Assembly (NCBI RefSeq): GCF_963853765.1
Contig: NC_088860.1
Coordinates: 50,840,001-50,904,000, forward strand
Direction: 5' to 3'
DNA: 64,000 nt
From: Magallana gigas
Taxonomy: Eukaryota
A program made the position numbers and the translations under genes. Below, piece by piece: positions 1-64,000 of the stretch; the first letter of the stretch is position 1, and every line of letters starts with the position of its first letter. The notes beneath the pieces are model-generated. The model had not been told where the DNA came from. It worked only from the letters and a program-made list of their open reading frames with translations, and did not search any database.

Positions 1-112
1 CCTTGAACTTTGAGAAAATCCCGCGTAAAAACGTCAAAAACTTATGACGTCGTTTTTAATGTCGCAGTGACGTAAAGTTTTCTGTTCAATAACGTCGCAG
101 CCAGAGGGTTAA
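1..112. mobile_element. Possible terminal fragment of a TTAA-flanked non-autonomous DNA element (piggyBac-like end)
   Basis: Segment ends in ...CAGAGGGTTAA (reverse complement TTAACCCT), typical of piggyBac-type termini; the other end is outside the window so no TIR can be verified. Confidence 0.25.
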
Positions 113-329
113 TGTTTGGTGAATTGTGTGAGTTTGGCGATTCGTGTGTACATACGATGTATATAGAGTGTTTTAATGTACATGTTAAGTGTTCACTCAA
201 CAGCAATGATAATGCAGGCGAACGGTTCATAAATATTCAATTTAAAATGAATATTAACTACGTAATAAATAAGTCAAAAGATACACGAAGGTCTTGGATA
301 CGTTAATTAAAGTTAATAAGAAACCAGCC

Positions 330-392
330 TTGAGAGTTCGTTGTACGTCATTGAGAGTTCGTTGTACGTCATTGAGAGTTCATTGTACGTCA
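330..392. repeat. 21-bp tandem repeat x3
   Basis: TTGAGAGTTCGTTGTACGTCA repeated three times with one substitution. Confidence 0.9.
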
Positions 393-656
393 CGACTTTC
401 ACAACGCAAGCGACTTCTTGATTTCAACGAAGGCCCCAGTCCAAATAGCAAAGGAATGCAATAGAATGCAATAGAATGCACGCCCCCGCCTCAATAAATT
501 TGGCCATGTTTATTCATTAAACATATATGTAAGTTTTTATACATGTGTTACCGAATTTCGCTGGAAATTTGTTCAGAATTACCCGTCAATTCAAAGCCCT
601 TATTTGTAAGGTGTACAGGTGTGAGTTTATACAAATAAAAATAAATAGATGCATGC

Positions 657-680
657 GTGTGTGTGTGTGTGCGTGTGTGT
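657..680. repeat. (GT)n microsatellite
   Basis: Direct reading; one GC interruption. Confidence 0.9.
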
Positions 681-1509
681 GGTTTCGGTGGGGGCTCGTG
701 GCTGTTCAGGTAAATCAATAAGGGAATTACCCGCTCACGCGATATTTTCATAAACTTAATTATAGCTGCAAGTTTGCAAGTATAAGGGGGCAGCTGCTAG
801 GAAGAATTAAGAGCACTGGGAAAAATGTCATACGGAGGAAAAAAAAAACATTGTTAAAACCTAAAGATACATGAAATGTATGAAACACACGACAAAATTC
901 AAGGCTAGACGTTGTCTGGTGATACGTTTCTGAATTAATTTATAAAGGAGATAACATTAACATTAATTAGCATTGTCTTTTGCTATAATTCGTTATACTT
1001 TAATAATTTTTACACTATTCATTGGCTCGTCTTTTTCTTGTAAATATAATATGTCATGTATTTGTCTGTCCTGGAGTCTGAATCAGAAATACATGTATAC
1101 ATGACATGTATCTGTATACTAGGGTGATATAAACTCCTAACGTATAAAGCACCGTCTATGGGAGACTGACCGTGGGTTTTAGACGTCAAGGTTGACGATG
1201 TACAATGTACTGGGTTTCCTCTATCTGGGTTTAACATTGTAATACATGTACCATGAGTTTTGATGCAATTCAAACCAATACTTGATCTCTGTCAGTGTCC
1301 ATGAGTTATTGCCCTTTGGATACCAGATGTATACAGGCACTTAGCATCGGGGAGGGGGGGGGGGGGGGTACAGGGAGGTGGGCCTATGACATAAATATTG
1401 AATTATCACGTACGGAGTTACCCCCCCCCCCCCCCCCCCCCCCCCCAACGCAAACACTTTTTGTGAGTATGTAAAAAATTGAAATGAATATAAGGAAATT
1501 AAGAATGAA

Positions 1510-1603
1510 TTTGTAGTTATAATAATTTGTAGTTATAATAATTTGTAGTTATAATAATTTGTAGTTATAATAATTTGTAGTTATAATAATTTGTAGTTAT
1601 AAT
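1510..1603. repeat. 16-bp tandem repeat, about 6 copies
   Basis: TTTGTAGTTATAATAA repeated almost perfectly. Confidence 0.9.
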
Positions 1604-1648
1604 GAGTTTACTTCTTCCTCACGGATTAGGAGTGTCATGATTTTGTTG

Positions 1649-1682
1649 GTGTGTGTGTGTGTGTGTATGTGTGTGTGTGTGT
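1649..1682. repeat. (GT)n microsatellite
   Basis: Direct reading. Confidence 0.9.
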
Positions 1683-2711
1683 TTTTATGCTTGCGATTGT
1701 AACGAAACACTGAACATTTCTATCTTTAATACTATATCATGTCGTGACCCTTATGAATAATTGACCCCCAAAACAACGTTTTACAGTTGTATATAAAGAA
1801 TATTTTAAAAATGACACACAACACAGAGTAAGACGTTTTACTCTGTGTTGTCTTTCGTTTTTAATTTTTTTTTATATATAAAACCGGATACTGATATTTT
1901 TTGGATTTAACTATATACAATGTATATATAAATATATTGTATTGCATGATTCTACTTTAGCATATTATTTATGTCGCTGATTTTTGTAGATATTGAGAGA
2001 AATTAACATTCTCTGATGGTAATACATGTGCCTCCTCCCCTCCCCCAAAATACACACACATACAAGGATGATTACTAATGTTTCATTATTTTTTTATCAA
2101 ATTAAATTTTTTTTATAATGAACAGTAGTATAGTATACAATGGACCGTTGATACCAATATTAATATAAATTACCGGTAATATTCCATGTAAATCTATCAT
2201 GTGTTTTACCCATACTATTGGGATCGTAATACTGTGTACATGTATATACTTATATTGCTATCAACTAAATGTCAACCGATTGAATTTATTTATTTACATT
2301 TTTGTCATTTTCAGTTTACACGTTTTGACCTTCATTATTAATCCAAAGGGGTTAAAAGAACGGTAACTCGTGTAGCTGTACCGGTGTTTTGAACATGGGT
2401 CGCACTCATTTATCATTTTAAATATTTAAAGACCTAATCTCCTCGAAATCGATATAGTAAAATACAACGACAACAATGGCAAACTACGAGTAAATCAACA
2501 TAGAATGGGCGGAGATAGCCGCTCCCATAACTCCCACCCTACAGAACTCACTTTCGCTTTGGAATATTGGCAATCGGGGGGTCTCTTGACGCATTGAAAG
2601 TAAATTGTTCTGATCTTTTCTTAACCTAATAATTTCCTCGGATATTTTTTTTAAACTTTGGCATAACAGTAATCTGACAGTAACCAGACGTTAACCAGAC
2701 GCGCTCGTTTA

Positions 2712-2768
2712 TTATTTATTAATTAATTAATTAATTAATTAATTTATTTATTTATTTATTTATTTATC
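2712..2768. repeat. Compound (TTAA)n/(TTTA)n microsatellite
   Basis: Direct reading. Confidence 0.85.
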
Positions 2769-2880
2769 TGTATTTTTTTAAAGTACTGTACATGATTTAT
2801 GCATGCATTTTCTTTTAGTTCACAATCAAGATTCCTTAGTTTCACAATAATTCTGACATTAATCCCATCTTTTAACACTC

Positions 2881-3048
2881 CATCGTCTCAAGCCACGGGT
2901 ATTGCACATGGGCCAAGCCCGTTATAACATTAATTTCAATGTAACCATAAATATGGTTTACATGGAAATTAATGGTAAAACAGGCTTGGCCCCCGTGGGG
3001 TTTAGAGTCCATGATTGAATGGACAGAAACCCGTGGCTTGAGACGATG
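2881..3048. mobile_element. MITE-like foldback element with a perfect 20-bp inverted repeat
   Basis: CATCGTCTCAAGCCACGGGT (2881-2900) versus ACCCGTGGCTTGAGACGATG (3029-3048); a second internal inverted pair GGGCCAAGCC / GGCTTGGCCC. No TSD recognised. Confidence 0.65.
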
Positions 3049-4405
3049 ATTACACGCCAGTAACGTACATGTATGTTGACACAATGATTGGAGAAATGAG
3101 AGATGTATACTCGATTCATCCTCTGTATTTTATATTTTAAAACCATTCACATTGAATTTAGTGGTTTATAATTTCAATTTCATTGGTGCAAGAATGTACC
3201 CAAGTTACAGAGTTCTATTACATAGTTTACACATAGCTAGCTGTATAGATTTAAACATTGATGGTGTTTCCCACTAGTATTTTTTTTATATATTTGACTC
3301 GTGATTACTGATAGCGTGGATATATTAAGACAAGCAATCTAATTAAAATTAGAACTTCCATCCGCTCCCCGGTTTTCGATATCGATAATCGGTAATTAGA
3401 TTGTAAGACAAGGTGACATTCATCCTCAATTTTGGCTCTACAGAACCCATACATTCAGTTATTACGCAGAAGATTTCTTTGACGTCCTTTTGTCTATGGA
3501 TACATTATGTGATGACGTTCTGATTTACTGAGTTGTTTTCTGTAAATACAAGGAATGGGTTTCAGCAAATAATATTGTAGTGAAAATGGTCAATGATGTC
3601 TTTATTTAACATTCATCTAGATGAACTATTGATATCTGCCATAAGATTTTGCACTAAAGGTCAATAATTCTTTGCTTTATACATGTAGGTAAAAAATTGC
3701 TTTTATAACACATTTTGTCTTGGTCATTCAATATGGAGCCTAAACCAACTTCAAACAATCTGTCCTTGATATTTGACACCTAGTTAAATACCTTTTTTCA
3801 ATTTTGTACACATTCTAAACGGTAAACGGTAAACGCAGAAATGCATGGGTAAAAATATGTCAGAATTTGTCAGCATGTCAGAATACTGCATGTGTACATG
3901 TTTGCATACTAGTAATTGATCCAGATACAAACGCTATCAAATCTGTCCAGAGTTTTTAATTTCATAAAGTTTTGTAAACTGACTGCATGCATGGCATTTT
4001 GTTTCATTATACACCTCTCACTTTTACTACAAAAATTGTTTGATCAAAGAAGATTGTTTGATTTCCGGGTATCAGCGAGTAATTGTAAACACATGTACTT
4101 TAATTATTCATGAATGGAATGATTTATCGACAGCATACGTACGCAGTTTTGATAGATGGGTTATAAGTAAATAGGATAAACATCTTTAGATGTACAAAAA
4201 TGACACAAGGCATCGGTTATTGATATACTGCATGCGCAGATCTAGAGAAATTTTTTACAGGGGTGGGTACGTTACTAATTTTACTGCATTGGTGCTTTTT
4301 AAACAATTCTCAACACGTGAGTCACTTTGATAATTTGGAAATGTAAAAAGTATAATTGATTTTCAATTGGAAATATTGCTTTAGAAGAAAAAATAAACAA
4401 AAGGA

Positions 4406-4413
4406 TAAATGAA

Positions 4414-4448
<35 letters not shown>

Positions 4449-4463
4449 ATGAATGAATGAATG
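4406..4463. repeat. (TAAA)n(TGAA)n microsatellite
   Basis: Direct reading. Confidence 0.9.
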
Positions 4464-5408
4464 AGCACGATATATACGGAAATGTACTGTCTACACATGC
4501 ACACTATTGCTTTAACAATGAAGTTGCTTCCCTTTTCACTTAAATGTAAACAAAGAGCTTGCAGAAAAAAAATGTAAAACTGGAATGAATGTTTTTTTAA
4601 AAAAATTACAATTGAATTATCTTATGAGAATTTCAGACAAGTAAAACATGTTTATATTAAAATATGTGTTTATTTATTCTCATTATAATGCAATTCATTA
4701 TGATAAATAATTATGGAATACAGTACGAACATTTAAAGGAAATTAAATTTTTGTCCCCCGCCCCTCCCCCTTTAAAACACCAGTTCAAACTTTACGAGTT
4801 TGGGTTTACCTCCCCCTTACCCCCCCCCTCCCCCTCCAAAAAAAAATAAAATAAAAAATTGGGTCTATATTCACCCCCCCCCCCCCCGAAAAAAAAGAAA
4901 GAATAAAAAAGAGAAATATGGTGTACATCTATCCCTCTCCCCACTATTTTTTTGTCAATATAATATTGTTGAATGTACAGTGTGTTTGTTTTTCTTCCTA
5001 TAAGTCTGTTTTCAATTTCTACACACTATTACAGACATTTACGATAAGTATTTCATTTCTCTGTCAGTTGTACCATAGCTGTTGTAAGGCAGTAAGTATA
5101 ATATGATATACATGTATGTATTAAGAGTACAATCTAAGCTATTAGAACTTGTGTCGAATCCTTTAGACATATTTGGTCAATAAGATCTGTTCACTTCATG
5201 TTTCCCCGCCCAATCCACCCTGTCAGATTTAAACACCCGCCCAAAATTGACAAGAAGGTCACCAGGAGTGTTAATATTTTGAACCCCCCCCCCCCCCCCC
5301 CCCAGCCCTAAAACTTAAATTTAAAATTAGTTAGCGGTAGGGTGTTGAAAAGTATGGAAAAGTGGCACCGATTTCTCAGTATTGTTATGCAATAAGGTGG
5401 AAAGAAAC

Positions 5409-5697
5409 TCACCGAGGCGGGATACGCATAGACTGGTGCTTAATCAGTTCACCGAGGCGGGGTACGCATAGACTGGTGCTTAATCAGTTCACTGAGGCGG
5501 GGTACGCATAGACTGGTGCTTAATCAGTTCACCAAGGCGGGGTACGCATAGACTGGTGCTTAATCAGTTCACCGAGGCGGGGTACGCATAGACTGGTGCT
5601 TAATCAGTTCACTGAGGCGGGGTACGCATAGACTGGTGCTTAATCAGTTCACCAAGGCGGGGTACGCATAGACTGGTGCTTAATCAGTTCACCAAGG
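5409..5697. repeat. 40-bp minisatellite, about 7.2 copies
   Basis: Unit TCACCGAGGCGGGGTACGCATAGACTGGTGCTTAATCAGT; unit starts exactly 40 bp apart (5411, 5451 ... 5691); no spacers. Confidence 0.95.
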
Positions 5698-6189
5698 TAC
5701 ATACAGTTACTGGACAGTTTATGTAAATGGATGTAGGACTATCCAACTAGAACGCTAGCTTAACTACAATTAAGATATATACCGACAAGAATATCTACAC
5801 AGAAAAGTTCACGATTGCATTGACTGACACACACTGCATGATAAAATTGTTTGTTTTCAATAATGAAAAAAGAATATAGAAATTTAAAAATGACCACTTT
5901 TTACTTTGCAGCATGAACCCCCCAAATCAAGTTTTTGGTTCAAAAACACCACACAGCCACTATTCATCTAAGTAATTTTTATGTATTTAGACACATTGGG
6001 GGAGGAATTACATCAATGCAATATATATCTGGATGGTCAATGAACTATAGGTCTGTCCCAAGATATTTATGCAGCACGTTTTCTAATCAAAATACATTTA
6101 CCTATGAGAAAAGTGCAATTGAAATAGATGAAAGGAAACCTTCCAAGATATTTTTTTCATACAGTATCATTTTTCACTCGGAAAAATTC

Positions 6190-7161
6190 TCAGGAACGAA
6201 AACTGATTTCTTGCGTAGAATTATAATGGGGAATGTTGACATCTTTTCTCCATTCGGAAGTCAATCGGAATACCTCACACAGTTTGTCAACGCTAGTATC
6301 ATCCGGGTCTGTTGTAATACAGAATCCCCCCGTAGACATCTCATTATTTAGCTGTGTATTGTAACCTGATAAGCTAGAGGGGACGTTTCAAAGGAGAGGT
6401 CTTGGAAATTCTTCATACATTCGAATAAACATCTTTTGAACCCACATATTTTAACAAATACTGAGTAATTAAGCAAATTGTGAATCGAGGATATCTTGGC
6501 AAAGATTATAAGAAATAACAAACCAGAAAGATCATATCCCCATTTACATGTTAACTAGCAACTTATTATATACGTAAATCATTACTAGTCTATATAACTT
6601 TAAAATTAATGCAATAAACCTAAAATAAAATTAAGAAATTATGTGGGCATAAATAATTTCAAAGTAATACGTTAAGTTTATGAACCAGATTCATTGTTTT
6701 CAAGTGAGCAAGCCCTTTATGATATATAGAACATCTGCTTTCAGTTTTAATTAATCATATTAGTTTTTGTCAAATTATTCTTTGTACTCGTAATTCAAAT
6801 CATTTTAATGCTTATCTCATGCAGATTAATTTTACAGAATTAAAAAAAAAGAATTTTTAATTATTATTTTTATTATAATTATTATTAGTGTTATTGATGC
6901 AACAGTAATACAACTGAGTATTAAAGAATGCATGCATCTTACCTTCAAAATAAGATACATCCATATCAATTAGACACTTCCTCTTACCTTCATATGTATT
7001 GTTTCTGGGTCACTAGGATCAATATTCAATCGTATCGTCCACCCTTCGTGTTGCACTCTATCTAGAAATATCTTGGCCGAGTTACCTTGCCAACCACTTG
7101 ACACATATACTCGGTATAGTAACATTGTCACCTTCAGCTGTCAGCATTACATGTTTGTCAC
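6190..7161 (-). pseudogene. Two exon-like segments (7161-6943 and 6365-6190) of an unidentified, probably disrupted gene
   Basis: Acceptor TTTTCATCTAG at 7162 and donor AG|GTAAGA at 6942 define a 219-nt phase1-phase1 block that needs two compensating frameshifts; acceptor at 6366 is followed by 57 open codons (YNTQLNNEMSTGGFCITTDPDD...). Product not recognised; a 138-aa plus-strand ORF (5935-6351) overlaps. Confidence 0.25.
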
Positions 7162-7881
7162 CTAGATGAAAACGTATTTGTGGATTCTTTTGTCAGAAAC
7201 AAATTGAATTCAAACGGATTCAAACGGAACAAAACAAAATACTACAGCCGCGATTTTTTCACGTAGTTTTATTTCGGCAAAAACAAAGTTTTATAATCGG
7301 TCAACTTGTGTAAAGTTGTGTATCTGTATATGCACATACTTCCGTAAAATATCATTGGATACGAGGTAGCAAATTAGAGAAAATATTATCTTTCTTAACC
7401 AAATAATAAATCGTCGCTTTTCATTAAGATAAAAAATTTCAGAGACATTTAAATGGAATGAGGAAGTAAATATACAGGTAAGTTCTTCCTGTGTGAGATA
7501 CTATAGAGATACGTGAATCGTCGTGTAGAACGTCACAACCGCTGACCTATATCTGTAGTTAACCTATTACCTCGGAGTAACGCGTTCATTCCACAGCAAC
7601 AGCGACCGGTCATGCTATTTGAGGGAATTACATGCCTTGGTTTAAAAAATGATTTGAAAAAAACCCACTTTATCTATTTACTAACACAAATATGAAATAT
7701 TTATAGAATATTACGAAATTAAAATCAAATTCCTCAGTTCATAGTTCAGAAGTTGGACAAAAAAGAAATGGTGATGACAATTACCGGTGAAATAAAATAC
7801 CCCATGACTTTATCTTTTTCATTTGAATACAAATTAAGACTCCTTCACACACTTCCATACAAGACCATTCTTCTACAATAC

Positions 7882-8154
7882 TTAAAGATATGGATTTTTA
7901 GCATGTCTTCGACTTCAAAATGACATTATCAATTTTGGGCAAAAAATCAACTTTAAAAGTTTATTGACCTATTCATAAAAATAAAAGCCCCTGCAGTATT
8001 CGAACTCGGGACCTGGGGGTTGGTGAACCGAAGCTACACCCGTTGCGCCATAAAGTTAGACACCAAATGTTGGAGATATAAACTGCTTCACATTTCGTTA
8101 AAATCAGCATGTTGTGACGTAAAGTAGAAGTCACGGAGTGTCGAGCATCCTTAA
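7882..8154. mobile_element. TTAA-bounded non-autonomous element (Kolobok-like) containing a tRNA-derived segment
   Basis: Starts TTAAAGAT, ends GAGCATCCTTAA; on the minus strand an A-box TGGCGCAACGG (8050-8040) and a B-box GTTCGAATAC (8005-7996), but no acceptor-stem pairing. Family assignment is from memory of oyster repeats. Confidence 0.45.
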
Positions 8155-9098
8155 AATAATCCATTTTTATCTCATATTTTCAGCAAAAAATGTCTAGCCC
8201 TTTTGGTTTAGGCTAAACAATTTTAGAAAAATATCTAAATGGCAGTAATGGATAGGGACTGTAAAAGGAAATGAGCTGCGTATTTAAAAAAGATTTATTT
8301 TGCAGCAGAAAATCATCTTTTATCATAATGACAATTCTGCACTAAACTTAAACTTTCATAATGAAAAAAAAACCAAGCCACACACACACAAATAAATAAA
8401 ACAGCATTTACTTCGATCAGACTAATGATTATTAAAATCTGGATTCATTGAGCGTTCGTAGTTTACAGTATAAGGTATAAAAATACTTAATTTATAAAAT
8501 AATGAATGTTTCCAGTAAAATGAAGTTTTTCCAAACCTTTTTCGTGCATACGATGGGGAGCGGGTCATGGCCGCCGACATAACATGTGATCGATAGTAAT
8601 CGTTAAGTTGTAAGTCTGTCTTTTTTATTATACCGTTACTCTTGCTAAATACAGAGACTTGACTATTATAACTAACGATGCTGTGTTTCTTTGGTGAAAT
8701 AAATAGCTATTCGACATCAATAAAGTAAAGTTTTTTTTGTTAGCAAAGCCCCTGAGACCTTAAAATGAATCAACAATATAGTTTGTTCTGAAAATATATT
8801 TATTAAAAAAATATACTTATATATATACATATCATGCATCTGTATAAAATACAATCTGGTTTTTCTTACGTGAGCAACGAAAAGAAATATCAACATTAAA
8901 AGGGGGCTGATGATTGTTAGCTAATATCAACATAATCGGTTCAATTTGAAAATAAAGTCGTTCAGTACTTTAAAAATCTGAAGAAAAAAAAAGCCAAAAA
9001 GTGATTTTGGCATCTGTATCTTCTTGCTGGTCACAAATGGTTCATACTTTACTTTGATTTCTTTCTGAGAGTGTCATTCAATTATTAAAACATCCATA

Positions 9099-9527
9099 TC
9101 AAGTTCTATGGGTTTCACAAAGTTTCCTATATTGTTGGTTTAAAAGTTTTCCATAATTTTCAGCTTGATGAAAAATAATGTAATTGCACATGAACCGTTC
9201 GGCTCTATTATTTGGAAATTTCACATCCTCCGGCAAAACGTCTTTAGCAGTGGAAGGAACTGAGGTCGAGTTAACATCCATCTTCATGGCTCTACGTAGG
9301 TTACTTAAAATGACGTTAATTGATTCTATCATCATTACCATCGATTCGACGTATTCACTTTCTTGACTTATTTCATCTTTTAAGACGTGGTCAAGGTATA
9401 GCCTCAGACGAGAGAGGTTCTCATAATCTCGGGAAAAGTCTGGAGTTATCTGAAAGAAACGGAAAACAAACAAAACTGAGTTGTTATAGCGATATGAAGA
9501 ATTATAGTATGCATTAATAGTGTTTTG

Positions 9528-9611
<84 letters not shown>

Positions 9612-10268
9612 TTTACTTACATCTGTGATGTTTTGAGGTAGATTGAGACCAGGGAAATCACGGGACTGGAGGAACTGGATCAGTGTGTCCCCTGTCACAC
9701 GGTCGTTTTCCGTCTAAAAACGAACAATGCTTGATGTCTAACTCTTAAGAGTGTTAGTTAAATAAATCTCAACTTAATTTTATCCGTAGCATTAAGAAAT
9801 GTCCAAACACTATATTTATCAGATTTGTGATTTTTAATATAATACACCGGTTGGTAGGAGTACCATTCCCCCGATTCTCTCCATTCTAAGAAAATGATCC
9901 AGTACTCACGTAGAGGGTTTTAAGGTTAGTCGCGGCTCTTGTGAAACTCGTCGCGTCCTCTATCAGTGCTTCATATATGATGGAATGAGAAGATCCACAG
10001 GGTGAATCCCAGTTGGCCGGGGCGCCAAAAGTCTGGCCCAGGCAGGCACATAGGAACCCTTTAATAAAGTAAAGCGTGCAAGGTTAAACTCTGACAAACT
10101 TTCACTGTCTGATTCTGTGTGCAAATATTCTAATGCATGTAAAAAAAAAAAAGAATCATATACAATTTTAAAAACATTTTTAGACATATTTCCAGCTTTT
10201 ATATCAACAGTTACAGATTTACAGTTTAGCTTACATGTTCCACAAAATGTGATTTCAAATATTTTCAT
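9099..10268 (-). CDS. Secreted long-chain four-helix cytokine-like protein, paralog 1 (IL-6/LIF/Unpaired-like), 208 aa; exons 10268-10235, 10058-9910, 9713-9621, 9449-9099
   Basis: GT-AG introns (T|GTAAGC, C|GTGAGT, T|GTAAGT; acceptors AAG, TAG, CAG), phases 1,0,0, continuous frame. MKIFEITFCGTWFLCACLGQTFG-APANWDSPCGSS...LKTLY|TENDRV...DFPGLNLPQNITD|ITPDFSRDYENLSRLRLYLDHVLKDE...RAERFMCNYIIF...RKLCETHRT*. Signal peptide, amphipathic helices, clear homology to paralogs 2 and 3. The gene model is well supported; the family name is inference. Confidence 0.85.
9533..9606. repeat. (AG)37 microsatellite inside intron 3 of paralog 1
   Basis: Direct reading; produces the SLSLSL run in the ORF track. 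Confidence 0.95.
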
Positions 10269-10314
10269 TTCTTCTTAATATATTTGTTCATATACCGTGA
10301 ACAACTATTGATAC

Positions 10315-10670
10315 TGTACCTTCAATGCAGTTGTGGCATCATATATATGGCCGAGGATTTGTGTGAGTGTGAGAAAATAATGGAGATTTCAAGGAATGGA
10401 CACCCCCAAAACTCCCTCAGAATGCGATATTCCAACCTCGCTATCGATTCATTACTATTAATGTATGATAGTAAATTTTCCCGTGAACTGAAAGTTAGAT
10501 TATACATAATTAATGAATAATAAAGTATATCAATATACAAGAGTTTCAGTTTTATTTTGAATTTAGCCATCAATATTAGAGTGGTATGAAGGAACTGCGC
10601 AAGAATTGCGGCGGAGGGAAAACAACGTGACGTCACAATTCCAATTCCTCTGCATATTTGTTTACGTCAC
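10315..10670 (-). promoter_or_regulatory. Putative promoter of paralog 1
   Basis: TATATAT at 10347-10341, about 30 nt upstream of an Inr-like CAGT (10315); GAS-type TTCAAGGAA 10388-10396; kB-like GGGAAAATTT 10482-10473; IRF-like GAACTGAAAGT 10485-10495 and AGTTTCAGTTTT 10542-10553; palindromic CRE GTGACGTCAC 10627-10636. Motif matches only. Confidence 0.55.
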
Positions 10671-10834
10671 AAGATCGTAAAATAGATCACATGATTATCG
10701 GCTCCAATTCTTGTTTGGTGTTCACACACATTACATACAGTATTAGTATCCTGACTTCCTAACGTAGAACGAATGCATCTGTCTTCGCCAAAGTGAGAAT
10801 TTAAACTCTCATATATCATTTTAAAGAACTGTAC

Positions 10835-12005
10835 ACACTAACGATGTTGACCTCTACCTGTTCACACTGACGATGTTGACCACAGTTTAGATATCGATGT
10901 CTCTACCTGTACACACTGACGATGTTGATTACAGTTTAGATGTCGATATCTCTACCTGTACACACTGACGATGTTGACCACAGTTTAGATGTCGATATCT
11001 CTACCTGTACACACTAACGATGTTGACCACAGTTTAGGTGTCGATATCTCTACCTGTACACACTCACGATGTTGACCACAGTTTAGATGTCGATATCTCT
11101 ACCCGTACACGCTGACGATGTTGACCACAGTTTAGATGTCGATATCTCTACCTGTACACACTGACGACGTTGACCACAGTTTAGATGTCGATATCTCTAC
11201 CTCTACACACTGACGATGTTGACCACAGTTTAGATGTCGATATCTCTACCTGTACACACTGACGATGTTGATCACAATTTTACATGTCGATATCTCTACC
11301 TGTACACACTGACGATGTTGACCACAGTTAAGATGTCGATATCTCTACCTGTACACATTTACGATGTGACTAAAGTTTAGATGTCGATATCTCTACCTGT
11401 ATACACTAACGGTATTGACCACAGTTAAGATGTCGATATCTCTACCTGTACACACTAACGATGTTGAACACAGTTTAAATTTCGATATCTCTACCTGTAC
11501 ACACTAACGATATTGACCACAGTTTAGATGTCGATATCTCTACCTGTACACACTGACGATGTTGACCACGGTTTAGATGTCGATATCTCTACCTGTACAC
11601 ACTCACGATGTTGACCACAGCTTAGATGTCGATATCTCTACCTGTACACACTGACGATGTTGACCACGGTTTAGATGTCGATATCTCTACCTGTACACAC
11701 TGTACACACTGACGATGTTGACCACAGTTTAGATGTCGATATCTCTACCTGTACACACTAACGATGTTGACCACAGTTTAAATGTCGATATCTCTACCTG
11801 TACACACTAACGATATTGACCACAGTTTAGATGTCGATATCTCTACCTGTACACACTGACGATGTTGACAACGGTTTAGATGTCGATATCTCTACCTGTA
11901 CACACTGTACACACTGACGATGTTGACCACAGTTTAGATGTCGATATCTCTACCTGTAAACACTGACGATGTTGACCACAGTTTAGATATCGATATCTCT
12001 ACCTG
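10835..12005. repeat. 49-bp tandem array, about 24 copies, followed by a degenerate related tract to about 12625
   Basis: Unit TCTCTACCTGTACACACTGACGATGTTGACCACAGTTTAGATGTCGATA; period 49 (10901, 10950, 10999); two units carry an extra short TGTACACAC duplication; the flank has decayed TTTTAGATGTCGAGATCTCT copies. Confidence 0.95.
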
Positions 12006-14189
12006 ATTCTCCAGTGACGGAGTTTCTGATTTTGTCGTTGAGGCCATAAACTGATTTTGGATGTAAAAACATATACGTTTTCTGAAATGTCATAAGATTT
12101 GGATAAATTCCAATGTCGTTCTCGTCAAAATTTAAGATATAACAATTTTTATGTGATTAAGATCAGAATACAAAATCTCTCTGTGATTTTAATGTTAATT
12201 GCATATGTTTAAATAGAGGTTCGGTTCTTGATGTGAGTTTTAATTTCGAGATCTCTTAGTGATTTTAGATGTCGAGATCTAAACGTGAATTAATATGTCG
12301 AGATCTCTACTTGATTTTAGATGTCGAGATCCTATGTTATTTTAGATGTCTAGGACTTTTTGGGCTTTTAGATGTCGAGAACTGTGATTATTATGTATCA
12401 AATTTTATGTGGTTTTAGATGTCAATTTTTTTTCCTGATTCTAAATGTCGAGGTCAATGTAATTTTAGATCCCTTTTTGATTTTTAAACGTCAAAATCTT
12501 TTCTGGTTTTAATTGTCGTGATTTCTATATAAATTTAGGTGTGGAGATTTCTATTTGATTTTAGACGTTGAAATCTTTGTTATTTTAGATGTGGAGATCT
12601 CTTTGGTTTTTAAGATGTGGAGATCTCTTTTTATACTTTAGAGTTGGGATCATTTCTAAATATAAGGTATTAGAATTGTTAATTCAATCGTTTAAAAGGG
12701 GTTTTCATGATACATGTAAAACAATTGCAACATGTAATTTAACACATTTACAAATTATTTAAAAACATTGCTATAATTTGCTTAAACAAAACATGTCCGG
12801 TAGATTCTCAGAATATGTTTGCAAAATCCTAAATAACATAATGGGAATTCATTTGTTAACACATCAATGTTTAGTTTAATTCAATTGACAAACCGAAGAC
12901 CTATCGATAGAATAGACGATGATTCAAAGACACTTTGTTTATCACACACCAGTGCCTGAAATTAAGAGGCTAAATCTGTCTTCTACTTTTTCAAAATCTT
13001 TAATCTCTTATACACAGTATATGGATCCATTAACAGGCTTTTTAGTGTCTCTTTTTGCGTATTTAAGCAAACGATATCATGTAAATATGTATTGTATGCA
13101 TATTTGATACATGTTTGCAATAAGTAAAAAGCGATTCCAAAAGAAATAGTTGCAAACACCTTTATGTAGGGCCCAAGAACCCAAATAAAATTGTTGTTTG
13201 TATCAGGAATTAAGGATTAGATTAAAGAAAAAAATGTTGACATATTTTAGAAAGAAACCAGATATTTTAAAAGTGGTTGGCGTACACCTTATTGCCTATC
13301 CTTCTGCTCTGTAGTAAAAAGATGTAAGTGTATTGCATTAATACTGAGACAGAAGGCTCGAGTCGAGTCTATGTTGCTCCTCAGAAGAACTTTGTCGTGG
13401 GGAAGATACCAATCCCTCTTCTTCCTCCTCGGTGAATTTCATTCATGATTGTAATGTGGTTATCTTCAAACATTGGAGCATCTATTTGCACATCATTTAA
13501 TAATGATTCATGAATTATTAAGGAGTATTTGATCTTTTATCATATTTGTATTCCATAATGATTCTCAACAATTTTGAAATATACATTTAAAAATTGATTT
13601 TTTAGCAGTTCCTTTACCATATATCAAGTTATGCGTGCGTAAGCAGTTTTTACACCAGAACGTGAAACATATTCAACAAATTTAAATTTTAGGTCAGAAA
13701 AACTTTTTAAATTTGATATACAGACTTTTTCCACGACATTGCAATTGTTTAATTATGTTATATTGAGGGCAGTCTGTAGTGCACATTATCACTAAGTAGG
13801 TTGATAACGGAAGCTCTAGACAGTTTGTTCTGCAATATAATTTGGGGAAGGGGGCACGTAGGAAAAGTGTGATTTAGTAACCCTCAGGCGGCGCATCAAC
13901 AAAAAGCGGAGCTATTCATAAACACCATATGATTGCAAAAACGACCAGAATTTAATTTAATATTTCCAAAATTATCTTTTGAAATAATTATTATGTAATT
14001 ACACATGTTGAAAATATGTGCTTTGAATTATTCAATACATTGCAATTACAATTGAAACAACTTAAAAAAATCATTGTAGTAGTAACCAAACAAATTAGAG
14101 CTAAGTACTTCGTCGCAAACACTGTTTAAATGGTAACAGCCTGTAGGATGAATCTTAAGACCAAGAAAGAGAATGTATTTCAAACAGTA

Positions 14190-14973
14190 CACTACTTTAA
14201 ACCCGCCATTAAAATAAATGAGCAAAACTGAACAAAACTCCAGTTCCGATGGTTTAAAAGTTCTGTGTCACGATAAAGTACCAGATCACCAGCACATATT
14301 AAGGATTTACAATTTGTAATAATTAACACTGTGCTTGATAATTATGCCAGTGCCAAAGTGACATTATTGCACCCGTCTAAGCTGCATACATAGAAAAATT
14401 CAAATATGCCATACGATAAACCATTGCTTTAAGAGTTTATAACCGACTTTGTTATCATTGATTCTCACCTGTCAGCTGAGATATTTACCTTTCAAAAATA
14501 ATAAATTCCTACAGGAAAATAATTTTTCCCATAGGAAAAACAGTATTCCTACAGGAAATTTGAAATTTCCTATCAGAATACAAGAACTTCCTATGGTAGA
14601 TTCCATGCCGACAGTGTTTGATGAAATCTGATAGGAATTTAAATTTCCTATAGAAAATAATCTGTCTGGATCAAATAGCTACAAGAAATACCATTTTCCT
14701 ACAGGAAATATTATTCCTTTAGGATTTTTAGAAAATCCTATAGGATTGTCACTATTTTCTGTAAGAGAATCATTTTCCCATGGGATATAATTTTCATAGG
14801 TTAATATCCCACCTGTCATATAATACAAACTAATAACAAAACTGATTATGTACTCTTTGAACAATGGTTTAGCATTTTGTACGTATGGGTTTTTCCGAAA
14901 CTGCAACTTAAGCGGGTGTAGAAATTCAACCTTGGCACTGGCATAATTATCCGACACAGTGTTAATTTTTCCT
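14190..14973. pseudogene. Two inverted copies of a decayed coding sequence (about 14190-14460 on +, about 14815-14973 on -) flanking a tract rich in TTCCTAYAGGAA palindromes
   Basis: + copy reads ...IINTVLDNYASAKVTLLHPSKLHT* with in-frame stops; - copy reads KINTVSDNYASAKVEFLHPLKLQFRKNPY...; obvious nucleotide and protein similarity. Family unknown. Confidence 0.4.
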
Positions 14974-15115
14974 NNNNNNNNNNNNNNNNNNNNNNNNNNN
15001 NNNNNNNNNNNNNNNNNNNNNNNNNNNNNNNNNNNNNNNNNNNNNNNNNNNNNNNNNNNNNNNNNNNNNNNNNNNNNNNNNNNNNNNNNNNNNNNNNNNN
15101 NNNNNNNNNNNNNNN
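14974..15115. other. Assembly gap (142 N)
   Basis: Run of N. Confidence 1.
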
Positions 15116-15455
15116 GGGGTAACTGTTGAAACTGACACCCCGAAAAATCCATTGTCAACCGACGCGAAGCGGAGGTTGACAATGGTTTTCGAGGGGTGTC
15201 AATTTCAACAGTTACCCACCCAAACAAGCACTATTTATTTTCTTATACTGAATTGCTAAATTTTAAAAAGAATTTACTGCTTTTATACAGAAATAAAGTG
15301 AATTCTACGGCAAACCGTACACGCATAATTTACGCGCACGTAACAGTTCGTTGTGTTACCCGTTGCCAAGTCTTGCCAACGCTGAGGGTAATAGAACGGA
15401 TTACCAACTGCGTCTAAACCAATCAGATTTCAGTAATTAACATGAAAGTATAATA
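15116..15455. mobile_element. Dispersed foldback repeat with a long internal hairpin, copy 1 (left end lost in the gap)
   Basis: About 50-bp arms around the loop GACGCGAAGCGGA; a second colinear copy lies at 58190-58550. Confidence 0.75.
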
Positions 15456-15624
15456 AAATAAATTATCTTATAGAAACAGTTAATAAATACTTTGATTTAA
15501 AGATCAAAACTAAATTATGACACTTAAAATATGATGCAAAATTTGAAGCAGAATTTACTTAATTGTAAATGTGGTGGATATAATAACGAAAAAAACCCAT
15601 GTGTAAACTACTTAGGTAGAAATA

Positions 15625-16684
15625 CGAGAGTTTGTCCAAAAGTAATGTCACAGATGCGATAAAATCGTGAAAAAGTGATTCATGCTTTGAATTATCTACC
15701 TAATTCAAATCAGATCTGAAAATTTTAATGCATTATTATAAATATTTCTGAAGATTATATATTTTGTAGAGCGTAAGGTAAAGATAGTCGCCGCACGCTA
15801 GCGACGTCATTTCCTTGGCGTTCTGGTAGAATTTCGTTATACAGTACTCTATATAAATTCGACACGGTGCTCTATTGTACATTTTGTTATCACATTCTTA
15901 ATGAAGAAACTAATTAATCATTTTGTAATCGATGGAGTAGTATATAGGATTTTTTAAATGTGCGATCAGTTTGTCGAGGTCTCTTCAAAAAGTAAAAAAC
16001 GTAGCTATACAATATAGCCATTGACGTAAGAGCACAGCTCTAATTTCCCTTCAGAGCGTATGTCTTCTATCTACCCAATTTATTTATTAACATGTCATAC
16101 GCCTTTATTAGATATTAGAAACACGTTTAGGGAACCCTGTTCACTCGATCTCAATTCTAGGTTGATATATCAATACCAGTACATTTTATTGTGATTTCTA
16201 TTCATCGAAGCAAAATATGCATCGTATCACTATTCGCATGTCCAGCCTTTTTATCCCTTGATCCAGAGACAAAAGTCATTGGGTAGATATCCGATATGGA
16301 TGGTAACGGTCCCTAGTTTTTTAAAACGGTTAGAAAAAGTTTATAATATATATGTTTTAAAATATTGTATTGTTTGGGCCTTTTTCAAATTTAGGAGCAT
16401 TTAATTTATTCATAAATGCAAGCCTTAAAAAAGATGTAAATTCATGACGCAGCGATGTCACGTATATATTACGCTATAAACATCAATATCTTGTTAAGCT
16501 TTCGACAAAATTTAATCAAAATTTTAATTCGAATTTGAATTTTGATAAGGTAAATTTTAATGTATCATTTTATACAGTACAGCGGCAGTGAGAAGCGTGG
16601 TGCATAGTGTGACATTACTTTACAAGTACAGCGCCAGTGAGGAGCGCGGTGCATAGTGTGACATTACTTTTCAATCAAATCTTG
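15625..16684. mobile_element. Tc1/mariner-type MITE, family A copy 1
   Basis: TA|CGAGAGTTTGTCCAAAAGTAATGTCACA ... TGTGACATTACTTTTCAATCAAATCTTG|TA; colinear with 16726-18793. Confidence 0.75.
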
Positions 16685-16725
16685 TATCACTCTAGACCTA
16701 TCGACAGTTCATGCAAGTTTAGATA

Positions 16726-18793
16726 CGAGGGTTGATCCAAAAGCAATGTCACAGATGCGATAAAATCGTGAAAAATCCGCAGAAAGAGACAAAAACTTGT
16801 GCTATGAGATATCTATCTATTTCAATTCAGATCTGAAAATGTAAATGCATTATGATAAATATTTCTGAAGATAATATATTTTGTAGAGCGTGAAGCAAGG
16901 ATAGTCGCCGCACGCAAGCGACGTCATTTCTAGATCTTTGGCGTTCTGGTAGAATTTCGTAATTTTGTACTCTATAAAAATTGGCCACGATGCTCTATTT
17001 TACATTTTTTTCTTAGTATATAATATCTCTTTTTGTAATCGATGGGGTAGTATGAAATATTATTTAATCAGCGATCAGTTTGTCGAGGTCTCTTCAAAAA
17101 GTCATGAACGTAGCTCTATGATATAGCTCATGACCTAATAACCTAGTTTTCAGTTTCCTTAAGAGCGTATATCTTCCGTCTATTTCATTTATAAATTAAC
17201 ATGACATATACTTTTATCAGATATTGGAACCACGTTAAGGAAACCCTGTTCACTCGCTCTTAATTTTAGGTTGATATATCAATTCCAGTACATCTTCTAA
17301 TGATTTCTATCCATCAAAGCAAAAAAATGCTTCGTATCACTATTCGCATGTCCAACCTTTTTATTCCCTGGTCTGGAGACAAAAGGTATTGTGTAGATAT
17401 CCGAAATGGACGGTAACGTTCCCTAATTTTTTTTAAAACAGTTAGAAAGTGTCTATGGTATATCTGTTTCAAAATATTGTGTTGTTTGAGTCTTTTTTCA
17501 AATTTTGAAATTATGTTATTTATACACAAATACAAACCCTAAAAAAAACGTAAATTCATAACGCGGCATGTACGAGGGTCAATCAAAAAATACGAAGACT
17601 TTTGCCATAGCTATGTTACTTAACGTCGTATCATTACTAAATTTGGTAGACATAATTTAGCAATAGTTTCAGACAATTTGTAAGAAAAAAAGTTAATAAA
17701 TTTCTTTCTTTCTAAGAATAATTTAGAATTTCATCCTGAAAAAATGAGGTCACGGCGCACGGTCAAAATTTGTGTTATGTCAACAAAAAACCATATAATG
17801 TTGAAAGTATTATCTCTATAAATTTGGCTTAGAACAAAATTATATTGAAACTACAAATTTTGTTTAGTCATGGTATTCTATGTACCAAATAATGACGGGA
17901 TAGATTAGTAACTAAAGTCAGATAGTCCTCTTTAGAATTGACTAAAAACATCGACGTCGCCTGACGTCACGGCGCAACGAGAAGTACAAATAAAATGGAT
18001 TTAACTCAGGAAAAAGCCGATACAAGCTGTGAAAATGCTCAATGGTGAACAAAATAAGTCAACAATTATTTGCAAGTTTGTGTTTAACTGTAATAAATTT
18101 TGTGGGGGTGGTGGTCATTGTATTTTGAATATAAAACAGTCCGAAAGAGAGTAGAATATCTGTAAATATTTGGTCATAAAAGAAGTAATGTCAACCGACG
18201 TTCAGGGTTATCCTTACTGTAAACTAAGATATACACGGTTAGAAAATGAAAACATTGAAGAACTAACTTATGATTCTCGAGCAAATGTGTGCAAATAAGA
18301 TGTTAAGTGGTTCAATGCCATTCTAAATTGTAAGAAGAAAGGCACAAGAGACTAAGTGTGATATAAAGATGGGGTATATCTATAAACTGTGCGTGTTTAA
18401 TTTTGACGTCATGTTTTGAACGTTACCGTGCGCCGTGGTGACAAAACATGTTGTTTTTAAAAATGGGGAACAAAAATACCCTTTCATCAAATGGACGAAA
18501 ACTTCGCATATCAATAACATAAGTGTTGGTGCACAGATTAATCTATTAAGTATGACTTTCATGAAAAATATATGATAGACAGCCGCATTGTCTTCGTATT
18601 TTTTGATTGACCCTCGTATATATCAGGCTATAAACATCAATATCTTGTTAAATGTTCAACGAAATTTATTAAAAATTTTACTTCATATTAGAATTTTGAT
18701 AAAGAAAATTTTGATCTATCTTTTATATTATACAATACAGCGCCAGTGTTAAACGCTGAGCATAGTGTGACATTACTTTTGGATCAACCCTTG
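16726..18793. mobile_element. Tc1/mariner-type MITE, family A copy 2, interrupted by a nested MITE
   Basis: TA|CGAGGGTTGATCCAAAAGCAATGTCACA ... TGTGACATTACTTTTGGATCAACCCTTG|TA; near-perfect 28-bp TIR and TA TSD. Confidence 0.85.
17573..18616. mobile_element. Tc1/mariner-type MITE (1044 bp) nested in family A copy 2
   Basis: Perfect 27-bp TIR CGAGGGTCAATCAAAAAATACGAAGAC with TA on both sides; absent from the matching position of copy 1. Confidence 0.9.
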
Positions 18794-19039
18794 TACATTT
18801 ATTTTCACACCACGTTGTAGCCACTGTTTTAACAAGGGACACTACCTAGTTTATATAGTGGTTAGAAAATGCTCCAAAATTTAAAGAGGCATCTGATTTT
18901 GTTTCTAAACATTTGTTCACTTATCCAGCTGTTTCTATGGCAACCAAATCCAAAGTGAGGCAGTTGCCATCTTTAAAATCACCAAAATTAACAACTGAGG
19001 TTTGATAAAAGTACGGAAAATAAAGACCAATATCAATTA

Positions 19040-19230
19040 GCATGACGTGTAGTGATAACGAACAGTGTTCAACGTCAAAATCTAAAGGAAAAATACAAAA
19101 CAGGAGCAGAGCAAACATGGACCTCTACAAAAATTAGGGGTAGGATAGGGTGCTATAGAGGAGTGGGCATCCTCTGCTGACCGGTCATATCCGCCATGTG
19201 CTCTTTGTCGTAATCGGGAAACGTAGAAAT
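19040..19230 (-). mobile_element. Penelope-like element 3-prime tail fragment
   Basis: GAGCAAACATGGACCTCT...AGGGGTAGGAT...CATCCTCTGCTGACCGGTCA...GTGCTCTTTGTCGTAATCGGG, similar to the tail attached to the RT at 33560-34290. Confidence 0.65.
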
Positions 19231-21467
19231 CTTTAGGCAATTAGGTCATAAATACGGATCGCCAGGGATTGATCAAGCCCAACAATCTTAAAACAAAAGC
19301 ACATTTTGACGATATCTTGTTTGCAGAGTATTACATTAAAATGTTTTCAAATAGTTTGTTTTCCGTTCTTTAAAAATAAGACCAAACTCTCTACTACAAT
19401 AAGATGATTTTTCACAAGAAATAAGATACTGGAAATATATGACATAGCGTCAACTTTGTCTGGTTTTCAAAACGTAAATTTGTGAAAAACTTGCGTTTGA
19501 TCATGATTTTGACTTGTATAGATTTAATTAAAAAACACGATGTATCAAGAAAATCCGATTTTTTTCTCCTTCTGCAATCAGTAGTATCCATCAGTAGTAT
19601 CCGTGGCATGTAGTGGAGCTAGAAACCATTCTCAATCAGTGATCATTTTAGTAGCGGCCTAGACCTAAATATTGGTTGCAGAAAAATTAATAATTGAATA
19701 AAAATTGACACGGAAGGTGGTTGGGGAGTCAACAACACGTCATTTACTTTCCTTCTGTTGCCTTGTTTAACTTCACACTTTGTTGCAACGGATGACATAT
19801 ACTGATTAAAGCCATGCGTTCTAAATGGAATTCATATCAATTGTTTGTATTTTTATTACTTAAGAATCAACATCAATTGGTCTAAAGATAAAACAAAAAA
19901 CTTTTTTGTATGTAGTGTTAATAAGGCAAGGTGATCTTAGTCGTTTTATACTGTATGAGTCTCTTTACAAGGAAATCTATGCACACAGATAAAGGGAGAT
20001 ATTAAAATATCAAGGCTATTATTTCCAGAATTTTTCTTTTCTTCATAATAGTGTATGGCTACAATGATCACATATAATGTCTCTTTTTTAACAAATATAA
20101 TTTTTATGCTTTCCTAATCATTTGAAGTCTTTAAAGTACAGTTACTGAAATCAACCTAAAATTGCTTAGGTACCAGACGGCCGACAATTAAATGTGCCAT
20201 TAGTGAGATGTCTGCTTCACTTAGTTTAGTGTCAAATATACAGGAAATAGTAATTATTTATAAAGAGCAATTAACTTTAAAGATTCAAAATGGCGACGAT
20301 GATTTTTTATCAGTTGTGTGTTCACAAGAACACTTTTGATATAAACCTCTTAGAGTGTTATAGTAAAAACCCAAACTTTACATGCATTGTGTATTCCTTG
20401 TTTATCTATAGGAAGATATCAGATAAAATGTTGGAATTTTGAGGTTTAAGAATTTATTGCTTTTAAAACTTTTATTATCCTTAATAAAAATTGATTAAAA
20501 TATCAAAATACCAAACACAAATTAAATGCATAAGGCTAACGTTAACCAGGAAACACAGAGAGCAAAACGCATACGGCTATGGATCTTGGAGGAAGCACAT
20601 AAAAAAAATCGTTGATTTGTGAAGCATTTCCTTTAAATTGGTGGATTTTACACTCAGAAATTGTACTCGCGTACAGCCCTATGTCTTTACAACGTTATCG
20701 GGTTTGTTTTCCCACCAATCCTTGAAAATTTGATTGTCGAATAAAATCAGTTCAATTCACTCTTCAAAGAGCGTTATATTTGTATTACCTGTACCTTTTC
20801 AGTCAGGGTTTTTGTTAGTTCATGTATGATTCAAATACGTGATTGTGTGAATGAAAGTTTGCTTTTAATATTGTTCATGAATTTTTTTGGCAACTCATTG
20901 TTTGATATGAATTAAATGAGATCATTTTGAACATCTGGAATACAATAATCATCATTGTCGCTGATAACTCAAAGTATTATGTGTCGGCATATATGAATAA
21001 TTAAAATAAACCCAAATTTTTCAGTTTTTCATTTTATTGCAAATAAATACCAGGTATAATGCACTGTGTAAAAAATATCACAGATTCCGTTTTGCATAAA
21101 GCGCTAAACGATGTTAATAAATAATAAAAAAAAAAACAGATATGAATAATAAAATTAAAAAAATAAATATACGCTCCCATTCTCATTTCTTTTTAAAAAA
21201 GACATTTAACATGCTATGTCCTTATAAATTTTTCTTATTTAAGTACATTATTTCCGTTCAAAACTTTCACAACACTATAAATATAATGCAAAATAAAAAT
21301 AGATACATCTAAAAATAAGATTAAATCAAGCATATTGCACAACTTTGAATATGAGGTATAACAAATAAACCAATTCAATTATCATATAACATGTAAAACA
21401 ATAAAGATTACCACTAAGAGTCTAATAAGTATTTTAGAACATAAAGTCAATTATACCAGGTTCATGG

Positions 21468-21531
21468 AATATTGTAAACACTGTCCATCATACACATAAT
21501 ATTGTAAACACTGTCCATCATACACATAATA
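21468..21531. repeat. 30-bp tandem duplication in the presumed 3-prime UTR of paralog 2
   Basis: AATATTGTAAACACTGTCCATCATACACAT x2. Confidence 0.85.
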
Positions 21532-21846
21532 CAAGTCAGCTTAAAAAGCCATAAGTCACGCTTACGGATCGTTCTCCAACATAATAAAAATCGGCACTAA
21601 TTTTCAAAAATGTGGTTTGTTTTTATCGACATTTTCTCTTTTTTATGTCTCAAAGACTGGAAAACAACACATAAAATTTTGGTAAAAATAGTATTTGGAT
21701 TTTTTTTTCCAACTCAGAGATAAATTTTTTTTCTGTGGATCTTTTAAAAATATTAGTGTCATAAAAATGAACAACACTATTATCACTGGAGCAAGAAGAA
21801 AAAAAAATTTCTTCAGGACGTCAGGTTTCAACGTTGTACTAGTTAG

Positions 21847-23572
21847 TTATGAAGAAGTCGTCAGATTCAGAAATTTTGCAGATAAATGATTGAGATACTG
21901 AATGTTTTTACTGTAGATGACATAATCCCTGTAGTAGCGACTCGATCGGTCTTCTGATAAGCTTCTTAAATCAGTATTCATGACGTCACGTGTCACATGA
22001 TTTTCAATGGTGACATGAAGAATAGTGTATAAGGTGGTATGTAAATCACACATGAGTTCATAAAGCTTGTCTTGAACTGGTGCCATGAGGTCATAGAGCT
22101 CACTGTGCTCAAAGTACACCTCATCCTCTAGCACTTTCTCCAGAAATACCGCCAGAGTAGACAAAAGTCGGTACTCATTAAGTAAAATTGTCGATATCTG
22201 AAAACCAAAAAGATCAGAAAATCAATATTTTGTCAAACTTCAGTACAACTGTTAACAAACAATTTTTTTTCTCTATAAGTTATACAGCCTACTGTTAAAC
22301 TTACGTTGTTGTTTTTGCAAGCAGTCTGCATGTTATCAGATTCCTCTACCAAATTCAACCCTTCCATGTCGGCGGTCTCCAAGTTCGTAATCAAGAAAGA
22401 ATTCGTTAACCTACGTCCTAGGACTGGTATCTATAAGTAAGTATTCACATAAAAAACCTCATTCCTTGAACTCAATCATAAACAGAACAAAAGTTATAAA
22501 AAAAGGTCGGACGATTAGGTATATAAAACAAACATACGTAGTTTTTCTTTAGAACAATCGCAGCATCTTTCTGTAGAGTGGATTTCACGGACATTGCACG
22601 AAGAGCTTGTTCCACTGGGATGACCATGGGTGGCAGGGAGTCAGATGTGTCTCGTGAACAGGGGGTCTCCCATCGTAGGGTAGTACTTCTTTTTTCTATG
22701 TTGAGTGGGTGGGAATAAATTTGTTCACAATTCCAACTTACAACAGCTGAAACAAAGTTGATATTTCAATTAGACAGCATGGCGTTTACTTTCATTGTAT
22801 CAGATCATTTAGTTTAAAATATGTTGTCATAAAATTAAGATAGTTAGAGAAGTGGCAGTGAATACACGAACATCTGTTTACATTGCTATCTTAACAAATA
22901 TTTGTATAAAAATAGATATTCAGCTTTAAGTTGAAATCATTATTATTAAAATTTTAAGAACAACAGCAATATAGATCCTCTCACATGAATGCGATATTTT
23001 TATCGTTTTTCCGCGTTAACAAAACAATGTTATTGTTTTCCTTTTTTTAGGTCACCTATCTATTATACAGTGATTCTATTTTAGGAATTAAAGGGCCAGC
23101 GAACAGCGATTAAACCATTGACGATTTAAAAAAAAAAAAACCGGAAGACAAGAAGTAACATCAAAAAGCGTTCCATGACTCTTTCGAAACATTATTAACT
23201 CTCGTCAAATTTAAACCCCTAAGTAAACAATAAAACCTGGTACAGTCAGAATAAAACATAGTGTATACAAGCGTTGGCTACATTCTTCAGAGTCGGAAAG
23301 TTGTATATAAAGTACATTTAAAATACACATAACAAACTTATAACATGAAAATCGTTTCTCAATAATATATCGTATTAAGTTAAAGACGTTCATCTTAAGC
23401 TTATGTATTGTGTTTTTCTTTTGCCGTTCATATAAATAAATATCTTAAATATATTATACAACAACCCTATGTCTCATAAGATGAATACGTTCACTATTAT
23501 ATATAATATGTTATGAATCTATAATAGCTTTGACATACCAATTAGGAATGGTAGCAAAATTGTCTTATTCAT
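21847..23572 (-). CDS. Secreted long-chain four-helix cytokine-like protein, paralog 2 (IL-6/LIF/Unpaired-like), 239 aa; exons 23572-23539, 22746-22538, 22430-22305, 22197-21847
   Basis: GT-AG introns (G|GTATGT, C|GTATGT, C|GTAAGT), phases 1,0,0. MNKTILLPFLIAVVSWNCEQIYS-HPLNIEKR-STTLRWETPCSR...LKKNY|IPVLGRRLT...MEGLNL...|ISTILLNEYRLLSTLAVFLEKVLEDE...LYELMCDLHTTL...RSSRYYRDYVIY...NLTTSS*. Exon 1 (34 nt) and exon 4 (351 nt) have the same coding lengths as in paralog 1. Confidence 0.87.
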
Positions 23573-23599
23573 TGTTTCTGTATCAGTGCTCAAATCGCC

Positions 23600-23910
23600 T
23601 TACCTTTCATGAGTGCTCTGTGGCCACTTATATTTATCAATCTGAGTGAGAAATTTTCGGCGAAACACGAAGAGTGGCCACATTGTTTTGGAAAGTTCTA
23701 ACGTCCAACAATCCCTCTCACCTCGACAACAATTCATATCCGGTGGAAGTTGTGGGCATGCGTGGAACTGATTTTCCCAGTTTCATTGTATGTCTTTTAG
23801 TAAAGTTACTTTCACTTCCGCGAATGCAGTAGGCGAATGCAGAGAATTCTTACGTTCACTCTGAATTAAATTCCACGGCGTTGGAGCGGCACATTTTATT
23901 TCCGCGAAAA
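23600..23910 (-). promoter_or_regulatory. Putative promoter of paralog 2
   Basis: TATA-like ATAAATATAAG at about 23637-23627; TTCN3GAA sites at 23656-23664, 23816-23824 and 23900-23908; ETS-IRF composite/ISRE GGAAGTGAAAGT at 23819-23808. Motif matches only. Confidence 0.6.
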
Positions 23911-25382
23911 GATTTTCAAACCTACATGAACTGATCTACCCGGAAGCCGAGTATAGATCACTGATACCTCCTCACATTGCTAAATCTACGGGGAATTATT
24001 GACTTATTGACATATAGTACTTACTTTGTTAGGACAATCGGGGAATATCCTCTTGTAGGTAGAGTCTTTTGAGGTACAATCGCTCTTTGGAAAAAGGTTA
24101 AGTCAACATTGCCAATGTTAAATTTTTAAAACTTTTTTCATATTCATAATCGATATTCAGGTTGTTTTTTTTTTTGCATGTTGTGTGCGTCCAGCCATTA
24201 TTATACGATGAACACGGAAGTACTTCGAGGTTTGAAGGAAATACAAAATCTATTACAAGGAATATTAGCATTGCTTCCTTAATTTTTGATATATATTTTA
24301 CACATTTGTATATTGCTGTACAAACTTTTTAAACTCATTGTTTCCTGTGTTGTGTACATGTATGTTTGTTTTCTCTAAAATTGATTTACTAATAACGTCA
24401 AACGGACCTACACTTCGACTATGTTTTGGGAAAATATGTTTGTGAATATATAGGTACAGCATATTTCCACATTAGCCTAATATGACAATACGTGAAATAT
24501 TATCATCTAGGCTTTACTGTTAACTTTTTAAATTTTTAATGACGCCATCTATGTTTATAATTAATGAGGTCATATAATGGCGTACGATTATCAATCAGTT
24601 GCATGTCACATTCATCAGAATCAATGCTCCGATCAATAAATAGTACATCCCTTCCTTAAAAGCTAGGAATCGCTATAGCCGTTGATATAAGTCTCACAAC
24701 ATTTAGACTTATAATAGAGAGTAAAGTAAAACAAATTTGAAATCAGGAAAAATACAGCATCTATAATCCAAGTTAAAATTGACATTTTGGACACATCATG
24801 TGAACACTGATTATGAAAAAAGATGTATTTTAAAGGTCTGTGTTAATGTTAATGTTTTGTTGTAATATAACCATGTACATATATAACAAAAAGGTAAAAC
24901 AGGACAATATTTCAATGACGTAGATTAGAAAAAATACATTTTCAAGAATAAATGTAAAACACAATAATTTTCACTGATTGATCAATATGGTTAACATGTG
25001 GTATTTTTTATGACTGTTTATTTAAAAAAAAATTGCAGAATGGTGACCATGTTAACAAATGGGATTAAGCAGCTAATGTTTACGATATGTTTAATGAAGA
25101 AAAAACCCAATATATTTTGCCTTATTTATCTTTGGTTATATTACCCCTTTATTCAGTGAAATGTTTTATTGCTGAGACATTTAATGTGTTAAAAGTCTAA
25201 ATTTGGTTTATGTGCTTATTTCCTTCAAAAATACAAATGAAGACCCGTCAAAAATTTGATGCAGGATTCTAAATAAACAATGACAGTTCTTCATTTGTAC
25301 ATGTATTTTATACCATGCTAATGTTTATTGATGACCTGAGTAAGGAAAGAGTAAATAGAAATAATTTTTTCTGTTTCCATGA

Positions 25383-25477
25383 AACTGGTAAAGCAAACAT
25401 TAACATGTATTCTATTGAGAAATCTACAAACTGGTAAAGCAAACATTTACATGTATTCTATTAAGAAATATACAAAC
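25383..25477. repeat. 46-bp tandem duplication
   Basis: AAACTGGTAAAGCAAACATT.ACATGTATTCTATT.AGAAAT.TAC x2. Confidence 0.8.
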
Positions 25478-27359
25478 TGACTTTCACCAGGATCTTTTTC
25501 GCGAAAGCTTCACACATTGTCTTCCCACGCGACACTTTATTTTCCCCACAACTTATGTCAATGGTCGAATACTATTTTACAAAGAAAAATTGATAATAAT
25601 GATAATAATGATAATGATATAAAAAAAGAAGCCTATTATTCTCACGGGATCCCACAAAAACGATTTTAATATTACCCCTGAGGAAAGGTAATGTGTGACA
25701 GCAAAGGACCAGGAAAGACTTTTTGACTGCCTTGATTTATAGAATAGATATATACACGAGTATCATTGTATCAATTTATTCACATGTTGTGAAAGGGGCG
25801 TTTAAAATCGAGGTAATTTTGCGAAATCCAACAATGTGTTATCCTGTGCTTTTACAAAGACCTAAAACTAATTAAGTAAATGAGAGTAAACTTTTGTGGA
25901 TAAGTTTAGGTTAAATGTAAAACATTGCGTAGATTTATACATTATTGACGGTCATTACTGGAGGTTGAATGTCTTGCAAATTTGATCGAAAAGCAAGCTG
26001 TAATCAGATATACAAGAAATATAAGTTAGTTAAAAATTTAACAAGATAATATGATTTTATTAAATACTCGCTTAAATGTATGTAACAATGCTTTTATTTC
26101 TTGATCAAACCTTCCTCGGTCGTTATTTACAATAAAAACATCCGACTGCAGAACAACACCACAACATATATTTTAAATTTCACATTTAAAAACAAAGTGA
26201 TAGTTTGAACAGTCTGACAGTTTGAACAGTTCCTTTAGTTACCCGCAACACGTATTGATTTGATGCATCATGCCGTTACTTCTCAAAATTGTATGAAATT
26301 TAAGGATGTATGTTTAGGAACTCGATAAATTATTAATTGATCGAGGTGAAGACATGGTTCTTAAAGTATTTTTTTTTTATGAAAGTAGAATATTGTTCCT
26401 TTAACTAATATAGTTATTGTTTTGTAGGAACAATTGAGGTATACTTTTTTATTAGAGGATATTCGTAAGCAATGTAAAGCTATCACGTGATAATGGACTA
26501 AATTGGCTGTAATGTACCGCTTTATTATAATGCATTGACATCTAATAACAGGAAAAGCATTTCGTTTTTTATATGAAATATTATATTTACTAAGTTTTCG
26601 AATTTTTACGTCAAAGTCTGAATAAGATTTTTGTGGCAACGCACTTTAAAAAAAATCAAAGTGCATTAAATTTAGGACCAAATCAACGCATTTTTAAAAT
26701 GTCTTTAAAGTGCATTACATTTTGGACCAAGTTCACAATCTTTGAATAGAAAATTCAGAGTGCCTCATGATTTCAATCAAAACTTTTTAAAATCTTGTTT
26801 CATCAGCTTGTTTGTCATCTATTACATACCTAATGAATTTCTGAATAGTTTTCGGTTCCATTTCTTACGATTATTTCTGGCAATTCATATATTCTTTAAT
26901 CCCATATTTTTGTAAGGTTTTGAGGATTTACATTAGCAATGGCACAGACAAATAAATGTAGATATATCGAAAAAAAAAAACATGATTTTTTCACTTTATC
27001 GAATTCCTTGTTGTGACTAGCACAATCTTAATTCTTTGATTCTGTGTGTAGGAGCGCGGTATTGATGCACTGAATTCAAAGGAGCACATGATTGATTCGC
27101 AAAATATCAAAGAAGAACGAAAAATTCATCGAATTTTAAGGGACACAGACTTGATACATTAAAACCGCATGACCACAAACTTGGATCCCATGTTGGTACA
27201 CGGGAAGTAAAACATCCCTTGCAGGATTTTGTTTCTGATTGGTGGCCAGTTAAGTTCATTCATTGGCGGATTCTGTTTGATAATGATTGATATTGACTTT
27301 GTGTTTTTCCCTAATATGACATTTTCCCGATTTTGACATTTACCTCAATTATGACGTGC

Positions 27360-27560
27360 CCAGTAGTGTTTAACCCGATTACGACAAAGAGCACACGGCG
27401 GGTGCGACTGGTCAGCAGATCATGCTCACTCCACCTGATCCTACCTCTATCTATTTGGAGGTCCGTGTTGCTTTGCTTTGAATTTGTATTTCGTTTTATG
27501 GATTTTTTCAGATGGTTCAAGGTTTGTTATTGTCATTTTTTCATTGTAATATGCTGTCAT
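27360..27560 (+). mobile_element. Penelope-like element 3-prime tail fragment, inverted relative to the 33.6-kb copy
   Basis: The reverse complement is nearly identical to 33570-33710 (both translate spuriously as KSIKRNTNSKQSNTDLQIDRGRI). Confidence 0.7.
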
Positions 27561-27622
27561 CTCTGGCATTTGATTGGTTTTAATTTACGATGAGTGCACT
27601 CGCCATTTTTTTCTGATGTATA

Positions 27623-27826
27623 CTGTGGTTTCATTTATATTCAATGGTATCAATTTTCGTGAATTAAGTGAAAATCACAGTGTCAAGGATACGTAAATTC
27701 GTGGCCAATGACCCTTTCAATACAAAATGTTAATAGAAATTGCGTTTCAATGAAAATTTAATTTCATGGATCAACTCAACAACAAAATCCACGAAAATTG
27801 GTATTCAACGAATATTGAAACCACAG
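27623..27826. mobile_element. Tc1/mariner-type MITE, 204 bp
   Basis: TA|CTGTGGTTTCA...ATCAATTTTCGTG ... CACGAAAATTGGTAT...TGAAACCACAG|TA. Confidence 0.85.
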
Positions 27827-28380
27827 TATTTGAAGATAGATTCATGTCTGAGAATACTAACTTTTGTTTTGACATCAGTCATTTGTTTCAAAAGTATAAT
27901 CCCCTATTAAAAGTGTTCATTTTTGCTCTTTCTGCTCGCTCATGCTTTAGCTCTTTGAAAGTTAAATGCATGATACAACACAAAAGTTAGTAATGTAAAC
28001 AGTTCAAATTGTGTTTTCTCAATGTCAAAACTATTTCTTTTTACAATTGAATACAAATATCTTTGCCCGGGAAACGATAACTCAGAACTTTTGCTTTTGG
28101 AAACCAATAGATGAAATTTCGGCGGTGAGCTGTAAAATGTCTGCGAAAAGAGATTGAAGTATGCATAAGTTTTAAAAGTATAAAAACGATTATTACCGAG
28201 TCTAATGGGAATATTTCAGTGTGAACCTATTTTTTGACAACATTTGCAACATATTGTGAAAGGATTTGCGTAACTTTTGTAAATTATTATTTATCAAAAG
28301 CCTAAAACGGTGTTGAATTCACAATTATTTTATTTACAAATTTTCAGTTTGCAAAATCGCATTTCACCTTTATGCATATA

Positions 28381-28769
28381 GTGTAGCGGATAGTGGATGG
28401 AATATTTCGCTTGTGGATACAAGCACCAAATTTTGCATGAAGGTTCCTTGAACATTACTTGATCAAAAAATATCGTTGGCCATTCAAGTTTTGGTCATTT
28501 TCAAGATGGCCGACTCTTATTTCAAAATGGCGTCTTTTTTCCAAAATGTTTTCATGATATTTTAAATATTTCTGGGTAATGTTTTTATTTTCTGTAAAAT
28601 TATGAAGAAGAATTTGATGTATGATATAATTTGATGTTCATTTCATATATGAACACTCTGCGCATGCGTTTAAAAAGATGCTGCAGCTCATTTTTGAATG
28701 TACATGATCTAATCGTCTTGTATCCACAAGTGAAATATCTTGCTGAAATATTGACCTAAGCCGCTACAC
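28381..28769. mobile_element. MITE with TA TSD, about 390 bp
   Basis: TA|GTGTAGCGG...ATATTTCGCTTGTGGATACAAG ... CTTGTATCCACAAGTGAAATAT...CCGCTACAC|TA. Confidence 0.8.
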
Positions 28770-29153
28770 TAATATACATGTACAATAAACAATAAAACAT
28801 CATCATATGATCAGTAATAAATTGCGCTTAGCATTGCTAATACTGCTATATATCCTTAACATCTGCTATCAATGAAGACGTGCATTCAATAACAATTATG
28901 CTTCTTCATGAACAAATGGATATCGTCTTCAACAACTATTAAAGCAATTATCATATCTCATTTTTTTCAGGTCGAATATGAAAGCTTTTATAAGATAATA
29001 TAGTTTGAATTGAAGTTTTCACAAATACATGTAGTGTTGACCCATATAAAATAAGTATTCTTTATCCAAAACAGAGAGGAGGTAGTTTTTGATGAATAAA
29101 TGTGATTGAATTTTAATAATTTTACATTCTTTATAATGCATGTAATTTGTCGG

Positions 29154-30555
29154 CTGTTGAGACTGTGTAAACCAAAGATGTACTTGGATACTGTTATGAA
29201 AGTTACTGTTAAGACTATGTACACCAAATATAGAAGTAGACACGATTACTGTTGAGACTATATAAACTAAAAATGTGAGTAAACACGGTTATAAAACTTA
29301 CTGTTGAGACTGAGTTAACCAAAGATGTGAGTAGACACGGTTATAAAACTTACTGTTGAGACTGTATAAACTAAAAATGTGAGTAAACACGGTTATAAAA
29401 CTTACTGTTGAGACTGTATAAACTAAAAATGTGAGTAAACACGGTTATAAAACTTACTGTTGAGACTGAGTAAACCAAAGATGTGAGTAGACACGGTTAT
29501 AAAACTTACTGTTGAGACTGTATAAACTAAAAATGTGAGTAAACACGGTTATAAAACTTACTGTTGAGACTGTGTAAACCAAAGACGTAGTTGGAAACGG
29601 TAACAAAAGTTACTGTAGAGACTGTGTAAACCAAAATTGTGAGTAGACACGGTTACAAAGGTTACCATTGAGACAGTGTAAACTAAAGATGTGAGAAGAC
29701 ACGGTTACAAAGGTTACTGTCAAGACTGTGTAAACCAAAGATTTTAGAAGACACGTGGTTACAAAGGTTACTGTTGAGACTGTGTGGACCAAAGATGTGA
29801 TTAGAAACGATTACTAAGGTAACTGTTTAGACAGTGTAAACCAAGGATGTGAGTAGAAACGTGGTTACAAAGGTTTCTGTTGAGACTGTGTAAACCAAGA
29901 ATGTGATAAGACAGGTGTTCACAAAGGTTACTGTTGAGACAAAGTAAACAGAAAATGTGAATAGACATGGCTACTTAGTCTACTATTGAGACTCTATAAA
30001 CAAAAGATGTGAGTAGACACGGCTACAAAGGTTACTGTTGAAACTTTGTAAACCAAAGATTTTAGAAGACACGTGGTTACAAAGGTTACTGTTGAGACTG
30101 TGTTGACCAAAGATGTGATTAGAACGTTTACTAAGGTTACTGTTTAGACAGTGTAAACCAAAGATGTGAGTAGAAACGTGGTTACAAAGGTTGCTGTTGA
30201 GACTGTGTAAACCAAGAATGTGATAAGACAGGTGTTTACAAAGGTCACTGTTGAGACAGTGTAAACCAACGATTTCGTAAGACACGGTTACAAGGTTATT
30301 GTTTAGACAGTGTGAACTAAAAATGTGAGTAGACACGGTTACAAAGATTACTATTGAGACAGTGTAAGGCAAAAATGTGAGTAGACACGGTTACAAAGGT
30401 TACCGTTGAGACAGTGTAAACTAAAGATGTGAGTAGACACGGTTATCAAGGTTACTATTGAGACGGTGTAAACCAAATATGTAAGTAACCAGTTACAAAG
30501 ATTACTGTTGAGACATTGTAAACCAAAGATATGGGTAGACACGGTTACAAAGGTT
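29154..30555. repeat. 52-bp tandem array, about 27 copies, with higher-order blocks
   Basis: Unit GAGACTGTGTAAACCAAAGATGTGAGTAGACACGGTTACAAAGGTTACTGTT; period 52 (29303, 29355); source of several spurious ORFs. Confidence 0.95.
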
Positions 30556-30820
30556 GACCGTTCGTCAGAGAAGGAGGTTGAGATCGATGTGGTTTTCTTG
30601 GCTTGTTTGACTCTACAGTTTATGTCTGGACCACTCGCTTTGAATGTTTTGACTCTTTGCTTAGCTAATCTTATCAGGGTTTTTGCGGTGCGTCGTGTAT
30701 TTGATTTTGATTTGGTAAACGGTCCCTTTAATCCGTATTCCTATGCTAAGTTTAAGTTTTGGTTTTATTAACGATAATCATAACAATAGCTATTGTTGTT
30801 TTACTAATGATTATTTATTT

Positions 30821-32953
30821 AACAAGAGGCCAATTGGACGTAACGGTCACCTGAGTACCATAAACAAACTTGTCGAGGAGTCTCATATATGCATTTAATT
30901 AATTAGGTTTTATTCTGGAGTAGAAAAATTATAAATATGTAATGAGGACCACCTCCCTGCCTGAAATATTTTAAAACAAACTGTGAAATCTATAATTTTG
31001 GCGAACAACCTAAAGATCTAGTCTTCAAAGTCATGAAATAAGTTTTCCTTTCAGGTGTGTAGGAGTAAAGAAGATACTTTTTAACATCATATGCATAAAC
31101 ACCTTTACATCCATTTTGGCCCTGTCCTAGAGTCAAAACCCATACTCCAGGGGACATTAACATTGAAATTTCAGTAGAGGACTAGAGGACTCCAGGTAAA
31201 CATAATGATAAGTCATTTTTATACAGATGTGTGAGAATAGAGAAGAAATTTTATAAACATTATATGCATTAACACTATATTGCCCCCCCCCCCTCTCCCT
31301 CATGCCCTGAACCCCGGACCCAGTGGCCATGAATTTCACAATTTACGTAGAGGAGTTAGTGGACATCATAACCATGTATTCAGTTCTTTGCCTGCATGGG
31401 AGTAGAAAAGATTTTTTAAGATTAAAAAAAACCGTTTACTATAGTATTTTTAAGATTTTATGGCCATATTGGTTCCACCATAGAGCCTGAACCCCTGAAA
31501 CTGGGGCCATGAATTTCACAATTTTGGTAGAGGGCCTCATGGACATCATAATCATGCATTTAGTTTTTAACAAATATATATGGGAGTAGAGAAGAAAATG
31601 TTCTAAGATTTAATATATCTTAATTATATGGCCATATTGGCCCCACCCTATGAATTTCCCAATTTAGGTTGATGGCTTCTTGGACGTCATACTTATGCGT
31701 TTAGTGTTTAACAAATTTATATTGTAGTAGAAAAGAAGATATTCTAAGATTTAATGCATTTTAACTATATGTCCATATTGGCCCCACCCTAGAGCCAGAA
31801 CCCCTGACCCAGGGGCCATGGATTTCACAATTTTGGTAGGAAGCTTCATTGACATCATAACTATGCAACCAGTTTTTTCCTCACAAGAGTTGGAGTAGAG
31901 AAGAAGATTTTTGCTTTTTTTGCGTGGACCCTGAGGTCCACGCAGAAAATATATAAGCGAGGTTAAACCGGATGCTATGGAGAAAATTCAGCCTGCTCAT
32001 GAGCTAGCCTGGTTCCTGTGCGTAATGGGTAGCTCAGGGAACCAGGCTAACACACGTTTATCTGCATCGGGATCCGGATTCACATAACACATAAGTAATT
32101 GTAAAGTTGTCGGTAAACAGTGCAGAAACAAAGTATTTCTTTTAAAGAAAAGATTGGCATGTGATATGAACTATCAGTATTATGAAATAAGTTCATGTTA
32201 TGCTGAAACTACAACATGCATCAAATAGCATAATTTGCAATGTTTTGTTTTCCGAATACACATATGTAACTAAACTTTACTTTTATAGTAGGCAAGGCTA
32301 GATAAATTCCCGATTAATTTTTTTAAGCATTTAAGTATGCTTGAATAATTATGTCACTGTATAAAAGTTTAAATCTCAAGAAAAATGCATCAAAATATGA
32401 AATTTTTGATTTACACAAAGCTGTCACTGCATAGTTAACAAAGTAGTGCGAATCGTAATGTGTGCGCAAATAGTAGAATTAACCGAATGCCTGATACTAT
32501 ACATGCAAACTTCATGCATATATAGATCATAATTTTTTTTAGACATATTAACCCTTTAAATTCTGAGATAAAAAGTCAGGAGTAAACATACATGTATACG
32601 TAATACAACGTACAAATTTAGTGGTTAAAAGCAGAGGGCTATAGTCGGTGGAATCTCTCATAAACTTAAGGCTTTCACGTTTTCGTTTGAAACACATGCA
32701 AATGGTCCACGTATTGTAGTTCTTTTTTAAAGGACAGCAACTTGTTTTTACATATTTGTCGCCACATCTGGCGCCCCGGTGGTGGAAGAACCATGGATTT
32801 CACAATTTAGATTCTTCCTACCATCGAAATGCCTCAAAGCAAAAATGGTAACAATCAGTCTTGTAGTTTTTAAGAAGGTAAAATATAAAATTGTTAACGC
32901 AAGACGGACTTCGCACGACGACAGACAAAAACGGATAGCAAAAGACCTAAAAA
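30821..32953 (+). mobile_element. Helentron-type non-autonomous element (HINE) carrying about 166-bp Cg170-like satellite units, with a nested insertion at about 31913-32745
   Basis: Starts AACAAGAGGCC...TCACCTGAG, contains repeated GGCCATGAATTTCACAATTT...GGACATCATAA...GGAGTAGAGAAGAAG units, and ends GACGACAGACAAAAACGGATAGCAA..GACCTAAAAA. The nested insert starts with the hairpin TGCGTGGACC-CTGA-GGTCCACGCA. Family name is from memory. Confidence 0.75.
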
Positions 32954-33559
32954 TACATTTATATTTTCTTCTGATTTTATCATAAATAGGTTTTTGCAAA
33001 ACTAAAGCGAATTTTATTTTAGTAAGGATATTGCCATTTTTTAAAGACAATTTTAATGTTTTTTTTTAAATAATAATGATTTTTTTGTAATTGTTTACCG
33101 AATGACTATATGTATTTTTTCTGCGTGGTGGTCGCGTACAGCTCTTTTTCGCGGCCTTTCTATATATCTGTTTATATTCTTGCCGACGTATTGAAAACGT
33201 TTACGTATTTCAGATACTTCTTCGCAAAATAATATTAATATTGCACATGTATACAAAACAATGAATTTTAACATATCTTTATTATTTTCTTGGTCAAAGA
33301 GAAATAATCATCAAATTATTATGAAACAAGTATAGCTATTTTAAGCAATCAGGCTTTTCAGATCTATAAACGCGTCATGTATTCTGAAATAGTGTCGTCC
33401 CTACTAGTTTATACACGGAATGAGAAATTACTCATTTACAATTATATTAAGAGGATATTTGAATATGTGTACTCATCTAGGTATAAAAGCTATGATGCAT
33501 TAAAAAGCTTTAATGCACACATATGCATAAATGTTTTCAATGAAAAAATGACAATAACA

Positions 33560-34290
33560 AACCGTGAACAATCTCAAAAATCCATAAAACGAAATACAAA
33601 TTCAAAGCAGAGCAACACGGACCTCCAAATAGATAGAGGTAGGATCATTTGCCTATGAGGCGTAAGAATCCTCTGCTGACCGGTTACAACCGCTGGGTGC
33701 TCTTTGTCGTAAAATTCGGAAAAGTCTGTAGACAAATAGGTGATTAATTATGGTTACACAAATAGTATGAAAAACGTCAGTCAGCATGCGACCCAGTGGA
33801 AGATTGTATTTGCTGACAAGGTCGTTATATCGACCATATAACTTACAAAAAGATAACTTCAAACGAGACCGTTGATAGGCCTGTTTTTATCAACTTGTTT
33901 GTCAGTAGCTTGTTTCGTCTTAAAAACTGTTCATACGAAGAGCACGCCCTTGCGTATCGAATCAACTGAGGGACAAAACACCATTTGCAGGTGATGAAGG
34001 TATATTGCTACAATTACATAAGGAAAGCTTACTATAGAAAACTTGAAGTCATCGCGTTTATCATAAAGTTTTGCTGTTACGTAACCATCAATGTCTATGT
34101 CCAGTGAAATATCCAAATATGAAACAGATGTCGCAGACTCTATGGTATCTTTTATTTCAAATTCACTGGGATATATCGAGTTGACGTAAGTATGGAAATA
34201 ACAATTGTTAATTGATAATACGTCGTCGATATACCTGAATGTTGAATTGAAGGCCACAGCGAGTGATTTTTTTTTCACGTTATACTTATA
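33560..34290 (-). mobile_element. 5-prime-truncated, frameshifted Penelope-like retroelement (RT C-terminal part plus tail)
   Basis: SLAVAFNSTFRYIDDVLSINN...SYLDI...LYDKRDDFKFSIVSFPY (YIDD RT motif), continuing after frameshifts as KLSFCKLYGRYNDLVSKY. Confidence 0.85.
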
Positions 34291-35451
34291 TGACAATAAA
34301 ATTAAATATGATGAATAATATATTATCAAAAACAATCAATGGAACCGACAATATCAATTTTAATTTATCGATACACTATCTTTTTTAAACATCGAATGAC
34401 GATTAAGACAAATAGCATGTAAAGTAACATTTGGCCTAGTGATGCAGCCTACTGATCTACTGATTAACATCAGACAGATTTGTGTCTCGAAACCCTATCG
34501 CGACAGCTGATTTTTATATGAATATTATATACTATAAATATTATTGATTTTTCAAGTGCCATTTAACTTAAAATATCATACAATAGATAGAAAACAACGA
34601 TAATAAAAACTCATAATCATATTACATAATCAACATGGAGTTTTTTCAAACTATGTATTAAGCCGAGATCTATTTTTTTTGTATTTCCGCGTTTTGCTAA
34701 CTAGCATAAAAAACTTAATACCGTAATAACAACATATCCTGTTATAAAAACTGACATTATAAGACTAAGGGAGAATGGAAGCAGTGAGTATTAGTAGAAT
34801 CCTCATTCTTACTTTATTATAAACAACCAAAGTTTACGTACTTATGTTTTTGAATAATTGATTAGGCTGTACACTGTTTAAAATAGGAAACAGCGCTTGT
34901 ATTATAAAATAGTAAACATTTAAGACTTTAGGTATTTTTTCTAGCAATCTTTTAAAAACTTTTAGGGTGTCAAGTACATTGCATTATTTTCACGTAAATT
35001 TGTTATCAATTTCTGTAAATATTTGCGATGTTGTATTTTTTCAGACGTTTTTATTAGGTAAATCTTTGACATGAAAATGATAAACACAAATATAACAACC
35101 GGGAAGAAAGTTATTTCTATAAAAAGTCTGATAATCACCAATTGTATAATAAAAGTAAAGGTTCAAAAATTACGAAAATCATACACAAACAGAGTAATTA
35201 GAATCACAACAAAGATTGATGTAAACAAGACGTTTTGATGCCTCTAAGTTTGTTAATAAAAATACGATTAAATAAAGTACAAAATAATATATTACAAAAT
35301 ACACATAAATTTAATGCCCCTTCCTTAACATAGATAATTGCTAAAAAACATTTTTTCTTGTATAAAGGCAACGCCTAAAAATGAAACAATGCGGTACATC
35401 TATTTTTCTGTCCCACTTATGTTCATAACAATTAGCAGCAAGGCAGACACG

Positions 35452-37856
35452 TTAGACAATGGTGGGTGCGTTTAACTGACTTCGGATATGATCGGCGTAA
35501 GCAATGGATTCTTTGAGAATAACGAAATCTTGATAAAATCGGTACTGATTGTTACTTGTACGGAATCTGTTTATGTTTTTTATTTCCATGCACTTTGCCT
35601 CGACGCGCAGTATAGTATGAAGATCAAAGCGGACGTGGTACAGCGTCTGGTTGGCCTCTTGTATAAAATTTGATAACTCGCCGTAGCTGTATTGGTCTTC
35701 GTCTTTTTTCATCAAGTCCAAATAAGACGAAATTAATGTCAGAGTCTTGTAGACATCCAGAAGGCTAGCAACTGTTGACTGAAATTATAAAATAGGTCAT
35801 TTTGAAAAAATGCTCAAACTATTTAAGAGAATTTTATTTCGAGAAATTAAGAGAGAAATAGAACGAAAATAAGGAATAAATATCTACCTTTGATGGTTCC
35901 AAAGAAAAGGGAGACGTGACATCCAGTTCCATGATTTTTTGTGACCTTAAAGCATCAATTGTTCGGTTACTGGTTATTCTTCTTCCTTGAGGAGGTATCT
36001 GTAAAACAACGGCATATTGATATTCAAGTTACATCAAATTCATAGTTTTCATATTGAATTTCAAAATCCGTCATTTTCACATCCGTAAAATCATGTATAT
36101 GTGTTTCTCCATTTTATAGTTTATAACAAAAAAGCAGCAAACAACGTATAACATTGCAAGCTAGAAATTTATAAACAAAATTGCTTACATATTTTTCTAT
36201 CAGTTTTTGTGTGGCGTTGTGAAACAAATTAAGTCTAATCCACAAATTCTGAGCAATTTCTTCCCTTGTAATGTTCGCAGCATTGATGGTCGAATCGACA
36301 TTGGAACTCTTGGTGGGACATGGCTTTGAGATATGTCGTGAGGCCACAAAATGACCGAGGAACAAAATCAATCCTAAAAATGAAATTAAACGGATTGAAA
36401 GAATTATCAAAATGATAATATACATATTTAAAATGTCATTTTCTTGCAAATCAATATTTTTTAAATCTATTTTTCTATCAATCTATATTGATAGAAAAGT
36501 TTTCGTTAACATATAGATAGATGTTTTCATCTATTTTTAGGAGGGCTTTGGCTTTTTTTATTTGAAGCGATTTAAATTTCTTTAAAAATTGGTTGTGATC
36601 GTTAAAAAGTTATAATGTGCTTGAAATAACAATTCTTCAAAATCCACGATGTTAGAATTTTGTTGTTAAAACAAAACTCTACGCCATGGTAAATGTTGCC
36701 AGTATTCTGAGTTATGTCATGATGTAGAAAAAAGTAAATGTACTATTAAAACAAGTGCTAGTCACAATTTTTCCTGATGAATCACATAGTATAGTTATGT
36801 ACCATTCAAAGGTTTTTTCTTCTAAAAACACCATCAGTATCTAAATGTACTATTGTTTTTATTAATAATTTTTAAACTCCTATTATAACATTGGTAATAA
36901 GGGTTTGTACTCAAAACCTTGACAATCACAATTGATTACACAATAGGCTTAAGAACCAAACAGCTGTGGTGTTTAACCAATGACAATGTCAACTTGAAAC
37001 ACTAATATTAGAACTCTTTAAAGCTTAAATATCAAAATTGAACTTATATTTACGGTTTGATAAATTTTTGAAATAAATTTCATTGCAATTTTTTAAGACC
37101 CCCTCCCCTCCCTACATGCACATTGTTTATATTCCAAAAAAGTTTAACGGTTTCGTCTTATGTATAATAAATCAGTCAAATAAACCGAACCCTAAAAACT
37201 GTTCTTAATAATAACATGACTCTCTGTGTTGTAATGGAATTGTTTAGATCGGGTTTATATACAACATTATCAAAAAATTACTTTCATCCAACAAACTACT
37301 TCAAATTGATGTTCGATAATAATAAGAAAAAAATATTTTCAAAACATATTAAGTTTAAACCGAAACTGGCTGTTCGTATTTGTACCCTGAAAAACATTTT
37401 GTCGATATTTTAGGAAGGAAATATCGATCACGATGAACACAACTAAATCCTTAAAGTTCAGAGTAACATAACACTCTCAATAATCCGTGCTGTCTAAATA
37501 CAAAGCGATTGTTTCAAATCAAAAATGTACTTTTAAACTTTTTTTTTAAATAAATATATGTTTTGTTTCAATTTAAAAACATATCCTAGCTGAATCGTGA
37601 TTATTAAGAGGAATGCATCAACGTCTTTAAAGATTAGAGTAACAAACTGATATCGATAATTAGTGCTTTTAAGATATTAAAGGCTTTAGAATTATAAAAG
37701 ATACACTCTGATTATAAAAAAAGTTTTAAAATTTTAAATAATGTTTAAGGAAAAAAGTAATGTATTTGAATGTAATAAACACACTATCTTAAAAAAATTC
37801 TGTTAATGTAAGATATTTGTTTTTAATTAGAGCTTACCAAATGATAGTATATACAT
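35452..37856 (-). CDS. Secreted long-chain four-helix cytokine-like protein, paralog 3, 213 aa; exons 37856-37838, 36373-36189, 35998-35888, 35778-35452
   Basis: GT-AG introns (G|GTAAGC, T|GTAAGC, G|GTAGAT), phases 1,0,0. MYILSFGLILFLGHFVAS-RHISKPCPT...LIEKY|IPPQGRRIT...|STVASLLDVYKTLTLISSYLDLMKKDE...LYHVRFDLHTIL...QYRFYQDFVILKES...NAPTIV*. TATAAA at 37904-37899. The exon 1 choice is supported by its conserved counterpart in the pseudogene. Confidence 0.83.
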
Positions 37857-39110
37857 GGTATCTGTTTTGAACTAATTAATTTTCTAGCTAGATATCAATT
37901 TATAAATTGTAAAGAGAATTTTTTATGATATAATTAAATTCATAACTGAAACAAATTTTCCTAAAGACTGATGACTAAGTTCAGATTATCTTAATAATCC
38001 GCTGCGTATTCATGTAAGCTATAAACTTTTCAAACTAAATTCTTGTACATATTTTGGTGTTTACTTTTGATATTAAACTATTATTAGTAAGCGGACATTT
38101 TAACTTTTGTGTTTAAAATATCGCATAAAATTTTATAGTAGATGTTCATATATAGATTCTCCACTTAATAATAACCTAAAAGCACAGTTTAATTAGACGT
38201 TGCTGTATTTTTTGTTTTTTCTTTAATATTGAATAGTGTTATCGGACTCCAAGGTTTGTAAAGAAAAGCTTATTGTACTGTAAAATAGTTTGCTCGGTAT
38301 GGTACAAAAATATATGTGTACCTATGTGTTAATGTTGAATGCTAATTACTTGTTGCAATAAAAGTTGGTAATATATCTTCTCTTTCGTTTTTGGTATTCT
38401 TCCTTATTTTGAGTATTTTTCTATGCTTATGTTGTCGCTATCGGTCATATAAATAGCCAACAGGATCATACACTTGAAAAGTTGTAAGTTGATATAAAGG
38501 ACATAGATCTGAGACATACTGCTTTTTCCCAGAAAATAAAGTCGTATTTTTAAAGCCTATTATTAATCATACATTCACATTAGGTTAAATGTACATGAAA
38601 CTTTAATTCAATAACCTTTTAGATATTCTAAAGCTTACATTTCAGACTCGAAGAGTATACCAAACGAAATGATTTATCTTAATGAATTCTACCTAGTTTG
38701 TGTTTTTTTCAGGCCTGGGTCAAAGTAGTTTCAGACTTAAGTGAACATTTTAGTTAGTCATAAAATGATTATTTATCGAAGTTTGACGATTGGTATTAGT
38801 TATCAACAACGCTACATCAATACACTTTTAGTACCATTTCAATTTTGTCAGTGTTATCAAGGAAGAGCCATTATGATATTGAACAATTTTGGACTTAAGT
38901 TAAATACTGCTTCATGATCCTTATATTTCAGGTCTGTCTGTGAAGGCAATCTACTTTCCTCTACACTTCAGGTTTGATTAATGTATTGTGGGGGGAAAAT
39001 TATATTTAGGGCATTCACAACAATAATGTGCAAACCTGTCGAACAATATTTTCCGTATAGGTTCCTGCGTCGAATATGTAATTTGTACAACGTTTCATTA
39101 TGTAAACAAG

Positions 39111-39120
39111 GGAAAGTCCC
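39111..39120 (-). promoter_or_regulatory. Canonical NF-kB site GGGACTTTCC about 1.25 kb upstream of paralog 3
   Basis: Exact match; the paralogous position in copy B keeps GGGACTTCCC (58055-58046). Confidence 0.5.
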
Positions 39121-42100
39121 TACTCCTCTTAGGAATGGGTCTGTCCAAGGTAAAACAAAACGCCTTTAAAAAGTTAGGGAAATATTTCATGATGCCTAGT
39201 TCAGTCAAAAATAGATAAAGAAAATTATATAGCAACATCCTTCATACATTTAATAATAACATCTGAATTACAACTCATTTTACAAGTTTCTTACAAAGTA
39301 CAATTAAAATAAAGACAAACAATAAAGCACAATACATGTATTTGCTGTAATCTGTTCAAATATTGAAATAGTGCTATTGATGCTATATTGGTTCATGTTT
39401 CTTAGGAAGAGCTGTTTTGAATTTAGGTTTCCTTTAAATACATTTTATCTTTTTCAGGTGACAAACATTTCATTTCGTTACACAACTGAATTTGAATATT
39501 CTTTAGGCCTATATAGAAATGAAACATTTATGAAGATATTGTATTTAATGCTGGTCAAATGCTGTAAAAATAAATTTGTTTTTTGATGTTAACTAATGTG
39601 TTAAATAATTCACTCTGCATGTATTACAACGATGTAAATATATTTCCATGATACTAGTTTCAAACATGAACGTTTGACACCCACCACTTTTTACTCGTTG
39701 ACATGTTCAAGACAAAAATAAGGATTGCATATAATTCATTTATTTAACAGCTAATCAATGTGGAAATTTTGCTGATGTTTAGTTTAAATTTGCTTTTTAA
39801 TGGATCCACTTTGAATCCGAACGGAATTCCTGTTCCGCCCCGAAACTGGTTTCCGGTTCAAAAAGACACGACGGATAATATACTTTGATTCTGAAGTCTA
39901 TAATTGGTGGTATGACAAGTTGTAAGTTAAATTAACCCACTTTATCAAAATCATTAAAAAGGTCGATGAAATTTATCATGAATTTCTGATATATTAAAAA
40001 CACAAAATCAAAAGAAAAGTAAAGTCATATGGCAAGTGAAAAACGCTATTGATTTAAAATCAAAACATACTTTTCCGATGCTAGTTTTGTTTTAAATGCA
40101 ATATTTAAATATAGCTAAATGATGTTTCTATTAAATAAATGATTTTGGGAGTTTTAAAAAAAGATTCAGATGCTTCTGAATAATCTATGTTTTACATATT
40201 AATATACTTGCAAACAATTTTGAAGCCAGGGTTAACTCGTATGCTCGAAACTTAAAGAAACATCAAATATCATTTTTTTAGTTAAGATGTTTTGTTTAAT
40301 ATCAGAATGGCCTTATATAATCAAAATAAATGAAAGAAGAAACTAGTTGCTCAAACCAATGATGTTATAATATGTGTCGTTAATTTTTAATAAAAATTCT
40401 TCTCAAGGTATCAAAATACAACAACACATAACTTTTTCCATCAACTACGTCACATGATGGTTTTTTTAAAAAAATCATTTATGCAAAACAATTTTGTTGT
40501 ATATACTCGTTACTCAGCGGTAAGTGCAAGGCTTGTGAACTGCCAGTTTGAATCTGCTGAGGGCTTTTGTTCATATTAGTTTTTGAAAATCATTAATTCT
40601 TATACAAATTTGCATAATTGTGCTTTTTTGACTTGTTATTGACTTGTTACTTCTTATGCATCATGCGTTTTATCATAATCAAGTAATTTTATGCTGATAT
40701 GAGAAACTAGGTGTAGAGAAACAACAGATCTCGGTTTCTGTTGTGACTTTTTTTTTCCACATATTATTTATTCTTAAAACTTTTGACACCAATGAAGTTG
40801 TAATTTTTTTCTGAATTAATCCTAACATATATTTGATATAACAAATGACAGACAAGATCTTGCCTAGTGAAGATAGACCCGTTCTACGTAAACATACACA
40901 TATACTCTTTTGAACTTTACTTTTAATTTCCGTCTCAAGTTCTAACATATCATTATTCAGTTTGTTTATTTACTGTTGATTGTCGATCGAAAGGTGTAGA
41001 GGTTGAGAAATTCATCTTTATAATTTCTATTAATAAATGTACATTATACATGTGTATACATGAAATGAATGCGGAGCACATACAACTTTTTAGGTTATTT
41101 AGGGATAGGATAACCTTAACTCTAATGTCATCGGCTTGATGCTATGCAAATAATTTAAACACAATAAAAACGTCAATATTGGGGAATCATGTACTGTTCT
41201 GAGAATTCCATAAGCTCTGGCATTGCGTAAGCGTGCATTGATAACGTCGCCCAAGATAACAATATAACCAGTCATAATTTATAAACACTAGAGATTGTGT
41301 GCATTGTTTATGCTTGACGTAGATAACAGAATTGATTGTGAGCCGATCGGAAAAAGCACTACAAGGCTGTTCTTATAATAATGCGTAAAACAGATATATC
41401 CTACTTTGGACAAAGCGCTATCAGAAGAGTGTAGCAACATTTTTTATTAAGCCCCATCCTAAACTATATGAGGTTTTTTTCATTAAAAAGATAACTTACC
41501 TACATAGTATTTTTCAACGAGATTTCTAAATTTGATTGTAAATTTACACCATTTTATTAGTAAACGTACGTTAGCACTTATATAATATTAATAATCATGG
41601 ACGTGAATACAATTTTTTAAATTTCATAGGTTCACTTCTTATCCCCCCCCCCCTTCAATTATACTTGCAGTAATCAGCACACCTAAAAAGGACAAACAAA
41701 AAATCAGTTAGATATTGATACCCACATTTGTGTTTTTACAATCAATCAATGAATACTTTATATGACAATAGGATTTAGTATTCTGCTCTATTATGTATCC
41801 ACTCAAAAACTAGAACTTCCTTATTCGTTGTGAAACTATTCTTCCGGGATTAAAAGACAAAATTATGTAAAACTTAATATGGAAGTATTGTTTTAATCAA
41901 AACACAATAAATTATACAACATTTATTTACGTAATTTAAAATAAGCTAGATTTACCATAGGTTATGATATACCTGTTGTTTGTAAAACGAAAACGAAAAG
42001 AAAAACACAGAAGTAAACAGATAACATTTGACAGGTTTTTTTTAAAAAAAAAAGCAATACGAAAACTATTTCATTTTAACAACATAACTTGATTTGCGAT

Positions 42101-42385
42101 ATTTTTGTTAAGATTGACATTGCGATAATAGCCACTCCGTTATAGTCACTTGGATATATATTCGTAAAAATTGTATAATTTCACGACTTTTAAGAAAGAA
42201 ATCCTATCTCTGAAACTAATTGATAATGACTTAAACTGAATTTTATTTTTGGCTACCTGTAAAAGAAATTGTTAAACGACTTTGAAATGACAATATATGC
42301 AGTAATGAATTTCAGGAAGTTGAATTTATTTTTGTTTAAATTAGTAAAAGCTAACATTGTCCATTTTTAAAAAATTAATGATGAG

Positions 42386-44971
42386 TTATTAAGGTCTTCC
42401 GTTTCCAACAAAAGACCTTATTATTAAAGTCTTCCGTTTCCAGCGGTGGACCTTATTATTTCGTACTGTCATTGTAATTTATTTTTCTTCAAATTTTGTG
42501 CACACGATTTCTCGAAAACTATTAAACTGATCTTCACAGATGATGGGACATTATCTGAATTTCATACGTTTTTTAATTTTTTGTTGTCATTACTTCCAGT
42601 CCTGATTTACGGCCGACGTTGTAATTTTTACGACCTATTTTGCGCAGAACTGTTCTCAGAAAATATCAGAGATATGACTTTGAAATTTTTAGGATCGGTT
42701 GTCTATAGTTTGGATTTGTGCACTATTTAGTTGTATTGCACTAGTGGCGCAATTTCTGGGAGCTCGCTTGGGCACGAAAATTGGGTACACATTTTGTATC
42801 AAAATTTTCATACGTTTTGATCTGCATCTTTTTATCAGTTGATATATTGTTAAGCCATATATAACAAAAGTAGAAGAATAGCAAGAGTTCTTTCCACCAA
42901 AATTAAGAAAAAGGGGCTGGCCCCTTTATTTAGGGCCGGGGCCAATAGACTCGTAAATTCTATTACAAATGACTTAAAGACGATTAAGATTTTATAATCA
43001 ATTTAAGAATCAAAATTATCGATCGTAGCAATAGCAATCTGGAACACTTATTGACACACCCATTTATTACGTAATAAAAGATTCCTATACATTATCTGAA
43101 AGTAAGGGGGGAGGGTTAATTCTGAAATTGTATCAATTATTCATGGTATTATTTAAAACAGAAACTGAATGGGAGGACCTACACGTTACTCGTAACGAGA
43201 TCGTATCTAGTTTTCGTATTGTTTTTAGTTATTATTTTGTGCACGCGATTTCTCAGAAACTATGTAGCCGATTTTGAGCAGTTTTTCACAGATGATTGGC
43301 AGAGGTCATAATCCTAGACATTTTTGGGATTTTGAAATCGTCACTTCCGGTACCGATTTACGGTCGATTTTTTTTTAGTTTTTTACGACCTATTTCATGC
43401 AGAGCTGATCTCAGAAATTATCAGAGATATGAATATGAAATTTTCAGGATAGGTAGACTGTAGTTTGAAGTTGTGCACTATTATGTTGTTTTACGTCAGT
43501 GGTGCCATTTCTTGGAGCTCGCCTGGGCACGAAAATTGGGTAGGAATTTCAACCCCCTCTTATTGTCTACAAGATTTCTCAGAAATGGCTTGATATATTT
43601 TCTTGAAATTTGCCCGGGCGATAGAAAATTATTTTATCTCAAAGGTTTCTTTTTTTCAAAATTTGTTTCCTGTTATCCGTTTCCTCTCCCGCGACAAAAA
43701 GCTTGTGACATCGTGATCTAAAAGATGATAAGGACTTGAGCATTCAGGCTTTGTAGGATTATAGACCTATAATTGTAGATGTCTTCAAACTATTTTGTTT
43801 TGTTTGTTAAAGCATCCGTCGTCACCGGAACCACTTCAAAAATCATTTTCGTACGCATTTAATCTATTTTCACATAGAATTGAAATATAAGTATAAATCA
43901 TTGCATATGTCATCCATCCGATGTAAGATAAACAAAAACATTCTACTTCCGGTGAGATATCTCAAATATCTCAGATAGTCTTTTTTAAACAAATGTTTTA
44001 CCTGCGAGATTTCAATAAGTGCAAGTGATTAAGACACCAAACTTACATCGATGATAGACATTTGGTAGAAAATGCGTTTAACTGCTTTTATTTTCTCAAT
44101 CGTCTTTTTCGGTTCTTACTGGAAGGGTTTAAACAGATCAAGCTGTTTGAAATTTTCAACTGTTTTTGTTTGACAAATTTAGTAAAATTGATTAACAATT
44201 AAGTAAAGTTATCCAGTGTTTAAGAAAAACTAACTTTTATTTTCACTAAGCACTTCCGTTTGTCCGTTTTCTGTCAAGACACAAAAAAACATAGACTCCA
44301 CAAGATCTCAAAAAATGGTGACGGCTTGAACAACCAAACTTTGTAGGATGATAGCCTTTAGTATGTATCTGTGTATACATTATTTTGTTTGATTCGTTAT
44401 AACTTCCGGTCGTCACTGGAAGCACTTCAAAACTATTATTTTTATTCTATTTTTTTTTTACATGGAATGAATATATAAGTATAAAATCTTATAAATGTTA
44501 ACTCAACAATGTTCAAATAAGGAAACAGGTTCTATTTCCGGTGAGATATATTAAATATCTTAGATAGCTTACCTTTTTACAAATTTGATACCCGTAAAAT
44601 TTTAGTCACTGTAAGTGACTTAGAAACAACACTTTTATGAATGATAGACATTTGATTGAAGATGTGTTTACTGGTTATATTTTGTCAACTGTCACTTCTG
44701 TTACTAGCCGGAAGGGTTCAAGCAATTCATGTTTTTAACAGGTTTAACAGGTGTTCTTGAGTGTTTCATCTAGCCTGATAAACAGTGATATACACTAAGC
44801 AAACGTACAAGGAATACCAGGTTTTATCTTCATTAATCACTTCCGTTCGTTCGTTTTCGGTCCTGAGACAAAAAAAGGATCTTAGATTTGGCAGAGAGTA
44901 CTGATATTTCATCGTATCATATATAACAGATAGGACGGAAGACCTACTTGTTACTCATAACGAGATCTAGT
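42386..44971 (+). mobile_element. Two tandem Helentron-type elements (42386-43211 and about 43212-44971)
   Basis: 5-prime TTATTAAGGTCTTCCGTTTCC sub-TIR; 3-prime GGA(A/G)GACCTAC-CGTTACTCGTAACG-...CTAGT palindrome ends at 43211 and 44971; the second element has internal long direct repeats; absent from duplication copy B. Confidence 0.75.
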
Positions 44972-47900
44972 GATTTATTTATTTTTCTGAAATAAACTAG
45001 AAAATATTTCAATTATGTGTTTCAGAACCTTGAAAATGTATTAAGTATATATTTATTATGACTAAAATATTTTCTGAAATTTAAATTTTTCAAACCAGTC
45101 TTTTGAGTTTTGCATGGAGTTATAATCTTTTAATTTTAGTTTATAAAAATTATGCAAACTTACTATTACATCATAGTTGCTGGAAAGTCTATCATTTCGA
45201 ATGTCTATATTTTTTTCTGAAAAATTTGTAGCGTACATATTGTTTCTTTGTATAAACTCGGAAGGAAATGAACAAGATTGATGGACATCAATACTGGATA
45301 TTATCACGAATGTTTTTTGACTTCAAGTTTAATGTGATGTTTTTATCAGATCTCTACAGGTGAAACTGTAGATGTAGTCATTATCGCTATACTAGTAGTT
45401 CAATCTGCATTCTGTTCTATCTTTTTTCCCATACTTTTTGTTATGGTATACATTACTTGATTCCATATTTTGCTGTGAAGCGTTATATTGTGAAATACAG
45501 ATAAATTTTGAGTTTTATTCAGATTAAAATCATTTTAACGACTCGTTTATCATTACTAAATTGTTTCAGCTTTTAAACTTTAAAAACAACCTGCCACCCA
45601 AAAGGTTAAAAACCTATTGAGCACATGAAACGGCAGATAGAGGTGATGTTTGTATTTCTTGTTATTCAACATCTTGCTAAGAAACTAAGAAACATTACAC
45701 ACTTCTGTGGGATTGAGATAAATCATTTTCACTCCATATTTTCAAGAATTGCCAAATATTATATTTGCAATTCAGCCATGTCCATTATTTATACAGCTAC
45801 GCTGATTATCATGAAAAGATTCACACCAAATGTAGATTAATTTTCGTAAAAGATAAGATCGATGAGATCGCTTTTACCAAAAAAAAAATATCAGTTTTTG
45901 ACTATGAAAGAAATAATTCCTTTCCTAGATTGGTTTCTTTTTCATTTTCATTCAAGTTTCGTTTACAATTTCTTGAAAATTTCTACTGTGAAAAAAAATT
46001 AAACATGGAATATTAATATATGATAAGATAAGAAACAGAAAGTGACAGTGTTTAAGTATATGTTTTTCTTTCCGAATTGTTCTTCTTAAGTAGCACATGG
46101 TGAAGATGTAATCCTACAAAAAATTTGTACTGATCGCAAGTTTTTAATAACTTGAAAAAACCCCTAAAAGATAAAGTTAAATCAGAATAAAAAATCCCAA
46201 AAGTGTAAGTTTTGCTACAAGACTCTTGAAGGGTAAACTATTCTGCTTTGAACTATTATCACAAGCATTTCCGAAATACTCTACCGAATTCGGAAGGAAA
46301 ATCAAATGTGTTAAATTTACATCGTGATCGAATGTCGCCATTTTTCATGCAAAAAACTGAACTACTTCAGTTAACGGTGTTAGTTATGGTGTTTAAAAGC
46401 CTATCAAAGACAAGTAAAGAGACGGTTTCAGTTGTAAATTGCAAGAAGAAATGATTGGTACTAACTGTTTTCACACAAATTGCGTATAAATAAGGTTGTG
46501 AAATTCTTAAACTTCAATGTGTACATCCAAACAGTTACTCTGACATACAAGTAGTTGATATCACCTTCACATGGACCGAAATTGTTGATTGGTCATGATA
46601 TACAGGGAACTGTTGCACGATGGCGACACAGTCATCAGACAATCGTCACACAATTCACGTAATTCGACTACAAATCTTCTCTGTTCACAATTTAAGATGC
46701 CACTCCTTCATCTCACTAAAATTAGAAACATTTACAAGCAAATAGTCTGTCAGTACATTCGTTTCCAATATGTCCCTTTTTACATGTTTCTTTCCATATG
46801 AATAGTACTAGTGTTTATTTTCTTTTACATTTTTGGATGAAGTTTTGATAATTTTTTTATGTATTTTCATTTCTCTGTGAAACACAAGATATAAATGTCC
46901 CTTTTAGCCATTAAAGTTTTATAGACAGGTGAATTAAAATTTGAATAAAGTTGTATTACTGAAAGTCAAAGAAAGTAAATTGTTCATTTTATAACCTTTC
47001 AATTGAAAAGAGGTATTGCGACTTTTGATATCCTTTGTTGTTTTAACATCAAAGGCACAGGTTCTTTTTTTACCCTTTGTATAATATATTTACAAAAAAA
47101 GATAATTCCAAGTGTTTTTTATGTTCTCATTTGCATTTAGTTGAAATAAAAAAAAAACCAAACCATTTGCTGACACTACCTTAAGGAATTCCAGTTGGGG
47201 GGGGGGGGGGGTGTTCCTGATGAAACCGACACCTGCCAACGAAGCAGCTAAAACTACATCGCCTTGCTTTCATGTGATAAATCTAAAGAAAGCATAAACA
47301 TAGTAAGCATATATATTCATGTATATACAAGTTTGTACTAAATCATTTGCATCATGCAATGAAGTCATGGGATCTACAAAAACCATTAATCCAAAAGGAC
47401 TTCATTTGACATGGTCAAATATCTGCCCCAAATTTTGAACTGAACTTTTAAATGTTATTGTATAAAAATGAAATATTCATAAAAAAATATACAGTAAATG
47501 TCTATTATATTATTCTTGATGACAGTCATAATTCTAGATTGTATATATGACGTCACCGAAATGGACCAATTCCTTCAATTTTTGAACCAAATTAAAATAT
47601 TGCCCTTCTCCATTTTATGTTGCTTTTGAAAATATAGATCGCAGATCTACTTAAGTACGATTTTTGCGTATGTTTTTGTTTATAATCATAGACATAAAAA
47701 AAGATCGCATCACCCCCCCCTTCCTTCCAGAAAAAAATCAATAAGTAGTTTATTCTCAATTAAAACAACAATAATTGTTTTAAAAATAAACTATTTTTTG
47801 AAAACATTGCATGACATCAAAGATAGATAACATTTATAGTTACACTTGGTCATATTTTCAAAACAACAAATAGAACAGCTATCATTAAAACTCGTAAATA

Positions 47901-48399
47901 TGTAACATAATCAACTTGGGTTGTTATGAAAGTATGTTTTTAGCCAAGATCTTTTTTCATTTTTTATACTTCCGCGTATTACCAACTTGTATGTTATCAT
48001 TTGTAAGCTTTTAAAACGGCAATTCTTCTAATAAAAGCTGACATCACAGAATTAAGGGAGAATGAAAATTGAGTATTGGCTAATTTATGGAAACTCATTT
48101 GTTCAAAACAAAACAAAAAACATGTACAAAACAAACAGACCTTTAGCTTTCATAGTATTGTTTTTTGAAGGACTCAATTTTAGCAGCATCTGTAATTAAA
48201 ATCACGAGGCAATTTTAAAGTAAAGTGCAAAAATATTCAGTTTTCAACTTATGTCTCTTTTTTTATGAAAAAAAAGAACCACTGAAATAAAGATGCAAAA
48301 AGTTAATAATCAGTCACATACCTGCGTCGCCTGAGATAGAGTGATGCTCCAATGCAAATTTTCTAAATAGTTTTGATCCATCCACCCCCCCCCCCTGAT

Positions 48400-49130
48400 T
48401 TTTAACACAATTTTCTGATCTGCCAAACATTTTCCATCAGATTTAAATCCGGTAAGGCAGAAGGCCATTCCATTACGGTCACGTGATTCTGTGTAAACCA
48501 GTCACGGTTAAAGGTTGCAATGTTCGGTCTTGGAAACAATGTCCTATTGTAAAACTTATTGTAAATCGTTTGTCACAATATTCGACAATAAGCAATGTTT
48601 TTCGAAAATGTCATAGTACTTTATTGCAGATATATTTCTGCTCTAACAGACACGTGAAGTTAAACCCCATTTGCGCATTCCACTCAACAATGTAACCGCT
48701 GGTGGGAAATGTGACACCATATTTTGACAATGTTTAAATTTGCCTTCCATTTCCATAAACATCTGCAAAACTGAAATCAATTTTCTTCCTTAAAATCATA
48801 TTATCAAAATCTGATATCTGATGAACGATACACAATGCCTCCCTTAAATGATTGCGTTCTGCAGTCAGTAGTGGCAACCTTTGAGGCAGAAATGTAAAAT
48901 AATTGCTTTGAGTTCAAGACCCACTCAATGTTCTTTAGACTCTAAAGATACATTCTTTTTCTGTTGTCATTCACATCAAATATTGTTCTTCCTACTATAT
49001 CCTGGGCACCGTATCTCGGACTTCCCTTTACGAAATCTTCTCAAATTATCACACATTGTTGTCCTAGTTTTTTTTGTTATTTAACAATTTCCCGCTCTAT
49101 TGATTTGCCTTTCCTAAATTTATAAAAGAC
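48400..49130 (-). pseudogene. Decayed Tc1-family (DD34E-type) transposase
   Basis: Manual translation across stops and frameshifts: RTTMCDNLRRFRKGKSEIRCPGYSRK (HTH-linker-like), SRNISAIKYYDIFEKHCLL, VLQ*D, DWFTQNHVTVMEWPSALPDLNLMENVW, matching the Tc1 FQQDN...WPxxSPDLNPIENxW signature. Confidence 0.8.
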
Positions 49131-50980
49131 TGCTGTTAATTTCTGATATCGCTGAAATCAGGAAACTTGTAGTTGTTAAAAGCGTCATCATGTGTCAACC
49201 GATAGAAACAAGGGGAATAATCCATTTGTTTGTGGATGCGAAAATTATATCAAGAAAAATATTTTTTGGCACCTTACTATTATCATTATTGTTCGTTGGG
49301 GACCACTCCCGTGGCATATTTAAATACTTTAAATGTTTTAGAGAAATACATCATTTTAAAGTAAAATTTCAAACAATTACTAAATCATTTTGCATTGCTA
49401 CAATGCAGCAATGCTATATTTTCTATTTTCTGTCAAACATTTGTATGACTAAAAATCATTTAACAATGAATAGATATATACTGTGCCTTTGACATGAGGT
49501 TAATCAAACCAAAATAACAACTAGGAAAGGTACAAACATCTATGAAAAATATGTCTCTCAACAACTGTATAATAAACGTACAACAAGTGTACCGAAACTA
49601 GTTTATTGTTCATAAAAATTAGTAATTATGAACATGTACAGGGGAACAAGAATAACAACATAGTTTAGTGTAAACATGATAAATAAGCAATAAAGATGTT
49701 TTGTTACGTTTGTTAAATTTGTTTATAAAAATTAGCATAAAATAATGTACAAAATAGTTTATTGCATTGTCTGCATAGATTTAATGCCCCTTTCTCAACA
49801 ATGATATTTGTAAAAGAACGTTTTACAGTTTCATATAGAAAAAAAAAATAAATGCTAAAAATAAAACACAAAGGTACATTTATTTTGCTGGCCCACTTCA
49901 TAACAATTAAGAGCAGAGCAGACACATTAGACAATAGTGAGTTCGTTTGGCTGACTTTTAATATAATCGGTGTAACCTACGGGATATTCTTCTTACTTGT
50001 GATAGCATCTGTTAGACAGTAATATATTGAAACTCTGGTTAAATCAGATTCATAGTTATCATATTGTATTGCAAAGTATCTCATCTAAATAGCCATAAAA
50101 GAATTTAAATGAGTTTCTCCCATTTATAGTTTATAACAAAAGAAAGGCAACAATCAAGCTGAAATAAGATAAACAAATTGCTTACATATTTTTCTCTTAG
50201 TTTTTGTGTGGCGTTGCGAAAGAATTTAAGCTTGAACAACAGACTTTTGTCGACTTCTTCCCTTGTAAATTTTGCGACATTCAAATTAACACTGAACTTT
50301 TTGTGGGACATGGCTTTGAAATATCTCGTGACGCCACAAAATGACTGAGGAAGAAAATCCATCCTAAAAAGAGAACATTAAAATGATGAGTGATGAAAGC
50401 TTTTGATCGTTAAACATTTATTTATTTTATGCAAAAATAACACGTCTTAAATGATCACGATGTCAGAAATTTGCTCTTAAAATATACACCCCTACCCAAC
50501 CGTAAAACTTGCCAGCATTCTTAGTTATGTCATGATATAGCAATGGGTAAATGTATTATTAGAACAAACGTTCATGCACGTTTTCCCGATGAACAAAGAA
50601 TACAATTATGCATCATGCAAACTTTTTTTCTTCTAAAAACACAACTATATCCAAATGTACCATTGTTGTGATCAAAAGTTCGCCTTTCATTATAACAATT
50701 CTGATAAGGGTCTGTACCCTTAGCTTTCACAATCAAAGTTTATTACACAATTAGCTTGAGAATCAAACAGATGTGGTGTTTAACTAATGACAATGACAGC
50801 TTGAAACACTAATGTCAGAATTCAGCTTTAATATAAAAAAAATGAAGTGAATCTATTTTTACGATTTGTAAATTTTTTAGATAAATTTCAAGGCGATTTC
50901 CAAAACGCTCAACAAACCGCTATTGTTTTTATATTCCAAGAGACATAGTGGTTTTGTTTTATGTTTAATTATTATGTCAA

Positions 50981-52292
50981 ACTAGATACGATCTCGTTAC
51001 GAGTAACGAATAGGTCTTCCGTTCAATTTTCTAAACGCTATGATTAAAATATCAACGAAATTTCAAAATTCCCCCTAAACCCCTCCCTTTCAGATAATGT
51101 ATACGATTGTCAATATTCTTTAAAATGCTTAACAAAGTGTTTGGCTTTTTCAGATACAGCACATTAAAGATTTAAGATTTTAGTCCCCTAAAATCCCTAA
51201 TTACGTCTTCAATGGATATGGCAATGAGTATTACAAACTGATATTGTAACGATCAACAACTTTTCTTCAATAATGCATTACAAAATTTTAATCGTTTTTA
51301 AGGTATGTGTAAGAGACTTTACGAATGTCTTGGTCCCTAATTTAAGGGGCCAGCCCCTTTTTCTTGAGTTCATTCGAAAGGACTCACGAATACTGACTTT
51401 TTTTTTGTTCTTACAGCTATCTAAAATTGTTATTTATTTTTTAGATGAAAATGATTGAATATTTTAGGGGCCAGCCCTCTAGATCCTTAATAGGGACATA
51501 CATGAATGTTTTGATTATTGGAATAGATTAACATCATAAATGCAAAGATTTTCTCTTCTATGATGCCTTACAAAATATGTCTCCTTTAGAAATATTGCGT
51601 CAAAGTTTAGGTTCTTTTGCCCCTAAAAATCCCTAATTACGTAAAAAAAGGGCGTGGCAATGATTTTTATTAATAGATATTGTTACGATCAACAACTTTG
51701 CTTCTGTAATGCATAACAATATCTTTGTCATTTTGGAGTTATTTGTAATAGAGTTTACGAGTGTTTTGGCCCCTTATTAAAGGGGCCAGCCCCTTTTTCT
51801 TGATTTTGTTGGAAAGACCTTTTGATTATTTACTACTTTTTTATATATATATGTCTTAACAAAATATCAGCTGATAAAAAGATACTAATCAAAACGTATG
51901 AATATTTTGAATGATAATTTGTACCCAATTTTCGTGCCTATGCGAGCTCCAAGAAATGACACAACAGGCGTTAAACAATTGCATGCTGCACAACTTCAAG
52001 CTATAGTCTACCTACCTTGAAAGTTTCATATTCATATCTCTAATGGTTTCCGATTTTATAGCTAAAAAAAACCGGGTCGTCAAAGACTACAAACTGGCCG
52101 ATAATTCGGTACCGGAAGAGACTAAAAAAAGTTAAGATCACGTCTAAACATCTGTGAAAAAATGGTCGAAATCGGTCGAACAGATTTCTCATGAAATCTC
52201 ATGCACAAAATTTTGAAAAAAACCCAAAACTGATAGTAAGAAACAGTATGAAAACAATAATGTCTCTCGTTGGAAACGGAAGACCTTAATAA
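50981..52292 (-). mobile_element. Helentron-type element inserted in intron 1 of the pseudogene, same family as 42386-43211 but inverted
   Basis: ACTAGATACGATCTCGTTACGAGTAACGAATAGGTCTTCCG at the left end and GGAAACGGAAGACCTTAATAA at the right end; the flanks rejoin as in paralog 3 intron 1 (GTCAA|...|AC.GAACC). Confidence 0.85.
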
Positions 52293-52928
52293 ACTGAACC
52301 ATAACAATTAATTTGGATGCTAACATTACTCTCTGTGTTGTTACAGACGAGTTCAATCTAGCTTATCAACGACATAATAAAAAAAATACTACCATCTAAA
52401 ACTGATGTTTGACAATAAAACAAACAAATATTTTCAACCAAAACTGAATTTTTGTATTTATATCCTGAAAAAGTATTTTGTCGATATTTTCCGGAAGGAA
52501 GTATCGATAATGGAGATGAAATATAACTAGATTTTCAAAGTTCAGAGTGACATAATAGTCTCGATAATCAGCGCTTTCTAAATGCCAAGCGACTGTTTCA
52601 AATTCAAAATGTACTTTTGTACGTTTTTATTTATATATGTTTTTGTCTCAATTTTTAAAACATATTCTAGTTGAATAGTGATTATAAAGATAGATGCATC
52701 AAAATCCTCAACGTTTTAAGATTCAAACTAATATCGATAATTAGTGCTTTCTAGATTCTTAGTGACTGTTTAATTTAAATAAATGTGCACTTTAATTTAA
52801 AAGAAAACTACTTTTAAGCTTTTTTGTTTATGCTAAAAAAGTAAGATTATATTTGAATTTTATAAACAATTGATTTAAACATATTTCTGTTTATGAAAGA
52901 AATTGTTATCTATAGAGATGTTTATCGA

Positions 52929-53411
52929 TACGGTTAACCTCGTTTAAAGCAAAGTTCGAAGGACCAATAGATTTACTTCGTTACATCCGTAATTCGTTAT
53001 ATCCTTAAAACGAATTCGTAAAAATAACTAAAGCGCAATCACTGTATACATGTTTTCTTCACCAGACTATAATTTTTGCTAACTGAGGCTTAAAATAAAA
53101 ATACATTACTTTGATACCTTAAATAATCGGATTGTGAATTTAAAAAAATATATATGAAAAAAAAATTATTCAGAATTTTGGTATTATGTTCAATGGTAGT
53201 GCTTACTTTTTAATTTGTAAAGAAATTTGTATTAGTGTTAAATTTTTTTATTATTAATCTCTAGGGGACTCGAAATCAGTTTGCTATATCCGTTAAATCG
53301 TAACATTCAAATTCGTTATAACCTTTAAATTTTGCAAAGATTTGATAAGAGTTTTACCGGGAACTTAAAAAACTTCGCTTTATCTGAGATTAGCTATATC
53401 CGTGTTTGCAT
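52929..53411. mobile_element. Degenerate pogo/Tigger-type MITE in intron 1 of the pseudogene
   Basis: TACGGTTAACCTCGTTTAAAGCAAAGTTC left end, repeated TTCGTTATA(T/A)CC subterminal motifs; absent from paralog 3 intron 1. Confidence 0.6.
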
Positions 53412-55522
53412 GATTTTTACTTTATTTGTTTTTCTTTGAGCTCACCGAATGAAAGCATTTACATGGTTTAAACTAATTGATATCTAGCTGGATTTCGACT
53501 TTAAATTTATAAAGAAACTTTTTATGATATAATAAGATAAATAACCGAAACAAAAGACTATATGTTTATGCATTTCTCGTTTCCAAAATTAAAATTCTAT
53601 AACAAGTTTTAAAAATTGGGTTAAAAATAGTTGTAATCTTATCAAAAGTAAGTGTGTAAAAGTTTTTTCCAACAGTGACGTTATAATGTAGAAAAGACGT
53701 CATGAAGATTGTCTTATTTTGATAAATTTGTGTTTTGGTAAAAAAAAAAATGATTGATTTCCGACGGTTTTTCGACCGGGAATCTTTCAGCTCATGCATG
53801 CTTAAGTACCATTTTTAAATATCATGTGTAAAATTATTTACACCAAATTATACATCAAACTCATACTTGAGCAGTCTGTGCTCTTTACTTCCAAATGCAA
53901 AATCTATAAGAAAAATGGCAATTTTTTTATTTGTTTGCAAAATTGCAGGGGATATGTCAATTTTGGTGACGTCATAGATGAAGAGCTGCTGGAAAATGAT
54001 CACTCTGGAAAATGATCACTGATATCAAGATTAATGTGATAGACATGTATAATTTTTTATGATTTAAATACGATATCATTTAAAAATTGATTAAAACTGG
54101 AGGCAGATATTTGACCATACCAAATACAGTCCTTTTTATTAAGACTGCCTCTCTCGTTTAATTTTACATTTTGTCCTCATGCATTCTTTAAGTATGACAT
54201 CTTTTTGTAGACCACAATCAGTATTCATCCATGTGTACAAACTGTCATATATTCAGGTTATGTAAATTATACAATCTCTGTTCTTTTTATTGATTAACTT
54301 CATAATTTCCATTCTTTACATATATTGCTGCTTACTTGTCTTTTGAAACTATTGTTAGTAAGCGGACATAAACGTATAATTTTAAGGTATGGCATAAAAT
54401 TTGAGAAGTGGTGTTCAAATATAGATTCTGCACTTGTTAAAACCCCAAAACACATGGGTATAGTCCAATAATGCATTTTCCATAGGCGGTAATGTTAACG
54501 TTAGGATTAATAGCTCCAGCCATATTTTTTGTTCAGCAACGAGTTACCCCTTGAATGACAGCTCATCAAATTGCCTCTTCCCTGTCAATTCGTTTTCCGG
54601 TGTTATATAGTGCCTTTTCCCTCTAGCCATCTTTCCCCCGGAAAAATGGATATATAGCAGTTTTCCCCCCGGAAAAATGGCTATATAGCAGTTTTTCCCA
54701 CTCGGAAAGCTGACTATATAGTGGGTTTTCCCCCTTTTTATAGCCAGATTACCCCCACGGAAAACCTACTACATAGTAGATTTTCCCCCTTTTTTACATT
54801 CCGATCATGTTTATGGCGGACCATTCGTGGCAATAATTTGCAATAACTGATATGATATTAATTTCTCATAATAATAGGTAATTATGGCATTTATAAATAC
54901 ACAGAATAAATTTGTTTCACCCCTGATATAAACAAAGGCACGCGCCTTCATAACATTCCTGTGTCTTCACCATTTATTTCACTTTTTGTTACACCTTTTT
55001 GAAACACCTTTTACGTGGATTTCCGATGATTATCTACAGTTTTGAGTTCGACGTTATGACATTGATATTTTTCACAGAACACGTCAGAATACATTTGAGT
55101 GAAAATACGCCGATTTGGATCTTTAATTTTCCCATGTATTATCATCTATGTATAAGCTTCTCCTAGGAAAGTAACTGACTAATCTTGACTTAATTTTGTA
55201 GAGGAAGGGAATAAAAAGTAGAAATGTATTAATCCCTTCGTCCAAACGGCTATTAATTTTAAATCAATACCGTTAGAATTGACGATCTTATATATAATCA
55301 TATATTTCTACTTATCAATATCAAACAAGAGACAGCTAGGGTGCAATGATATGATGAGAAACCGAAATGTTTTACTTCGATTGATGGGGTTCTTAATCAT
55401 GGGTAAGGGGTATTATAATTAATTATGTATTAAAGGTATGTGTAAAGTTAGTATTTACAATTTCGTTTTAAAGTCACGTATATTCATATTCATGTTTTTA
55501 TGCACATTTTTAACGAAACGCG

Positions 55523-55759
55523 AGGTTTTATGATGTAAACATTTTTAAAAAAAAATGACATGGCTTCACAACCAGGACAAAGTCGGTATCTTTGCTGGTT
55601 ACTTTAGAAAATGTGAAATGGAGCCTGAACTAACCTTATGCAGGTTTTATGATGTAAACATTTAAAAAAAAAATGAAATGGCTTCACAACCAGAACAAAG
55701 TCGGTATCTTTGCTGGTTACTTTGGTAAATGTGAAATGGAGCCTGAACTAACCTTATGC
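55523..55759. repeat. 118-bp tandem duplication
   Basis: AGGTTTTATGATGTAAACATTT...GGAGCCTGAACTAACCTTATGC x2. Confidence 0.9.
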
Positions 55760-56287
55760 ACTGCGTGCTTATTCTTCCGCTTTTTTACTTTGCAACGTGA
55801 TTTATAAATATACAATTTTGAAAACGATGACAAGACATATAAAACAAGATATACGATTCACTTACCTTAAAATCGTATACTATTAATTTCATATTTTTGC
55901 AATAAAGATTTACTTGTGTACAATATCATTTCTTCGAACAATGAAACAAGGGTAATTATAAATAAAAACTAACACATTTTTGCGATGATCTGACTTATTT
56001 TTTTAAATATAAGCTTGTTCTTTTAATCAATTGGCAAGTCAAAAAAGTCGTTTATCTAGTGCGCTTTTGTTGGGTATTTATTTTGTTTTTTCGGTTGCTA
56101 CTTTTATGAATAAAAAATCATATGTTTATTTATCTAGTTATTTATTATATCATTAGTCATCTTATGAATTGACCAAATGTTTTGAAAAATAATGAATTTA
56201 CCTGAATTTTCAACCATTTTGATAAAGAAATATGTGAGTGAGTGTGTATTTTTATATATTTTTTTTACTTTCAAATGATCGTAAAAA

Positions 56288-56730
56288 TATGGTGATGTGG
56301 TCATCTTTACTTTTTGAGATTAGGGGCCCTAAAAATACACTATTCATTATAATCGGATTTCAAACATCAGGTTCGGAAAGATCAAGGGTCCCTACCACGG
56401 GGGCTAAAATTTTCAGGGTCATCTACTAGTGGTATACCACTACCACTGTGAAAATATGGTTAAGCAGTCATCTTTAAAATTTGAGATTCTGGTCCCCACT
56501 TACAGAACACTATTCAATCATTATAATCGGATTTTAAACATCGGGCCCTGAAACATCGAGGGCCCCTATCCTGGGGGCTGAAATTTTCAGAGTCATCTAC
56601 AAGTGGTAAACTACTGCCACTGTGAAAATATGGTGATGTGGTCATCTCTAGTTTATGAGATATAGGGCCCTAAAGAATATGCACTATTAATATTCATAAT
56701 AATAGGATTTTAAACATCGGACTCTGAAAA
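56288..56730. repeat. About 170-bp satellite-like unit, about 2.6 copies
   Basis: ATATGGT...GTCATCT recurs at 56288, 56455 and 56629. Confidence 0.75.
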
Positions 56731-58189
56731 TCAGAAACAAAATGTCTCTAAAACAGATCGAGGTTTAGCCTGGATAAAATGTGCACAAACAGACCTAAAT
56801 TAAGTTCTATGTATAATTCCATTACACACATGTTCAATTTTCAGCATTGTCTATAAAAAATAATAAATCGGCAAAACGAAACTTAACCTGTACAGATGAA
56901 TGCAGATATATGCAACCTGGGAGTGTAGAAACATTGATTTTAAATCTTACTGGGTTTCCATAAATATTTTGTATAAAATCTGAACAAAAAACGTGAGGGA
57001 GAAACCCTACTATGGGGGAAAAGGTACTATATAATAGCTTTTCCCCCCGGGGGGAAAGGCTACTATATAGTAGGTTTTTCGAGGGGAAAAGCTACTATGG
57101 GGGAAAAACTGCTATACAACACCGGCAAAATGCGTCTGTATTGAAAAACTCTGAAAATGAAAGTAAAATTGCGGAATTTCACAGTTTTGGAAAGGTGTAC
57201 ACCAAATAATTTCAATTCTTTTCTTTAATTGATAATTCAATTTTGACACTTGTTTTTAAAATTGCAAATCCTCTTCTCTGACATGTGTCAAGCATTCTGA
57301 TTTAAAATGTCCCAATAAATGTATATACACTCTGCAAGTTTAGAAACTATTTGGCTTTAAGGCACTACTTTGTTGTCCTACCGATTCTAAAAATAGTTAG
57401 AGGGATATACCAACATATTGTTTTGACGTTGATTTATTTTTTTGATTTTTTTCAGTATTGAATAGTGTTATCGGACTGCAATTTAAAAAAAAGAAAAAAA
57501 GAAGCTTATTGTTCATAAAAGTACAATAAGTTTGCGCTCTATGGTATACGATGATTGGATTTTTATGATTTGTTGCAATAGAAGTTGATAATAACTTTTC
57601 GACTTCGTTTTACGTAGTCTTCCTCATGTTAAGGATTAAAATATGATTATATGGTCACTGACGGTCATAATGATGACCAACATGATTACTCACTTTAAAT
57701 TGGTATTAAAAGACATGGAATAGAGGCATGCTGTTTCTCCCAAATCATTCAGTTATGATCATTCAGTTATAATTCTTTAATGAACATTTTTAAACATGCA
57801 TTTACCTTAGTTTATACGTGAATAAATATTTTGAGAACTGGGGCTAGATTTCGGGTCTGTCTGCGAGGCACAATACACTTTCCTTTGCACTACTGGTTTT
57901 ATTTAATGCATTGTATGAGAAAATATGATATTTGGTGCATTCAAAGCAAAAATATCAAATCTTGTCAAACAATTCAAACAATAATTTCCGTATACGTTCC
58001 TGCGTCCACTTTGTGATATTAGCAACGTTTTATCGTGTAAACAAAGGGAAGTCCCCACTCAGCCTCTTTCGAATGAGTCTATTCTAGGTTTAAAAAAGCC
58101 TTTAAAAGAGTTCAGGAAAATATTGTATGACGCCTTAGTGCGGTCAAAAATAGATGGAGACAATTATAAAGCAACATTTTCCGTACATT

Positions 58190-58550
58190 ATATAAATAGT
58201 GCCTGTTTGGGAGGGTAACAGTTGATATTGACACCACGAGGAAATCATTGCCAACCGACGCAAAGCGGGGGTTGACAATGGTTCTCGAGAGGTGTCAATT
58301 TCAACTGTTATCCTCCCAAACAGGCACTTTTTTTATTATACTGAATGTCTTAATTTTAGGGAATTTTTATATTGCTTTTATATAGAAATGACGTGAATTC
58401 TACGGCGAACCGTACGCGCATAATTTACGCGCATGTAACAATTCGTTGTTACCCGTTGCTAAGTGTGTTGCTAACGCTGAAGGTAATAGAGCGGATTATC
58501 AACTGCGTCTAAACCAATCAAAAATCAGTGTTTAACATGAAAGTATAATA
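58190..58550. mobile_element. Dispersed foldback repeat, copy 2; hairpin at about 58198-58328
   Basis: AGTGCCTGTTTGGGAGGGTAACAGTTGA... pairs with ...TCAACTGTTATCCTCCCAAACAGGCACT; absent from copy A at about 39250. Confidence 0.8.
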
Positions 58551-59523
58551 ATATGTACATCTAACAGCCTCTGCACGTATCATATTAGGGATATTTGGAA
58601 AAATGACAGACCTTACACACAATACAATAATTTATTCAAACATTGAATATTAAAATAGTCATTGTGTTGATGGCTATTTTGGACTTATTCTTAAGAAGGG
58701 TTGTCTTAAAAAATGAACGAATTTCATCTGCCTAAAATATTTTATCTTTTCCAGGTGATAAACAATTCCATTCGGTTTTTTACACACATTAATGGACAAT
58801 CTATAAGCCCCAGAAAAATGGAAATATGTATAAAAAAATATAATTTGGTTAAATATTCTAAAATATATAGGTTTTTAACAATTTGTAATGTCCTCTACAT
58901 ATATTATATTGATGCACACTTATGTCTGACACCCACCTCTTTCAACTCGCCGACACATGCAAAACAAAAACAATAGAAACTATAAAACATCTATATAACA
59001 ACTAATCAATGTGTTTTGTGTTGTTGGTGTTAAGTTTTCATTTGCTCTTTATTTGATCCCGTCCGAACCCATGTTCGAACGGAATTCCTGTTTCGCTCTG
59101 AAACTATTTTACAGTTTAAAAAAAAATGGATAATTGTTTGTTTTATTTCTGAGTATATTACAACTTATGGTATGCAAACATAGAGGTTTTGATGACCCAC
59201 TTTATCAAAATTACTAAATGTAAATGAACTAATCATAAATTTCCGGTGCATCAAAATCACAAAATCAAAACAAAACAAGACCTTATTATTGCCACTGACA
59301 AAATGCAATTGATTTAACATTACGACATACGTTTTTTGAAGCTGGATGGAGAAAACATTTTTCAAAGTGCTATTCATTTTGGACCAAGTTAACCGAGTTT
59401 CCTTCGAACTAATGATTTATAGTAACATTTAAAAAAGGAAAAAAAATGGAAAAAAATGTTCTGATGTAAATTAAGTAAATGTAGTGATTTTGAAAAAACG
59501 AGCAGGCAAAACAATAATTTGTC

Positions 59524-59669
59524 AATTGGTATGTTACAGAATATATGTGTTACAACATTAACCCTCAACTGGTATGTTACAGAATATATGTGTTACAATT
59601 GGTATGTTACAGAATATATGTGTTACAATTGGTATGTTACAGAATATATGTGTTTCAACATTAACCCTC
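59524..59669. repeat. 30-bp tandem repeat, 4 copies with two 13-bp extensions
   Basis: TGGTATGTTACAGAATATATGTGTTACAAT repeated. Confidence 0.9.
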
Positions 59670-62423
59670 CTTTCATATTCTAATCATATAAATCACTTTA
59701 ATATAAAAAGAATACCTTAACAAACGTTAGATTATTATAAACTTAAAAATTAGCATTAGGGTGCGTTTTTTTTATCGCACTGATCTTCTAAAAGATCATT
59801 TTGTTTTGATAAACATAACTAATTATAACGTATCCTTTTTTCACATCATGTTTGTTTACAAGCACATGCAATAGGCCAGTTGAAATATGTTATACATTGA
59901 TCTCCATTATCAGCATATATAAAACATATTCGTTCTGGCTTAGACCATTGTACCAGATAAGAAGTCAATTTGCTGCATACCCAGAAAAGGGAAATGCAGT
60001 CGCGTAGCGATGAAATTTTTGTCTGATTTAAATAAATTAAATTTCAAAAATTGTTTTTTGTGTGTTAATTGTCGATGTTGTCTTATTAAAAAAAAAATTC
60101 TCATCTTAGAACTGTTTATCAAGTAAGCTGAGAATTCAATATTTTCTCTTTTAAATAGATCAGATTAAGCTATACAAGGATAAAACAAGTATTTATTGTG
60201 TATAAAATTTTCGATTATTTTGACTTAAAGATATCTTTTTTATCAACATGCGTTGACTTGGTCCTAATATTAACGCACTTGCAAAACATTTTTGAAAGTG
60301 CGTTGTAACACACGTGTGTTCACTGTATATAATAGTAAAGACTTAAATCTGGTTCTTGGTGTTTCAAAAAACAAATCATGTAATTCTGAAAAAAAAGAAT
60401 ATGATTGAGGTACTTCTAAACAATGGCTGTTTTACATATTATCTTACTTGCAAATATCTTTGCAGGCATATCTAAACTTAATTCGTATTCACGACACGTA
60501 AAGAAGTTTGAGTCTTGGTTTTAATTGTTTGATTCTGCTTTTAATTTTGTTTTCACAGCTTCCTCGTTCTCATTCTCCTTGTAATTTTTCGGACAATATG
60601 TAAATGGGTATATATTTTGTCGGACAATACATAGAATGGGCATGTCTCGTGCCGGATGAAATTTAGGTTATTTGATCATGTCATAAAAAACATAGAACGT
60701 GTATGTCTTAGGTCGGATGAAATGCTTTAACAAAAGTGTAGCAAAACATTTTATTACGCCCAATCTTAAACTAAATTTCAAAATTTGAAAGTAAATCTAC
60801 ATCATTTTTTAAGGAAACGTAAGATAACACTAACATAATATCTGTAATCCTAGATATAAATACAATTGGATTTCAGCTGTTCAATCCTTACATCCCCCAA
60901 CTTACTTCAGATATACTTGTCGGGACACCTGAAAAAAAAGCCAGAAAAAAATCGGCTGAATATTGATACCACAAGTTATAAATTAACAATTCATTGGTGA
61001 TTAGTTTTTTATGATAATCAGTTATTAGTTAAGTGTTTGCCCTGTAATGTTTCCACTCAAACAATCGAACTTCCTTATTTGCTCTGAAACTATCTCTGGG
61101 GATAACAGAAAACAAGTGTATAGCTTACGGTTAATGAAAGTTATGTTTTTACATCCAAACATTGGTTTATACAAAAGTAATCAATAAATCATGATCGAAA
61201 CTAAGTAGTCTATTCAACTGACCATTGATAGTGAGATGACTGTTAATTGCTAAACGAAATCAAGGTGATAAAAATCAGTTCAATTTACCATTGGTTGTGA
61301 GATGCCTGGAAATTGCTTCACAGAATCGAAACAAGACAAAAGCAAACAGATACATTTTGGCATATTTAAAAAAAGTAACTCGGAAACTTTGATTTTAACG
61401 ACCAAACTTAACAGAGGATTTGGAATAAATTTTCAATATCTTTGTTTCACTATTATGTTTTATATCTTTAAGTCACTCAGAATTATATACAAAAAAAAAA
61501 TCATTGCAAAAACAATTGAAAAAAAATATAAATGATATTAATCAAAATGACTAAAACTTATTTCTATTTTTGGCTATCTGTAAAAGAAATTATAACAAAG
61601 CAATTGATATGACAGAATTTGCAGTTTTTATGAATTTTTATGAAGTTAAATACATTTTAAAACAAACAAAAATTATATCTTACAATGACCATTTTTTCAG
61701 TTTAAAGACATTAAGAAGTTGTTATGATGAATTTATTTTTCTAAAATAAACCTGGTTGGACAATTTTTGTTCCCTTACTCGCTAAAAGCGTAAACTGTTC
61801 ATAACTGGTCAGTATTACCATAATTACTGTAGTTATTGTGTCTATTTCTAATACTTTGAGTTTCTGTAACATTTGTCTTCTTAATTACAATAAAGCGTAG
61901 ATAATTGTCACATAAAGCTTTATGGATTATTTCGTTTTCAACAAACCATTGACGTCATATTTAATTGTACACGTGTTAATTTTATATTAATATGAGCATT
62001 TTTAATGAAAATTTTTATGTATGTACAAAAATAATTATTAATTCTTTTCTTGATCTATCCAATTATGAAATAGTGACAACTTTCAAATAAATGGGACTGT
62101 GGTTAGTATTAAAACTATAGATTTTGTACATGTATCATATGGAACTTTTAGAATGTGGAAAACCGTACTCTTATTCGGTCATTTTGATTAGCCGTATTAA
62201 AGAAAATAATTCTTTAAGCTCGATTTACCAAATGTGGTTTTAACTAAGTACTAGGTTTTCTTTCCTAATTTTTCTGTTTCACAAATAAAAAAAGTTATGC
62301 AACAAAAAAAATATATAGACTCTAACTTTCAACCTACGTTGACACAAAACAATTTTCATTTAAAGACAATAAAATTCAACCGATGTCATGCAGTGAACTG
62401 TTAGTTGACAAAATCGAAACCAC

Positions 62424-63126
62424 TTACCTATTTGTCATTACTTTTTGTTTACATGTTGTGTGACGAACGAACATACTTACCAATGGAAATTTCGGTAAGC
62501 TCGTGCTTACTTGGATATCGATTTTCAACTCCCCATCATGCGATTCTACTGTGCTTCTACTAGTGATTTTCAATATAGATTTATCCTTTCTTATGGTTTC
62601 TATTCTGATTTTGTTTCTTTCTTGCATCACTTCTGCATTCTTTTATGTCATAACGATTTAGCATACCACTAATATGTTGATTACCATCTTGTTTACGTTC
62701 TTAAACGTGGTTTTAATATAACGAGATAATAGATTTATCAAATCTGGGCGTTTACTGTTCGTCACAGACAAGGAATAATTAAAGTCTGATTTCATTGACC
62801 TTGGATTTGTATTGGTATTAATCATTTCATATCCAAAATCATGTTCACAGAAGTAACTGTTTTCATTCTGCTATTGATATCACGTTTTTCCAGCAATCAA
62901 CAAATCTACGTCTACTCCAAACATGGGGACTGGTACACTACTAGTTATTACATATAAGAATAACGCAGGTATGTTAAGGCTTCCCTCTGCGATATGCAGA
63001 AAGTCCCTTGTTTGTACTTTATAAAATATGACGTCATAATCAACTTAAACATCACGATCTGCATTCCCTTCAATCGTTCTCAGGGAATGCATAATAACGT
63101 TTAAACAGTATTTAACTACTTGATTC
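62424..63126 (-). pseudogene. Possible decayed reading frame of unknown family
   Basis: One frame runs about 155 codons with only three stops (63126 to about 62665), followed by the 68-aa ORF 62630-62424 that ends near strong donors (GTAAGT at about 62480 and 62427). Confidence 0.2.
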
Positions 63127-64000
63127 TATTATATAAATGTTACCGTTAATGCCGAACAATAGTATATATTTATATTAATATTGAGTAATCAAATAATTGA
63201 CAGATTTAAAGCTTCACTAGAAGAAAATTATTACTTATTAATTAAAAGTTCCCCGTGCTACGTATAAACAACTGAATGAAGAAATTTTAAAGCATATAAA
63301 AGCAGTTTGGTTCAGGGCAAAGAACAAGACAATTTTTAGAATATTTTACAAAAAATAGTAGATATATAAGTACCAATGTGGATCATGCTTGGAAAGCTAT
63401 TAGATGTACGCCATTTTTTTTTGTAAATTGCTTTCAATTAGTAAAATATGCTTTTTATGACAACATGACGAATGTTTTAATTATATCTTTACAAAGCGAA
63501 ATATGTATTTCAAGCCCAAGCAAGAACTTCAAAGTATATGGCATAACAGAGGGCTTTTATCAAAAGTGTTTATGATTTGATGTCATGGTGTTTTTTATGA
63601 TGCAAATAATATCATTTTCAGCCGTATTTTACCTTCGGGACATCTTAACGTTGTTCCAAACTTTAACAAAGCTTATAGAGAAACAAATATCTAATCTAGC
63701 ATCATTTAAAAAAGTTTAGTGAGGTACTGGGCACTTTGTACTGGAACATTTTTTATTCAATATTGAGGATTCTGACGAGCAGTCATAAGAAACCGAACCT
63801 GTGTACATTATTTTTGTCAGTTATTGATTAGAATACATGCATCATAAAATAGCCTTGTTTATACCTTTACCAACGTGTAACATTTGCTACAGGACTCTTA
63901 AAAGATACACTATTATGCTTTAGAGATAATAAGGTGCATCTTATAAAAAAAAACCGACTTAAAAAAACTTCTCATTAATGTATAAACTTTCAGAATATTA

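What the first reader, a model, noticed from the sequence alone, without database searches (positions are those of the whole stretch)
9099..53464. Tandem cluster of molluscan IL-6/Unpaired-like helical cytokines hidden from the ORF track
Seen: three spliceable genes and one pseudogene, all minus strand, all with a tiny first coding exon (34, 34, 19, 19 nt), intron phases 1,0,0, exon 2 ending in L-x-x-x-Y, a signal peptide, (W)xxPC, helix B Y-x-x-L-x-x-[LI]-x-x-[FY]L-x-x-[VM]-x-x-DE and helix D R-[FY]-x-x-[DN]-[YF]-x-I, with otherwise low mutual identity. Established: vertebrate long-chain class-I cytokines (IL-6, IL-11, G-CSF, LIF) have a phase-1 first intron then phase-0 introns; as I recall, Drosophila Upd1 has W-A-N-P-C and L-C-E-L motifs matching WETPC and MCDL here. 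Inference: these are candidate ligands for the bivalve gp130/Domeless-type receptor and JAK/STAT pathway, whose ligands are poorly defined, and candidates for the secreted factor behind interferon-like antiviral responses in oysters. I cannot tell whether they are already annotated or named.
Basis: partly seen in the sequence, partly recalled or inferred. Interest (0 to 1): 0.92.

Follow-up and report, generated by a model that had tools for sequence, protein, structure and literature searches.

The report
Oyster IL-6-family-like cytokine gene cluster
A row of small four-exon oyster genes encodes proteins whose predicted shape closely matches vertebrate IL-6-family cytokines (IL-11, CNTF, LIF, IL-6), which makes them candidate ligands for the mollusc JAK/STAT pathway, for which no ligand is known.

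Summary
Three intact minus-strand genes (208, 239 and 213 aa) and one broken copy sit at the stated places. All have GT-AG introns in phases 1,0,0 and tiny first coding exons of 34, 34, 19 and 19 nt. RNA contigs from three runs show the predicted junctions of gene 2, and a transcript-derived protein is 98% identical to it. Genes 1 and 3 have no RNA evidence here.

The genes belong to an unnamed family with no Pfam match. Members are labelled 'uncharacterized' in bivalves, gastropods, an annelid, a brachiopod, many insect orders and a copepod.

AlphaFold2 models of gene 2's transcript product (pLDDT 88) and of a same-genome gene-3-like paralog (pLDDT 74) are long-chain four-helix bundles. In an unbiased comparison with 48,161 solved chains, the top 22 hits were all helical cytokines, led by gp130 ligands: IL-11, CLCF1, OSM, LIF, CNTF and IL-6 (Z 15-17). 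The first non-cytokine scored Z 9.

The cluster extends beyond the window: six intact genes in about 104 kb, plus one more at 45.4 Mb.

Receptor binding, JAK/STAT activation, kinship with Drosophila Unpaired and any antiviral role could not be tested.

Best reading: new protostome members of the class-I long-chain cytokine kind.

The parts
10235..10268 (-). g1 coding exon 1 (34 nt, ATG plus start of the signal peptide; phase-1 donor GTAAGC)
   Evidence: model; hydrophobic N-terminus. No RNA evidence obtained.
9910..10058 (-). g1 exon 2 (rest of signal peptide, WDSPC, helix A; ends LKTLY)
9621..9713 (-). g1 exon 3 (AB loop)
   Evidence: Intron 3 holds a (CT)n microsatellite and reads through in frame without a stop.
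9099..9449 (-). g1 exon 4 (helices B, C, D and stop)
   Evidence: Exon-4 relatives at 97%, 74% and 61% identity on other oyster contigs. dN/dS about 1.1 against the 74% copy.
23539..23572 (-). g2 coding exon 1a (34 nt; gives a strong signal peptide)
   Evidence: Joint 22746>23539 in RNA run X2; hydropathy 3.18.
23604..23777 (-). g2 alternative first exon 1b (ATG at 23610, 7 coding nt, also phase 1; product starts MKAVVSW and has no signal peptide)
   Evidence: Joint 22746>23604 in a 994-nt RNA contig of run X12. Protein P0123 from 73 Logan sequences. In-frame stop upstream.
22538..22746 (-). g2 exon 2 (WETPC, helix A; ends LKKNY)
22305..22430 (-). g2 exon 3 (AB loop with short helices)
   Evidence: Joints 22197>22305 and 22430>22538 in runs X1, X2 and X12.
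21847..22197 (-). g2 exon 4 (helices B, C with LMCDL, D and stop). RNA contigs run on to about 21713 as 3' UTR.
37838..37856 (-). g3 coding exon 1 (19 nt)
   Evidence: Not confirmed by RNA.
36189..36373 (-). g3 exon 2 (signal peptide end, SKPC, helix A; ends LIEKY)
   Evidence: Same junctions as the annotated paralog proteins P0006/P0101.
35888..35998 (-). g3 exon 3 (AB loop)
35452..35778 (-). g3 exon 4 (helices B, C, D and stop)
   Evidence: dN/dS 0.34-0.35 against paralogs L011/L012.
53446..53464 (-). Pseudogene exon 1 remnant (19 nt, codon 2 is TAA)
50180..50372 (-). Pseudogene exon 2 remnant (1-nt and 6-nt deletions, so frameshifted)
49714..49980 (-). Pseudogene tail: last about 17 codons of exon 4 plus 3' UTR. 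The stretch in between (most of exon 3, intron 3, most of exon 4) is deleted.

Best explanation
The window holds part of a tandem, same-strand cluster of genes for secreted long-chain four-helix-bundle cytokines.

Anatomy of each gene:
- A tiny first exon and the start of exon 2 encode a signal peptide.
- The rest of exon 2 encodes a (W)xxPC segment and helix A.
- Exon 3 encodes the long AB loop.
- Exon 4 encodes helices B, C and D.

The proteins belong to an unnamed family spread across protostomes. Their predicted structure is closest to the vertebrate gp130-ligand (IL-6) family.

Most likely mechanism (inferred, not shown): the secreted protein bridges chains of the oyster's Domeless/gp130-like class-I cytokine receptor, and this switches on JAK and STAT.

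The cluster evolves by birth and death. It shows deep divergence (21-24% identity), a recent duplicate pair, one dead copy, and fast change between oyster species. g2 also uses an alternative first exon that removes the signal peptide, so part of its output may stay inside the cell.
For: Genes are real:
- Intact GT-AG models with phases 1,0,0.
- g2 junctions appear in RNA contigs of three runs.
- A transcript-derived protein is 98.2% identical to g2 over 227 aa.
- g3 is under purifying selection against its paralogs (dN/dS 0.35).

Family:
- A profile built from the three last exons finds 83 proteins at E<=1e-3 among 1.84 billion.
- Full-length members of 200-257 aa come from bivalves, gastropods, Owenia, Lingula and insects.
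- A 175-member subfamily covers insects and a copepod.
- Conserved across the family: W..PC, Y..L...VFLE...DE, LY..LC.L, VTRDVM, R..RDY.I.

Fold:
- AF2 model of the g2 transcript product: pLDDT 88.3, pTM 0.84. Model of a g3-like paralog: pLDDT 74, core above 90.
- VIA Z 18.7 to CNTF (170 of 174 residues, 2.4 A), 18.0 to IL-11, 16.9 to CLCF1, 16.3-16.4 to OSM and LIF, 15.4 to IL-6.
- In the unbiased search the top 22 of 48,161 chains are all helical cytokines, and the first non-cytokine scores Z 9.0. The second model gives the same order.
- Foldseek against PDB, Swiss-Prot and AFDB clusters lists the same families.
- ESM features point to CT-1/CNTF, LIF_OSM and IL6 clusters.

Secretion: N-termini are hydrophobic (KD 1.8-3.2).

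Context: a 2026 survey reports IL6R-like receptor, JAK and STAT in Mollusca but no IL-6-like ligand (PMC13203501).
Against: - No sequence-level hit to Pfam IL6, LIF_OSM, CNTF or Hormone_1 or to any solved cytokine. Kinship with vertebrate cytokines rests on predicted structure alone.
- I could not locate a receptor. Exon-wise searches of the genome with PF09240 and PF06328 found nothing, and their control genomes were also silent.
- I have no expression data by tissue or challenge. The raw-read run laid no reads.
- The only g2 transcript form the protein search returned (P0123, 73 member sequences) lacks a signal peptide.
- g1 and g3 have no RNA evidence here.
- g1's last exon evolves at dN/dS about 1.1 against a 92%-identical locus.
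- g1 and g3 lack the family's nearly invariant helix-C cysteine.
Confidence: 0.6

Rival explanations
1. They are secreted four-helix proteins of the cytokine fold, but they act as hormones or growth factors in development or neuroendocrine control (as growth hormone, prolactin and leptin do), or through a receptor other than a Domeless/gp130-type chain. They would not be immune cytokines.
For: Placental lactogen and prolactin score nearly as high as IL-6 (Z 15-16). ESM neighbours include Hormone_1 clusters. The insect subfamily is far better conserved (40-66% identity across orders) than immune cytokines usually are. No ISRE or NF-kB motifs lie upstream.
Against: gp130 ligands lead both unbiased structure searches. 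Tandem expansion, a dead copy and 56-62% identity between oyster genera fit fast-evolving immune ligands. GH/PRL-type hormones also signal through class-I receptors and JAK/STAT, so the mechanism would differ little.
Confidence: 0.2
2. The likeness to cytokines is convergence or a modelling artefact of amphipathic helices. The proteins would be helical secreted or intracellular proteins of unrelated function.
For: There is no sequence similarity to any known cytokine family. Helical bundles often give middling Z-scores (tool note). The only g2 transcript form returned lacks a signal peptide.
Against: The match covers 165-173 of 165-178 residues in sequence order, including the long crossover loops. 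Z of 15-18.7 is far above ferritin-like and other bundles (Z 7.6 or less). Two models from different subfamilies agree. Model confidence is high. The language-model features are an independent line of evidence.
Confidence: 0.07
3. Part of the cluster is decaying. g1 in particular may be a transcriptionally silent or neutrally drifting copy, so only some of the 'three genes' are functional.
For: g1's exon 4 has dN/dS about 1.1 (1.5 in the first half) against a locus that is 92% identical in DNA overall. The helix-C cysteine is lost. I found no full-length annotated or transcript-derived g1 protein. One neighbour is already a pseudogene.
Against: The frame is intact over four exons with good splice sites. 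The C-terminal half is strongly conserved among the three g1-like copies. A dN/dS near or above 1 confined to helices B and C is also what positive selection on a receptor-binding face would give.
Confidence: 0.3

Closest known systems
Vertebrate IL-6/gp130-ligand family (IL-11, CNTF, CLCF1, LIF, OSM, IL-27p28, IL-6)
   Same: Size (about 180-210 aa mature). Signal peptide. Long-chain up-up-down-down four-helix bundle with long AB and CD loops. Near full-length structural alignment at Z 15-18.7 and rmsd 2.4-3.3 A. An N-terminal segment with a conserved Cys and a conserved Cys in helix C; from memory, this recalls the N-terminus-to-helix-C disulfides of LIF and OSM. A tiny first coding exon followed by a phase-1 intron; from memory, IL-6 and LIF also have 19-nt first coding exons.
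   Different: No detectable sequence similarity (10-15% identity in structural alignments; no Pfam or PDB sequence hit). Four exons, with helices B to D all in one exon. The family's own conserved motifs (VFLEQ..DE, VTRDVM, RDYII) have no counterpart that I could identify. The receptor is unknown.
Insect Unpaired ligands (Drosophila Upd1-3; Aedes Upd-like, bioRxiv 10.1101/2025.09.21.677592; Nasonia unpaired-like)
   Same: Protostome secreted helical cytokines that activate Domeless/JAK/STAT. The oyster family has clear sequence relatives in many insect orders (E down to 1e-4 from an oyster-only profile; 175 members).
   Different: No listed insect relative is named Unpaired, and none of the 120 listed rows is labelled as a fly or a moth. 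I could not obtain a Drosophila Upd sequence, so membership is untested. From memory, Upds are about 400 aa, longer than these proteins.
CgIFNLP, the oyster interferon-like protein
   Same: An oyster helical cytokine candidate linked to JAK/STAT-type antiviral responses (PMC9756803).
   Different: CgIFNLP is described as class-II (interferon-type). In this study interferons score only Z 10-12, against 15-17 for gp130 ligands. These are different genes in a different family.

Membership tests
Long-chain class-I four-helical cytokines (fold level) | Four long helices in up-up-down-down order, joined by long AB and CD crossover loops | tested here: met
   AF2 helices at 47-70, 115-143, 149-173 and 198-229, with long loops between A/B and C/D. 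The paralog has the same layout. Sequential alignment covers 170/174 residues of CNTF and 165/165 of IL-11.
Long-chain class-I four-helical cytokines (fold level) | Secreted: cleavable N-terminal signal peptide | tested here: inconclusive
   Hydrophobic N-termini in g1, g2 (exon 1a) and g3 (KD 1.8, 3.2 and 2.9), but no signal-peptide predictor was available. The g2 exon-1b isoform lacks one (KD 0.5).
Long-chain class-I four-helical cytokines (fold level) | Binds the cytokine-binding module of a class-I receptor and activates JAK/STAT | not testable with these tools
   No receptor protein could be obtained by reference. Genome searches with PF09240 and PF06328 were silent, including in the control genomes.
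IL-6/gp130-ligand family (Pfam IL6, LIF_OSM, CNTF, IL11) | Sequence match to the family profiles or to solved members | tested here: not met
   None of the 53 family members scanned hits any cytokine Pfam model at E<=5. The profile against PDB sequences finds nothing relevant.
IL-6/gp130-ligand family (Pfam IL6, LIF_OSM, CNTF, IL11) | Closest structural neighbours are family members | tested here: met
   Ranks 1-7 of 48,161 chains are IL-11, CLCF1, OSM, LIF, IL-27p28, CNTF and IL-6. The second model gives the same set.
IL-6/gp130-ligand family (Pfam IL6, LIF_OSM, CNTF, IL11) | Receptor-site signatures (for example the FxxK site-III motif of LIF/CNTF-type ligands; motif recalled from memory) | tested here: inconclusive
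   The start of helix D carries the family's own R..RDY.I motif, and I see no literal FxxK there.
Unpaired (Upd) family of insects | Significant sequence similarity to Drosophila Upd1, Upd2 or Upd3 | not testable with these tools
No tool returned a Drosophila Upd sequence. The insect relatives found are all labelled 'uncharacterized'.
Unpaired (Upd) family of insects | Domeless-dependent activation of JAK/STAT | not testable with these tools
   This needs an experiment.

The most novel reading that the evidence does not exclude
These genes are lophotrochozoan members of one ancient bilaterian cytokine family. That family would also include the conserved insect 'uncharacterized' proteins, the fast-evolving fly Unpaired ligands and the vertebrate IL-6/LIF/CNTF group. 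On this reading they are the missing ligands of the molluscan Domeless/gp130-JAK-STAT pathway, and the oyster cluster has diversified under host-pathogen selection.
Probability: 0.4. Interest if true: 0.9.

Novelty: new member of a known kind. Interest (0 to 1): 0.78.

Why it matters
Molluscs have JAK, STAT and an IL6R/Domeless-like receptor, but no ligand has been identified. [quoted passage not shown]

This cluster gives concrete gene models that can be expressed as protein for testing. The same sequence family exists in annelids, brachiopods and most insect orders. In insects, Unpaired orthologues have repeatedly been reported as missing (PMC7071726; Aedes preprint).

If confirmed, the open question 'what activates JAK/STAT in lophotrochozoans' becomes directly testable. 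It would also push the origin of IL-6-type cytokines back to the bilaterian ancestor. For aquaculture, these would be new candidate regulators of oyster haemocyte and antiviral responses.

Tried and rejected
- Pfam scans of 10 and then 53 family members: only scattered chance hits, and no cytokine family.
- Family profile against all PDB sequences: nothing relevant.
- Genome-wide exon-wise search for receptor domains PF09240 (IL6Ra-bind) and PF06328 (Lep_receptor_Ig): no match. The control genomes were also silent, so this says nothing about absence.
- Co-folding with a receptor: not attempted, because no receptor protein was available by reference.
- Unpaired membership: no Drosophila sequence was obtainable. 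Loehlin & Werren 2012 (Nasonia upd-like) is not held in the paper library.
- Literature searches by LOC identifiers of the orthologues, and for IL-6-like/CNTF-like proteins in oysters: nothing. Structure-based searches for invertebrate cytokines: nothing relevant.
- Raw-read RNA run X21: no reads laid on the stretch, so it is no test.
- Promoter motif count: no ISRE, NF-kB or AP-1 sites. There are three GAS-like TTCNNNGAA sites near g2 exon 1b against about 0.5 expected. This is too weak to use.
- Earlier findings of the scan: none for this place or these words.
- I did not fold the window's own g1 or g3 full-length proteins, because a spliced protein has no reference and I did not type long sequences. 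A 98%-identical transcript product (P0123) stood in for g2, and a same-genome paralog (P0006, 71% identical to g3) stood in for g3.

Full report
WHAT IS THERE.

The window is AT-rich (32% GC) and has one assembly gap at 14974-15115. All three are on the minus strand, each inside an open last exon. Reading the minus strand around them and scanning for short ATG-to-GT first exons gave three four-exon models.

- g1: 10268-10235, 10058-9910, 9713-9621, 9449-9099 (208 aa).
- g2: 23572-23539, 22746-22538, 22430-22305, 22197-21847 (239 aa).
- g3: 37856-37838, 36373-36189, 35998-35888, 35778-35452 (213 aa).

All introns are GT..AG and the phases are 1,0,0. First coding exons are 34, 34 and 19 nt. Exon 2 ends in L-x-x-x-Y in every copy. 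The three proteins are only 21-24% identical, yet two of the pairs are significantly related (E 4e-9 and 3e-12).

The fourth copy is dead. Its 19-nt first exon (53464-53446) has a stop at codon 2. Exon 2 (50372-50180) is frameshifted. A deletion removes the equivalent of g3 35501-35967.

The gap lies in intergenic DNA, 4.7 kb from g1 and 6.7 kb from g2. It is followed by a 49-nt palindrome. No gene model depends on it. The g1-g2 adjacency does.

ARE THE GENES REAL?

For g2, yes. RNA contigs from three metatranscriptome runs labelled as oyster skip exactly 22197>22305 and 22430>22538. One run joins 22746>23539, which is the predicted 34-nt exon. Another joins 22746>23604, an alternative first exon at 23604-23777. 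All joints have CT..AC ends on the plus strand, which is GT..AG on the minus strand.

A protein assembled from public transcript contigs (P0123; its cluster has 73 member sequences) is 98.2% identical to g2 over 227 residues and carries the exon-1b start. Exon 1b supplies only Met-Lys, and an in-frame stop lies upstream. That isoform therefore has no signal peptide (hydropathy 0.5), whereas exon 1a gives a strong one (3.2). The C. virginica orthologue is annotated with analogous isoforms.

For g3, the support is indirect. Annotated proteins of its close paralogs use the same junctions, and dN/dS against those paralogs is 0.35.

For g1, I have only the intact model. Its last exon differs from a 92%-identical locus at dN/dS of about 1.1. 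This could mean drift or positive selection.

FAMILY.

A profile of the three last exons found 83 proteins at E<=1e-3 among 1.84 billion representatives. The full-length members are 200-257 aa and match in their C-terminal 110 residues.

Named members are all 'uncharacterized' or 'hypothetical'. They come from Crassostrea virginica, Magallana gigas/C. angulata, Ostrea edulis, Saccostrea, Mytilus, Tegillarca, Pinctada, the gastropods Gigantopelta and Lottia, the annelid Owenia, the brachiopod Lingula, and insects. One Lottia entry has the automatic UniRef name 'Ciliary neurotrophic factor'.

An alignment of the insect hits retrieved 175 proteins from Hymenoptera, Coleoptera, Blattodea, Orthoptera, Hemiptera, Thysanoptera, Ephemeroptera and a copepod. 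None has a functional name.

Conserved features across the family are W..PC near the mature N-terminus, Y..L...VFLE...DE, LY..LC.L, VTRDVM and R..RDY.I. No Pfam model matches any member, and no solved protein matches by sequence.

FOLD.

AlphaFold2 on P0123 with a 53-sequence family alignment gave pLDDT 88.3 and pTM 0.84. The model has four long helices (47-70, 115-143, 149-173, 198-229) and long AB and CD connections. A model of P0006, a g3-like paralog from the same genome, has the same layout (pLDDT 74, core above 90).

Foldseek's top hits in PDB and Swiss-Prot are almost all long-chain cytokines: LIF, CNTF, IL-6, IL-11, cardiotrophins, G-CSF and prolactins. The E-values are weak.

DALI-scale alignment is decisive:
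- CNTF Z 18.7 (170 of 174 residues, 2.4 A).
- IL-11 Z 18.0.
- CLCF1 Z 16.9.
- OSM Z 16.4.
- LIF Z 16.3.
- G-CSF Z 16.2.
- prolactin Z 16.1.
- IL-6 Z 15.4.

In a search that does not rely on Foldseek, the first 22 of 48,161 representative chains are all helical cytokines, and gp130 ligands hold ranks 1-7. The best non-cytokine has Z 9.0, and ferritin-like bundles score 7.6 or less. The second model reproduces this order.

AlphaFold DB clusters list arthropod and mollusc uncharacterized proteins first, then cardiotrophin-2, CNTF, OSM, IL-6 and LIF. Protein-language-model features independently place the oyster and insect proteins next to CT-1/CNTF, LIF_OSM, IL6, IL11 and Hormone_1 clusters.

GENOMIC CONTEXT.

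The window is C8:50,840,001-50,904,000 of a 564-Mb assembly. More family members lie outside it on the same strand:
- One at about 50.826 Mb, an orthologue of Ostrea LOC125657706.
- Two g3-like genes at about 50.909 and 50.929 Mb, 94% identical to each other.
- One on the other strand at 45.43 Mb, an orthologue of Saccostrea LOC134234800.

The cluster therefore holds six intact genes and one pseudogene in about 104 kb. The product of the 50.909-Mb gene is identical to M. gigas UniProt A0A8W8IGQ4 over exon 4, except for the last residue. I infer that the genome is M. gigas or a very close relative.

Orthologues of g2 are only 56-62% identical in Saccostrea, Ostrea and C. virginica. That is fast evolution.

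MECHANISM.

Shown: the genes exist, g2 is spliced and expressed, the family is old and wide, and the predicted fold is that of gp130-type long-chain cytokines.

Inferred: secretion, binding to a Domeless/gp130-like class-I receptor, JAK/STAT activation and any immune role.

Established knowledge of the fold class says these ligands act by bridging receptor chains through faces on helices A/C and D. A 2026 survey reports the receptor, JAK and STAT in Mollusca but no ligand (PMC13203501).

I could not locate a receptor with exon-wise Pfam searches, so I could not co-fold one. The interferon-like antiviral idea has no support here.

COMPARISON AND NOVELTY.

At fold level the proteins pass the test for long-chain class-I cytokines. 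At sequence level they are not members of any curated cytokine family. Membership in the Unpaired family is plausible: there are clear insect relatives with KWVNPCG and LCELQ motifs. It remains untested because no Drosophila sequence was available.

The literature I could search holds no description of this family in molluscs. Insect papers still report Upd orthologues as missing or only recently found.

I rate it a new member of a known kind. Interest is high because it makes an open question testable.

Noticed in passing
window 23604-23777 (minus strand): g2 has an alternative first exon 1b that replaces the signal-peptide exon. The only transcript-derived g2 protein the search returned starts MKAVVSW and should not be secreted. 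C. virginica annotates analogous isoforms. From memory, this recalls the alternative first exons of mammalian LIF.
   Followed up: partly
G000:C8:50825900-50826232, 50909030-50909350, 50929497-50929820 (minus strand) and 45430631-45430918 (plus strand); loci L011-L014: Four more intact family members lie outside the window. The tandem cluster spans about 104 kb with six intact genes, and a seventh gene lies 5.4 Mb away.
   Followed up: partly
window 10852-12005: A 49-bp minisatellite of 23 copies begins about 580 bp upstream of g1's start codon.
   Followed up: no
window 29246-30555: A 52-bp tandem array of 25 copies (80% matches) lies between g2 and g3. It produces the repetitive HCLNSNLCNHVS-type open frames.
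   Followed up: no
window 9530-9612 (intron 3 of g1): A long (CT)n microsatellite sits inside intron 3 of g1. The intron reads through in frame without a stop, which creates a misleading 199-aa open frame at 9099-9698.
   Followed up: yes
window 33931-34335 (minus strand): An open frame with a YIDD-type motif looks like a reverse-transcriptase fragment of a retroelement. Near-identical peptide stretches in frames at 27311-27520 (minus) and 33377-33658 (plus) suggest two inverted copies of another repeat.
   Followed up: no
window 15117-15217: A 49-nt perfect-type palindrome (86% complementary arms, 3-nt loop) starts immediately after the assembly gap. It is a possible cause of the gap.
   Followed up: no
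window 23664, 23824, 23908: Three GAS-like TTCNNNGAA sites (two of them TTCGCGGAA) lie in or just upstream of g2 exon 1b, against about 0.5 expected. This is a weak hint of STAT feedback.
   Followed up: partly
window 35600-35640 (g3 helix C) versus L012: g3 has Arg where its closest paralogs have the helix-C Cys. It also lacks two further Cys of those paralogs, leaving a single Cys pair in the mature protein. g1 also lacks the helix-C Cys.
   Followed up: partly
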